DNA from: Haplodiscus bocki
Lineage: Eukaryota
DNA length: 64,000 nt
Reading direction: 5' to 3'
Assembly: GCA_965655095.1 (NCBI GenBank)
Contig: OZ296651.1
Span: forward strand, 12,524,001-12,588,000
Shown here: piece by piece, positions 1 through 64,000 of the stretch
Layout of the letters: each line of letters opens with the position of its first letter
How positions within the stretch are numbered: the stretch's first letter is position 1
Notes under the pieces: generated by a model
Told to the model about the DNA's origin: nothing
Seen by the model: the letters and a program-made list of their open reading frames with translations, nothing else
The model's database searches: none
Made by a program: the position numbers and the translations under genes

Positions 1-1699
1 GGATTGGAAATAGTTGTAAGACGCCTTGCCACCCTGAAGCTAATGCAAGGATTGAAAACACGAAAAAACCCTGGATGAAAGCATCCCTAAGTAAATGGAT
101 GACCATCAGCTTGAGTGAAAATGTATCTCCAAGTAGCATTGATGGCTCATCGCTCTTTTTCTTATACATTGACAAGGAATCGTTTTCGTACTCAGTGTTA
201 GGAATACCTCTTCGAGTGCCGTTGGATTGTTTATGCGAGAGACGTCACTCAAAATTTTTTCAGACACCTAGGGATTTCAATCCCAAACACCGGATTTGCC
301 TAGAGATTTACTAGGAATGCAGTGCTGATGTTCGTACATACAGTGAACGAGAGCGTTTTTTCGTATTCTTTTCAATCATTAAGATAAGACAAACGAGGAA
401 ACTCACTTCAATTCGAATTTTACCATGCGCAGTTATCAATACAAGCAAAAACATGAAATTTTGCGTGTGTCAAGAAGTAACAGGAAAGGATCAAGAAGTG
501 CGTTCTGATAAAAGATTCAAAAGTACTAACCACAGAGAGAGATTTTTTTGGGAATGCAAAACATTACCACGACTGGAAGAAAAGAGGCGAATTGGCTACT
601 TGGGTGGGCGACTGTCGGTTTTTTTGAACCCGAGGCTGAAGAAATGATAGTTCCAGGCCATGCAAAACACAAGGTGTCAGCAGACGGAGGCAAATTCTTG
701 CAGCCACTCATTACATCAGTGAGAAAGATTGTCCATACTAAGGGTTGAGTGAAAAATAGGGAAGCAACAAAGATTCATGTTTTGCCAAAGTAAAAGTGTA
801 AAAATCTGAAACATCTACTGCAGGTGCCAAAAAGCCCGTACGGAAGAAAACTAGACAAAAGCTTGAACTGCAGCTTGGGAAAAACACCCCTATACGTTCG
901 GTTTTCAGGAACATTTCCGACTTCTCCGTTGTGAATGAGGACGTTGGAATTACCGCAAGAGGGAGTCTCGAACAATCAGGCTAAGCCTTTAAACAAATTG
1001 ACTTGCATTTCGTTTTTCTCCTGCAAGTTAGCATTAAGCGGGGAACCTAGGACACTGAGACTTGATTCAGACCACTGGTAACAAACTCAGTGAAGTTGAG
1101 CATCCAGCAGCTCCACTGTCGATCCTCCAGGGTCAGTATATGATTAGTCGAGACAACACTCCTTCTTCAGGAAATTAAATTTGAAGTACAAATGAGACTC
1201 TAGAAATAGAAAGCCTCATTCACTGTTGAACAAACAATCAACGCATCAGATGACAGACTTTATTTGCACCAAGAGGAAAAAAAACTTTTAACGTTTTGTT
1301 TGATACAAGTTGAAGAAGTCTGTGCGTCATTGTCGGCAGGCGAAAACAGACACCAGATTTGCAAAAAAAAACCTTTAATCAAATTTGGCCAAAAAAACGA
1401 AGTGGAGCACGTGAAGATCGAAATGGCTGTAATTTCGATTACTCAGATATCTTCATGAAAGCAGAAGAACCTGGGACAGAACCTGGAACAGGACTCCACA
1501 CCCGTGGGGCGGATCACGATCACACCACTATAAGATAGAATTGACATAGCTATGTTAACCACCAAGGGAGACTGATAATAGGTTTGCAGCCTACCAAACA
1601 ATTCCACGCGGAGGAGTTTTTTCTACTTGGCAAGATGTTTTTGGAGTTGAAGATTCGAGACTCGGTTTGTTGAAAGATTTGCGAAACATTTTAGTGTCT

Positions 1700-4400
1700 T
1701 TAACTCAAAACGCAACCAATTGTGTCATGTCAAAACGTTGACATATTTTGATGGGAACGACGAAAAAAATCAAGGGTAAGAAGGCAGCCTACTAGCAGGA
1801 ATCCTCAGTTCAAGACGCAAAAAACATTTTGCCGTCAATATCAACCTGTTTTTCAATGTTTGCTTTAAACCTGTTTCTCCGAAGAAGTTTTTGAAAGTGT
1901 ATGTCGACTCCTGTTACTGAATGTACCAAAAGAAGCTGGATACTTTTCGCTGGGCATTGATCATGTGACGTCGGGTTGAACTTATCTCTGCTCTCAGTCT
2001 GCAAAAGATGAAAGACATTTGGATAAAAAGACTTTCCATAAAAGCCAATTCGAGCATTTAGGACTTCAAATCAAGCTCTATTTTATTTTTTTTTCAGAAA
2101 GTGCCGTCTGGCGAGTGAGAACTGAGAGTAAACGTAAAAGAGGGCAAATTGAGTTGTTTATATTCACAGCTGTGGGAAAACAGAAGTTAGCATGGCAAAA
2201 TAACTCTGCAGTGAAGAAATACTGGTTCAACCAGACAACGGCAAGGATTCAGTGTAAGTTTTCAGGGACCCCATCACGAAACTTGTTCGTTGAAAGTAAC
2301 AGTGACTGATTGCAACCCTTTGTAACTGAACGTAAAAGACTTTTATTTGGCACATGAGTTACTTATGGTAAAAAACGTCATAGTAAAACGAGCGATAACC
2401 TTCAACGAAGCGCGGCGAGAAAAAATACCACGCCAGTTCATTAGTTTGACAGCGAACATATCGTTTAAAACTGAGGTTCGTTGGAGGAGAAGTCGAGAAA
2501 GGACGTTCAAGCATTGTGAAACGACTTTTCTGAAAGAGGGGGGTTACCGGGTTCCACAGGGCTAATGATTTCATGAGCAATATTCGGACGTCAATGTCCT
2601 ACATATGCAGTCGAATTTCAGCTGCACTAGTTAAAACTGCTTTGAAACAGTCGAAATTTATTTTTGCCCTGGTGAACTGCCAGAGGTTTTGGTTCAACAA
2701 TCTAATTTCCACGTTGCCAGGTCTCCTTCTACGCTTTCTGATTAAAACTTCCTTGATCTTTGAACTCAAACATTTGGGAATTGAGAACGCTTCGATACAC
2801 AAACCTTGAATACGTTTCCTGACTATGATGACAATCTGCAAAATCCCGATTGTTTAGGCGGGAGTAACTGTACACGGGAGAAAATATTCGTTAAGGAGAC
2901 CGCAAATCGTCAGAGTGGCTGCATGCAAAGTTTAAACAAACCAATTGGCAGAGTAAAAGGAATGCATTTGCAAAACCTTTGTAAAATAAATATTTTGGAG
3001 AGCTTTGTATGTTCAAAACTGACTGATGAACGAATGAGTACGACCGAAATTTGCGTGGTCTCCATCAAAACAAATCGGAAGTGGCACCAGGACTTTACAG
3101 GGTAGGAGAAATCATTTCCGAACCTTGGATAATGAGTCCAGAACTTAATCTCAGTAGGACTCACACTAAACCGAGTGCTGTTCTCGTCCCATCCAACAGG
3201 CCAGGACTCGACATGAAAAGGAGCTGTTCAAAATTAAACACAATTCAACAGGAGATCAAACAACGTTCGCAGAAGCATACATCAATAAATGTAACCACAA
3301 CCACGCGCGCCAAAATCACGAAGTCAAGGTCACTGTGAGGGTCAAACGCAAAAGAAAAAAGCGATTGAGCACGGATTTAGACAAACAGTGCCATTAGGCA
3401 GAGAATGAAAGTAATAAGGATTGGCTATCAGAGAAACTAGTTTCTGCAAGACAAAAAAGGTAAAAACAACGTTTGAAAGCTCTATGAGAGTCAAACCAAA
3501 CTGTTGCTTAGACAACCCTAACAAACTAAAAAAAAAGTTGGCTGATTTGACTTTTTGCATGTCGGGGCTCATGAAAATCATTTCAAAACCATCCACCAGA
3601 CCTATGCGATTTCAAATGATGAAAAATTGAGAAAGTTTTATGAAGAACGGGCCCCGATGAGGTTAATCAGGAGCTCTCGAAAAGAAGTATATTGACTGAG
3701 TAGTGAAGTTGTGTTACTATCAACCTGGAACGAAACAAAGCTATGCGGGAGTCTTCGAATGTAGATAACCATAAGAACTGTGGATTTTCCAAATTCGAAT
3801 GAAACGTTGGTTTCTTTTTTCCGCGGCGAACAATAATTCAGAAACTGTAACTGAGAAACATAAAAAACAGTCGGGTTCCACAGTTTTGTTCCTTGCAAAC
3901 CGTTCCACTTTACAGTACTAAAACTGAGTGGCATTCTTCAAATGTTAACAATGAGCTGCCAACAATACCAAAATTGCTGGTGCAGTGTATCTTACAATGC
4001 TTGAGCTTACTGTTGTTTTAAAAACCCCTCTCGCATACGGAAACACAGCAAACTACGTCTCTACATCTAACCCATAAAACCTTGCAGTCGAATCAGAGTG
4101 TAAGTCAGCAGTGTTCTTTGTGGATGGGACTCTCACCAAGACCTGCGATGTTGCTGCTCCTGAATAACTCCATCGATTGTCAATGGTAAAGAGGCCTCAT
4201 ATAGAAAAAGAAAATCTTGTTGCCATCCGCGACCAAAATGGAAGCAGGAGCTTGTTTTTTCGGCTGGAAGCCACCAGACAACAAGCTTTGCGCCTTCAGT
4301 GGAAGTTGGATAAAATGATTTGGCAGTTGCAGCTGTGGAAATACCCGGTCGACCATTGCCAGCTTAACTTCGAAAGGCAGCAAAGACCAACTTGAAATCG
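1700..4400 (-). mobile_element. Possible highly decayed CACTA/EnSpm(CMC)-like DNA transposon (transposase remnants)
   Basis: Broken minus-strand peptides occur in the order expected for animal CMC transposases: 'VQLLPPK' (~2870), 'FVEG' (HD..EG-like, ORF 2359-2580), 'ALSEK...NWLLW' (~2040-2110) and 'LRFELK' (MRFExK-like, ~1705). There are many stops and frameshifts, and no termini were found. Confidence 0.3.
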
Positions 4401-5478
4401 AAAAAATAATGGGAAGTTTTGAAGCAGATTACGTCTGAGACATGTCAAAACCTGAAAATTGCTCGAAACCTTAAAGTGGGGAAAAAACCTGAAATTTGAA
4501 ACTTGAATGCTGCTCAAAAATTTGTAAGTCCAACTTAACATCGTTATGATGATCAGTCATGAGCTGCAACGTCGGTCGGAACCTACAAAATTTGGACAAA
4601 AACTGGACCTGTTCAGGCAATGGAATGTGCCAGAGGACGCCCTTGGAAACGAAATTGGAGATTCAATGAATTGGATCTGCTCTGTCACCCAGACACGTGT
4701 AGGACCCAAGAGGAATAGCGAGACCATAGTACTTTTGAAAACAAAAACGGCCGGAAAACGTGCGATTGTGGTGAAGGATAACAAGAAGCAGAAGGTTTAT
4801 GTGGTTTGAAGTTATTAGTAATAACAACTACCTCTTCCGGAAAAAAATATCGAAAAAAAACCGTTTCATCACTAGATAATTTTCGACGGTCTTCGCTTTT
4901 TTTCTGAAGATCTGAAAAACATTCTAGTCGTGACAACGGTAATCCATTCCGTTCTCATCCAAGCTCGTCCATCAGTTTTCAATCTCCAAAAAAATGCCGT
5001 GGGTGTAAAATCACTTCATTTTCTCCAGCTTTACAAAAACGGTCATCTTACGACTGTCCGACACAAAATCTTGTCAAATCCGAATGACTGACTTTTTCAA
5101 CAAGATCATTGTCCCGTTCAGGAACGAAAACAAAACTTCGAACTATGCGTTAGTAAATCTTTCCCGTATAGAAAAGCAGCACATTCCTAGCCCTTTCCAT
5201 TTAGAATTAAAGAAAAGAAACGCTCAGTGCCAACATTTTGACGCAAACTTGCCAATTTATATCGTCTTCGGAATGTTCAAGTCCGGCAAATGGACCAAAA
5301 CGTTTGTTTCGAATTTTTTTACTACCAGTTTTTTTGCAGTTTTGCTTTGAAATGGAACTGAATTGTAAGGTTTCAAAACGTTGGAAATCTGAGTCTGTTT
5401 CAGTTATGATGAGAAACGTTTTTCAAAGTTTCATATTGCATTTGCTGTCTGCGAGGAACTGCTTCTGCTACTCGAGAG

Positions 5479-6487
5479 ATGGGAAGGAGAAATGGGATAG
5501 TTTCAGATGGTGGCTCAACCATTTGCAAGGTAAGCGATACTAACATTGTTACGGGTAAAAAATACTCATTTGTTTGCAACATGTGCACTCATTGGTTTCA
5601 CGGGGGATGTGTCAAACCGTCTGAACGGCAATTCGATATCGCCACTGGCATAGTTGGATGCAAATGGCTATGTGCTTCTTGTCCACCCTCGGTCATTTTG
5701 AAACCATACGAAGGAAAACAGAACGATTTTCCTCAGGATGTGATTAACCTCGAAACTAAGATTTGTTCCGTTTAAACTTCGCTCAGAGAAGAACAAAATC
5801 TTTGTTTTCAACCGTTTCCTTTGCCAAAAAATACAAAAAACCACATTCACTATTAAAATGAAGTTTGATACTTTCTAAAGAATGCTCTTCAATGTTTAGA
5901 ACATACAATAAAAGTTCCAATCGTTAAGTATGCGACAGAAAAAAGATTTCAATCGATTCCTTTTCTCATCGAAGTTGAAAATTGTGTCACGGCAAAAACA
6001 AAAAAAATGTACTCTTCCACAATGCTAAAAACTGTTCCAAAGTGAACAGGAGAATGGAAGATACTTATTTTGGAAACCCTACAAAAACTGCACTTGGAGA
6101 AACACCCAAGGAAACTAATCGGAATATTCAAGGACCTTGCTACTGATTTTACTGATCAAAAACTGAAAAAAGAACTGAGAAGCGAAGCACTGAGCCGTTA
6201 TCAAAGGAAGGTTCGCCATCTCCCTGTATTTGAACTAGTGTTTGAATCAGAATCTGAAAACGAACTTCTCGTTTCTCCTGGAATAAATATTTCCAACATC
6301 CATTTCAAAGTTGAAGCTTAAGATACCGAATTGATATTTTACCATTTTCTACTTCTCAAAACTGGAGAAATCATGTTATCATGTTTTCTAAATGTGCAAA
6401 CGGAAACGTATTTGTGCTATCTGTGGCTATGATTCTCTTCCCAGATCTCACTATGACTATATTTGCCTATGTTCACTTAGGTAAAAA
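5479..6487 (+). pseudogene. Non-LTR retrotransposon ORF1 (PHD finger + gag-like PRE_C2HC + zinc knuckles), 5' part
   Basis: ORF 5479-5775 has a PHD pattern (C..S...CNMCTHWFHGGC...WLCASC). ORF 6070-6321 'IGIFKDL...FELVFES...GINISNIHFKVEA' is gag-like. It is followed by the knuckle remnant 'CKRKRICAICGYD' (~6395-6435). Confidence 0.65.
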
Positions 6488-6830
6488 AAGTTAGAAAGTA
6501 AATGCGGTCAGCTGAGGAGGAGGTAGAATACCCTCCCGTGTAATTAGATAGGATATAGATCTTGGCTCCCGAGTTGGGTCTTCCACTTTTGTATAAGAAT
6601 AGGCTGTATTTCGGTAATCTGTCAAGATGGGAGGTCGGAGTCAACGTTTTCAAGTATGGAATGTACAAAAATAGGAACTCGATTCATTGTATGAAAATAA
6701 GGGAAAAGTAATAAGTTAGAGGCCCGTCCATGTTAGGTTAAGATAGAGAGCCGAGTCTGGTTAGTGTTCATTTTCGCCACGGTGAGACTTTTCCGAAGAA
6801 AGTTTTTTGGAAATTTCTCCAGTGCTCCAG
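6488..6830. repeat. Left terminal inverted repeat of the Polinton-like element
   Basis: 6532-6592 matches the reverse complement of 29184-29244 at 43/61 positions without gaps (hand count). 6700-6800 also aligns with the reverse complement of ~28965-29055. Confidence 0.75.
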
Positions 6831-6934
6831 CGGAAATTTTTTACATCGTGGACTATTTATGGCGCTTGCAGATAACGATTGACGCTTTTGGGCATTGTTG
6901 CGACACAATTCGACTTAATAAAACTGTATCAATA

Positions 6935-7244
6935 TATTACATTGTTAATTCAAAAGTACATGACTGTAAAGGATGTGACTGTATTAGTTCTGGAACCATG
7001 TGCTTGAAATGTTGCTCGATGAAATTGTGCAATTCACCTCCGAGTTAGTCTGCAAAATAAAATTGGTAATGAGAGTTTACAATCATTTTTCAATGCTCAT
7101 CCTGCATTTTGCTAGATTGTGTATTTTAATAACAAAGTGTTCTTTAGGAAGAATTGAAACAGAGTTCGAAGGCAATCAACCACGGTAACTATAAATAAGT
7201 TGACGGATACGATTGATCTTCTGCTGGAGAGCAACGTTGCCCAT
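6935..7244 (-). pseudogene. Adenain-like (adenoviral-type) cysteine protease remnant
   Basis: Reads 'MGNVALQQKINRI...YRG*LPSN...MQDEH*KMIVNSHYQFYFAD*LG...LIQSHP', matching GEHW / YFADSLG / Q motifs. The segment with the catalytic Cys appears deleted. ATG at 7244 abuts the end of the capsid gene. Confidence 0.7.
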
Positions 7245-8595
7245 CTAAAGTTTTCTTTCCAGCATTCCCAAACTTGTCAACCTCAACCAAAGCTATTAGC
7301 ACTGTATTACAATGAGATCATTAGCGTGTTCCAGAGGTTAAGTAAAGTTTAGCTCCACTCTAGGTGGTTCACTAACTAGTTCTGAGTAATGAAAAATTTT
7401 CGTAACATCTTGTGTTGAAGTCAGATCAAACACTAGTACGTCTTGGTCTTAGTAATTATCAATCGGAAAGAATGGATACCTTCTTGAAAGTTCATTGTTT
7501 TCATTGTCGTAACATACAAGATACAAATAGTGGCAGCATCACAGTATACAAAACGCTCAACACTATTGAAAATTTTATTCAGTCTGAGAGCACAATTACT
7601 TATACCAGAAAAAATTTACCGCGTACGATCCAATGAAGGCAGTGTTTGTCTTCATTGCAATAGCAATCCCAGGAACTAGAGCATGGTTGAAAAAGTTTTC
7701 GTTGAAAAAATGGTTTTGTGTGGCAGGATGTATCAAAGTTTTTGCTGGAGTTTCCAGGTAATTGAAATTCATGGAAACATATGCAGGCATATCCATCCCC
7801 TTTTTGTGGTTCTCTGCCTTGACGGCAATATGACGAAAGTAAAGCGAAGAATCAACAATTACAGAAGTAACGTTGGGAATTTCGCTAATCAATTAAACTT
7901 AGGTCCTGCTCTGCTTAGTCGTAGCCTAACTTTCATAGTTCGACATAGCAAATCCAAATGGAAGGAAAAGTCACTTCTCAAATTACCATGAAACATGAAG
8001 CCATCGGGTCTAATTTGAATATTCATTCTCCTTGTAAAAAAAGAGTTAGACAAAAAAATCTCCGCAGTATCTTCCAGAATTTCAACATGCTCTGAAAAAT
8101 TCCAGTACAGAACTTCCTTGTATTCAAGGGTGGCTCCCTTGAAGTTCCGATTTTTTAAGGTTTGAGCACACAATCTATCGTAGTTGTATTATTGCTGAAT
8201 GTTGATGTACACTTCAACATAAGAAGAAACTGAATGCAACATGTTGTATACATGAGGGAACGGCGGAATTGAAGTGTCTGCCTCCCATTCCTCTGTTTTT
8301 CCTTCTGCAGTCTCTTTTCACTCTTACTTGTGCTCTTTTTTAACTTTGTTGATATTGTAAATTATGTAACCGCCACCACACATCAATTTTAGTTTCCAAT
8401 TCAAAAAAGATTGCCTCAAATCACAGTAATTGTTCCGATCCGTTTGAACTTCGAGCTCTATGCGGTTTTTTTGAGTGAGGTAGTAGGAAGTTTTTCTTAT
8501 CCATCGTACAACGAGACATCGTCAACTACTGGGATTGTCCCTCCAAGATTTCAGGGAACTGCCACAAAAAGTTGGCAGCGAAACTTTTTCGACAT
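7245..8595 (-). pseudogene. Polinton double-jelly-roll major capsid protein remnant
   Basis: Fragments include 'QTDRNNYCDLRQSF', 'LHSVSSYVEVYIN', 'GNLRSDFSFHLDLL..MKVRLRLSRAGPKF' (ORF 7889-8173), 'NENFFNHALVPGIAIAMKTNTAFIGSYAVNFFWY' (ORF 7596-7892) and 'VLVFDLTS...PRVELNFT*PL'. These match Maverick MCP motifs. Confidence 0.8.
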
Positions 8596-8599
8596 GATC

Positions 8600-9005
8600 A
8601 ATGGCAAAAGTTTATGAAAATGTTTCTACGCTACCAAACAAATTGTTTAGCAGATTTTGTTGGAATGGCTCTGCTCGCCTGTTCTTCTGCTGTGCGCCTG
8701 GGGCTCCCTTCCAAGGCTGTTTTCCGCGTGCAACTACCATTACCCAACTGTTTTCTCAGAGTTTGTCGTCCCACATTCTTTACAGCTGCCTTGCAGTATT
8801 TGTACCCTCAACATTCAGTGCAATGTCTGGCACAGCAAAATCTGACAAGACAGCACCCACACGTTTAACACTCGGAACGAAATAAGTGCGCAGAAAGTGA
8901 ACTGTGCTCCTAAAAAGAACTTGTTCAGGTGCACCAAATCATTTCTATATTGTCGACCAAACGCTCTAGAGATTAGATTCTCTACTCATTTTGATGGAAC
9001 GATGA
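8600..9005 (-). pseudogene. Small basic putative virion core protein (Polinton pVII/pX-like) remnant
   Basis: '...VPSVKRVGAVLSDFAVPDIA...KNVGRQTLRKQLGNG...'. Short and K/R-rich, and lies between the minor and major capsid genes as in Mavericks. Confidence 0.45.
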
Positions 9006-9021
9006 TGCTGCTTCTGCTATA

Positions 9022-9330
9022 TTAGAAGTGATTGTTGGAGACTTTTTCAAATATAACAGCAAGAGGAAATATAGCGAAAAAAGGACACTCTTCTGCACTC
9101 GTATCTTTCATCTCGAAACGAACACTATGGAAAAAATTTTTGAGCAGCCGTCCAAGATGTAGGTTATTAAATGTCTGGTAGCTCTTGTACTGTCCAGTGG
9201 TTATATTGTCCCCAGCTTTCATTTTTGAAATAAAGTAAACGAACTCTAATAATCTGGTTTTTGACATCCTTTTTCTCTCAACATCACCCCAGACCCATTG
9301 GCAACATTACTTCTAATATCCAACTCATAA
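9022..9330 (-). pseudogene. Polinton minor capsid (penton) protein, C-terminal fragment
   Basis: ORF 9022-9267 'RLLE...YQTFNNLHLGRLLKNFFHSVRFEMKDTSAEECPF...F' fits the mCP C-terminal pattern (Y.P+...F..I.I.L.D..G..+PF). Confidence 0.65.
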
Positions 9331-9650
9331 AATTTTTTGTTTTTGTTTCTTTTGCATCTACGGTTCCATCAGACTAGTTTTGACAAAATAGTCAAGACAT
9401 TACATTGTCCTTATCTTTTGCTTTTTTATGATTATTTGCCAGATCCATGCACCAAATTTGGCTTTTGAATAGAGCAAATGCTTTCATTTTCCTATATTTA
9501 CTCCGGGCCAGGACGAATTTTGTGTGAGGAATCCTCGAACGTGAAATCGGTTTTGCCTTGGCTACCACTAGTTTAGTACTTTTCAATGAAAAGTGCACAG
9601 GCTCACAAGCTGGACGACCGGTGATTACACTCTTTGCTGCGTCCACCGCT
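9330..9650 (-). pseudogene. Polinton retroviral-like (rve) integrase, N-terminal fragment
   Basis: ORF 9392-9646 'TKFVLARSKYRKMKAFALFKSQIWCMDLA...' then 'TVDAK..KTK'. The first catalytic Asp motif (W..DL) is present; the rest of the core is missing. Confidence 0.7.
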
Positions 9651-10379
9651 CAAGTTTTGCAAGTTACACAATTTCCATCCTCTTCAGGCTTGGCAATTTG
9701 GTTCAAAATCAGAATTGGACGTGAAGCAACAGGGTCACGTGATGTGAAGAAAACGTCTGAAACTACTGTGTATTTGGACCGCATTCTCAAGCAAAGCAAG
9801 ACGCCCGAGCTCCAATATATACACCCCCTAAATCAAATGATTGTGAATTTGAAAGCTTAATACGAGAACAAGACAAAAATGTATTTACTGATGAATCAGC
9901 TCTGGCAAAAATTTTTTTGCTCTTTTATCTTTTTGAGCGATTGAAATTGTACGTGGGATTATACACAGCTTGATCCTTTGAAAGTTCCTGCTTGGTAATT
10001 TTTGGGTTTTCCAAACTCTTGTTGTACAAAAAAACATATACGAAATCAAACTGCTCCATCTGGATATAAAGGGTTAATGACATGAAGAATAAAGACTTTT
10101 ATCAGCTGTAACCCTTTTTAGGGCGCCAAAACCTTTGGCTTCCACTTTGTTTTCTTAAATAGGGCAATCGAATTTCGTTTTGGAATTCTGTCGCCTGATA
10201 TTTTTTATCTATTGCATGTTTCCAATGAGCAGATATACTATGCAACTGCAGATAGACCTGATAAACCCTTTTGATCATAACTGAAGCAAATGATTCCTTC
10301 ATTTGTCGGGTAGTGATTGCAACACTTGGAGAATACAGAGAATAAGTTTGTTCATCGTCCAAAGACTTAAAAAGTTTCA

Positions 10380-11017
10380 ATCGTTCGGGGATACAAGGTT
10401 TTTAGGAAATGGACCCAGTTTCTGTACAGTAACCGAGTCGACAGTCTGTTCGTGACGAGAAGTCAAAGAATAACTGACCGTAGTGAACAGATGCTGCGCC
10501 TCGATACCAGTTAACTAGCGCTAATTTGACTCCCAACTGTGCACATAATGTATCGACTTGCATCATTTCACGGGTAGATATGAAAAAAAAATGTGCGTGA
10601 TTTGAAGCAATACGTCTCGCCAAGGTTTGTTTTGACGAAACAAGTTTTTTTCAAGTTGTATAGTACTCAATCCAAATTATCATCCAGGAGTATCATTCCC
10701 AAGAAGTGCTTTTGAAGTGCAACTCTATTCATGTGAATTGTTTATGATCAACAAGTAGTTTGCACTTTTGTACCATCGTTTTTCAGCAAATCGTTAATTT
10801 CAAAATTTACAAAATGATCAAACCCGAGCTTTTCAACCTCTTTCAGCATAATATCTTGATGCGGTTAGCGATGTTGATCAAAAGGATAAAATTTGTTAAA
10901 TTTTGTTCGGAATCTTCCAATTTTCTGCCAGCTGTAAGTAAAATGTGTCTTTCCCGTCTCGGAGGTAACGAACAATGAAATAAAGACGTCTTTTTTTCCA
11001 GAGAAGAATTCGGTCAT
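10380..11017 (-). pseudogene. A32-like FtsK/HerA DNA-packaging ATPase remnant
   Basis: Walker A-like 'ISLFVTSETGKT' (~10950) and a degenerate Walker B 'YLLIINNS'. C-terminus reads 'STREMMQVDTLCAQLG...WYRGAASVHYGQLFFDFSSRTDCRLGYCT' (ORF 10402-10623). Confidence 0.75.
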
Positions 11018-11383
11018 AGTCTTGGTGAGGTTAAAATGTTTGCTTATACATTACACAAAATTCCATACTAAACAACTGATTCCTCACAAGTTTTTGAACG
11101 ATGAATTTTCCAGAAGCCACCGAAACTTTGCAACAAAATGACAAAATTTCAGACAATAAAGAGAGTCAACGACATGGAACAGATTTGTCTCAAAAAAGAC
11201 CACGCGTTCCGCCCTCTTGATTGTTGTCGTAAAAGATATATTTGCCTATGCTTCCTTTACCTTCTTGATCAGTGATCTAAATTCTACGCTCAACTACTCA
11301 CTACGGGATCGCGGAAAAAAATTGACTCATTCAGAAAGATTCGATTACATAAAAAATGACAATACATTTCACAAAACAGAAAA

Positions 11384-11834
11384 CTACAACTTCAAATGGC
11401 TCAATTTCCAGTAACAAGCATTTTTCCATGCGCTCTGCACAGAAAGGTTGGGTTCATGTGTTTGAAAAAGTAACTCAAGGAAATCCACATTTCGTCAACT
11501 GTTTTTAGTCAACAAGGTATCACATCTTGATACAGTCTTTTAGTTTTTAAATTTTTCACCTATATACCCATCAAATTGCAAAGAGTCTTGTTTTTTTGTC
11601 TCTCTTTTGCAAAGCGTTCACCTTTTACTTTTGTAGGAAAAACGTTGAGAAGCTCAAGGTAATCCGAACATCCATCGCTACACACAATTCCGTAAAACAA
11701 ATTGCTTCCTTTATGGGCTGGAATATCTTTGGAGGACAAAATGGGTATCCTTAACGTTTCTCATCAATAAATCTTGTAATTCCTTCAAAAGGTTTTTATC
11801 CGGCAAGCTCAAAATTCACTACATTGCGTGACAT
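11384..11834 (-). pseudogene. Polinton accessory ORF remnant, possibly DEDD exonuclease-like
   Basis: 'MSRNVVNFELA..LLKE...FCPPK...GIVCSDG..DY...FAK...CAER' resembles the D.E / HGI.W..G / HCA pattern. It is frameshifted, and the function is inferred. Confidence 0.35.
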
Positions 11835-13099
11835 ACTGCTTCAAAGTTCAATAAAATTGAAATTGGAAGTAAAAAAAAACAGATTTACGTGAAGACAAAA
11901 AGGAAGTCCAGTCACCTTACCAAGGAAAAATGAATTTGCTCCTGGTACAATCATGTAACACTAGCCAAGACCTTTACAGTTTATGATTGCTTTGCTCCCG
12001 CAATATCAAGTAATATTGTAAAAAATCTAAACTTTTGGTAGTGGCAAAATATATACTCCTAGTACGAGACACATACCCAATGACTCCACGAAAAATAAAC
12101 TTCAGTTGGAGAACGTTTACCACCCAACAACCAAAAGCACTTAAAAACAGGTTTTTGCGAACAAAAGTACGTTCAATTGACATTTTTGCTTCCGAGTAAC
12201 AACAAAAAACGCACAATAGACCCAGTAGATCCGTTCTTGATGAAAATTGATTCTTTTAGGAACAGTTGTTTCATACAGTACAAGGCACGGTTTGAAAAAT
12301 ATGCAAACGAAAATCAACAGATTATTCAGTTTTGTCAAGAGCTTTTGGTTTTTTGTCTCTTTCCGACAAAATACATTGTCCTTCAATTACAAAATATCTC
12401 GAAAACGGTACATGACAATTTTTAGTTTGTGTGTAACTTTCATAAAAATTTTACGCAGTTTCCTCGCATTATTATACTTTGTCCACTTCAGACAAAAAGT
12501 CTCTTCTTTGGGATCAATTTTCTGAATGTTTTGTGAGTGTTCCATTGCAACTACAGTTATTGTGAAGTTTTTGGGAGAACTTTTTGGATTTAGTACAACA
12601 TGATAAAGTCCAGTTTTAGTTTCAACCTGGGCGACAGGTTTTAATTATCTTCTTTGGTTCAAATCAACGTGATTCAAATAGAAAGAAAAGTGATGAAGGA
12701 TATCAAGTTTTTTTAACAGAACATTAAAGATGGACTGACTAGCAACAGTTTGATCATATACATATCTCAATGCATCAACTAGATAGATAAACTCATGAAG
12801 TTTGTAAGTTTAAATTGTCTGTATCACTCTACAAATTTACACACACATTTTCCTTTGATTATATTTTGTCCGTTTTAGGCAAGAGTTTTCTTCTTTGGTA
12901 CCCGTCTTTCCAACGTCTTGTAATTTGCTAATTTCACTACAGTTATTGTAAATTGGTCGGTAGAAGCTTTGGAGATGTAATTACAACTTGATAAGGTCCG
13001 ATTTCTGATACGAGCTTTAGAAATAGTTTTTATTTAACTCGAATGTTCCGACTTAACCTAACTCGACTAAAAAAAACGATAACAGGTAAATGGTTGCAA

Positions 13100-13685
13100 T
13101 TACTTCTAAAAGGAGTTTTCGAAAAGTGTTTTTGATCTTACTTTCGTCACATGTAGAATTCCTTTTACCATTTAGTTACATAATTTCGTCATGTTTCTGC
13201 TTCTCACTAAAAAATTGCTGCAATTTCTCTTCCTCCTTCCTTCTTGGAAAAAATCGAACCTCAGCATACAAACTCACTAGCTTGCCCACATTGTACCGCA
13301 ACATAGTCACACCTAATTTTCTGTTTAGACAATCCACGAAGTCAGCTCTGGGCCAGTTTAAATTTTAATCTCTGTCTGTGGACCTGGTTGGTATCATCAC
13401 TGGTGATAAGCTTCCTTCTCTACCAAAGCTCTCTGCTGAGTTGACCAGCTGACTCTTCAATTGCATGGACTGGTTGAAACCTGATTTTTCCCTTGCAATT
13501 CTTCGTACCAGTCAAAAAGATTTCTGTCAACTTTCTTGAAAAATTTTGAGTTTTCTAACGAAGTAGTTGGAGTCATTTTCTGTCAAAGAATGCGTTTAAA
13601 CCTAACTTGATGTTTTGGTGTTTTCCAAAGTCCACAAAACTGGTACCAGTTGACGTTTTTAAAGAAGCAGTAGTGATTTGAGGCT
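13100..13685 (-). pseudogene. Polinton accessory ORF remnant, possibly PC4/Whirly-like ssDNA-binding protein
   Basis: 'FVDFGK...NDSNY...F...FNQSMQLKSQL...' and 'RKLGVTMLRYNVGKLVSLYAEVRFFPRRKEEEKLQQ' form two beta-rich + helix units reminiscent of the PC4 fold. By-eye call only. Confidence 0.35.
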
Positions 13686-14924
13686 TGGGTTAAGTTTGAT
13701 GTGATAGAGCGACGGTAGCTAAAGGAACTGATATTATTTTGAGAAACAAAGTTAAAGAAGGATCCTGGACCTGCAATTTGTTGCCTAATATGCTTTTTTC
13801 TTGGTCATTGGCACTTGATGTTTCCACGTAAGGATATTTGTGACGTTTTTGAACTCTGCTGGTTGTTTTCACGTGGTTTTTCTGTTTATGGAAAATATTT
13901 ATTTTGTTGGTAACAAAAAATAGTGCTCCTTTGTTTTTCAGATGCTTTCATTCAAAAAAAACTGAACACTTAGCGAGCAGCTGCAATGTTACAAGTGATG
14001 CCTAAAACTTTGGCAAATTTTTCAGAAAACAGTTTTTGTATTTCACAAACTCTTAAGAAAAATCACAATTTGAGTAGAGACTACTGTTTTGCCCGCCACG
14101 ATGACAATATGTTCGTTCTGCCCGATTGCAAATATCATAATTCACTTCCAGGTGGTGTTAAAGCCTTGGTAGAGAAACTGGACGCAATGTGCTTCACTTA
14201 TCAACTAAGTGACTGCCTCCACACATTTGTCAACCTTCGCTTCAGTGGAAAAATTCTGCTGGGTCTTGTCTTTGCATGAAGATTTGAGCAAATTGAAAAG
14301 ACTAAATTTGGATTGGAATTTAAAAATAAAGTAAACTGTTTTCTCGATGGTTATGATAATATTATCAAAAATTTAGTAAATTTCATAAAACATTCTTTTT
14401 ACTTAACCATTTTTTCAATTCCATAGAGACCTGTGAAGGTCAGTGGATAGAGCAAATGAAAAGGCCATCACAGCCACCATCAATCTCAGACCAAGGATGA
14501 AACTATCGAATAAAGAGACTCCACTTTTTGTTAGAAATTTAAAAAGTGGCCTTCCTTACATTCTGTTTTCAAATTTGACATCTTCAGGCTAGAACCAATT
14601 TTTACAAGGCATCAGATTTGGACTTGATTTTCCTCGTTCACCAGACTTCAAATTAAATATTTGCAAGGCTTCAGGTTTTGATATAGAAGTTTTTCGCCTC
14701 CTGAGATTTTGAAATGATTGAATTTTAAGACGTGAGTTTTTGAAGTGATCTTTTTGAGAATCACGTTTTCAAGAAAAAATAGTTTCTAAAAAAATATTTT
14801 TAGGTTTTTTAAAAATAAGATTTTGTAATGAAGTTCGCACTTAAAAATGAAAAATCACGATTTGACTCAATTTACTGCGCAAAAACGATTTTGTTTCAAA
14901 TTCTGTGCTTTTTCAAAAAGCATG

Positions 14925-17900
14925 ATTTTTAAGCAAACTTTTTCAAACAAAACTTTATGAATTTTTTTGGTGGTTTTTTGAAACAATTTCAGTCTTAGGA
15001 TTCAGATTTTGAGCTCTTACTTTTATAGGCATACGAAAATTGAAGTAATATTTGTACAACGTGTCAGCAGATTTTGAAATGAAATTCTTACAACGGGACG
15101 ATTTTGATTTGAAAGTTCTCCATCTCTTCTAATGGTAAGGGATAACATAGCTCCACCTCACGAACTTTTCACAATGTCTTCCGACAAAAATATAAACATT
15201 GCACCAGCAAACAACAGAAATCAGACAACTAAAACAAATAGCCACAAAGAAATAAAACTACAGTTGATCACAAACGGTGGAACTCCATCCACTGCTACGG
15301 GCTGCCAAAGATCACTCAACTAATCAACCGTGGCAACTGTTTCGTTGACTCGTCCGTCCAGTAAATAGGTTTTTTGAAAGAATTCAAAACTGAAGCGCAA
15401 TCCTTTCTTTTTACTCTCCATCGGTAACAATCAGGAAACCACTGGATACAAGTCTGTTATAAGTTGTTGGAATGTTGGTTGAAGATGCTGACTGGACAAA
15501 GAATCCCTATGGCGGTTGTAGTTGAGAGACATGGGAGCTGCCGGATCCTCGTCCCATTCACTGTACGGGTTCCAAACGATTTTTAGAGGTATTCATTTCA
15601 TCAATAGAACAGTTTTATTGATCGTTACTTGTGAGCCACTTCGGTTTTGCACAGGTTGTGGAACATTTTTACGATTATAATTGATCTGTCCGACTTTTGT
15701 GGAAACTTCAGCGTAAAAAGTTTTCCCACAATCAAAGTTTACATACGTCACGTTGTTCTCTTCATCAATGAACTGGACCAAGTCATCGAAGGAAACCGTC
15801 TTCTTGAAAAAAAGACCACACCATGATATTGAGTCAACTTCCGACGCATAATGAAAGAAAATTCTATCAATGTCGAATCTTAAGGAGAGTCTTGGGTTTC
15901 GTTTTAAAAAAACATCGCTTAATGGCAAAAAAGTCAAAGTCGACGAGGATTTTCAAGCAAACTTCTTCAAACAAAAACTTCTGGACTTTTTCAACCGAAA
16001 TTTGAAACAATTTCAGTCTAAGGATTCAGATTTTGAACTATTACTTTTATAGGCTGCCGAAAAGTGAAGTATTATTTTTACAACTTGTCAGCAGATTTTG
16101 TAATGAAATTCTTACAACGGGTCCGATTTTGATTTGAAATTTTTCCATCTCTTCTAATGTTAAGGGATATCATAGCTCCAACACACGATCTTTTCACAAC
16201 GTCTTCCGCCAAATTAATGTGAACAATTACAACCGAAAATATCTTCGTCAGCTAGATAATAGCAATCCCCGTCCAAGTTCAAACAAAAGTTGCTGTGCTC
16301 ATTTTCACAGTCGTTTTGAGATTTGATTGCTTAGTCTTGCTTTTGACTACTTTTTGAATAGGATTTTAATAAAATCACACATTAAGTTAACATGGAAATA
16401 CATGCACAGTTTTACCTTTTCGAACCGATTCAGGTTATTTTACTTCAACCAACAAAACAGAGGAGTGGAAGGTATGCCCAGCGTTCGAAAAAAAGAGAAA
16501 AAGTTTAAAAAAATGTTTTTGAGCTCTTTCCACAAGACAGATTCACCACAAATGAGTGATTCAAAAACTGTAGAAAGAATCGAGCACCTTATAAAGACTA
16601 GTTTTGAACTGGATTGAAAAAAATTGTGCGTTACATTTTAGATAGTTATGGTACTTATAGGTTTGATTTGATATACTTTAGACTAAAATCTCTACATAAT
16701 AAATTTGTTTTCAATTCCAAAAAATTCCGTAAATATTGTTTGGGTAGAGCAAATAATGGCCATCACAGCCATCACAGCCATCATCAGTCCCACAAAACTG
16801 ATGGAATCAAAAATTAAACGGACTCAACCGATTAACAGGAAAACAAAATTGAACATACCGCTAATTCTTCTTTCTATTTACAGAATATCATGGTAGCACC
16901 TGAAAACCAAGTTGAAAATCAGATGCTGACGTGGAAATTTTAAAACAAGTCAGAAATAGAATTGAGAAATTTTCGTCTTGTCAGATTTTTATTCGAAATC
17001 TTTTGCCAAAATCAAGTTTGGGGATGAGGTTATTTTTGAATATCAGTTTTTTATTCGAAGCTTTGGTAAAAACATATCAGATTTTGAACAAAAAGTACAT
17101 CTAAAGAACCATGTTATGATTAAATATACTCCAAAGAAGAATCTTTTTGTTTCACTTTTCGCGCTTTTTCAAAAGGCATGAGTTTCCGGGAAATTTTTAT
17201 AGAAAAAGTTGGATATTGAGTAAATCCTTTTCCGAAAATCCGAATTTGAGTTAAAAAATTTCACAGCGTGTCAAATTTTGAATAGGAACTTTTACAATAT
17301 GTCAAGTTTTGTAATGAAATTTTTACAACGTGCCAGATTTTTGTCAGCTCGTTCTACAAGCGTCGTTTCTTGGATCATCTTTCCAACAGGTGTCAGCTTA
17401 AGAAAGGATTGTTTTACAACCTGTCAAAAATTGAGTCTACCTTCTTTGCAGTATGCTATGTTCTTGTTCAATTATCCAATTATGGTACGTTCCGGTCTTG
17501 TATGTCCAATTTGCGTGGGTTTGAACGGTAGAATTTTTGTGTGAGGATAGAAATTGAGTCACCCAGCTGTGATCAACGTAACAACACATATTGAGACAGC
17601 CAATCTGATTCGACTGTGTTCATCAGGGTACTTGGGTAGGAAGTGGTATTTAACACAGTTCTACTAGAGACTCTGGGGTTTGCAATGTACAGAGAAAAGT
17701 AGTCTGGTTTTAATTACTCGTTTTTGATGGAGTCGTGTATTAAGAGAAGGCAGAGAGCCAAACTGTTCACGTATTGAAGTAAGGAATATGGAGAAGAGGC
17801 TGAGAAGATTTGCCTATTTGTATCTCAGTTTGGTGAGCTTTTCTAATGTACTAAGAAGTGTTGCGGCATGGGCTGGTTATGGGAGTGTTACCTTACATAA

Positions 17901-20900
17901 TAGTTGTTAGTGAAGTTTTAATTCCCAAACAAAATCATCAAAGAAAACAACAACAGTAAATTTTCAGGAAAAATATAAACGTTGCACCAGCAAACAACAG
18001 AAATCAGACAACTAAAACAAATAGCCACAAAGAAATACAACTACAGTTTATCACAAACGGTGGAACTCCATCCACTGCTACGGGCTGCCAAACATCACTC
18101 AACTATTCAACCGTGGCAACTGTTTCGTTGACTCGTCCGTCCAGTAAAACGGTTTTTCGAAAGAATTCAATAATGAAGCGCAATCACTTCTTTTTAAGTC
18201 CATCGGTAACAATCAAGAAAGCACTGGATACAAGTCTGTTATAAGTTGTTGGAATGTTGTTTGAAGATACTGACCGGACATAGAATCCCGAAAGGGGTTG
18301 TTGTTGAGAGACATGGGAGCTGCCGGATCCTTGTCCCATTCACTTTACGGGTTCCAAAAGATTTTTAGAGGTATTCTTTTCATCAATAGAACAGATTTAT
18401 TGATCGTTACTTTTGAGGCACTTCGGTTTTCCACAGGTTGTGGAAACTTTTTCACGATTTCAATTCTTCTGTCTGACTTTTGTGGAAACTTCAGCGTAAA
18501 AAGTTTTCCCACAATCAAAGTTTACATACGTCACGTTGTTCTCTTCATCAATGAACTGGACCAAGTCATCGAAGGAAACCGTCTTCTTGAAAAAAAGACC
18601 ACACCATGATATTGAGTCAACTTCCGACGCATAATGAAAGAAAATTCTATCAATGTCGAATCTTAAGGAGAGTCTTGGGTTTCGTTTTAAAAAAACATCG
18701 CTTAATGGCAAAAAAGTCAAAGTCGACGAGGATTTTCAAGCAAACTTCTTCAAACAAAAACTTCTGGACTTTTTCAACCGAAATTTGAAACAATTTCAGT
18801 CTAAGGATTCAGATTTTGAACTATTACTTTTATAGGCTGCCGAAAAGTGAAGTATTATTTTTACAACTTGTCAGCAGATTTTGTAATGAAATTCTTACAA
18901 CGGGTCCGATTTTGATTTGAAATTTTTCCATCTCTTCTAATGTTAAGGGATAACATAGCTCCAGCACACGATCTTTTCACAACGTTTTCCGCCTAATTAA
19001 TGGTGAACAAAAACAACCGAAATTATCTTCGTCAGCTAGATAATAGCAATCCCCGTCCAAGTTCAAACAAAAGTTGCTGTGCTCATTTTCACAGTCGTTT
19101 TGAGATTTGATTGCTTAGTCTTGCTTTTGACTACTTTTTGAATAGGATTTTAATAAAATCACACATTAAGTTAACATGGAAATACATGCACAGTTTTACC
19201 TTTTCGAACCGATTCAGGTTATTTTACTTCAACCAACAAAACAGAGGAGTGGAAGGTATGCCCAGCGTTCGAAAAAAAGAGAAAAAGTTTAAAAAAATGT
19301 TTTTGAGCTCTTTCCACTAGACAGATTCACCACAAATGAGTGATTCAAAAACTGTAGAATGAATCGAGCACCTTATAAAAACTAGTTTTGAACTGGTGAA
19401 CTGGATTGAAAAAAATTGTGCGTTAAATTTTAGATAGTTATGGTACTTATAATTTTGATTTGAAATACTTTAGACTAAAATCTCTACATAATATATTTGT
19501 TTTCAATTCCAAAAAATTCCGTAAATATTAATGGCTGGAGCAAATAATAGCCATCACAGCCATCACAGCCATCATCAGTCCCACAAAACTGATGGAATCA
19601 GAAACTAATTGGACTCAACCGATAATCAGGAAAACAAAATTGAACATATCCCTAATTCTTCTTTCTTTTTACAGAATATCATGCTAGCGCCTGAAAACCA
19701 AGTTGAAAATCAGATGCTGACGTGGAAATTTTAAAACAAGTCAGAAATAGAATTGAGAAATTTTCGTTTTGTCAGATTTTTGTTTGAAATCTTTTTCGAA
19801 AATCGATTTTGGAGATGAGGTTTTTTTTGAATATCAGTTTTTTATTCGAAGCTTTGGTAAAAACATATCAGATTTTGAACAAAAAAATACATCTAAAGAA
19901 CCATGTTATGACTAAATAAACTCCAAAGTAGAATCCTTTTGTTTCAGGTTTCGCACTGTTTCAAAAGGCATGAGTTTCCAGGAACTTTTTATGGAAAAAG
20001 TCGGCTTTTGAGTAAATCCTTTTCCGAAAATCAGAATTTGAGTTAAAAATTTCACAGCGCGTCAAATTTTGAATTTGAACTTTTACAGTATGTCAAGTTT
20101 TGTAATAAAATTTTTACAACGTGCCAGATTTTAAGTCAGCTCGTTCTACAACCGTCGTTTCTTGGATCATCTTTCCAACACGTGTCAGCTTAAGAATGGA
20201 TTGTTTTACAACCTGTCGAAAATTGAGTCTACTTTCTTTGCAGTATGCTATGTTCTTGTTCAATTATCCAATTATGGTACGTTCCGGTATTGTATGTCCA
20301 TTTTGCGTGGGTTTGAATGGTGGAATTTTTGTGTGAGGATAGAAATCGAGTCACCCAGCTGTGATCAACGTAACAACACATTGAGACAGCCAATCCGATT
20401 CGACTGTGTTCATCACGGTACTTGGGTAGGAAGTGCTATTTAACACAGTTCTACTAGAGACTCTGGGGTTTGCAATGTACAGAGAAAAGTAGTCTCGTTT
20501 TAATTACTCGTTTTTGATGGAGTCGTGCATTAAGGGAAGGCATAGAGCCAAACTGTTCACGTATTGAAGTAAGGTATAGGGAGAAGAGGCTGAGAAGATT
20601 TGCATATTTGTATCTCAGTTTGGTGAGCTTTTCTAATGTACTAAGAAGTGTTGCGGCATGGGCTGGTTATGGGAGTGTTACCTTACATAATAGTTGTTAG
20701 TGAAGTTTTAATTCCCAAAGAAAATCATCAAAGAAAACAACAACAGTAAATTTTCAGGAAAAAATATAAACGTTGCACCAGCAAACAACAGAAATCAGAC
20801 AACTAAAACAAATAGCCACAAAGAACAACAACTACAGTTCATCACAAACGGTGGAACTCCATCCACTGCTACGGGCTGCCAAAGATCACTCAACTATTCA

Positions 20901-23900
20901 ACCGTGGCAACTGTTTCGTTGACTCGTCCGTCCAGTAAAACGGTTTTTCGAAAGAATTCAATAATGAAGCGCAATCACTTCTTTTTAAGTCCATCGGTAA
21001 CAATCAAGAAAGCACTGGATACAAGTCTGTTATAAGTTGTTGGAATGTTGTTTGAAGATACTGACCGGACATAGAATCCCGAAAGGGGTTGTTGTTGAGA
21101 GACATGGGAGCTGCCGGATCCTTGTCCCATTCACTTTACGGGTTCCAAAAGATTTTTAGAGGTATTCTTTTCATCAATAGAACAGTTTTATTGATCGTTA
21201 CTTTTGAGGCACTTCGGTTTTCCACAGGTTGTGGAAACTTTTTCACGATTTCAATTCTTCTGTCTGACTTTTGTGGAAACTTCAGCGTAAAAAGTTTTCC
21301 CACAATCAAAGTTTACATACGTCACGTTGTTCTCTTCATCAATGAAGTGGACCAAGTCATCGAAGGAAATCGTCTTCTTGAAAAAAAGACCACACCATGA
21401 TATTGAGTCAACTTCCGACGCATAATAAAAGAAAATTCTATCAATGTCGAATCTTAAGGAGAGTCTTGGGTTTCGTTTTAAAAAAACATCGCTTAATGGC
21501 AAAAAAGTCAAAGTCGACGAGGATTTTCAAGCAAACTTCTTCAAACAAAAACTTCTGGACTTTTTCAACCGAAATTTGAAACAATTTCAGTCTAAGGATT
21601 CAGATTTTGAACTATTACTTTTATAGGCTGCCGAAAAGTGAAGTATTATTTTTACAACTTGTCAGCAGATTTTGTAATGAAATTCTTACAACGGGTCCGA
21701 TTTTGATTTGAAATTTTTCCATCTCTTCTAATGTTAAGGGATAACATAGCTCCAGCACACGATCTTTTCACAACGTTTTCCGCCTAATTAATGGTGAACA
21801 AAAACAACCGAAATTATCTTCGTCAGCTAGATAATAGCAATCCCCGTCCAAGTTCAAACAAAAGTTGCTGTGCTCATTTTCACAGTCGTTTTGAGATTTG
21901 ATTGCTTAGTCTTGCTTTTGACTACTTTTTGAATAGGATTTTAATAAAATCACACATTAAGTTAACATGGAAATACATGCACAGTTTTACCTTTTCGAAC
22001 CGATTCAGGTTATTTTACTTCAACCAACAAAACAGAGGAGTGGAAGGTATGCCCAGCGTTCGAAAAAAAGAGAAAAAGTTTAAAAAAATGTTTTTGAGCT
22101 CTTTCCACAAGACAGATTCACCACAAATGAGTGATTCAAAAACTGTAGAATGAATCGAGCACCTTATAAAAACTAGTTTTGAACTGGAGAACTGGATTGA
22201 AAAAAATTGTGCGTTAAATTTTAGATAGTTATGGTACTTATAATTTTGATTTGAAATACTTTAGACTAAAATCTCTACATAATATATTTGTTTTCAATTC
22301 CAAAAAATTCCGTAAATATTAATGGCTGGAGCAAATAATAGCCATCACAGCCATCACAGCCATCATCAGTCCCACAAAACTGATGGAATCAGAAACTAAT
22401 TGGACTCAACCGATAATCAGGAAAACAAAATTGAACATATCCCTAATTCTTCTTTCTTTTTACAGAATATCATGCTAGCGCCTGAAAACCAAGTTGAAAA
22501 TCAGATGCTGACGTGGAAATTTTAAAACAAGTCAGAAATAGAATTGAGAAATTTTCGTTTTGTCAGATTTTTGTTTGAAATCTTTTTCGAAAATCGATTT
22601 TGGAGATGAGGTTTTTTTTGAATATCAGTTTTTTATTCGAAGCTTTGGTAAAAACATATCAGATTTTGAACAAAAAAATACATCTAAAGAACCATGTTAT
22701 GACTAAATATACTCCAAAGTAGAATCCTTTTGTTTCAGGTTTCGCACTGTTTCAAAAGGCATGAGTTTCCAGGAACTTTTTATGGAAAAAGTCGGCTTTT
22801 GAGTAAATCCTTTTCCGAAAATCAGAATTTGAGTTAAAAATTTCACAGCGCGTCAAATTTTGAATTTGAACTTTTACAGTATGTCAAGTTTTGTAATAAA
22901 ATTTTTACAACGTGCCAGATTTTAAGTCAGCTCGTTCTACAACCGTCGTTTCTTGGATCATCTTTCCAACACGTGTCAGCTTAAGAATGGATTGTTTTAC
23001 AACCTGTCGAAAATTGAGTCTACTTTCTTTGCAGTATGCTATGTTCTTGTTCAATTATCCAATTATGGTACGTTCCGGTATTGTATGTCCATTTTGCGTG
23101 GGTTTGAATGGTGGAATTTTTGTGTGAGGATAGAAATCGAGTCACCCAGCTGTGATCAACGTAACAACACATTGAGACAGCCAATCCGATTCGACTGTGT
23201 TCATCACGGTACTTGGGTAGGAAGTGGTATTTAACACAGTTCTACTAGAGACTCTGGGGTTTGCAATGTACAGAGAAAAGTAGTCTCGTTTTAATTACTC
23301 GTTTTTGATGGAGTCGTGCATTAAGGGAAGGCATAGAGCCAAACTGTTCACGTATTGAAGTAAGGTATAGGGAGAAGAGGCTGAGAAGATTTGCATATTT
23401 GTATCTCAGTTTGGTGAGCTTTTCTAATGTACTAAGAAGTGTTGCGGCATGGGCTGGTTATGGGAGTGTTACCTTACATAATAGTTGTTAGTGAAGTTTT
23501 AATTCCCAAACAAAATCATCAAAGAAAACAACAACAGTAAATTTTCAGGAAAAAATATAAACGTTGCACCAGCAAACAACAGAAATCAGACAACTAAAAC
23601 AAATAGCCACAAAGAACAACAACTACAGTTCATCACAAACGGTGGAACTCCATCCACTGCTACGGGCTGCCAAAGATCACTCAACTATTCAACCGTGGCA
23701 ACTGTTTCGTTGACTCGTCCGTCCAGTAAAACGGTTTTTCGAAAGAATTCAATAATGAAGCGCAATCACTTCTTTTTAAGTCCATCGGTAACAATCAAGA
23801 AAGCACTGGATACAAGTCTGTTATAAGTTGTTGGAATGTTGTTTGAAGATACTGACCGGACATAGAATCCCGAAAGGGGTTGTTGTTGAGAGACATGGGA

Positions 23901-24313
23901 GCTGCCGGATCCTTGTCCCATTCACTTTACGGGTTCCAAAAGATTTTTAGAGGTATTCTTTTCATCAATAGAACAGTTTTATTGATCGTTACTTTTGAGG
24001 CACTTCGGTTTTCCACAGGTTGTGGAAACTTTTTCACGATTTCAATTCTTCTGTCTGACTTTTGTGGAAACTTCAGCGTAAAAAGTTTTCCCACAATCAA
24101 AGTTTACATACGTCACGTTGTTCTCTTCATCAATGAAGTGGACCAAGTCATCGAAGGAAACCGTCTTCTTGAAAAAAAGACCACACCATGATATTGAGTC
24201 AACTTCCGACGCATAATGAAAGAAAATTCTATCAATGTCGAATCTTAAGGAGAGTCTTGGGTTTCGTTTTAAAAGTACATCGCTTATGGGCAAAAATGTC
24301 AAAGTCGACGAGG
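14925..24313. repeat. Head-to-tail tandem array inside the Polinton: one deleted unit plus three ~2.79-kb units
   Basis: The identical junction 'gtcgacgagg|attttcaagcaaac' occurs at 15948/9, 18731/2 and 21522/3, and the array ends at 24313. Units are 2783, 2791 and 2791 bp. The first unit (14925-15948) lacks ~1.75 kb internally. The ORF track repeats with the same offsets. Confidence 0.95.
17255..17435. repeat. Degenerate ~31-bp minisatellite (ACAACGTGTCAGATTTTG...) within the Polinton, repeated in each array unit
   Basis: 'cacagcgtgtcaaattttgaataggaacttt / tacaatatgtcaagttttgtaatgaaatttt / tacaacgtgccagattttt'. Related 'tcagattttg' units are scattered over 14600-15110, 16020-16140 and 16900-17250. 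Confidence 0.7.
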
Positions 24314-26420
24314 TTGAGCATTGAATGTTGTTCAAAGGCAGACAAATTCGCGAAGTTTCACCTGCAGATGTTTATGTTGGTAGCTCGGAGACATCAGTTG
24401 TTGTTGAGAACGATTTCTAAAGAATCGATTTTCAGAGTTGCCGTTGCTGCTTTTAAACTTGTTAAACTTTCAACCAAGTGATAGGTATCTACTGGTCGGA
24501 TATTCAATCGATCCGGTACTGTTTCAACTACTTGTTCCCGTGAGTTTACAACATGCTGGCCGGACGGCAATATTCTTACTTTGTTGCGAAAGAGTTGTTT
24601 GGAATAACGAAAATTTTTTCACTCGTGTCGTTGGTTGAAGGTGTTTCTTTGATAACTTTTCATGAGAATGACCGCACCGATTTCTTTTTCAATTGCTCAG
24701 GGGCACGAAGTTGTGACAAGCAATCAGGATTGTCTGTTTTCAACTTTTATTCTGAAGTCTATTAACTCTTCTAAAAAAAAACAGAAAAACGTCTCTTTTT
24801 AAGTCGCTCTTTTGAGGTGCTTTTCTTGATGACAACCGACTGGATTAAATCCATCAGACGCGGGCTCAAACTACTCGCTGCCTATAACTTCTGAAAAGGA
24901 GCCCAGATAAAGTTTTTCAACCTTAGTCGCGTATTATCTGAACCTGTGTCTCGAAAATATTGCAGCTTTTCCTGAACGTATTGTTCGTCGAAGTTGTGTT
25001 TTTCATAACTAATTTTGGAGTTTGTCAGATCATGGCCGATTCGCTTTATATCTCGCTGGATGACTTCCGAAGTATCCGAAACGGGTTTTTTCAAACTTTC
25101 TCATTTTTGGTCCTTGACACAAAAAGATTTCCATATATGGAAATTTTTTTCCTTTTTTGTCATATACACCAAAGCCTTCCCAATAAGGAAAGTCTTTCAA
25201 TTTCTGGTGTCTTAATGCAAAAAACAACCCTTTTTGTTTATCAGATTCAGTTCCTCACAAAACTACATCACTTGCAGTTATTAGTTGGGCACTTTGAGCA
25301 TCAGAGCTGCCAAAACTAGCAACGCTTTTCTTTGGAGCAATCAGATTTAAACATTTCTCTTCGGTTAGTCAAATATGAAGTTGTGGTTTAATAGTTAGAG
25401 CCTTTGAATCATGAGAATTTTTCGCTGACAAATGCTTTCTTGCTTGTTATCGTTCTAGGGCTTTTAACTTCCGCACTACAACTTTTGTGCACGCTACAAG
25501 ACATAGTTTTTTGAAAGGTTTGATCAACATTTGAAACAAAAGTTCTCACGGTAAACTCGAGAGATACATCATCAATTTGAAAAATTTACTAAACCAATGT
25601 GTCTCAACTGCAGGGAAGGTTGTTCCATTTGATTGATTACTTTTGACAGGTTGTCTTCTTAGCGGGTGGAAAAGACTCCCATTGAATTATTCTCTCAAGT
25701 AGACTGTCACGATTTTAAAGAATTTTGCTTCAACTGACTATTTTCATCCAACAAAACGTTTCTGCTTGAGAAGACTAGAATTTTTTCAATCAGTTTTCTC
25801 CTTTAACCATATGTCGGCTGCTAAGAAAGAAGAATTGATTGAAAGCTCTTTTTACAATTTTGTGTATCGAAACTCCTGCGTATGAATAATTGAATCAGTT
25901 TTTTGTCAAGGTGATTTGAATGTGCCCTTCTTGTTACGGTCTTTCCATTTATGGTAAAAAGTAATGAGTGACTCTTGCGACATATTTTTTAATCATTTTC
26001 TCTGTTGTGGTCAAAATGATATGGTCTTCACAATTTTGTTAAAACTAATCCGTGTAAACTTTTTCACTAAAATACCTTCCCTCGATCACAACATAAATAA
26101 ATTTGTGAGGACTGTGGTTCTGAAAAAACAAAGGGGAACTGTGTATAATTCAAGAAAAGATTCTTTTTTGGGACCCTGTGCAGCTCTGAAGGATTCCTCT
26201 TCTGAACAATTTCGCACAACGAAATCTCTTTGAATCTTTCTCTCTCCCAAACTACTGTTGAACTATGCAACTTCACTATCCTGTGACAACACTTAGACAT
26301 TATCGAACGAGTAACTCCTGTTAAAAGCTGGAATTTGCGTTCATTCGGACAGGAAAATGAAATTGTCTCCTTCAAGCACTTACTGCCTTGATAAAATTGG
26401 AAACCTATATTCCGACTCCG
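23900..26420 (-). pseudogene. Cluster of decayed Polinton accessory ORFs of unknown function
   Basis: Co-oriented broken ORFs 24042-24335, 24882-25094, 25030-25227 and 26067-26375. The 24042-24335 reading frame continues past the array boundary only in the last unit. Confidence 0.4.
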
Positions 26421-28929
26421 AACTCTGCTAGCTTGATTAGTGATAACACGCTTTGTAGTATTTTAGAGTCTTGTCATGCATTTCTACTCTTATTATCTTT
26501 TAATTTGAAAGTTGTTGGTTTTGTTCTGCTTTATTGAAAGGAAGTTTCATCAGTTTTGTTAGTGATTGGGCCAGAGTTGAGAGAAACTATGTTTCGAGGA
26601 CATTATCTGATGGTTTGCGTCTCCAGCTGCTAACCGAAAAAACCTAAGTGTTAAATATTCTGTGGCTGAATGTTTCTGAGAACCAGAAATCGAAACACGG
26701 TTATAAAAATTTTGGAAGTCGTGTGTTAGTAAAAAGCCAGGTGTTCATCCATCTATGGGAGCGCTTTTCTTTTTTCGTTAAGGACAACGTTTTTGAAATA
26801 TGAATGACCATTGTACTCGTTCCACCATTTTTTCTCTGTACATTGATCACTCCCAGCTAGCAGCCGTTTATGGAAACATTTCCCAAATCTGGTACCCGTG
26901 ACCCAGCTTGCAAATCCTGATTGGTCACTAAAAGTTCCTTTTACGGTAGAAAATCGTAGTCCCCACCCATAAAGGTTACGTTAATTGGACGCACTTAAGC
27001 CAAGTCTTGTTTTGTTTGAGAATTACGTGAGAAGCCAACCTGGTTGCAGCAACGATGGCTGTTGTTACAATACGAGCAAAACCCAATTTCTATTCAGTTT
27101 TTTCACATAAAAAATTGTTCAAGTCCGCAAATCGCTGTGGAGAAATATAGTTGCTGAAAATTATTGCGTGTAGATCCATACTTTGAAATACTGATTCTTA
27201 CATGGTCGCCTTTAGCATACACTCATTGAGTTAAGTTGAGGAGTCCTACTACAACGTGTAGAACTTCACGGTCAATGGGAATGTGTGTACAAAGAAAGGA
27301 CATCTTTTCCATATCGTACAGATAGCTGTAATTTTCAGCCAACTCTTTAGATGATTTGAACGAAGGCCTAGTTTACCAGAAGAGATTATTCAGAAATTAT
27401 TTCTAGAAGCACATCTACTCAACTCCGAAAAGACGATAACTTATAAAGGGAAGGCTGACAGGTTGGTTGCAATGCATCACTATTATAAATGAATGTAAAC
27501 ATCAAAAAGTGTCCTGGTGACTGATTGAATGATTTTTTGACCAAGTTGGTGACTTTGATGGTTATTTAGTGTAGTTCTTTATTAAAAGTTCAAATCACTT
27601 CTGTTTTTGGAAGACTTAGGACCTCAAAAATTAGTCTCAACAGCTAACTCGTAGAGATTGGTCTGATAACTAAACTTTATGTTCTATTTTCGAAAAAATC
27701 TTTAAAGCTGGCTGCTATTTAATTCTTTTTGCAATCCTAAATTTAGCAAATTTCTTTTTTGTTTTGAGTCTACCGCACGCAATCACTTGCGTTCTAACAT
27801 GTTTTGAGGCACCTATCGGCAAAAATGAAATTCCGGTCTTTCCGATTTTGTGGCTAAAACTACTTCAAACCATCGCCCACTTTCACACAAGTACTGTCGG
27901 CATTAAATAAGATTCAAATAAAGAGCAAGGGTAAGAGTGGTCAGTTCGTTTTTCGGCCAAATAAACTTGCCCCCGAGTAACACGTTAGTCACTGTGCCTA
28001 TATGCCAATTGAATTTCAAACTAGGATTCGCATAACAAAAATTTTGTACGCTTGCCTGATTGGAAATCACCAGATTTAGGCAGCCATTCCACAAACAAAC
28101 GGCTGAAAACACACTTTCCTGTTGTCTTCCAAAACGTTTTAGCGGTGTGCTACATTAGTGCAGACACCGTGGCTGAATGTTGTGCATTGAAACCAATTTT
28201 CTCTGTCAAATTAATGATTCTTCCCCGCAAAAACTATGTTTCATTGTCATGTTGCAACGCAAAACTCTGTATTTTCAGTTATTTAGTCGGAAACAACCGC
28301 AAAAAATACCTTGGATTAAATATTCAGACCGGTTTTTGAGACAAAACGGAAAAATTTTACGCAAATTCGAAGATTTTTTTGTCCACCAGTTGACCTCTAT
28401 GTCTGTGTTCAGAAATTTAGGACCTTGAATCAGTCACTTTTGCTTATCAAAGACCTTTTAAATCACAATTTACCTTCTTGCATCTTTCAGCTTGTGTTCT
28501 TTTTGTTTTATGCGAGTACTAGAAACAGGACAGGTTTTGGTTAACATCAGAACAAAAGTTGCGACAGTAACCACTGTATCATTTGGTTCAAGGAAGTCCA
28601 CTTTATCTCAACGTAAAGTGTGTCAAAAGACAAAATTAGCAATAAAACTGCAGGTGCTTGTGATGAGTAATTGGGTAATTCATGTTTGTACTCTCCCAAA
28701 TTAAATTGACTGTCGGAAGACAAATATAGTATTAATAATTATCAAAAGTTAAAATCAACACTAATAAACGGAATTGTCACCAGAATCTGATAATTTTACG
28801 TTGCCAACGTTTATTAGCATGGCCATGGAGTATCGATAGACGTGACAATTACGCCCAGGTGTCATATTATTCCCGCCTATTTCCTAAAATTAGAGCTTAC
28901 TTCAAAAAACAACCGCCCAAATAAATTAA

Positions 28930-29289
28930 CCGCGGGTTCTCAAAAAAAACTTCGAAAAAATTTCTAAAAAGGCCTCACAGTGCAGAAAACGAACCCTATC
29001 TAGGCTGGGCTTTTTGACTAAAACGGGCAGACCCCTATCTCAATACTTTGTCCCGGCCTTTGTACAATTATTCGGCTGCCCATCTCTCTGCTTTCCTTAT
29101 CTTAATACATTGTTCCCGCATCTTAATACATTGCCGAAGCCACACCGTACCTTAATACAATTTTATCGATAGGTTATCCTAAAACATAGATGGTAGACCG
29201 AAATCAAGATCCAAGGTCTCTATTTTATCAGAATACCCGGTAGGTTCTTGGAAGCCACTCATATCCGACAAACTCACTCTCTCACTACC
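28930..29289. repeat. Right terminal inverted repeat of the Polinton-like element
   Basis: Reverse-complement match to 6488-6830. Contains three CTTAATACA motifs (29101-29160) and ends in ACTCACTCTCTCACTACC. Confidence 0.75.
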
Positions 29290-29400
29290 TAAACATATGG
29301 AGTTATGTTTATCGGATTGTTGTGAAAATTGCAGAAATTTTTAAAGCGGCCTTTCAGTAAAAGGTGCAGAGTATTAAAAGAAGTTTACGATAGAAGTACA
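29290..29400 (+). pseudogene. Continuation of the interrupted LINE ORF1 (third zinc knuckle)
   Basis: 'CENCRNF*...SKRCRVL' at ~29320-29380 fits C.NC...H.A.SK.C, the knuckle expected after the CAICG knuckle at ~6415. Confidence 0.5.
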
Positions 29401-29799
29401 CAAAAATACGATAGCACCTACTTCTTCTGAAATTGCATTAATGCAAGTCAAACTCACAGGAGTTTTCTTCAAAGATGCTTAGCCCAAGATCACTCCGGAA
29501 GGGAAAACAAAACAGAGAATTTAGCTGTGTCCGAATATCATGCTCCAGTTTCTGGTTCCAACTCTAGAACGTTTAAGGTTCAACAGCCACAAAATACGGT
29601 ACAGATCTGATCCTAATCAAAAAAATGAAGTATCATGCAGTCGAAGAGCTTTTCAATGAAGAGTTGGATGTACGCATTACGGTTTATAAAACAGATTTTG
29701 AAAATTGTTTAGACGGCGCTAGATTTAAACCAGTCTGGAATCACGGAAGTTTTGATTGTTAAAGAAAAAGCTGCAGTCTTGCTCAAAAACTTTCTGAGA

Positions 29800-31700
29800 A
29801 AATGAAAAAAGGAAAGGCCCAAAGATTTCGAAAATTTCCAATGTACGGCTTTTTGCCTGTGGTGATGAACCTTCCAAAAGTTTTGGCGAGTCTTTCTTCT
29901 TTATCTGATGCGAAAAATGTTGTCTTGTTATATACACAAACGAACTATCGAGTTTTAGCTATTTCAGAGAGTGAATTGATTTATCTGACTTTCTTGATGA
30001 GAAAAAAACTTAACATTTCACTGATGCCCCAAATGTTGGCCAATGGCGGGCTTGTTTTAGTTTGCATGTTTTAAAGCCTTGAAAGTTCACGCCAAGACTG
30101 CTGGACTATAGTGAAGTAGAATGAAAATTTTTCTTCATCCGGAACTGAACAAAAAACCTCAGTCTTAAAACTTTCAATCATTGAAAAACAAAAATCAGGA
30201 TTGTAGCAAAACGATACACACGAAAACGAAAATTAGTCATATCAAATCGTGCTGGAAGATAAGACTCAACGCTTTATCACTGCAAATCAAAAAGGCCCGC
30301 CGAAAGGACAGAACCAATTTGCTCCACAAAATAAAGTGAACTTAAAAACATTGGAAAAGGAATGAAAAGGTGAAGCTACTGAGAAAAATTACCCTTGGAC
30401 GGATAAAACATTCAGTTAAGATAGTGAAAAGACCTCCGACAAAGTTTTAGAGTGTGAAAGGCTCGCATCATTATAAAAAGGAAGTAACTGTACCCATGCT
30501 AAAAATAGCAAAGGAAGAGTCAACGCCGGCAACGGAAATGGTTGAGGAATTTTCCGTTCAAGGTGGCCACCTGATGTGCAGAAACTTTGTCAGAAATCTC
30601 CCCACTGAAGCAAAACCAGAAGTCAGCGTGGCTCTAGGAACGACTAGGCGTAATGTTGAACAGGTAGCAATGTTAGGTGCTGGCTACATGTAAAAAAGCA
30701 ATCACTATTGGAGAACCAGACAAATCAGAAAAATGATCGAAACAAGCTCATTCACCCTAAAATCTGGCATTCCTTCCTGAAAAGACCGTAAAATATTCCA
30801 ATTTGTGCCTGTCCTTGGATCATCTAAGTATTTGCTCTGAAGTTTGTCTTTGGTTTTTCAAGCAGATGTGAGAGCTCTTCTGGAAGAACCCGGAAACGTT
30901 CCGTCAAGCCATTCCGCTTATTGTTGCATCAGTTTAGCATTGCATGCAGGTAAGTTGTGGGACCAAATGTTCGTTGAAAGTGCTAGAAAATTGAATGTCG
31001 TGAAAATTGAAGTCGAAATGTATTGTTCCAAGAAATATCGCTTCACCTTGAACTGTCTTCAGAAATCAATATACAAGTAGAAACTGAACATTAAAACAAC
31101 ACCCCTTCCATGTATTGCAACTTTTTTTCATCAAAAGAAAACGTTGGATTCCATTGATCCTCATCGTCTTTTGCACTGCCTATTGGAATGACTTCTTAGG
31201 GTCAGAAGTTCTCCGTTGAATGAAGATCTCATTGAACCATGAAAAGTTAGCATCAGATGAAACATTATCCCTTAAATCTCCTTCAACCAGTTCAATGGCG
31301 TTCTAGATGGTGGCGTTGTATGGAATAAATTTTTCATCATTGTTCTCAAGTCTTTCTTCGGAAAAGAATAATGGAAAAACAGTGCAGTTGATATTACCAG
31401 CCTCTGGAGACCCAGTGAATCAAACCAAAGCTGTTAAACTCCGAAGAATTTCGCACAAAGTGGTGATTTGTGGATAACGACAAAAAAACTGAGCATATGT
31501 TGTTCAGTATTCAGAAGACAGGCAATCGAAAACAAACTACTGTTATTTCCAATGCTCTGGGAGCTTGATTGGATCAAAACAAGAGTTCCAAAACAACGTT
31601 GATCAGATGATAGCTCAGAATGTTTTAGACCGGAGAAACTTCGAAGGTCTCCCTAAGAAAGCAATCAAGCCAGATAAATGACTGAAACTTTTCAACAACT
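29800..31700 (+). mobile_element. Decayed non-LTR retrotransposon (PHD/zinc-knuckle ORF1 and start of AP endonuclease)
   Basis: 'CGDE...FFI*CEKC...FH*CPKC' is PHD-like (29855-30040). Knuckle-like 'LCLSLDHLSIC' (~30805). Endonuclease-like 'GGVV' (~31310) and 'VVICG*' (~31465). Heavily degraded. Confidence 0.4.
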
Positions 31701-31767
31701 CTAAAAAATGTTTTATATAATTAATTATTTGTATATGCATATATAAATTTTTATATTTGTGAATTTT

Positions 31768-31967
31768 NNNNNNNNNNNNNNNNNNNNNNNNNNNNNNNNN
31801 NNNNNNNNNNNNNNNNNNNNNNNNNNNNNNNNNNNNNNNNNNNNNNNNNNNNNNNNNNNNNNNNNNNNNNNNNNNNNNNNNNNNNNNNNNNNNNNNNNNN
31901 NNNNNNNNNNNNNNNNNNNNNNNNNNNNNNNNNNNNNNNNNNNNNNNNNNNNNNNNNNNNNNNNNNN
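31768..31967. other. Assembly gap (200 N)
   Basis: Run of exactly 200 N. Confidence 1.
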
Positions 31968-31999
31968 GAAGTTTTTTCGATCGCAGTTAATTTGTTTCG

Positions 32000-33800
32000 A
32001 TGCAACTTCAATCCAAGTTTACTTAAAACTGAATTGTCTGTTGGAGAGTGCAGAGAAAACCAAGTCATCCGTTCCAAGTACAATAAAAATTTTATGTTTA
32101 AGAATTTTTCTCCAGTTAACTTTTCTCCACCAGAGACTAGTTTTTCAGGAAACGTGTTTAGAAATCTTTTTTCTGTAGTCCGTGATCGCTCCTTGAATAT
32201 AGAACTTTTGGACGAGGATTTCAGTGTTTGTCAAGGTTTTTCCCGATTTTCTAGGTTTGTATGTAGAGGCGATGATGAATTGACAGAAAGTCTTAGTGAT
32301 TTTTGTTTGAGGAACAATCGAAGGATCAATGGAATTCTAACTCGTAATTGCTGACACGACTTGGCAGTGTAGATAGATTCAAAATAAGGTCTCAAAGTTG
32401 ACTGTGGAATGAAAAGTGGCAAAAGATTTTTGAATATACTGGACAGAATTATAGTATCTTACTGAGATCAGTTGCGACTTTTGACTTTTATCCAAAGATT
32501 TTGGTGCGAACAAACAGAAAAATGCTGGAAAGCAAAATCATGGGAATGCAGGTAAAGCAAAAACGACACTCGCAATTTTTTCTCTCCTGCAAAGAAAATG
32601 AAAAAAGTTTGTTGACCTCGAATCGGGGTTTTTTTCATAGATCTTTGATATCGTTGACTAAATGCAAAGACGATAGATCCATAAAGTCAGTAGTTTTTTT
32701 CATGAAACAAAACTAGCGTTTCTCAACCTTAGTATTAACTGAAGAGTTGATTTTCATTTTTAGAACTTTTTACTTGTATGAGGTATATACTTCTGCAACC
32801 ATGACAATAAAAGATTCACTCAAGGAATTGTGTTTTTCGAAAGAGGCCTTAAGTTATTCAAAATTGTAATAGGTTACAAATTTGCTGTTGTAGGCGTATC
32901 AAACGATTGTAGTTCTTAACAATGGCCTTGCCACGTTAATTGTGATTTTTTGCAAAAAAAAGTCTGATAATGTTTTAAATTGGAAAAACTTAGACAATAT
33001 TTGGAGAAATATTTTTTTAAAAAGGTTTTCATCCTTTTGGAAGGCCTTTTTAACAGAACTGGAGGGCGACAAAGTGTGCCTGTGGTATCTGGCCATCTTT
33101 TTCCTCTCCCTTCGGTGCCTGATTTTGAGGCGGATCCCGATTGTATATGAATGATGTTTGAACAAATTAGTTCTGAGATGAGTCCACTACGAAATCATTT
33201 TCAACAAAAAAAGCCTTTGCACAGCTTCGAATAATAAAATGTTACCAGAGACTGTTCTCAGAAGATGGAAACGTTTACGATTATAAACGGAATCGTTGAC
33301 TCCTGAGACGTCTGAAAAGCGCCTCTATCTGCATCATACTTTTGATCGAGTTGAAAATTTCAGTCTTTGTTACGATATATATCTTTTTCGAGATCCGGCA
33401 GTGTTATAGGACAATCCAACTAGAACCGAAGTGTCACTAAAATCCTCTTGGACTGGATATCTCACTTAGTTTTTTTCTGATTTTCTTGTGAAGATAGTAG
33501 TTCCTTTTTAAAAGATGAATGTAAACATATTCTCGAACGCAGTCTTTGTTTTGCTCAAGTTTTGCGAACAATGGATTTTGGTCTTATGCAAAATGGAAAC
33601 CCATATCTGGCAATTGTTCTGCGATTGCAACATGTGAACAGATGAGTCTACACCATGTTGAAATGACGGCAGGGAAGCAATTGTCTTGCATCAGAAGGCC
33701 ATGAATTTTCAGCAACAACAGCCATTTCAGGGCAGGACTCTATCTTCTCGAGCCTTTCATTTATATTGTTTTTTGCAGTAGTTGAGTTGAGTTCAAGTAA
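32000..33800 (-). mobile_element. Possible decayed LINE (Cys-rich ORF1 end + endonuclease region)
   Basis: Cys-rich remnant at ~33600-33720 followed by weak AP-endonuclease-like segments. No intact motif. Confidence 0.25.
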
Positions 33801-33845
33801 TCGCTTAGAGAAATGAACCTTGGCCTAGATTTTCTTTTTTTAGCA

Positions 33846-34100
33846 TTAACATATCAATAAGGACTTCGTTCTGAAATCGGCATTTGTGATTGAAAACATT
33901 GAGGAGCCCGTGATCAAGTATGGACAGTCAGAAAAACGGGCCTCACTAGCAGAGACTCCTTGCAGTGTCAATAACGGTCCCATATATTGAAGAAAAGCCT
34001 CAAACTTCAGAGGAGGGAAGGATTTATAGATTAGGTTAAGGTAAAGCATATTACTACATCGACTTTTTAGAAAAGAATACCTTCTTTCCGGTACTTTTCA
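33846..34100 (-). pseudogene. Possible hAT transposase C-terminal dimerisation-domain fragment
   Basis: 'LLTLQGVSASEARFS' resembles the hAT LL++P.TS..ER.FS motif. Confidence 0.3.
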
Positions 34101-35129
34101 TAATCCCCTCTGTCAAAATCTGCTTGCTGGTTATTTCTTGCAGGGGTGGGGCCATTTTTTTGTTGGGGAGCTGCCAATTTCTATATTAAGCTTTTTCAGA
34201 GCCAGATTCGACGAAGTCAAAATTTCAAGTTTTGAATGTTGGTTTGTTACAATTGTCTCCTCTAGTAAAGACGAGTATATTACCAGTCTTCCAAACTTAT
34301 TTATGCTGTCATACTTTTGTTTCATAGTGAAATCTTTACTCTGAACACGGCTCGTATGATGCAATTCAGCTTTAATTCATTGATTTACAATCCTAGCTTG
34401 TCTCATTTATTTTTAATCTACAAATTCATTTTTTTAAAACTTGAAAAATCAGTCTGAAAGTTTTGGGATGAAAAGCACAGTTGAGGCTATTATCCACAAG
34501 TTTCACCTATTACTACCGCTCCCATAATTTAATCAAAGTTTCTTAAATTTTCCAGCCATCGAAAAACACGATTTTGAAAAAAGTTGTGGTACTTTTTGTC
34601 CAGCAAACACCATTACAATTGAAGTTTTGTAATTTTAACCGTTTTTGCGAACATAAATTCTGTAGCCTGTGGAAGCCAAGGGTTCAGAAGCCGTTGTAGT
34701 TGTGAAGCCGTTGTAGTTCAGAAGCCTAATTGTTGTGATAAACTTATTAAATAGTTTCTGGTAATGATAAATTTCGGGGCAGCCGTTGTGGCACTTGATG
34801 ATTAAGGTTGATTGTTGGAGCAAGTTCCCTACAAAAAGCGCTCCCAATTCCTATGTTCAATATCGTTCAAGTCGTCAAAGACTTAATTTCAAATTCAAAA
34901 CGAGAAAACAAATTCGAAACCAACGGATATAAAGAATTACATCAAGATCATACCTTGGAATTGCATTCGCTGGAAATTGTTCTTAATAACGGCTTTGACC
35001 TCAAAAGGCTTTTGTTGAAGAAACGGAAGACGAATAAGAAGCAACGAAAAGCGAAGCGAAGGAAACTTGAAAATCAAGAGCAAGACTGAAATCGAAAGTG
35101 AATTTTTGTAATTCTTGCACGGAGACTGG

Positions 35130-37370
35130 ATTTAAGTGTCCAGACCTTTGAGCAAAAAAATACCGTTGATACTCCATCCTTTCTTCACCCCCAACCATGA
35201 CCAATAATTGCGCTACCTGCAAGAAGGCCATTAATGCTAATACCAAAAAGTACGTCTGTGTATCGTGCAATGTGCACTTGCATCTCGAACCGAGCTTCAC
35301 AGGGCTCTCTCCAGTGGCAGTCAGTAGCATCATGGAGCTGGGACAGCTTGCAATGCTACTCTGCAACAACTGTGTGAGCATTAATGAACGCGATAACTAT
35401 AAGATGCCGATCAATTGAGAGAATGAACGAGAAAATAAAAGCAGAAACGCACGGAATTAATGAACGTTTTCAGAAAATGGAGACACGATTAACAGCATGT
35501 GTGGACGGAAAAGTAGACATGTCATCAAAGCAACATGAGAGAAAGTGGACAAAAGCTATGCTGAAGTCTTGGCCTTTCAGCCAAAAGAAACAAGCAACCC
35601 CCATACTCGGGCACCAACGAGAACGATGTCTGATATAGATCTCAACATCCGAAAGAGTGTAACAATTCAAGGGGTACCAGAAGACCCTGAGAAATAAAGC
35701 TGAAAATCTTGTCCCCACGATCGACGCGGTGAACAGGTTACTTGAAGGAATGTGCGTGACGTCCCACATAACTGAACTACGACGACTTGGGTCTTAGCAA
35801 AGGCATGTGAAAGAAGACATGATCTGAAGGACAAAGGTATTTTTGTGCTGCCGGCTTTCTTTAAAGAAGATTCAAGAAATGAAAACTTGTGCCTCAAAAA
35901 ACGACCTCAACTTCTCGAGCAAAATGTGCCGCGTGAAAAATTCAAGACTCGCAATCTAGAGCTCTACAACGACGGAGTCAAGGTGGCCCTTGAGGACCCG
36001 GTCAACGAAAGCTGACTAGGGTTTCTGAACGTTCTCCAAATGAATGCCGGAAGTCTCGTCATCTTTGATCGGAGAATGAAGTTCGCAAACGCCATAACAC
36101 TTTCTGACTATGACGTTGTTTGTTTTTCCGAGACCTGGTTAAACGAAAACATAGAGTAAGCTGAAATGCTTCTACAATACTAGACTTTATACCACTCAGA
36201 CGGAAAACTAAAAAAAGATATGAACATCCATGGTGGTGTTATGGTAGCAATGAAGAACCGCGTCAACTCTGAACTGCTAAAAACTGATCAACCTGACTGC
36301 TCACTGACTTTCAAGCTCACTGACTTTCACAAGACAGCTAAAAGAATCAGTGCCATGTTGCACATTATCTGGAGGAACATAAAACGTCTCCGAAAGTAAC
36401 CAAAAAACTGTGAAATTGCCGCTATCACGCCAATTTTCAAGAAAGGCGGTAAAAGACTGGTGGACAACTAACGGCCCGTTTCGCTGCTTTACATACACAG
36501 GAAATTTTTTGAGAAATGTTTATATAGAGTCTTGTTCGACCATTTCGTGAAGTTCCTGACCAAGCACCTGCATGGCTTTGTCCGGAAAAGATCAGTGACG
36601 ACAAACATACTGACTTTCCTCCAAAAAATCCACGAGGCATTAGACAGAAACTCAAATGATGACATAACCATTATTTATTCTGACTTCTCGAAAGCATTCG
36701 ATAAAGTGCCGCACAAAAAGCTTCCACAAAAATTGAGCCAAATGTGAGTAGGAGGCTGCCTTCTAGATGTACTCTATGATTATCTGGAAGATAGGAAGCA
36801 GTTCGTCCGAGCAGACAACACCAGCTCCAAGGTTCTATCAATAACCAGTGGAGTTCCGCAAGGGTCTTTGCTAGGACCGCTATTGTTCTGTATTTTCAAC
36901 AACGATTTAGCAGTCCTTCGTTTTTGTGAACCCTCTGTTTGCGGATGATTCTAGCAAAATATTAGCAATCGGTCACAGTCAAAGTGACGTTCAAATTGAC
37001 ATCGGTGCAATCGACTCTTGGGTTAGAACAAACCACATGGAACTGGCAATTGATAAGTGTTCAGCGCTGAAAATTCGAGGAACAGAAAAGGAATTCCACC
37101 TCGCTGGAAAACCTTTAAAGACTGACAGTGAGGTTAAGGATCTTGGAATAACTGTTGGTATAAACGGTTCATGGACAGCTCACATAAATGACAGACTGAA
37201 AAAAGCTAATCGAGTTTGCTTTAGTATCAGGAGAAATGTAGCATTCAAAGTGAATACTTTGATTAAACTCGGATTATACAAATCAGTTATACTACCGATC
37301 CTGCTCTATGGACTCAATTGCTTAACACTAGCCAAATGTGACTTTCAAAGTCTGGAAAAAATTTGTCCAG
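35130..37370 (+). mobile_element. CR1/L2-group LINE remnant: PHD-type ORF1, AP endonuclease (internally deleted) and reverse transcriptase
   Basis: ORF1 'CATCKK...CVSCNVHLH...LLCNNC' and 'TIQGVPED'. EN 'QMNAGSL...DVVCFSETWL...HGGVMVA'. After a deletion at ~36330, RT reads 'PIFKKG...RPVSLL...HGF...DFSKAFDKVPH...SGVPQGSLLGPLLF...LFADD...KDLGI'. Stops and frameshifts are present. Confidence 0.9.
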
Positions 37371-37449
37371 GAAGACCGAAGGTCCAAAAATTCTTCCTAA
37401 TTTATATCTGTGGTAGTCGATCTATATACGGTATAAACGGTAATTCTTG

Positions 37450-37601
37450 GTACGTGTTGGAAAACCTTAGTGGACGTCTGTTAGTGCGGTCAAAAATTTT
37501 CATAAAAGAACAAACTTCGTATTCATGCTGAGTTCTTCAATCTTAAAAAATGAACTAAGTATCTTAGTAGTCAGATTTTTCTAATAAATTTTTTCTTTCA
37601 G
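37450..37601 (+). other. Putative 5'-UTR intron / splice acceptor of the MFS gene
   Basis: GTACGT at 37450; branch-like CTAAT at 37581; TTTTTTCTTTCAG ending at 37601. The acceptor is well supported; the donor is a guess. Confidence 0.45.
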
Positions 37602-37690
37602 ATGAAGCGTCATTGTAGAAGCTCAGTTATGTAGTCCTAGCTACAGTGGTTATTTAATCCTTTTAATGGGAAGTAAAAATTCGTGAAACA

Positions 37691-39067
37691 ATGGCTCGAC
37701 GAATTCCCAGAAACACGCTGCTAATTTCTTTTGGCTTTGTATTTGTTTACAGTGCCTTCGACAGTCTTACCGACATAGAGGAAGCTATTATTGAAGGTTA
37801 CAAAAAGGATGGTCATAATTTCGCAGGTTCAGGATACTATGTATTGGCAGCATTCAACATTGCTTTTGCTGTTTTTGCTTTTACTGTTCCTTTAATCATA
37901 GACCTGATAGGTTTTAAAAAGTCGCTCCTCATATCAGCACTAATTTTTCTTCTATTTATGGCTTCGAATATAGTACCCATCGACTTTGTTGTGTATCCTT
38001 TTGCATGTCTTTGTGGTCTCTGCACAAGTTTGTTGTGGTCTTCGGGATTTGCGGTGTTGTCTGCGTCTTGCGAACGTCAAGATGTTGCATTAAATGCGAC
38101 AATTTTTTACTGGTCTGCTCAGTTTAGTTACTGTGCAGGAAGTCTTTACATCTTCTTAGTGACTTATTTTTCTCCAACTACTTCGGATTATGTGACGAAG
38201 CGAGACAGAATTCTTTTTACATGCGGCTTCACTATCTTTTCATCATTTTCCTTCATCTTGTTTCATTTTGTAAAAGTTCCAACAGAGAGGCTTTTGTCAT
38301 CTGATTTAAAAACTAGCGTCTCCACTTCTTTACAAGATGCCAAAAACAATGTTTTATCCTTGGTAAAGAACTTGAACTTTTCTGCCATCTTTCTGATATT
38401 TCTATTCACTGGAATTAGCCAGAGTTTCATGACAGGAGTTTACAGTTCTTGTATGATTCATACTTTAGATTTCAACAAAAATGATATTGATGCAAAATCA
38501 ATGGTCGGTCTTAGCGGCCTGTTGTTAGGAGCTGGAGAAATTGTATCAGGTTGTGTCAAAACTTTGCTGCTATGGAGGACTCAATCTCCAAGAGTTCGAG
38601 AGATGTTATGTTTACTTGCCTATACTGTATTTAACACTTCTCATTATCTTATTTATATCAACTTGAAAGACAATTCTCCCTATGAAAACACACATGGTTC
38701 AACTTTATTTGCCACTCCCAATCCATATTTGGCAGTGACGTGTTCCTTCCTGATCGGATTGGCCGATTTTGTCTACCAATCAGAGCTGTTTGCAATTATT
38801 GGAGAAGTATCTGGCAGTAATGAGAAAAAAGCAGCCGTTGCGACCATGTTTTACAGCTTTCTCCAAGGTGTTGGTGGAATGTCGGGTTTTATCTACGCTG
38901 GTAACTCAGGTTTGATGTTTCAGTTGGCGGTTTTGGTAGTCATCAATTTCTTCTGTATTCTAATTTTCATTCTCAGAGATAAATCTAGAAGTGAAGGACC
39001 TTTCAGACCCGGACACACATTTGCAAATGAAGAAGGTGGCGTTGAATACAGCCCCTTCTCTGATTAA
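37691..39067 (+). CDS. MFSD11: UNC-93-like major facilitator superfamily membrane protein (MFSD11-like), 458 aa, single coding exon
   Basis: The only long intact ORF, with ~12 hydrophobic segments. MFSD11-like motifs: 'GSGYY', 'LCGLCTSLLWS', 'AKSMVGLSGLLLGAGEIVSG', 'CSFLIGLAD'. Confidence 0.88.
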   Translation: MARRIPRNTLLISFGFVFVYSAFDSLTDIEEAIIEGYKKDGHNFAGSGYYVLAAFNIAFAVFAFTVPLIIDLIGFKKSLLISALIFLLFMASNIVPIDFVVYPFACLCGLCTSLLWSSGFAVLSASCERQDVALNATIFYWSAQFSYCAGSLYIFLVTYFSPTTSDYVTKRDRILFTCGFTIFSSFSFILFHFVKVPTERLLSSDLKTSVSTSLQDAKNNVLSLVKNLNFSAIFLIFLFTGISQSFMTGVYSSCMIHTLDFNKNDIDAKSMVGLSGLLLGAGEIVSGCVKTLLLWRTQSPRVREMLCLLAYTVFNTSHYLIYINLKDNSPYENTHGSTLFATPNPYLAVTCSFLIGLADFVYQSELFAIIGEVSGSNEKKAAVATMFYSFLQGVGGMSGFIYAGNSGLMFQLAVLVVINFFCILIFILRDKSRSEGPFRPGHTFANEEGGVEYSPFSD

Positions 39068-40367
39068 AATTGATTGAATGAAATCTTTAATTAGTTGAAT
39101 TTCCTATTATGTTTGTTGTAATCGAAACTTTTCTCTGTATATATATTTCCAGATGTCTATCTTTTCAGATCCTTAAATTGAAGAACTGTTTAGTGGAATT
39201 TACGGCACGTTCCAACAATGCTTCTGTAGCTTGTAACGAGAAACATATACGAAATGATTTCATTGAATGACTAATCTTTCTAGTATAGTCCGATATCTAA
39301 TCGTATAGTTTGATTCTGCTTCGCAAATTCATTATTTTGCGTAATACGAATATGGGCAAATATTCAAATCAGTAGTGTCCTTTTTTCCTTCGCTGTACTG
39401 CCCAATTCCTGTGCTTTTTAGGACTGTTAATCACATCCGCAAATTCTTAAAACATAAACGAACACTAAATTGTACGGAAATTTTCAGACTTCATTTTTCG
39501 TGACATCCAGTTTCCCCATAATGAAATTGTTGAACAGATTGAAACAAAACAATCGGGATACTTCCTCTCTTTTTTGAAAATGATTACGAATAATTTCGCG
39601 ATAACTTTGCAATTTGCGTGTACTAAAAGTTTTCCGGCATTTGTTAATAAATTTTTTTCCTGGTACCCCCGTGATTGTTCCAGAAAATCTCTGCTCCTGT
39701 TGTTATTCACGATACAACTCTATAAATCTCGCTGTTAGTATGCACAAAAAAAGTTCGTAAAAACCGATGAGTTTGTGATGCCCTAGCTTGTTAAAATTCC
39801 TAGCCTGTTCCTTGTTTGTTAATTTCATGTTGGATACATGCAAGCTATTGCAGTTAAGTACTGAATGTTACTTTTTTGACTTTGATGGCGGATAATCGAG
39901 TGGCGGTTAATCGAAAGTAACATTTACATATAACAGAAAACATTTCATGGTGACACAGGTGTACCTGTAATATGGAATACCTTCGTCATCGATATTAAAA
40001 AGTTTTTGAAGACCTCCGTCTATCTGCCTTTCTTCAATGCTACTGTTAAGGACTTGGTGGCAGTAGGTTGATTCTTCTGAACGTCGCTGGCTTTTTGTGA
40101 GGTCAATTATCGGAAAGTATTTGGCTGCTTCCCCAGAAAAAAAAAACATTTTTCGGAAGATTGTTTGTTCTCTAACTGCACGAAGTGGTACTGGGTTGTT
40201 GATGCTCAGAGTTGGTACCCTTTCGAAAACTTTGATCTTGGTTTTTGACTGTCGGATTTGGAAAATAATAATTTTTCACATTTTTGAAGAAAAAGTTAAT
40301 TGAAACAGATATGCATCTCTACAGTACAAATCAGTTTTAGCATTTCAAAACCCTGTTGCGGAAACGC

Positions 40368-41935
40368 TTTTTAAAATACATTTTGCTGCATTTTTATTGA
40401 ACATGGCAGTCTGCTGAGTGATTGGTCTTCACAATAATTTGTTCTTTGTCATGTACTGAAACAATAGCTTTGGTTGAGTTCAGGAGAAACGAACTGGATT
40501 TTTGAACCCGAAATGCCTTGGGATTTAAACAGATTAATTATGCAAAATGAACTTTGAAGTATGTCAATTTTTTGTTCATACCGTTGAGTTAAACATTAAA
40601 GAAAGATTGAGCAAGAAAACGACCAGCTCAGACCAGTCACAACTCGGATATAGATTTCTCTTTCAACCAAAACAGGGTTGTGTCCACGCTTTCAAAGTGT
40701 CCGCTCATCAGCCCTCTGCAGTTGTGATGCACATAGTATTCATCGCCTGAAGAGAACTAAATAAGTTGATGAGAGGAAGGAAACAATCCTATCATGCAAT
40801 ACAGAGAAGGACTATCCCTTTTGGGGTAAAGAGCCCGCTTCTGCTCTCTACTAACCAACCGCTGCCCTGCCTTCGTTATCCACATCCAGTTCCACGTCAT
40901 CCACATGTAATTCCATATACACAGAGCTGTGAGCTCAAAACAAGCAAAGATTGGCAGTATCCATGTAAATTGACACTGAATAAAAATATTGTCTGACGTT
41001 TTGTGGATACAAAATTTTGCTTAGTATCCCCTTTCCAATTTGAAGCGAGTGATTTAAACTGGAGAATTGAGGCTGGAACTTCAATAGACGTGTGCTGATT
41101 TTGCTCAACCTTTTGAATCAGTCCATTGAAGGAAACATTTTATTAGGGGTAGCAGACTGGGCAACAGTTGAGACAGCTTTTGAACAATTCAGTAACACTT
41201 GGAGGTTTACCTACAGACTTGGATTTCATTTTGTCCCGCATGACTGTTGATGAGATGTTCCAAATACGATGCATTTAGATAGACGTCGGCGAGTTCAAAG
41301 CGGGGTATGATGCAGTTATTTTTATATTGTTTCGAGTTTCCATCACTTTCATTGGCGCGCGCGTTCTTTTTATCAGTTCCAAATTTAGTTTGAATCGTTT
41401 CCACTTCTAACAATTCTCAAATTGCTGTGGTTGTTTTTAATTGACTTCAAGTTTCAGTCCTTTCCCAGTTGTAAGACTTTACTGTATTCTTTAGTGGCTA
41501 TCTTCAGCGCGTGGAATGAGGAAAATTTTATTGAAGATGTGAAGAATTTATTTCAAGAATGCAGTCAACTTTTCAGTAGCAATCCCAAAAAGGCGCTCTC
41601 CAAATCTCTTATTTACAACTTGATATTTTATAATTTACTCTGTCTATTTTTTGTCATCAAGTGGAATTTATAATTCAATAAAAGTTTCTCTTCAATATGT
41701 CTTCTTCGCATTTAATTTCCGTTCGGTTATTGTATATTTGTTTCTTGTCCACTAGTTTATTAGTTGTCTATTTCTCTGGACATTAGTATTTCCGATCAGG
41801 CGAGGTTTCGTTGTCTTTCAAACTTCAAGAAATTTAATAGCGCCAAGATTTCATAATTGCAATATTGATCAAATTAAGATCATGCTTTTGTGCATTGTAG
41901 AATATAGTTCATAATAAAATATTCATCAGAATATC
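40368..41935. repeat. LTR-like direct repeat, copy 1
   Basis: Matches 55045-56610 (offset ~14675). ORFs 41422-41673 and 56097-56348 are identical. Canonical PBS/PPT/TSD were not found. Confidence 0.75.
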
Positions 41936-42175
41936 ACACTAGCCGACTTTAAGTTGATTTCCCTTGCTCTAGTTTTGTTGCAGTAAATTTTTTCCTTGCT
42001 TCCGTGCAAGCTAGCTTTTCTTAAACTCGGTGTATCTGTCAATTTGGATGTGCATATGTAGGTGCACTTTCTTCTTGTCTTGTTTCTATCAGTTGTGATT
42101 CGGGTAGTAGTGGACTTTGATTACGCAATTGAAATTTCTCATCATTTTGTACACGATACAAATGTTGGTCTTCTG

Positions 42176-44141
42176 CTACCACAATCGGTTTGAGAGGGAT
42201 TTTTGGTTATGCAGCTTGTGAGAGAAGGGTTGAAATCTCTGAAAATTTTTGTAGCGATGTAGTGCCAACATTCCAATAACCAAATGACTTTTCCACGATA
42301 AATACTTATTGAATTGTTTCTCGATTGAAGGCTTCAGCATTTTTAGTTTCTTTGCAATGTGTTCAGCTATTTGTTGAATTTTCTTTTTGTAGCCATATTG
42401 TGGTTGAGCTTGATGTTCGAGTTTGATAGACTTCAGTAGTTTCATTTTGCTTCCATTTTCGTGTTGTAGTAAGGTAGTTCATCCACTGTTGGTAGTAGGC
42501 TGAACAGGTTTGCCATTGGTTTAGGTAGTTCCACGTCCAGTGTGATTGGCGGAACTTTGGCACAAGACGATATGTCAGAACGAATTGTGATGTTTTATCC
42601 AGTTAACTGTTCACCACATTCTAGAGTTATTAGACAAATTCTCATCCCTTTACCGTTTTTGAACCTAGGGCTGTAGCGTCCATATAGTTCTCTTTGAATC
42701 GAGGTTGTCTTGGGCTGATGTTATGAGCCATATGCCATACACCAGATGTGTTGCCTCGACTTTCAGTGGTAGTGGAACTGGTACTCTTTCACACACTTCT
42801 AGCGCATCCGTAATAATTCCAAAATATAGGGTTGCAAGGCAGGACGAGTATTTATTTTCTGTTGCTAAAGTTTTACGACAAATTCGGTACTTGCTTGAAC
42901 CATTACATTTGTCAAGTTGATTTCTTGTACCCACGAAGTTTCCATCAAATTCTTCGATACTGCCAGATAATCAGCTTCGACATTCCATTTGATACCCATG
43001 TCTTCATCCATTTGGGGTAGAGATACCACTATTGCTTTGTAAACTGTGAATGCTGATTGTCGAGAAGCAATTGGAATTACCGTTGTCATCAGAAGACCAT
43101 CGTCCAGGGTCAATACATCCAATAGTAAGCGTGATTTATAATATGCCAGAAGTTCTTGCTTTGGGATGACCAATGTGAGTCGATTATCCGGCTTCTCTTG
43201 TGAGTCCTCGACTACTTTCAAATTATGTTCCGATGATTCTGGCAGTCGTGACTTGAGAACGTATTTTGAAGGAAGAGAGGGAATACCGTTCATTATGTTC
43301 ATCTTGAATGCAAATAGGGCTGCTCGATAGGCTTTAGCGTTGCTGTAGATTGGCCAAAGTAGAGAAGATAGTGTAGCGAAATTAAAGTTCACTTGTCGTG
43401 TATATTGGAATTGGCCGAAATTGCGCATTTTGTGGATCTTTTCACGGAATACTTCGAGTCGTTTCTCGATCTTTTGCCAGTTTTCATTTTGTGTTTCGAT
43501 ACCTTGGTTTTCTAGGATCATAGGTTTTCGTCGGATTTTTGAGATCTGAATGGTAAAATTTTTCGGAGAGAGGGAGAGAGGATCTCAGAATAATCTTATC
43601 GTTTGACTCAGTGTCTGGGGAGGCCTTAGGGAGTTATGGCGTTCTTCTAATCTGTCGTTTTTGTAGTCTTCGCAGTGTCACATTTTTGGAAACTATGGAC
43701 TATAGGTATGTGTCGTAAATCTTGATACTTTCTCTAAGAAGAATTGATCGTCGTTAGGCCATGCTAATATACCTTGTCGTGTGGTGCTAAATTCGGTTGA
43801 AGTGTAGAAGTTGTTTTTGTACGTACTTCTCGTTTTTCGTGACTTTCGCAGTGGCAAAATGTGGTCAATTGTTGTCCGTGGGACAGGTGTTTCCGTTGAT
43901 GTTGCATTTCGGTGCGACGAAGGGCTGTAAGCGTCTGCTCTTACACTCTATCGTATAGCAGAGGTTGTGAGCTGCGTGTTGAGCTATACTGTTTGAAAGT
44001 TGTTTAGTGATGTCTTGGGGTTCGCAGTGGCACAATCTCAGTAATTGCCGCTCTTGGAGTCTAGCAGTTTCCAGTCACACTTTTGCCCATGACCATTGTG
44101 TAAATACCTGTCCACCAAAGTGATGTGTAGAAGTTTTTCAT
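42176..44141 (-). pseudogene. env-like class I fusion glycoprotein (baculovirus-F/errantivirus/paramyxovirus-F-like)
   Basis: Signal-like start at 44141 and heptad region 'NWQKIEKRLEVFREKIHKM'. 'LLMTTVIPIA...FTVYKAIVVSLP...DYLAVS' is followed by Cys-rich 'LDKCNGSSKYRIC...SCLATLYFG...C'. A hydrophobic stretch lies near 42270. Confidence 0.75.
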
Positions 44142-44299
44142 TCCACGTGTTTTCCGGGGTGCTTTTCTTTCGTCCACTCTTGCAATTTTTTTTTATGAAG
44201 TCTCAGTTATCGTTCGAGTTCATTGTTATCTTTGGAGGTGTTTTTCATTCTTTTTGGTGGTGTTCTGCTTAGCCGTTCGTTTTCAGCGAAGTGTGGCGT

Positions 44300-44712
44300 C
44301 TGGTACAGGTTGATATTGATACTACAGACTTTTGGAATACTTCATCTAGAGTTTTGTGCACAATTGATGGTTGAAGTTTGTCTAAGCCGCATCCAAGTTC
44401 CGTTAGTCTGATATTTTTCTGTCCATGAGCCTCAGCGTGATTGCGCATCTTGGTGACGCTGTTTTTCAGGGCGTTATAGAAGGGTTGGTGAAACTATTCG
44501 GATTTCTTTACCAAATTATAAGTCCATTGTCGTCAAAATTGATCATAGAATGCGAGTACTGATCCTGGTGTTAGTTCCCTGGAAGCTCAGGTTTTCATTT
44601 GTGCGTAGTCGGTCAAATCGTTTCGCGATACCTGCTCCCAGGAAAAAATCAGAAGAAACAGAGTGTCCCGTACTAGAGGTAGTTCCAAAAAAATGGTCTT
44701 CCACTGTGGTCA
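44300..44712 (-). pseudogene. TARG1/OARD1 (Poa1p/DarG-like) macrodomain at the pol C-terminus
   Basis: 'EDHFFGTTSSTGHSVSSDFFLGAGIAKRF' [frameshift ~44590] 'PGSVLAFYDQF*RQWTYNLVKKSE*FHQPFYNALKNSVTKMRNHAEAHGQKNIRLTELGCGLDKLQPSIVHKTLDEVF'. Collinear with OARD1 (AHCISED.RMGAGIA / YLITK / KPTY..L..SL..M..H / IGCGLD.L). Confidence 0.85.
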
Positions 44713-45399
44713 TTTTCGAGGTGCTATGAGTTAGTTGGGCTTCGTTCATGTCGGTTCTACTTCGTTTTTTAGATGTTTCTTCTTGTATTGCTCCAGGTCT
44801 ATGTACGAATTGCAGTTGATGGCGACGATTGTTCAGAAGATCGACAAAATTTCTTGCTTCGACTGATTGTCTCTGATTGGCGCGTTGAGAACTGCGTGTT
44901 TTTTGAAGTTGTTGTCCCGCCTCCTCAAGAACGCGTTCGCTTGACCTACTGGTTAATTGTTCTTGTTTCCTTGTTGAGGGTCTCAGTGCTGTACTGACTT
45001 CAACATATTCGTCAGATTCCTCGGAAGATTCTAGTAATTGTGCTGTGCGGTCAGGTGGTTGTGTGGGTTTTCTCCGAGGTTGGTAAGGTCTATTGGTTTG
45101 GTCAATTGTTAATGGTTTTGCAATCACAGGTGCAGGGTCGGGTTGATTGACTGTTTCCTGTGCTGGCAGTGGTTGTCGAGGTTGTGCTCGAAAAGAAATG
45201 GAGACTCGAGCTGGGCTGTCCAAGTTCGGAGTTTTCTTTTCTGGTGAAACTTGGTCATTATCCAGAAGAGAAGGGTGACCGTTGTCGAAGAAGTCTTGAT
45301 CGCCTCTGTTATATCCCAGTGTTGGGTCTGTCTGGAAATTTTCACAGTCTGTTACCTGATATTGAGGCTTGGTTGGACGTAGTCTAATTCGGTGGACAG

Positions 45400-46480
45400 T
45401 TTGTGTATAGTTCGTTCCAATTTTTCTTTTGAGGTAACTAGAGTCGGTTAAAACTCTCCACTCTATACAGAGCCAGCCGTTTTTGGATCAGTTTTGGGCT
45501 GAAAGCTGACTGTTCGGTGAATCAGGAGTTCAAGATTAAGCAGTATTCGTTCTCTAAGGGAATTTGATCTTGCTTTTCCGTCCTAAAACCTCCTGTGTCT
45601 GTTGAAAGATTTGGTGAAGCTCTTTTGTAGTCTGGAACTTTTTCAGCATTTCATCTCGCAGGGATTCCACAAAGTCGTAATTAACTGCTGATTGCTGTAT
45701 ACAGGTAGAAGCGAATATCCACAGGCTTGTCTGGATCTCGTCCATGGAAGATCTCCGCTGGTGCGCATCCATTTGAGGTGTGATATGTGTTATGGATGTA
45801 TGTTGCCAGGTTTAGGTATTTGTGCCACTTGGTGAATGTCTGGTTGCTATTCAGTTTCAGAATGCGCGTTAGTGCTGCATGTGCCCTTTCCACCAATATA
45901 CTTGTTTGTAGGTGTTTCAATGATACCTGAGATTTTTTCTTCGACTAGTTGAGTGTGTTCATGTTAAACCTCGGACACTGTGTGCCTAAGTTTGAGAAAT
46001 TTTCCTGTAGTATATAACTGTGTTGGAACATAAGGGAAACCAGGGCTGTGGCCACCGAGATTGCACTTATTGTAGTCAGCGGTTCTGCAAATGGGTTTTT
46101 AGTGAAAACATCAATTGCTGTCAGGAGGTGCTCGTACGTTTACGTTGGAAAAGGTCCCAGATGTCTATCTGCATGAGCTCTCCTGGGAACGATTGAAATG
46201 TAGAAACTTCTTGAAGTGGTGGTCTAAGTCGTAAGGGTTGTACTTGCTTCATTTGGAGGCATTTAGAACCTGTTCTGATATAATCTGCTACTTATTCCAC
46301 ATAGTTTCGGCATTAGGAGCGTTTTCTGAGTTCCTCAATTGTTTTCGTTATTTCCAAGTGCCCTCCATTTGGGGCGTTATGTATTTTGTACATAACTTCT
46401 TTCAACATTGTTTAGGCACGCACAATTGTTTCTACAACTTTTTGCCATCGTGTGCAAAGTATCGACTGTAGAGTTTTCCA
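45400..46480 (-). pseudogene. Gypsy integrase
   Basis: 'KIHNAPNGGHL' (HHCC region), 'LGPFP', 'LTAIDVFTK' and 'LVERAHAAL...WHKYLNLATYIHNT.HTSNGCAPAEIFHGR'. Confidence 0.85.
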
Positions 46481-46889
46481 TTTTCTGTAAATAATCTTCG
46501 TAACTGCTTGAGGTGCTTTTGTTCTCCTGTAAAGTAGAAGTTTGCTGTAGGTGCAGAGTCTGTTTCCATCCATTTCATAACTTTTGCCATCACTGGGTCA
46601 GACTTTTGTTCCTTTTTCAGGTTAGCTTTTGTTGCTTCCAATTCGGGGTAGACATCCATTGAGTTTGTGTGTTGAGTGGCGTTCATTTCTGTTATTTTAT
46701 TGTTGTATTTCGTCAATTGTAGTTCCCTGTTTGATGTCAAGTTCTTTTGTTGGCTCACTGCCTAATCATAATTTCCAGATTGTTTGAGGGTTATCAGTGT
46801 GTTTATGTCGACTACATGGAGTAGGTCAACAGGTCAAATGTCTGCAAAGAGCTCATTGATTGTATTGTCTGGCAACATCGCTCGTACAT

Positions 46890-48350
46890 CTTTCATTTTT
46901 TCTGATTGGGATTCTGTCTAAGTTTCAATTCAATTGTTTCGTTCGGATTTGATTGCAAGCGAGACAGAAAATCTGCTGCAGCATTGGCTTTTCCTGGAAT
47001 GTGAGTTACCACAATGGTAACTGCTATAACTCGATCCACATAATTCCAAAGTGATTGAGGAAATGTTTGGGCTTGGACGAATCTGGTCAAACTTCTGTTG
47101 TTTGTCAGTATGAGCACTGGGTTTTTCACTTCTACATTTGAAATGAGAGAAAGTTTCCAAGGCGAAGTAGAGGGATAAGAATTCCTTGCACTATATTGAC
47201 TTTTTCAATTGCGCTGTTTTGAAAACTTTAGATCCAATTGACACGGGTGCATAACATTTAACCGTTTCTCCTCTGTTGTCTGTGACATTGTGCTCTATCA
47301 ATAATACAAATCTACTCGAGTGATAATTAGCATCACACAATGTGGCAAATTGGAGTCCTGGTTTGGCAAGTCTAAGTGTTTCCATTGTGGTAGTTTCAAG
47401 TTTGTCTCTGAGTGTTTCGAAAGCATTTTTGATCTCATCTGTAATTTCAAATGAGACATTTTTCCGCAAGAGTTTGTATAAAGCTATGAGGTGTTCGTTC
47501 AGATTAGTGATTAAACTGCGAAAGAATTGTAGGAAGCCTAATAGTCGTTTTACTTGTTTCACTGAGTTTAGTATTTCAAGTGTTTTAAAGGAATTTTCAA
47601 TTTTTTTCTTCTCAGGTTCTAGGCATTCCTCTGTTTAGACGTTTCCATGGAAGTTAACTTTTTATGGTCCCAGAAAGATTTTTCTGGCGATAGTTAGAGT
47701 GCTGATCTGCGTAAGCATTTGAGGATGAGTTGTAAATTGGGTATGAGTTGTTCAACTGATTCCACTCCACATCCAATGTCATCCATGAACTGTGCGCAAA
47801 CATTTGCTGAGAGGCATGGCTCTAAGTAGTTTCTCACAAAAGTACTGAGGCCTGTAACTGATCTGTTCAGACCTCTGGCTAATCTTTGGTAAGCCATAGT
47901 GTTGGAAGCAACATTGAATGCAAGTAGTTGTATCGAAAGGGGGTCAGCCATTTGTACACAATGGTAGGCTTGAGAGCAATCTAATTTACAAAAGATTGAT
48001 CTTTCAGCAAAATCTGCTGTTGTGTCTGCCCTTGTTGAAGTCGGGAAATTGTTGTTATGGTAATCATGCAAGAAAAGGTGATTGAGTTCTCGTGAGTCCA
48101 CTAGAATTCTTATTTTTCCATTTGGTTTGCGGTGTGCAAAGATTGGAGTGCTGTATTTTGAATGGATGAAACTTGTGATGGTTCCAAAATTTTCTAGGAG
48201 AGCGAGCTCTACTTGTAGTTCTTGACGTATGTGGATAGGCGTTGGTAAGCTTTGTGTGTAGACCGGTTGTTCATGTTCTGCGGCTAACTTCATTCGAAAT
48301 ATATCCAACATCAATTCTATGTTTAGCAAAAATATCCGAACATCCGACCA
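46890..48350 (-). pseudogene. Gypsy reverse transcriptase-RNase H
   Basis: 'PIFAHRKPNGKIRILVD', 'FCKLDCSQAYH', 'YQRLARGL', 'QFMDDIG', 'LLGFLQFFR', 'LCDANY' and 'HIPGKANAAADFLSR'. Confidence 0.9.
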
Positions 48351-51300
48351 ATAAGTCTTCAACTTGTTGCTTTTCATCCGCTTTAAGTACAGATTCATTC
48401 CATTCGGATCTTTGTAGAAATTGGTCACGGTTTTCACTGTTAATGTGGGGCGTCTATGGTGTCTAGTTCTTGTAGTTTCTGTAACTCGATGTATATCCTT
48501 CTTCCCACACTTTTCAGTGTTGTTGGATTCTGGCATGTTTCGGAAACCAAAACTTTTTGTAGTCTGGTTGGGGTCTGGGTGGCTGAGAATCTGCATTGAA
48601 TTCTTCGTCTATTACCAGCTGGTTGATTTCATTCTCAATGTCTGGATTTTTGAATTTTGCAAATGTTAGCAGTTGTGGGTCTATCGTGGTTAATGTTTCC
48701 GCTTGTTGGGGTGAGAGAAGTTTGAAATATGCAATGTCTGAATTTCGGGGAATGGTGATCTCATTGGTTTGGGGCTTTAAGGCAAGTAAGTACAAATTTC
48801 CTTGAAAGTCAGTTGGTGATATTGAAGTGATGCACCGGCCTGTTTTTTCTTCAGAACTAACTTTTGGTTCTACAATACCACATACATCAGCAAATCGTTT
48901 GTTTTCCGTTTGGAGGTTGTATTTGACGGTTGCTTTTTAGTTGGGGGATATTGAAGGGACAGGACGTCACCTTCAAGAGAAATGCATGGAGTTATTTCTT
49001 CCTCATTTTTCTCTCGTGGCTGTTGTTCATACTTGCGTGGCTTCACTCGTTTTTTGGTACACAGATCATGCACCGTTGCTGCCTGGCTCATTTTGGTCCA
49101 GTAGTTTTATTTTTGATGAAGTTTGGTATGGCGTTCGTTAAGATTTCTTTGATTCTCTTGTTTCGTTCATTAAATACATTGTCTAGTGCTGCTTGGTTGG
49201 CGTCTTGTGCGTTCTCGACACTGTCAATTTCTGCTTGTTCATTCGGCGGGTTAGCTGGCGGAATTGATGGGATTACTGAATCAGGGTAAGCGTGTGTTGC
49301 TATTATCTGCAATTGAACCAAGAAGTCTTCTGTGCTACCATTCTTGTGATCCAATTTTAGGTTGTGGAGCTGTACTTTGTGAAGTTCTCGGAGGTTTGGG
49401 TTGCAGTAATGGTTTCTCAGTGCCGTTATTGCTGCATCAATGTCATCTCTGTTTGCTTGTGGTAAAGTTCTGGAGAACTGCGGGGCTTTATCTAGTGAGT
49501 GAAGTTGAAGAAACTGGGGTCTGTTGGCATTTCGGGTATTGCCAACATTGATCAGACTTCTGAGCAGACTTTCGAAATCTGGCCAGTTCTCATCTGCTTT
49601 TCCGCTGATTGGTATATAGTGGTTGTGGATTGGCTGCTGCCACTGTCCTCGAATAGTTCTATTCCTCGCTTCCTCTTTGTGAACATGTTAAATTGCTATG
49701 GTTGTTTTTAATTGACTTCAAATTTCAGTCTTTTCTTAGTTGTAAGACTTTACTTTATTCATTAGTGGCTATCTTCAGAGAGTGGTGATCTGCGTAAGCA
49801 TTTGAGCATGAGTTGTAAATTGGGTATGAGTTGTTCAACTGATTCCACTCCACGTCCAATGTCATCCATGAACTGTGCGCAAACATTTGCTGAGAGGCAT
49901 GGCTCTAAGTAGTTTCTCACAAAAGTGCTGAGGCCTGTAACTGATCTGTTCAGACCTCTGGCTAATCTTTGGTAAGCCATAGTTTTGGAAGCAACATTGA
50001 ATGCAAGTAGTTGTATCGAAAGGGGGTCAGGCATTTGTACACAATGGTAGGCTTGAGAGCAATCTAATTTACAAAAGATTGATCTTTCAGCAAAATCTGC
50101 TGTTGTGTCTGCCCTTGTTGAAGTCGGGAAATTGTTGTTATGGTAATCATGCAAGAAAAGGTGATTGAGTTCTCGTGAGTCCACTAGAATTCTTTGTTTT
50201 CCATTTGGTTTGCTGTGTGCAAAGATTGGAGTGCTGTATTTTGAATGAATGAGACTTGTGATGGTTCCAAAATTTTCTAGGAGAGCGAGCTCTACTTGTA
50301 GTTCTTGACGTATGTGGATAGGCGTTGGTAAGCTTTGTGTGTAGACCGGTTGTTCATGTTCTGCGGCTAACTTCATTCGAAATATATCCAACATCAATTC
50401 TATGTTTAGCAAAAATATCCGAACATCCGACCAAAAGTCTTCAACTTGTTGCTTTTCATCCGCTTTAAGTACAGATTCATTCCATTCGGATCTTTGTAGA
50501 AATTGGTCACGGTTTTCACTGTTAATGTGGGGCGTCTATGGTGTCTAGTTCTTGTAGTTTCTGTAACTCGTTGTATATCCTTCTTTCCACACTTTTCAGT
50601 GTTGTTGGATTCTGGCATGTTTCGGAAACCAAAACTTTTTGTAGTCTGGTTGGGGTCTGGGTGGCTGAGAATCTGCATTGAATTCTTCGTCTATTACCAG
50701 CTGGTTGATTTCATTCTCAATGTCTGGATTTTTGAATTTTGCAAATGTTAGCAGTTGTGGGTCTATCGTGGTTAATGTTTCCGCTTGTTGGGGTGAGAGA
50801 AGTTCGAAATATGCAATGTCTGAATTTCGGGGAATGGTGATCTCATTGGTTTGGGGCTTTAAGGCAAGTAAGTACAAATTTCCTTGAAAGTCAGTTGGTG
50901 ATATTGAAGTGATGCACCGTCCTGTTTTTTCTTCAAAACTAACTTTTGGTTCTACAATACCACATACATCAGCAAATCGTTTGTTTTCCGTTTGGAGGTT
51001 GTATTTCACGGTTGCTTTTTAGTTGGGGGATATTGAAGGGACAGGACGTCACCTTCAAGAGAAATGCATGGAGTTATTTCTTCCTCATTTTTCTCTCGTG
51101 GCTGCTGTTCATACTTGCGTGGCTTCACTCGTTTTTTGGTACACAGATCATGCACCGTTGCTGCCTGGGTCATTTTGGTCCAGTAGTTTTCTTTTTGATG
51201 AAGTTTGGTATGGCGTTCGTTAAGATTTCTTTGATTCTCTTGTTTCGTTCATTAAATACATTGTCTAGTGCTGCTTGGTTGGCGTCTTGTGCGTTCTCGA

Positions 51301-53229
51301 CACTGTCAATTTCTGCTTGTTCACTCGGCGGGTGAGCTGGCGGAATTGATGGGATTACTGAATCAGGGTAAGCGTGTGTTGCTTTTATCTGCAATTGAAC
51401 CAAGAAGTCTTCTGTGCTACCATTCTTGTGATCCAATTTTAGGTTGTGGAGCTGTACTTTGTGAAGTTCTCGGAGGTTTGGGTTGCAGTGATGGTTTCTC
51501 AGTGCCGTTATTGCTGCATCAACATCTTCTCTGGTTGCTTGTGGTAAAGTTCTGGAGAACTGCGGGGCTTTATCTAGTGAGTGAAGTTGAAGAAACTGGG
51601 GTCTGTTGGCATTTCGGGTATTGCCAACATTGATCAGACTTCTGAGCAGACTTTCGAAATCTGGCCAGTTCTCATCTGCTTTTTCGCTGATTGGTGTATA
51701 GTGGTTGTGGATTGGCTGCTGCCACTGTCCTCGAATAGTTCTATTCCTCGCTTCCTCTTTGTCAACATGTTAAATTGCTATGGTTGTTTTTAATTGACTT
51801 CAAGTTTCAGTCTTCTCTTAGTTGTAAGACTTTACTTTATTCATTAGTGGCTATCTACAGAGAGTGGTGATCTGCGTAAGCATTTGAGAATGAGTTGTAA
51901 ATTGGGTATGAGTTGTTCAACTGATTCCACTCCACGTCCAATGTCATCCATGAACTGTGAGCAAACATTTGCTGAGAGGCATGGCTCTAAGTAGTTTCTC
52001 ACAAAAGTACTGAGGCCTGTAACTGATCTGTTCAGACCTCTGGCTAATCTTTGGTAAGCCATAGTTTTGGAAGCAACATTGAATGCAAGTAGTTCTATCG
52101 AAAGGGGGTCAGCCATTTGTACAGAATGGTAGGCTTGAGAGCAATCTAAGTTACAAAAGATTGATTTTTCAGCAAAATCTGCTGTTGTGTCTGCCCTTGT
52201 TGAAGTCGGGAAATTGTTGTTATGGTAATCATGCAAGAAAAGGTGATTGATTTGTCGTGAGTCCGCTAGATTTCTTTGTTTTCCATTTGGTTTGCGGTGT
52301 GCAAAGATTGGAGTGCTGTATTTTGAATGGATGAGACTTATGATGGTTCCAAAATTTTCTAGGAGAGCGAGCTCTACTTGTAGTTCTTCACTATATGAAT
52401 AGGCATTGGTGGGCTTTGTGTGTAGACCAGTTGATCATGTTCTGCGGCTAACTTCATTCGAATTATATCCAACATCAATTCTATGTTTAGCAAAAATATC
52501 CGAACATCCTACCAATAAGTCTTCAATTTGTTGCTTTTCATCCGCTTTAAGTACAGATTCATTCCATTCGGATCTTTGTAGAAATTGGTCACGGTTTTCA
52601 CTGTTATCGTGGGGCGTCTATAGTGTCTAGTTCATGTAGTTTCTGTAACTCGTTGTAAATCCTTCTTTCCGCACATCTCAGTGTTGTTGGATTCTGGCAT
52701 GTGTCGGAAACCAAAACTTGTAGTCTGGTTGGGGTCTGGGTGGCTGAGCGCCTGCATTGAATTCTTCGTCTATTACCAGCTGGTTGATTTCATTCTCAAT
52801 GTCTGGATTTTTGAATTTTGCAAATGTTAGCAGTTGTGAGTCTATCGTGGTTAATGTTTCCGCTTGTTGGGGTGAGAGAAGTTCGAAATATGCAATGTCT
52901 GAATTTCGGGGAATGGTGATCTCATTGGTTTGGGGCTTTAAGGCAGGTAAGTACAAATTTCCTTCAAAGTCAGTTCGTGATATTGAAGTGATGCACCGTC
53001 CTGTTTTTTCTTCAAAACTAACTTTTGGTTCTACAATACCACATACATCAGCAAATCGTTTGTTTTTCGTTTGGAGGTTGTATTTTAGGGTTGCTTGTTA
53101 GTTGGGGGATATGACGCATTTTTCCATTGTTCTAATAGTGTATTGAGGTTTTCCGGCTTTATCAGTTTCTTTTGATATTACGTTCAACTGAAGTGTTAAG
53201 TCGGGTAATTTCATCAGATTCTCTCTTGG

Positions 53230-53560
53230 TTAAAGTTCATTAGAGTTGCTTTTGAAAAATGGATTTCCCAAAATGATACTGCTTGTGTTTGGAAGTTCTG
53301 AGAACTGTTCTTTGAATTGTTTTTTTTTTGCTATTGAAATTTCGAGCTCGATTTGGCCACGCACAGGTATAACTTGTCCTGAAACTACCTTAACTTCACT
53401 GACTTCAGAAGGTTGTGAGATGTTTGCTGTCATTCCAAAAGGTGATTTCAGGTCCTCTTAATCTTTTTACTGATCGCATTTGCACAGACACCAGTATATA
53501 TTAAAGCTTTCCTTTGTCGGTTGTTAGGGAAATTCAGTGGAACATACGACAGGACGTCAC
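53230..53560 (-). pseudogene. Retroviral-type aspartic protease remnant (catalytic D replaced by Y)
   Basis: 'RKALIYTGVCANAIS' (ALIDTG motif mutated), 'VVSGQVIPVRGQIELEI' and 'SIILGNPFF'. Confidence 0.8.
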
Positions 53561-53649
53561 CTTCAAGAGAAATGCATGGACTTTTTTCTTCATTTTTCTC
53601 TCGTGGCTGTTGTTCATACTCGCGTGGCTTCACTCGTTTTTTGGTACCG

Positions 53650-54800
53650 TTTGATATGGGATTTGTTGGTTTCTATTTGCTGTTCTCCTTTGGTTGCAAT
53701 CTCGTGCATAATAGTTCGGGTAGCCACAAAGGTAACACCTGTTTTGAATATCTCGTTTCTGCTATATGTTCTTGGTTGGTCGATTCTTGTAGTTGTGGCG
53801 TGTTATAGTTGGAATAGGAGTTGTAATTTCGGTTTTGATTGCCATTGAAGTAGCCTCTGTTGTTATCGAAGCGACCTCTTCCTTTATCATTGTTAAATCC
53901 TCGTCCTCGAAATCTTCGTTGGTTGTTGAATCTGTATTTACCTGTTTGTTGAGGATTAAAGTTGTTGTTGCGCGTATTTGGATTTTGATTGTTTGAAACT
54001 TTCAGGGTGTTGTTTCTATTGGACAGATCGGTTTGTTGCTGTTTCATTTCGTCTTGTTGCTCTGTCAGTTTTGTTGATGCTCCCGCTAAGTTTTCCGACA
54101 GTGTTGAACTAACGTCATTGAAGGCATGGGATCTCTTGTGCAGTCGTCACTTGGACAAATTTCAAAGAAAAACATTTGGCGTTTTGCAACTGTACACAGA
54201 TCTTGCACCGTTGCTGCCTCATTTTGGTCCAGTAGTTTTCTTTTGATTAAGTTTGGTATGGCGTTCGTGAAAATTTCTTTGATTCTCCTGTTTCGTTCAT
54301 TAAATACATTGTCTAGTGCTGCTTGGTTGGCGTCTTGTGCGTTCTGGACACTGTCAATTTCTGCTTGTTCAATCGGCGGGTTAGCTGGCGGAATTGATGG
54401 GATTACTGAATCAGGGTAAGCGTGTGTTGCTTTTGAACCAATGAGCAATTGAACCAAGGAGTCTTCTGGGCTACCATTCTTGTGATCCAATTTTAGTTTG
54501 TGGAGCTGTGCTTTGTGAAGTTCTCGGAGGTTTGGGTTGCAGTAATGGTTTCTCAGTGCCATTATTGCTGCATCAGTGTCATCTCTGGTTGCTTGTGCTA
54601 AAGTTCTGAAGAACTGCGGGGCTTTATCTAGTGAGTGAAGTTGAAGAAACTGGGGTCGGTTGGCATTTCGGTTATTGCCAACATTGATCAGACTTCTGAG
54701 CAGACTTTCGAAATCTGGCCAGTTCTCATCTGCTTTTCCGCTGATTGGTATATAGTGGTTGTGGATTGGCTGCTGCCACTGTCCTCGAATAGTTCTATTC
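53650..54800 (-). pseudogene. Gypsy gag remnant
   Basis: 'SGKADENWPDFESLL...FLQLH...AIMALRNHY...SPEDSLVQL...IKEIFTNAIPNLIKRKLL', then an N/R/G-rich 'RFRGRGFNNDKGRGRF' tail. Confidence 0.75.
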
Positions 54801-55044
54801 CTCGCTTCCTCTTTGTCAACATGTTGAATTGCTATGGTTGTTTTTTAATTGACTTCAAGTTTCAGTCTTTTCTTAGTTGTAAGACTTTACTTTATTCTTT
54901 AGTGGCTATCTTCAGCGAGTGGTGAGAGAAAAATTCTGTTGAGGATTTTAAGAATTTTTTTCAAGAATGCAGTCAACCAATCGGTTGCAATCCCAGAAAA
55001 GCTCTCTCAAAACCTTTTTTTTACGGCTTCATAGTTTATTCTAT

Positions 55045-56610
55045 CTTTTTCAAAATACATTCTGCTGCATTTTTATTGAAAATGGCAGTGTGCTGAATGA
55101 TTGGTTTTCACAATAATTTGTTCTTTGTCTTGTACTGAAACAATAGCTTTGGTTGAGTTCAGGAGAAACGAAATGGATTTTTGAACCCGAAATGCCTTGG
55201 GATTTAAACAGATTAATTATGCTAAATGAACTTTGAAGTATGTCAATTTTTTGTTCATACCGTTAAGTTAAACATTAAAGAAAGAGTGAGCAAGAAAACG
55301 ACCTCAGAACAGTCACAACTCGGATATAGATTTCTCTTTCAACCAAAACAGGGTTGTGTCCACGCTTTCAAAGTGTCCGCTCATCAGCCCTCTGCAGTTG
55401 TGATGCACATAGTAATCATCGCCTGAAGAGAACTACATAAATTGATGAGAGGAAGGAACAATCCTATCATGCAATACAGAGAAGGACTATCACTTTTGGG
55501 GTAAAGAGCCCGCTTCTGCTATCTACTAACCGACCGCTGCCCTGCCTTCGTTATCCACATCCAGTTCCACGTTATCCACATGCAATTCCACATACACAGA
55601 GCTGTGAGCTCAAAACAAGCAAAGATTGGCAGTATCCATGTAAATTGACTCTGAATAGAAAAATTGTCTGACGTTTTGTAGATACAAAATTTTGCTTAGC
55701 ATCCCCTCTCCAATTTCAAGCGAGTGATTTACAGTGGAGAATTGAGGCTGGAATTTCAATAGACGTGTGCTGATTTTGCTCAACCTTTTGAATCAGTCCA
55801 TTGAAGGAAACATTTTATTAAGGGTAGCAGACTGGGCAACAGTTGAGACAGCTGTTGAACAATTCAGTAACACTTGGAGGACTGCCTACAGACTTGGATT
55901 TCATTTTGTCCCGCATGACTGTTGATGAGATGTTCCAAATACGATGCATTTAGATAGACGTCGGCGAGTTCAAAGCGGGGTATGATGCAGTTATTTTTAT
56001 ATTGTTTCGAGTTTCCATCACTTTCATTGGCGCGCGCGTTCTTTTTATCAGTTCCAAATTTAGTTTGAATCGTTTCCACTTCTAACAATTCTCAAATTGC
56101 TGTGGTTGTTTTTAATTGACTTCAAGTTTCAGTCCTTTCCCAGTTGTAAGACTTTACTGTATTCTTTAGTGGCTATCTTCAGCGCGTGGAATGAGGAAAA
56201 TTTTATTGAAGATGTGAAGAATTTATTTCAAGAATGCAGTCAACTTTTCAGTAGCAATCCCAAAAAGGCGCTCTCCAAATCTCTTATTTACAACTTGATA
56301 TTTTATAATTTACTCTGTCTATTTTTTGTCATCAAGTGGAATTTATAATTCAATAAAAGTTTCTCTTCAATATGTCTTCTTCGCATTTAATTTCCGTTCG
56401 GTTATTGTATATTTGTTTCTTGTCCACTAGTTTGTTAGTTGTCTATTTCTCTGGACATTAGTATTTCCGATCAGGCGAGGTTTCGTTGTCTTTCAAATTT
56501 CAAGAAATTTAATAACGCCAAGATTTCATAATTGCAATATTGATCAAATTAAGATCATGCTTATGTGCATTGTAGAGTATAATTCATAATAAAATTTTCA
56601 TCACAATAAT
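55045..56610. repeat. LTR-like direct repeat, copy 2
   Basis: Matches 40368-41935. Confidence 0.75.
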
Positions 56611-57149
56611 ACAACATTGCTTCCCAAGTCCTCCTCTGCTAGTTTCTAACTTCCATTTCACATTCCATAATTTGTTTTCTTTAAAACCTTGGGATTTTCA
56701 AGTTGTTTTTTTTCTACGAATGGATGGCACTGTCATTGTCATCTCCTTTTTTTAGTCGTCTGATAGTCTTTTCACTGTTTTTACTGAAAACAGAAAAAAT
56801 ACTATCGTGACAATGAATTTTTCGACCATCAGTTTTCACTTTTTCAAGGAATTCTACCGAACAACAAATTTGTTACAAGCAGTCCTTTTTCTCTCCGTAT
56901 CCTATTTTCGATCGAATTTCATCATTTTTTCATTCATTTTTTTCATATTCTCCCTCCACTCAATCATTTGCAGTTAATCATTCCTTTCATTTAACTTTAA
57001 CGCTCATATAATGGTAATAAAACGCTTAGTAGTGGCGCAACGTAACTTTACGCATAATCCTTTTCCAGGCTAAGAGAGAGAGGGAGAGAGACTTTTCTTG
57101 AATTGGGACGACTACTTGGGACTCTTTGGGCTGCAAACGCTAATCAACA

Positions 57150-58200
57150 AGCGAATTTCTGCAATTGGTCCTCCGAAATGCAGCTCTACTTTTTTTCCCA
57201 AAGTTTGCTTTTAGCTACGTATCGAACTTTAAGCTTCCATTAACTGCTCTTTGTGATCGCTTTTCCAATCCGTAGCTACAACAACTGCGTGTTTCAAACT
57301 TGAAAATCTCGAATTTGACTCTGAAGCAAACACTTCTGTGATTTATCTCGTAACTTGCAAACAAAGGCAATCAAAGCCTGTCCGTATCCCAATCCTCCGC
57401 AAGTTGCAGCAATTGATGAACTAGTGGGGGATGCAGCACTTAAACAGAACTCGGTTTGATCAGGAGATAACGCGTTGCGCAGTTGTACGTTCTGCTCAAG
57501 GAACACGTTTAATTCAAATTCGGCGTCAATCAATCACAAGTTTGCCTGGCTGGCTACGCGTCAAGCTGCCCGAGGAACCTGAACACACTACAGTCATATA
57601 CCTCATACACATATGTTTTTGCACGGTAGCAGCTATCCATTTACAATCTCTAAAACATGCCTCACTGATGGATGCGTTCAGTGGAATGTGTCCTTTAGCA
57701 GCAGATACTGGTTAGCGACCTAGCAAAACTGAGCACTTGTGAACAAGGTATGAAGATTGCCTTAATGAAATGTCCAAGAAGTTGAAAGAACGCAATTTTA
57801 CTTCAACGAACTGGTTGAACGATTTTCAAGAAACATCTGACGCAGCAGTCTCAGCTGCGCTTTTTCACAAAATCGTGGGCAAAATTCGGACTTTTTGCGA
57901 GAAATCTCTGGTAATTTGAGACGGAGCCTTTGCAGTACCAATCGGGTATTGCGTGGACTTTATCTGATTTGTAAATGATCTCGGTGCCATAATGGAAACT
58001 AGAACGACTTTTTGCGTCACAATCACAACAGACCTATTTCCAATCGCAAAATTCAATTTACTTTTTCCAGCCACAAGCCTCAATTCATCCATCGTAAAAC
58101 CAAACTTCTCAACAACAAAATCAGAATTTCCAATGTCAGAACTCGAATTTTCAATCGAGGCATACGTTCGAAGCCTTGACGCTTGTTCCTAATTATATGC
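57150..58200 (-). mobile_element. Possible decayed hAT (ZBED-type) transposase
   Basis: 'act-ga-aac-gca-tcc' (TDNAS-like, ~57680) followed by 'WIAATVQ' (C.AHTLQ-like), then 'KLVID*' and 'FLEQNVQLRNAL'. Confidence 0.3.
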
Positions 58201-58699
58201 TTCACACGCAGCAATCAACGACTACGTGTCATGAACAACGTTATCGTAATCACACAGCAACCTATTGCATACTAATATTCAATCAACACTTCATAATTTT
58301 CGGATGTTATTCCACCAATAACGGAAAAGCACACACCCGGCCTCTATCAGAAGACGCACGAAATTAATGAAACTCGCGACTTGTAATCGATGTAATATGG
58401 CCTATATATCTTTTTTAAATACAAAGTTGTTTGAAAAAAGTTCGACAAAACTGTATTATACGTCAACTTTAAAACTAAATAACTGGGACACTAAACGAGT
58501 TGCACAAAAGTCGTGGAAACGGAATTATTTTGAAATTTCACGCAGGTTACAATGATTTATGTCCAAGTTTTTCATGAAATACTTTGAAGTTTGGGTTCAG
58601 TGTTAGGAGTTATTTTCAAAGTTTTTTGAAATTTTTGGCAGCAGTAGGTAGTGTTTTGGAACTAGCTTATAAGCGATACCAATACCTTTCGATTGGTGG

Positions 58700-61560
58700 C
58701 TTGATTTTATTGTACGAGGTTTAAAATAAATTGGGGTTATATTTTCGAAACCAAAATTAGCAAATACTTTGAAGACAGGGCTGCTCTTAAATATGGACGA
58801 ATCAAATGAGAAAGTTACAGAACTCTCCAATGCAAGTGAAACCAAAGTTAATGCAAACGATGCATCAATTGGCGAGAAACCTGGCGAACGCTCAGTCCTA
58901 GTACGATTTGCCCGAAGAGCTGGGAAACAAGATAACTTTCGAACAAAGTAGGATATGTAAATGTGAAAGTATTCGAGGATTTAACCGCACCTAGAGTTCC
59001 GTTTTTCAACCTATCAAAGACTAATTCCACAGTTTCTTCAGAATGGACACAGTTTTTTATGTGTGGAAAGAATACAACAAAATCTATTTTGTACGTGGAC
59101 TTTACGAACGTGGCTCCTTCCTACAAAACAGTTCGAATGTAATGATGTGGTGTTCCTACCCACGAGATTTCTTGCAATCACTTGCTAGCCCACCGAATGT
59201 AACTAACCCTGAAAAATCTGATAAGTTTCTGTCATTGCTTTGTCTCAAAGTACATTCTTTGAAAAAACATCTAGAAAACTTCGAAGCACTAGTATTTTGC
59301 CTTGAGTCTCCCCCTCTCGTTCTCTGTCTGACCGAAGTATGGCTTACAAAAATTTGTAATGATCAAAGTCGCGTAGCCGCGTACACGGAATTCGAAGCTA
59401 GCAATAGATCGAACCGCTAGAAAGGTGATCTGATCCAAGTGAGAGAAAGTTGCAATATTATATGAAAGCCCGTTTGAGGGGAGCATTTTTGTGCTAATGT
59501 ATGCCTTCGGTTTTTGGTTCCGACTGCTTGGCATTTTTAATCCACCCTTAAACAACAAAAATGATTTTATTTATTTTTTTATCGTTTTCTGGATAGAATA
59601 ACGTCAGAGAGAATTCCCACCATAGTTTGAGATTTTTCCATAGTCGTAAGACCAATTAATTTTCGATGTCAAAAAATCTTCTTGCTATAGAAGTAATTGG
59701 CTCTAAGATGATATCAAGCGAGGCTACGAGAATAACGCATAGTTGACGAATTTTTTCGATCACGTTATAACCGAAGACTTTGAATGCAATGTTAATGTTC
59801 TCAAACAGCAAACTTTTCTGACCATGAAGCTCTTTCAGTTACGTGGAATGCACACAAGACAAACCATTTTTTCATTTTTAAGGGATTTCTCATTCCTCGA
59901 AACGGCCGAGATGTTGGAACGGTACTCGCAAATGCTTTCACAGGAACTATCAGACGCCAGTGAGGACATAAAAATCAGTGATAGCCTAAACAAAGCATTC
60001 GATTTTTCCAAAATTGCAACCTCAAAGTAAGTCATGACTTCGCCCAATATAGAGAAACAAATTACCGAAGTGGTATAATAATCGGAACGAAAAGTTAATC
60101 GTTAAGAGAAACGTAGTTCATAGGCAGTGGAAAATTAACCGGTCTAACGAAGCACTTCTAAGCTTCAAGCGCATTGGGCAGTGAACAGAAACTGAAACTA
60201 AAAAGACCAAGAAATATGCTATTTGAACGAATTTGAGAGTTGCGTAGGAAAATCAAAGCGTATTTATAAACTGCTGAATTAAATGGGAGGGCAAAAACCA
60301 ACGAGCAGCCATATGCCTATGCTAAATTTGATCACATCACAAATTGAAAACCTTACATCGAAATATATTGCTAACCAAGTAACGAGTTTTATACTGATAT
60401 CGGCGATTCGGTGACACAGGATCTGCCAAAGTTAAATCCTATTCTGCTAGAAACAATGCATTTTTCGTTATAGAACAAACCGTAGCGTAATTGAGAACAA
60501 GTTTTCGTCTTGTAATGATGAATCACATGATGTTATACTCAAGAGGTTGAGTATTATCGCTGTGCCTTATGAAACTGACCTTATCAATCTTTCATTCAGA
60601 CATCCGGAAAAAGCTGAAATTTTCCTAGTCACTAGAAATGGCTCTAAAACAGACGAGGACAATTACCGGCGAATATCACTCCCTAATGCTCGTAACAAAA
60701 GTTTTGAAAGGGTCAGGAACAAAAGACTTTACTCATACTTCAAAAGTGAATATCTGGTGGTATTCCTCAGGGATAAATCCTACGGGCACTTTTCTTTCTT
60801 ATATTTATATATGACTACCCATAATTTCAAAACACACTGATTTTTTGCGATCGCTGACGATACAAATGTTACTGCTTTAAAACAAACAACTGAAACATAG
60901 CTTTTGATTTAATGGAACTCTAGTTGGCTTAGTGCGAATAAGGTGGTAGTGAATATAAGTAAGACTTCCTAAATGTCAGTAGGGCCTAGTTCATCGAGTA
61001 CTTTACCACACCCCTTTTCCATTAGTAACCCGGTCCCAACAATAAATATCTGGGAATAACAATTGTTTCAAAACTCTATTTAGTCGCATATTGATTCAGT
61101 TGTGGGGACTCGGAAAACCGAGTTGAGTTCTATGTAAGCTTAGGCAATATATACCCGGAAAACATTTGATAGACTATTGCAAATCCAAAATAAATGCTAT
61201 TCTCCAGTGTGGTGGCCTGGTGTTTAGTTGCAGTAGTAGATCAAGTTTACTATAATCATCCTGCAAAAGAAAATTTCAAAAATCATTTTAGCAAGACAAA
61301 ACAAGATCACATTGAAAACCTAGCTGTTTTTAATGACATGTTAACTCTTTACCAATTTAATTTTTTGGAACTGCTGAAATTCATAATGCGATCTTCTACA
61401 AAAAGCCGTGGAAAAGTATACATAAGCGAACTTTTTGGTTGTAAAACTTCAAATAGGTCCACCAGTAGATCTGATCAAACTGTTTTTAAAGTTCTGTCGC
61501 TCTACCAGATAGTCATCCACGTTTCAAATGTTTCGCTGAGAGACCTCGTTGATGATATTT
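58700..61560 (+). mobile_element. Decayed CR1/L2-group LINE (ORF1 end, endonuclease, RT)
   Basis: ORF1 'RSVLVRFARR' and 'VFEDLT'. EN 'VHSLKKHLENFE...VLCLTEVWL'. RT 'DEDNYRRISLP...KSFERV', 'GIPQG*', 'IADDTN' and 'KYLGITI'. Confidence 0.75.
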
Positions 61561-64000
61561 GAATCTCGACTTTTGTTTCTTCGGTTGGTTTTCTACGATG
61601 CGTACTCTGATTTGTGGATGAATGAAAACAAGTGAGTGGTAATATGTGAATTCTTCTGATCGCTTTAACTGGAAATGATTTGAGAACTATTCCTATAATA
61701 GCTTAGGTTGCAGGTATTTAACTGGTGGTGCGTGCGCGCATCTTTTCTTATTCAAGCTGGAAGTTCGCACTTCAGTGTAAACTGGTTAGTAGTGTTGAAC
61801 TGTGCAATGACTAAAGTGCAGCCACTACAACTCCTCCCCGATTTCATCAATGATTATACATAGTTTCATACCTGACAATTAAATATGACTTGCAACTCAA
61901 ATGTCACTGCAATGATTATGTTTTAGCAGCCTAATAACTCTTGGTGTTTTATCAGTTGCTGTTCTGCGCAAAATTATGGCAGTTTGTTTTATTTCAGTTA
62001 GGCGCAATTCATTGGTTTCTTCCAGGAATTGTGTTTTTTCCTCAGTTTTATCCGTTGCTTTTGCTGAGATCATGACTCTCATAATGTTTGTGTTTGGGAC
62101 ATTTCGTTGGTGATTAGATTCTCGTTATTTGATTTTGACCGTCCTATTTGTGGATAGCTGTTGTGTTTTCGGTTGTAGCACTGCTGTGATTTGTTGAGTA
62201 GCTTCTGTAGTTTCTTTCGCATCTCTACTGCTTGTTGGCTGCGGAGTGGGGTCGATTCTTTTCGCCATTCGTGGTTACTTCTTCATTCTTGATGATGGCC
62301 TTGTGGCTAAAGAATTCTTTGAAAGATTTATCTTCATCTGAGAACTCGAGGGTTAGGCAGTTGGAGATGCGCTTGGGGGCGAGACTATTTGCTGGCAATT
62401 GTGTTTTTTTTCTTATTGTTGGAAGGCAATTGGGGGCTATTCTTTCGTCTTCTACTCCATTTTGTTGAATATCTGCATTGTGATCTTTGCTTTTGATTTG
62501 CCACTTTTCTAGGCCTCTTTAGTCTGATTGACTTGTTCATGATGAGCGGCGTGTGCCCCGGTTATTGAGGTTTGTGCTGTCTGAGCGATATCAGGTTTAC
62601 ATGACAATTTTTGGACAGTCTTTTCACATGGAAAGAGAAAGATAGTGTGGCTTGATTCTTTGAGGATTCGGCCGCGCTGTTTCTTGGCCCAATTTTTGAT
62701 TCCCTCGCTTGTTCTTGGACCAAAATGGTAATGTCTGCATCGTGGGGATGCATTCATTTTGCCCGAGTTCGAAATTTCTGTCTTCTCAAACAGGACCATT
62801 GGAGGATCCTAATGAATCGCCGATGGTATTGAGTGAGCCATCTTCCAATTGAAATTATTTAGGTGATTTCGCTCTATTTCACCTTGTGGTACGTAATAAA
62901 AATAATATTTCCCTCAATCCTGTCTGATAGTTATCAGGATCAGTTGTTTAATGACTTTAATCTACTCAGTTATTGTGTGTATGCATCTCTTGATTTTTGT
63001 TTTCCGTAGTGATCGCCATTTGTACACTCTCTGTGCTCTTTAAGTTTTTTCTTCAAATTTTTTTCGAGTCGTTGAGACTTGAATCATGACCCCGTATCTC
63101 TTTTTTTGATTCCCCGAATAACACTATGTGAATTGTTAGTGAATTCCTCATGTGACTTTCTCAGATGTCGTCGTGCACCAAACAAGGCGATAAGATTTCT
63201 TGAAAATTCCAAGACTTTCATTTTTCTTTTGTTGTAAAAGTTTTGCTTCCACCCAGCTGCTTCTGTTGTTCCTTGGCACTGTTATGTCACTTTAGACGTC
63301 GATATTTTAAACCGTACTGCCAAGTCTTTTGAGTTTTCATGGCTTACGTATGTCACAATAGTTGATTTGCCATGTTGTTTCCGCGTATTTGAAAAGCTTA
63401 TGAATTTTTTAACCAGCTTCAGCATCCTTTGCAAGTTTTGTGGCAGCAGAACGTCGCATTCACTATATAGCCACGAAAAGTCGGATACTTTCTGGGATGT
63501 CTCTTCTCGTAGTGGGTGCCTCACTGGAAGGATTTTTACAATGTTTTGTGTGACGCCTTTAGAACTATTAAGTGGTCACACATGTGGTTGTACCCCTGCT
63601 TGTCTAACGATAATGTTGAAAAGTTTCAGCCCCAAAGTATAGGAAATTTTTGGATCTTAGCCTTTTCAGCTGGCTAATCTGCAGCTCTTGGTTTGCTTCG
63701 TAATTCGCAATCTTATTATTTTCGCCAGGATCTTGGCTCGCTGTGGAAATATATAACTTGTTGTACATTTCGGGAGGGTTGTCTACGTTAATTCCTGTTT
63801 TAACTACTGAATTTGTGGCCTGCTCGCAGCGCCATGTTTTGAGTTACTTTTCTGTTATCAGTAATCTGAATTCCAGCTGAATGAAACCAATGGTAACATG
63901 GAAGTACTATCAGATCGGTTTCTTACGAAATGGTTTCGGAACCATTGCTAAAATAGCTTAGCTTGCAGGTGTTCAACTGGTGGTGCGTACCCTCATGTTC
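61560..64000 (-). mobile_element. Decayed Ty3/Gypsy pol fragments (RNase H-integrase, plus a second RNase H fragment)
   Basis: RNase H-like remnant at 63780-64000, HHCC-like 'FSWLYSECDV...CKGC' (~63430-63480) and 'KIGPRNSAA' (~62680). 61630-61735 is a diverged copy of 63885-63990. Confidence 0.55.

Follow-up and report, generated by a model that had tools for sequence, protein, structure and literature searches.

A probable Polinton/Maverick-like fossil in Haplodiscus bocki, enlarged by an internal tandem array and containing a broken EGF-like gene

Positions 6488-29289 of a 64,000-nt stretch of Haplodiscus bocki DNA (GCA_965655095.1, contig OZ296651.1, 12,524,001-12,588,000, forward strand; hereafter the window) are very probably an old, dead Polinton/Maverick-like fossil that arrived in a single insertion. 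An earlier note had described a whole Polinton/Maverick-like virus in this place; its identity, two ends and old age are supported, its completeness is not. The kind of element is already known, and the locus is a decayed copy enlarged by a later internal repeat. Its unusual point is a broken gene that resembles an animal growth factor of the EGF/TGF-alpha type.

The element measures 22,802 nt, or 16,457 nt when one unit of the repeat is counted, and falls within the 13-25 kb of Polintons/Mavericks (definition in PMC10748475). All of its genes are broken: the longest stop-to-stop frame within it encodes 131 aa, and the open frames for all core genes that mark an intact Maverick are absent.

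A decayed gene module on the minus strand

The left part of the element comprises the following features.

6900..7244 (lower end approximate), minus strand: adenain-like protease, broken
7245..8595, minus strand: major capsid protein, full span, with frameshifts and stops
8600..8940, minus strand: candidate basic core/PW-like gene, broken
9025..9335 (upper end approximate), minus strand: minor capsid-like gene, C-terminal remnant only
9336..9760 (ends approximate), minus strand: putative integrase, N-terminal remnant to just past the first catalytic Asp
9770..10060, minus strand: putative small ORF
10290..11000, minus strand: probable packaging ATPase remnant
12421..12999, no strand: old internal duplicate pair, 12421-12611 and 12809-12999 (68% identical, blastn E 2e-8)

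The major capsid gene can be followed over its full length. A relative of 449 aa (P0154) matches it over four separate stretches at 48-55% (E 2e-76), a second one (P0239) at E 6e-74, and the family profile reaches position 447 of 448 at 7252. The gene is split into at least four pieces, 425 of its codons include 7 stops, and it is ~49% identical to full-length relatives. Pfam gave no match on the capsid, and AlphaFold models of its relatives were poor (mean pLDDT 50.0 and 29.7). The Atlas clusters nearest to P0239 include DJR-like_dom (24% of members) and Capsid_N; with a score of 0.98, PF21738 on 24% of members and a recognition of 2188, below the 2300 mark, this capsid assignment is a moderate one. 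The protein is predicted to be the double-jelly-roll major capsid protein that characterizes Polintons.

The capsid gene, read from 8595 to 7245, abuts the protease start at 7244, as the earlier note had seen. Protease relatives of 130 aa (P0272, P0280 and P0284) map from 7244 to 6952 in two frames at 44-50%, P0284 with E 5e-16, and the Atlas clusters nearest to P0284 are Peptidase_C5 (0.97). While a Pfam C5 match (E 0.009) fell below the cut-off and a PDB sequence search with P0284 returned 0 matches, the gene, judged by these relatives, encodes an adenovirus-like protease.

Upstream of the capsid lies what we take to be a basic core/PW-like gene, onto which the N-terminal parts of four family proteins (P0014, P0021, P0212 and P0004) map and over which the DNA of the relative L001 is 65.5% identical. 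Residues 118-188 of P0142 map from 9231 to 9025 (48%, E 6e-17), and this remnant is presumably minor capsid-like, a label given by position and motif rather than by a tool. Both genes proposed here from the DNA alone are matched by family proteins; the candidate name core/PW-like derives from position (PMC8097293).

The putative integrase remnant shows a 35-aa match to reference L005 that was equalled by 2 of 300 shuffles; the other two of three references gave nothing, and Pfam and a homolog search on this piece were empty (23 candidates, none scored, a weak negative). Most of the integrase core is absent from the element, and the junction at the remnant is bridged by single contigs in four of four runs. 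From the start of the integrase to the end of the minor capsid there are only ~735 nt, whereas two reference integrases alone comprise 360-369 aa, so ~1.2 kb seems to have been lost across the two genes. An element in which integrase and minor capsid share ~0.7 kb is not whole "end to end".

The remaining two genes were placed by eye. For the small ORF no tool gave a match. The ATPase remnant is a probable one, suggested by decayed Walker A/B-like words; Pfam and profile searches for a packaging ATPase in the element gave no significant match, and one of nine comparisons with distant ATPases reached a level of 4 in 300 shuffles, away from Walker A and not significant. Of the minus-strand gene order first proposed, capsid, protease and core/PW-like gene therefore hold, while ATPase and small ORF lack a significant tool match.

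An EGF-like gene and the right arm

The middle and right parts of the element contain four further features.

14924..15198, no strand: older, incomplete copy (86%) of the part of the array that lies immediately downstream of the EGF-like domain, with the final residues of the domain
15186..24313, no strand: tandem array of three 2.79-kb units (15186-17968, 17969-20759, 20760-23550) and a partial one of 763 nt (23551-24313), from self-comparison and contig depth
16196..16309, minus strand: EGF/TGF-alpha-like domain with six cysteines, interrupted by a stop
24400..28700, minus strand: right arm of ~4 kb, which may hold a decayed pPolB

In a phmmer search against the PDB, the six-cysteine domain matches an EGF/TGF-alpha chimera (E 1.3e-5), TGF-alpha (3e-5) and EGF (7e-5), and amphiregulin, neuregulin and spitz are also among the matches. 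It has the cysteine spacing of EGF-receptor ligands, although its second interval exceeds that of the aligned proteins by one residue, and none of the window's six frames contains another match to this spacing; frameshifted copies lie near 19050 and 21840. Pfam reported no EGF family on the piece. A Toxin_35 (knottin) match on the cysteine-rich piece (E 0.003-0.7) stayed below the cut-off, and the EGF cysteines account for it. Upstream, the region is too decayed for a signal or anchor to be read (best in-frame hydropathy 1.66).

Could this be a virus-borne growth factor? The sequence makes it possible. Poxvirus growth factors push host cells into proliferation via the EGF receptor. We tentatively propose, at slightly less than an even chance, that the regular cargo of an abundant invertebrate Polinton family includes an EGF/TGF-alpha-like gene, which would drive host proliferation via the same receptor. 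No report of an EGF-like gene in Polintons was found in the literature searched, within which such cargo would be a first. If true, it would argue that Polintons are infectious viruses with effects on host cells and would tie them to the manipulation of host growth signalling.

The hallmark genes listed by the earlier note omitted pPolB, which together with integrase defines Polintons. The right arm holds a suggestive, non-significant remnant: two motif-like stretches at 25260 and 25131 lie in one frame, spaced by 47 codons compared with 39-44 in three reference polymerases, a pattern chosen post hoc. A profile of six distant polymerases scored 19.9 bits against shuffles of up to 22.9, which is not significant, and because the companion capsid profile missed its positive control this negative says little. 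Pfam on the right arm was empty, and a homolog search for pPolB there scored none of 635 candidates (a weak negative). Over the whole element, profiles of distant viral PolB, ATPase, integrase and capsids found nothing, with the same missed capsid control; Pfam on long frames with X at stops gave 0 families in 12 of 12 frames (6900-14400 minus strand, 24300-28900 both strands) and sub-threshold noise only on 21 pieces and relatives.

The lack of a significant pPolB match is also what a later foreign insertion would predict, in which the array, the right arm or both stem from some other repeat or from the pseudogene of a host EGF ligand. In that case there may be no pPolB, and the EGF-like gene would not be cargo. 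The family proteins compared map only within 6950-9231, and few further contigs cover the EGF-like domain at 88% likeness (depth 137-187 in run X1). We nevertheless consider such an origin unlikely, as the EGF-like piece has no intron within the domain, lies on the same strand as the module genes and is broken like them. An older partial copy exists at 14924-15198, bins 14982-15415 and 17586-17990 of the unit region are highly repeated in the runs, and the unit has no visible terminal repeats or transposase.

Two ends of a probable single insertion

The ends of the element are defined by inverted repeats and a candidate target-site duplication.

6482..6487, plus strand: candidate target-site duplication, left (TAAAAA)
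6488..6842 (alignment from 6476), plus strand: left terminal inverted repeat, decayed
28920..29289, minus strand: right terminal inverted repeat
29290..29295, plus strand: candidate target-site duplication, right (TAAACA)

The inverted repeats, reported 22.8 kb apart by the earlier note, are real. When 6476/6488-6842 is aligned with 28920-29289/29299, 230 of 357 columns are identical (64%; blastn E 5e-21), and the score of 354 is significant against 200 shuffles (mean 77, maximum 109) and far above the ≤129 of non-partner 800-nt windows (308 comparisons). Their length lies within the 100-1,500 bp of Polinton/Maverick repeats. The divergence is ~36% rather than the ~30% first given, or 0.48 after correction (~0.24 per arm). 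Polintons/Mavericks end in (AGT)2 or (AG)3 motifs; read inward, the right end is GGTAGTGAGAGAG, with a single mismatch to (AGT)2, and the left end is more decayed. Their target duplications measure 5-8 bp, usually 6. The candidate here agrees at 5 of 6 positions at 6488/29289, a level reached by 3 of 210 near-register end pairs. It is imperfect, needs the register of the left end to be moved by 2 nt, and its support is modest.

Since the identity of the arms is about that between the window and an unrelated copy (66-69%), arm divergence alone cannot prove a single insertion. Single-copy contigs have a depth of 11-72, compared with summed contig depths of 2,700-63,500 over the bins of capsid and core, and in so abundant a family the capsid module with the left end, and the right end, might be two separate old insertions facing each other by chance. 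This is improbable: the target duplication candidate sits at motif-defined ends, the window has no third copy resembling the inverted repeats, the element has a typical length when one unit is counted, and all recognized remnants lie on the same strand.

A late tandem array and the order of events

The element later grew from within. The ~10 kb of non-hallmark ORFs that, according to the earlier note, may define a distinct lineage are, for 9.1 kb of the middle, a recent array of 3.3 repeats of one 2.79-kb unit, with no ORF >131 aa. Units 2 and 3 are 99.5% identical and unit 1 is 95.6% identical to either; the units have stops in common, and the array arose after gene decay. In the run comparison, which covered window positions 5000-17990, array-unit contigs are ~3x as deep as the single-copy contigs that flank them in three runs (135/135 vs 41-46 in X1, 35/32 vs 10-13 in X2, 108/107 vs 30-38 in X3), and the array is therefore real. 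Positions 17065-17471 split into a 1x and a 2x variant, and a fourth run (X4) contains the back-joint 17947->15194. An assembly artefact, to which the near-identity of units 2 and 3 and the lack of a single contig across the array might point, is highly improbable given this depth, the two variants, the back-joint and the 4.4% difference of unit 1. As an LTR element the array was rejected, the 763-nt repeats having no TG...CA ends. With one unit counted (16.5 kb), the element is of ordinary size.

Divergence from L001, which itself carries 5 stops, is nearly flat over codon positions (0.30/0.25/0.31), matching the expectation without selection. The arm divergence predicts ~58% residue retention; multiplied by the 83-93% spread of intact full-length capsid relatives, this gives an expected capsid identity of 48-54%. 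The two long pieces show 48-49%.

As known from the family, the live element would have integrated by its integrase with a 6-bp target duplication, been copied from its inverted ends by a protein-primed polymerase, and had its DNA packaged with ATPase, major and minor capsids, core protein and protease. Neutral decay would have followed, then a deletion of ~1.2 kb in integrase and minor capsid. Finally, the element would have grown as the internal unit was duplicated in tandem in two rounds, for which unequal exchange between the 763-nt repeats on either side of the unit is the simplest mechanism. The locus thus yields a clear order of insertion, decay, deletion and two late tandem duplications.

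The locus itself is of minor importance; the family matters more. It is highly repeated in Haplodiscus bocki, and better-preserved copies exist. We found 4,462 capsid relatives, unnamed and many of them full-length; with the full-length ones 83-93% alike, they point to a large, little-described Polinton radiation. Related loci were found in none of the viral contigs or prokaryote genomes, and in metagenomes on one contig of 1,055 nt.

Comparison with known systems

Vaccinia VGF is a small virus-borne domain of the EGF-receptor-ligand type. Poxvirus growth factors share this small domain with the present locus; they belong to another class of virus, and here the gene is broken and its linkage to the virus family a candidate one.

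A precedent for host-like accessory genes is provided by nematode Mavericks (bioRxiv 10.1101/2022.07.12.499685), whose cargo differs in being protease, kinase and fusogen; the main text of that paper nowhere contains "EGF". Adintoviruses (PMC8502044) are likewise animal elements with an adenain-like protease, a double-jelly-roll capsid and an integrase, and degraded endogenous copies of them are common. Their Alpha and Beta classes rest on pPolB, seen here as a suggestive remnant, and EGF is absent from the main text and one supplement file of that paper.

The closest correspondence is with Polintons/Mavericks. The inverted ends of ~370 nt and the ~16.5 kb with one unit are alike, as is a candidate AGT/AG-like end motif, whereas the internal deletion, the 2.79-kb array and the possible EGF-like accessory gene set the locus apart, with pPolB at a suggestive level. 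In vertebrate Mavericks, module 2 runs integrase, minor capsid, PW-like, major capsid and protease (PMC8097293), the order seen in the window if the putative integrase and minor capsid-like remnants are so named. The ATPase-like remnant lies directly upstream on the same strand here, whereas there two strands are mostly used, and one in X. tropicalis. Intact vertebrate Mavericks measure 16.9 +/- 1.7 kb, and 96% of the vertebrate loci are decayed fossils (PMC8097293), as is the element described here.

Ends, age and origin of the element

The decayed Polinton/Maverick-like element at 6488-29289 is, very probably, the remnant of one insertion of an ordinary, known kind, now dead, partly deleted and internally triplicated. 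Its ends are real. A local alignment of 6476-6842 with 28920-29299 (reverse complement) has 230 identities in 357 columns, and this match is significant, scoring 354 against at most 109 in 200 shuffles; in 308 comparisons of other 800-nt windows, 129 was exceeded by partner windows only. The 61-nt block with 43 identities described in the earlier note agrees with a 70-nt ungapped block at 70%. Read inward from 29289, the right end is GGTAGTGAGAGAG, one mismatch away from (AGT)2, the end motif of vertebrate Mavericks in PMC8097293. The flanks TAAAAA and TAAACA agree at five of six positions, which 3 of 210 near-register pairs equal, and the left end needs a 2-nt shift; a target-site duplication is plausible, not proven.

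Can ends and genes be placed at one time? The corrected divergence of the arms is 0.48, or 0.24 per arm, at which about 58% of residues were kept in a neutral simulation. Once the spread of the family is included, a capsid identity of 48-54% is expected; the observed value is 48-49%, so that ends and genes give one age. The likeness of the two arms does not exceed that between the window and L001, a related DNA locus (66-69%), so that divergence taken alone is compatible with assembly from two old copies, an origin that we regard as improbable beside a single insertion. L001, with 5 stops in 190 codons, is a fossil too, and its differences from the window are almost flat by codon position (0.30, 0.25, 0.31).

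Capsid genes, protease and missing DNA

With the capsid piece as query (X at stops), 262 representatives were obtained at E up to 0.001, 150 of them among the matches listed, and a profile from 32 capsid representatives found 4,462 proteins out of 7,999 candidates scored. Among the matches listed (best 120 of 4,462), all are unnamed ENA proteins and 39 measure 440-455 aa. The relative protein P0154, to which 34 full-length capsid relatives are 83-93% identical, aligns to the window as four pieces (48-55%) over 8595->7305. The family profile reaches position 447 of 448 at 7252, three 130-aa relatives align from 7244 to 6952, and one of these, P0284, is adenovirus-protease-like (0.97); capsid and protease do abut, as had been proposed. 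Pfam gave no match for the capsid and two structure predictions of its relatives no usable fold. The relative P0239 adjoins clusters in which 24% of members have a double-jelly-roll domain (score 0.98, with recognition below the tool's mark). Family proteins also match 8940->8600, the core or PW-like gene, and 9231->9025, which we take, tentatively, to be the minor capsid from its position and a motif.

Upstream, the putative ATPase shows decayed motifs by eye only, with none of nine comparisons convincing. The putative integrase remnant aligns with one of three distant integrases in the region of the first catalytic Asp, at a score reached in 2 of 300 shuffles. Only 735 nt separate the minor capsid end at 9025 from the integrase start, placed by eye near 9760, and two reference integrases have 360 and 369 aa; the element therefore lacks most of the integrase core, together with the first part of the minor capsid, and is not whole as first described. 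We infer that about 1.2 kb is missing. Single contigs cross this junction in all four sequencing runs (8743-15228 in the three from one sample, 9288-10438 in that from the second), which rules out an assembly slip; all four come from a single study with two samples, possibly including the window's own source. Within the element, stop-to-stop ORFs reach at most 131 aa.

By contig depth, a rough measure on contigs compared over 5000-17990 only, the capsid and core bins sum to 2,700-63,500 against 11-72 in single-copy contigs, and the family is therefore highly repeated in the organism. Further multi-copy parts of the element lie in bins 11076-11509, 11944-12377 and 13246-14113 (summed depth ~700-7,600). 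An old direct duplicate, 12421-12611 and 12809-12999 (68% identical), also lies within the element.

The likely place of a polymerase

Protein-primed family B polymerase (pPolB) and integrase define Polintons in PMC10748475 and PMC8502044, and pPolB was missing from the gene list of the earlier note. Its likely place is the 4 kb of the right arm. A motif-like pair at 25260 and 25131, in one minus frame, is spaced by 47 codons, where three reference polymerases have 39-44. The element has a single occurrence and 300 shuffles have none, for a pattern picked after the site was seen. A frameshift-tolerant profile of six distant polymerases gave 19.9 bits, which lies inside what 12 shuffles produced (maximum 22.9); its match stops at 24930, the profile C-terminus. 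Pairwise tests with four references, Pfam and a homolog search found no pPolB in the element; these negatives carry little weight, because a comparable distant profile missed even intact capsids. Separately, on giant-virus contigs (339-733 kb; L002, L003, L009, ~9941-11065) a fragment of 375 aa bearing a polymerase motif of Polinton type, seen by eye, sits among ankyrin-like ORFs.

Surroundings and the tandem array

The window resembles animal DNA rich in repeats, and its proteins are similar to repeats annotated in acoel worms, which we treat as a lead only.

Features beside the viral genes
5413-5775 (+), PHD-finger remnant in the left flank (Pfam E 1e-6), perhaps derived from a decayed LINE
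25121-25150, short palindrome from self comparison, 30 nt at 93%
31768-31967, sole N gap, outside the element
36911-37531 (+) and 59025-61562 (+), pieces that by eye resemble decayed endonuclease and reverse transcriptase of non-LTR retrotransposons
37667-39067 (+), UNC-93/MFS membrane protein of 466 aa without introns (Pfam E 1e-45); no other host gene in the window looks intact
40368-56608, retroelement bounded by LTRs (40368-41933 and 55047-56608, 97% identical); its minus strand carries integrase-like and reverse transcriptase-like ORFs, and a 2.08-kb unit is repeated in tandem at 47696-53112 (96-98%)
56762-56806, short palindrome from self comparison, 45 nt at 80%

The middle of the element, 15186-24313, is a tandem array in which three units, each 2,783-2,791 nt long, are followed by 763 nt of a fourth, so the 10 kb of non-hallmark ORFs, for the earlier note a possible mark of a distinct lineage, are mostly repetition. 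Units 2 and 3 are 99.5% identical, and unit 1 is 95.6% identical to either. Contig depth in the unit is about three times that of flanking single-copy contigs in three runs (135 vs 41-46; 32-35 vs 10-13; 107-108 vs 30-38), one unit stretch resolves into 1x and 2x variants, and the back-joint 17947->15194 is present in the fourth run. Stop codons are common to the units, and the array therefore formed after decay. Given the similar repeat in the neighbouring retroelement, internal tandem repetition looks like a habit of this genome. The word TGYCARRTTTT, which may be a regulatory word that the element repeats, occurs four times on one strand of unit 1 (16960-17345 and copies) and is absent from that strand elsewhere in the regions counted; contigs of the runs connect these places to about 14929.

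A possible growth-factor cargo

Unit 1 encodes at 16309->16196 a six-cysteine domain with one internal stop, whose spacing is unique in six frames of the whole window. In the PDB it matches an EGF/TGF-alpha chimera (E 1.3e-5), TGF-alpha (3e-5) and EGF (7e-5), and EGF-receptor ligands are the majority among the 31 sequences listed. The copies in units 2 and 3 are frameshifted, and the last residues recur in an older 86% duplicate at 14924-15198. The domain sits inside the element's two ends, shares the strand of the genes and is broken as they are, which fits viral cargo; on this sequence evidence, an EGF-like growth factor may tentatively be proposed as cargo of a large Polinton family. Few other contigs cover the domain at 88% likeness, and no long locus related to the element was found in viral contigs, prokaryote genomes or metagenomes.

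Host-like cargo can occur in Mavericks, according to the main text of preprint 10.1101/2022.07.12.499685. In the open-access papers and preprints searched, we found no report of an EGF gene in Polintons/Mavericks; one cichlid transcriptome paper contains all three names. No occurrence of "EGF" was seen in PMC8502044 (main text and one supplement), in the supplement of PMC8097293, or in the main texts of that preprint and of 10.1101/2024.03.25.586562.

Comparison with known Mavericks

Mavericks make up 4.5% of the assembly in one acoel genome (PMC6451197). Vertebrate Mavericks, as described in PMC8097293, share the element's proposed order of integrase, minor capsid, PW-like gene, major capsid and protease. 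With a single unit counted, the element measures 16,457 nt, near the 16.9-kb mean of intact vertebrate Mavericks in the same source.

Follow-up and report, generated by a model that had tools for sequence, protein, structure and literature searches.

The element at the locus

The window, that is, the whole 64,000-nucleotide stretch of DNA that was analysed, is repeat-rich eukaryotic DNA of about 37% G+C. One clear host gene was recognized in it, an intronless UNC-93-like ORF at 37,667-39,067 (E 1e-45); ARAGORN found no tRNA within the window, and no Rfam match was obtained across 39-58 kb. On the minus strand, an element of about 16 kb extends between two 1,566-bp direct repeats (40,368-41,933 and 55,047-56,608). 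Read from high to low coordinates, it comprises gag-like remnants, a decayed protease region, reverse transcriptase (RT), RNase H, integrase, a linker, a macrodomain, a stretch of ~550 bp and an env remnant, as follows:

55,047-56,608, minus strand: 5′ terminal direct repeat, LTR-like, 1.57 kb, 96.9% identical to 40,368-41,933
54,827-55,039, minus strand: leader before gag, with an 84.5% copy inside each terminal repeat
53,673-54,844, minus strand: putative gag-like remnants of ORFs, assigned from their position, without Pfam gag match
53,101-53,560, minus strand: putative decayed protease region, motif recognized by eye alone, without Pfam match
51,861-53,112, minus strand: pol 5′ part as far as the RT core, first copy, 66% identical to P0020 aa 1-395
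47,696-51,870, minus strand: two additional 2,082-bp units in tandem (gag 5′ part and RT 5′ part), 94-97% identity between units
46,920-48,293, minus strand: RT and RNase H, broken, RVT_1 E 1.6e-9, 70-77% identical to P0020
45,260-46,411, minus strand: integrase, broken, with zinc finger, core and C-terminal part 75%, 70% and 54% identical to P0016
44,708-45,259, minus strand: linker rich in P/S/Q/T, about 185 codons long, open and continuing in frame into the N-terminal part of the macrodomain
44,305-44,716, minus strand: TARG1/OARD1-type (ALC1-like class) macrodomain, one frameshift, three stops, equivalents of Lys84 and Asp125 kept
43,545-44,095, minus strand: ~550-bp stretch where the 5′ third of env is expected, without env, macrodomain or convincing Pfam match in six frames
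42,030-43,539, minus strand: F-type env remnant, C-terminal two thirds, broken, env profile columns 208-729
40,368-41,933, minus strand: 3′ terminal direct repeat, paired with the 55,047-56,608 repeat

The lower of the tandem units runs on into RNase H, and the FMDD motif of the RT lies at 47,789-47,778. The window copy is collinear with P0178, an unbroken relative in which Pfam recognized the Ty3-type order RVT_1, RT_RNaseH, RT_RNaseH_2, Integrase_H2C2 and rve; Integrase_H2C2 and rve were also found in P0016, and P0004 gave a weak Integrase_p58_C match. The order RT, RNase H, integrase, carried by Ty3-type profiles, assigns the element to Ty3/Gypsy, and its identity to a Gypsy-type Pol of Athalia rosae was 28%. 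Neither TG...CA ends nor a target-site duplication, a primer-binding site or a polypurine tract could be clearly made out at the terminal repeats, and a Pfam match was absent in 12 frames of the repeats and the 3′ flank. Alignment of the window element with P0016 in six overlapping segments revealed 18 stops and several frame changes. This copy of the element is dead.

A TARG1-type macrodomain follows the integrase

The initial annotation had described a macrodomain of ~135 codons behind the integrase, of TARG1/OARD1 type and recognizable by the motifs GAGIA, YNLVKK and GCGLD. All three motifs were found where it had placed them, at 44,638-44,624, 44,520-44,503 and 44,394-44,380, respectively. 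A profile built from 10 natural domains and run on the six frames of the window matched 44,716-44,606 with its columns 3-39 (iE 5.6e-7) and 44,610-44,305 with its columns 39-140 (iE 1e-31). These matches span about 137 codons, in agreement with the proposed length, and the next best match in the six frames had an iE of 1.1. The single frameshift that had been noted lies near 44,607, whereas three stops, not two, were counted in the C-terminal half, at about 44,589, 44,535 and 44,496. The ORF at 44,543-45,487 carries the integrase's C-terminal end, the linker and the N-terminal part of the macrodomain in frame, and is 67% identical to P0016 over 300 aa.

When the C-terminal half, with X at its stops, was compared with PDB sequences, the sole match was human TARG1 (C6orf130), with five TARG1 sequences at E about 1e-9 (best E 8e-10) and the next entry at E 0.86. 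The alignment is ungapped from the Lys motif to GCGLD, and the spacing of 41 residues between Lys and Asp equals that between Lys84 and Asp125 of TARG1, a numbering mapped by hand from the spacing. Pfam gave no match on this half and, on the window's own fragments, missed macrodomain, env and integrase, all of which were detected by PDB and relative-based searches. For the relative P0004, the E value was 7e-22 against TARG1 and no better than 2e-3 against DarG. P0003 was modelled with AlphaFold from a 62-row alignment, and the model reached pLDDT values mostly above 90 over the domain. Its top eight PDB matches were TARG1 (rmsd 1.3-2.0 Å, 36% identity; 1.3-1.5 Å against the TARG1 crystal structures), followed by DarG; a single-sequence fold of P0007 reached a pLDDT of 38 only. 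Alphavirus and coronavirus domains ranked 24th and lower among the fold matches, at 9-16% identity and an rmsd of 4-5.5 Å. An assignment to the MacroD-type class, to which we take coronavirus Mac1 and alphavirus nsP3 macrodomains to belong, was rejected on these ranks and on the lack of a MacroD-type match in the sequence searches. All in all, it is virtually certain that the domain is a TARG1/OARD1-type macrodomain.

The macrodomain is fused to Pol in unbroken relatives

A search with the C-terminal half of the domain gave two longer proteins among 94 candidates, and their clusters comprised 14 members. In the protein P0016, a single frame of 957 aa takes in the end of RNase H, then integrase, linker and the macrodomain up to its end; P0004 and P0010 contain parts of the same layout, likewise in one frame, and P0178 (1,338 aa, from RT to macrodomain) repeats it at 66% identity in the integrase core. 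In at least eight natural proteins from several subfamilies, one frame links the macrodomain with integrase or linker. The proposed fusion to pol behind the integrase is seen directly in P0016, P0004, P0010 and P0178, and the integrase-linker-macrodomain segment is a single open frame in both P0016 and P0178.

The window copy is itself rearranged, with its tandem units, a replaced env 5′ part and odd terminal repeats, as would be expected if the macrodomain were a one-off capture, a nested insertion or an assembly artefact. This explanation is refuted by P0016 and P0178 and, with at least eight natural one-frame proteins from several subfamilies against it, retains next to no probability; the domain is not confined to the window copy. 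The TARG1-type macrodomain ends the Pol of the family, after the integrase and a long low-complexity linker, and is almost certainly a family feature.

The window copy carries a truncated F-type env

An env profile of 733 columns, built from 22 proteins, identified the env remnant, from which the first ~207 codons are absent. The remnant is 72-73% identical to P0179 and P0180 and 61% identical to P0181, and its distance from these relatives is about equal to that between pol and P0016. Pol homology ends at about 44,272 and is followed by about 730 bp before homology to env sets in at 43,539. The env start that had been placed ~160 bp downstream of the macrodomain is not supported, because the interval 44,095-43,545 matches nothing; an env is present in the element, as had been proposed, but as an F-type remnant that lacks its 5′ third. 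Candidates in this interval were rejected: a weak match to a second macrodomain (E 0.006) scored -0.3 bits against the macrodomain profile, RE_Bpu10I remained below its cut-off, and an HNH-like motif was seen by eye only and had no support.

A search of the whole window revealed no env signal peptide, furin site or fusion peptide. Relatives of the env do carry F-like features: signal, furin site, hydrophobic fusion peptide and transmembrane helix were found in P0181 and P0183, and P0180 scored above the Pfam Baculo_F cut-off (E 5e-6). The Atlas neighbours of P0181 were Baculo_F and paramyxovirus F clusters (Fusion_gly), at 0.95; a PDB sequence search with the same protein gave no match. An Atlas search with the window env fragment returned lipid-transfer-protein look-alikes at low recognition and was rejected.

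Evidence on the junction between pol and env in other copies came from P0214, in which a read-through tail (aa 314-357), taken in a shifted frame, fits aa 1-43 of env P0181 at about 95 codons past the end of pol. Against three env targets, the tail beat 60/60, 59/60 and 60/60 shuffles (z 2.9-4.5); one of six control env windows reached 18 bits, compared with 20.5 for the tail. Ungapped tests of the tail were weaker, and the ungapped profile had its best match elsewhere (4/200 shuffles). Among the env members listed, 15 of 38 and 15 of 31, none could be traced to the same contig as a macrodomain protein. The damaged window copy and the P0214 signal weakly suggest that macrodomain and full env are joined in intact members of the family.

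Conservation of the macrodomain and its catalytic residues

Identity to P0016 was compared for macrodomain and linker, relative by relative. The macrodomain was better conserved than the linker in all three deeper comparisons, with 62/134 (46%) against 58/183 (32%) for P0178, 74/134 (55%) against 65/169 (38%) for P0028, and 80/134 (60%) against 62/161 (39%) for P0030. For the closer subfamilies, in which the macrodomain was not clearly above the linker, the corresponding values were 70 and 65% for the window, 60 and 59% for P0024, 79 and 84% for P0214, and 53 and 51% for P0042.

The catalytic Lys was present in 26 of 27 rows of the post-integrase clade and the Asp in 26 of 26, counts that are inflated because the 27 rows, which include six near-identical copies, were retrieved by similarity to a query bearing both motifs. 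Roles in ADP-ribose binding are presumed here for the adenine-binding Asp, the G-x-G-I-A motif, and the basic residue and Trp around GCGLD. The adenine-binding Asp was found in 4 of 20 post-integrase rows, compared with 69 of 81 other, mostly cellular rows; for the conserved Trp that follows GCGLD, the counts were 10 of 25 and 107 of 110, respectively; the G-I-A of the pocket motif was mostly retained in the clade.

This drift of pocket residues, together with the about equal divergence of macrodomain and linker in close subfamilies, is what a tolerated passenger might show, that is, an old host-gene capture riding in frame whose function has been lost or is fading in this subfamily. Such a passenger is hard to reconcile with the higher conservation of the macrodomain over the linker in the three deeper comparisons, with the intact fold of the P0003 model, and with a catalytic pair that is retained across a clade whose path lengths reach about 2 changes per site, and we consider it improbable. 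Judged from protein sequence, the macrodomain and its catalytic Lys/Asp pair have been retained while the lineage diverged deeply; the domain has very likely been kept by selection, and it is probably an active hydrolase.

TARG1-type domains in other retroelement lineages

A representative search yielded 389 proteins at E ≤ 0.001, of which 150 were listed; Pfam was run on 65 selected proteins, complemented by pairwise comparison. Among the matches listed, the TARG1-type domain lies before RT in P0021 and P0022 (whose RT is 26-29% identical to that of the window family), in three copies behind the Retrotrans_gag domain of P0017, behind the retroviral-type protease of P0055, behind the RNase H of P0067, and, in P0151, in an element that is BEL-like by eye only. 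Two copies stand between RNase H and integrase in XP_048515211 of Athalia rosae. Beyond retroelements, close structural matches, the nearest among viral folds, were obtained in invertebrate RNA viruses (Kadipiro, virga-like and flavi-like). A bacterial or phage origin of the window was set aside because the phage homologues (16 records, with listed identities of 29-35%) are distant and stand-alone only.

A quick tree was calculated from 150 domains out of 174 matches, after 18 short sequences and 6 near-copies had been dropped (12 ids had been excluded beforehand), and it placed 11 post-integrase rows on one branch (SH-aLRT 98). In a careful tree of 46 rows, the post-integrase branch reached only 91/58 and the backbone was open; a topology uniting all 16 retroelement rows in a single clade was not rejected (p-AU 0.065). 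The domain occupies several positions in the polyprotein, and the trees are compatible with single or multiple captures.

These positions bear on two further explanations of the domain. One is that an active eraser assists repair, removing ADP-ribose deposited by PARPs on the gapped intermediate of integration or on cDNA ends, so that integration is completed. The place of the macrodomain behind the integrase is consistent with such a helper, and TARG1 is described as interacting with PARP1 and as relocalising upon DNA damage (PMC7050489). Cellular relatives fused to DNA ligase III (7 rows) point the same way, but in other lineages the domain lies within Gag, ahead of RT, or in between RNase H and integrase. 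Integration without a macrodomain is, moreover, usual among Gypsy elements, and we regard the repair function as unlikely.

The other explanation is that the domain reads ADP-ribosylated chromatin and directs integration toward sites that are damaged or open, catalysis being incidental. Chromatin readers are reported to stand often at the C-terminus of Gypsy elements (bioRxiv 2021.11.30.470311), where a chromodomain occupies the equivalent position, and the ALC1-like class is described as including readers (PMC7050489). Nevertheless, the catalytic Lys/Asp pair is better retained than the adenine-binding Asp, and domains that lie apart from the integrase in other lineages could not tether it; a tether is, in our estimate, less likely again than the repair helper.

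A candidate particle-borne ADP-ribose eraser

We favour an ADP-ribose eraser carried in the particle, to which we give an even chance, over the repair helper, the tether and the passenger, in that descending order. In active elements, the macrodomain would be made as part of Pol; because it is made within Pol, it would enter the particle by packaging and accompany the reverse-transcription and pre-integration complex, attached to the integrase or freed by the protease. It would most likely strip ADP-ribose that host transferases set on the RNA of the element, on its cDNA (ends or bases) or on its proteins. Such marks, on nucleic acid or protein, could block reverse transcription or integration, and their removal would, by analogy, counter host restriction. 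The observation that the catalytic pair outlasts the binding residues argues for catalysis, and the varied polyprotein positions argue against tethering; in distant Gypsy lineages, these other positions fit a function that depends on packaging and not on one set place.

The activities reported for TARG1 cover such substrates. Its catalytic residues are given as Lys84 and Asp125, and it is reported to remove thymidine-linked ADP-ribose from DNA, in PMC9411070; the review PMC7050489, which names Glu125 instead of Asp125, attributes to it the removal of Asp/Glu-linked protein marks and of nucleic-acid end marks, and base-linked RNA marks are described as a further substrate (bioRxiv 2026.03.31.715305). 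The whole reading, an env-bearing Ty3/Gypsy element with a Pol-fused TARG1-type eraser that counters host ADP-ribosylation, might equally prove right or wrong, and by analogy with viral macrodomains the case for counter-defence as the main purpose of the domain is about evenly balanced.

Discussion

The closest known counterpart of the domain is human TARG1/OARD1/C6orf130, which it resembles in fold (rmsd 1.3-1.5 Å), at 36% identity, and in the 41-residue Lys-Asp spacing. It differs from TARG1 in being the last domain of a retroelement Pol, known from sequence and predicted structure, and in the frequent replacement of the adenine-binding Asp, of the basic residue before IGCGLD and of the Trp after it. 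The macrodomain of the DarG antitoxin was the second-best fold match (E 4e-11) and has the catalytic Lys in common; the NCBIfam DarG model gave E 4e-10, far below its cut-off, DarG is described as lacking the Asp partner (PMC9411070), and the element has no DarT-like partner. Coronavirus Mac1 and alphavirus nsP3, described as viral polyprotein domains that counter PARP-mediated restriction, provide a functional analogy; they differ in class, in identity, in fold, as seen from their rmsd, and in their catalytic residues.

The gag-pol-env layout and the RT-RNase H-integrase order are shared with env-carrying Ty3/Gypsy elements, 'errantiviruses' in the wide sense (PMC13524379), and with Tor of Oikopleura. 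The unbroken relatives also share with these the F-like env with furin site, fusion peptide and transmembrane helix, whereas the window env is without its 5′ third. Gypsy elements with F-type env are described as widespread in PMC13524379, where the term 'macro' is absent from the main text, with species names only in the supplement rows examined; PMC4402516, on Tor, and PMC5408684, on extra ORFs in rotifers, contain no mention of 'macro'. Epsilon-like fish ERVs, in which macro domain ORFs have been noted (PMC4977317, citing Basta et al. 2009), are likewise retro-transcribing, env-bearing and macrodomain-carrying. Compared by description only, they are unlike the present family in belonging to Retroviridae rather than Gypsy and in having the macro domains as additional ORFs (PMC4977317).

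Macrodomains in fish ERVs and env-bearing Gypsy elements are already in print, and fusions of chromatin readers to Gypsy elements have been described (bioRxiv 2021.11.30.470311). We found no published TARG1-type domain fused to a Gypsy integrase in a search that lay outside most subscription journals, Repbase and Dfam. The exact combination, whose novelty the initial annotation had put up for checking, is less unusual than that annotation implied: the integrase fusion did not turn up in the literature searched, but this type of domain occurs in several unrelated Gypsy lineages and in invertebrate RNA viruses, and macrodomain ORFs of fish ERVs are known. Poa1p-like macrodomain annotations also occur on insect LTR proteins.

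Retroelements rarely keep an enzyme domain of 140 residues without use. The occurrence of a TARG1-type domain with its catalytic pair, at varied positions and in several Gypsy lineages, suggests that ADP-ribosylation exerts pressure on invertebrate LTR elements. We tentatively suggest, as a possibility that we hold to be the less probable side, that TARG1-type erasers recur as accessory enzymes among invertebrate LTR retroelements, occupying at least five polyprotein positions in distant lineages, and that they would oppose an undescribed restriction in which animal hosts ADP-ribosylate retroelement RNA or cDNA; if so, they would be the counterpart, in retroelements, of DarT/DarG and coronavirus Mac1. 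Should the domain prove inactive or drifting, what is left would be one more case of a host domain captured by a transposon. Which ADP-ribose linkage the enzyme of the element removes is a question testable by ordinary biochemistry on natural unbroken domains; if the enzyme favoured marks linked to nucleic acid, a host transferase that modifies retroelement RNA or cDNA would be predicted.

Terminal repeats and internal segments of the element

Comparison of the repeats that bound the element (40,368-41,933 at its 3′ end and 55,047-56,608 at its 5′ end) revealed one 500-bp block with zero differences, the rest being diverged by ∼5%. This difference-free block may be the product of gene conversion or of assembly collapse. 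In addition, the leader that precedes gag recurs, at 84.5% identity, inside both terminal repeats. Between the repeats, the following segments were located:

47,696-51,870, minus strand: two tandem units of 2,082 bp each, composed of the 5′ part of gag, a 100-bp piece and the 5′ part of RT
48,514-48,936 and its repeats, minus strand: ∼140 codons in the interval from the protease region to RT
43,545-44,095, minus strand: a stretch of ∼550 bp in place of the 5′ third of env

The 2,082-bp units showed 94-97% identity to the main copy of the element, and they possibly derive from a sister element that was since deleted, or from duplication during assembly. The ∼140-codon segment gave no match in a Pfam search and is conserved in P0020, a natural protein related to the element's pol; it may represent a further accessory domain. 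At the lower end of the ∼550-bp stretch, a pyrimidine tract and an AG resembled a splice acceptor, as judged by eye.

Genomic surroundings

Outside the element, the window contains a host gene, other repeats and an assembly gap:

5,413-5,775, plus strand: decayed non-LTR retrotransposon piece with a PHD ORF (E 1e-6)
15,186-24,313: array in which a 2.79-kb unit is repeated ∼3.3 times in tandem, units 94-97% identical
31,768-31,967: assembly gap, a run of 200 N
35,170-37,531, plus strand: decayed non-LTR retrotransposon piece with a zinc-finger ORF and RT (RVT_1, E 8e-8)
37,667-39,067, plus strand: UNC-93-like MFS gene (UNC-93, E 1e-45)
59,025-61,562, plus strand: decayed non-LTR retrotransposon piece, LINE-like fragments recognized by eye

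The UNC-93-like gene, an intronless open frame of 466 codons, lies 1.3 kb from the end of the element's 3′ repeat. Two ORFs of the tandem array were scanned against Pfam with no convincing match.

TARG1-type domains in other proteins

Among the natural proteins found by similarity search, seven from eukaryotes (P0018, P0139, P0069, P0076, P0080, P0149 and P0164) are DNA ligase III with a TARG1-type macrodomain inserted before the BRCT domain. In retroelement polyproteins, TARG1-type domains occupy at least five other positions (P0017, P0021/P0022, P0055, P0067, P0163 and P0151), some of them being in tandem, with degenerate extra copies.
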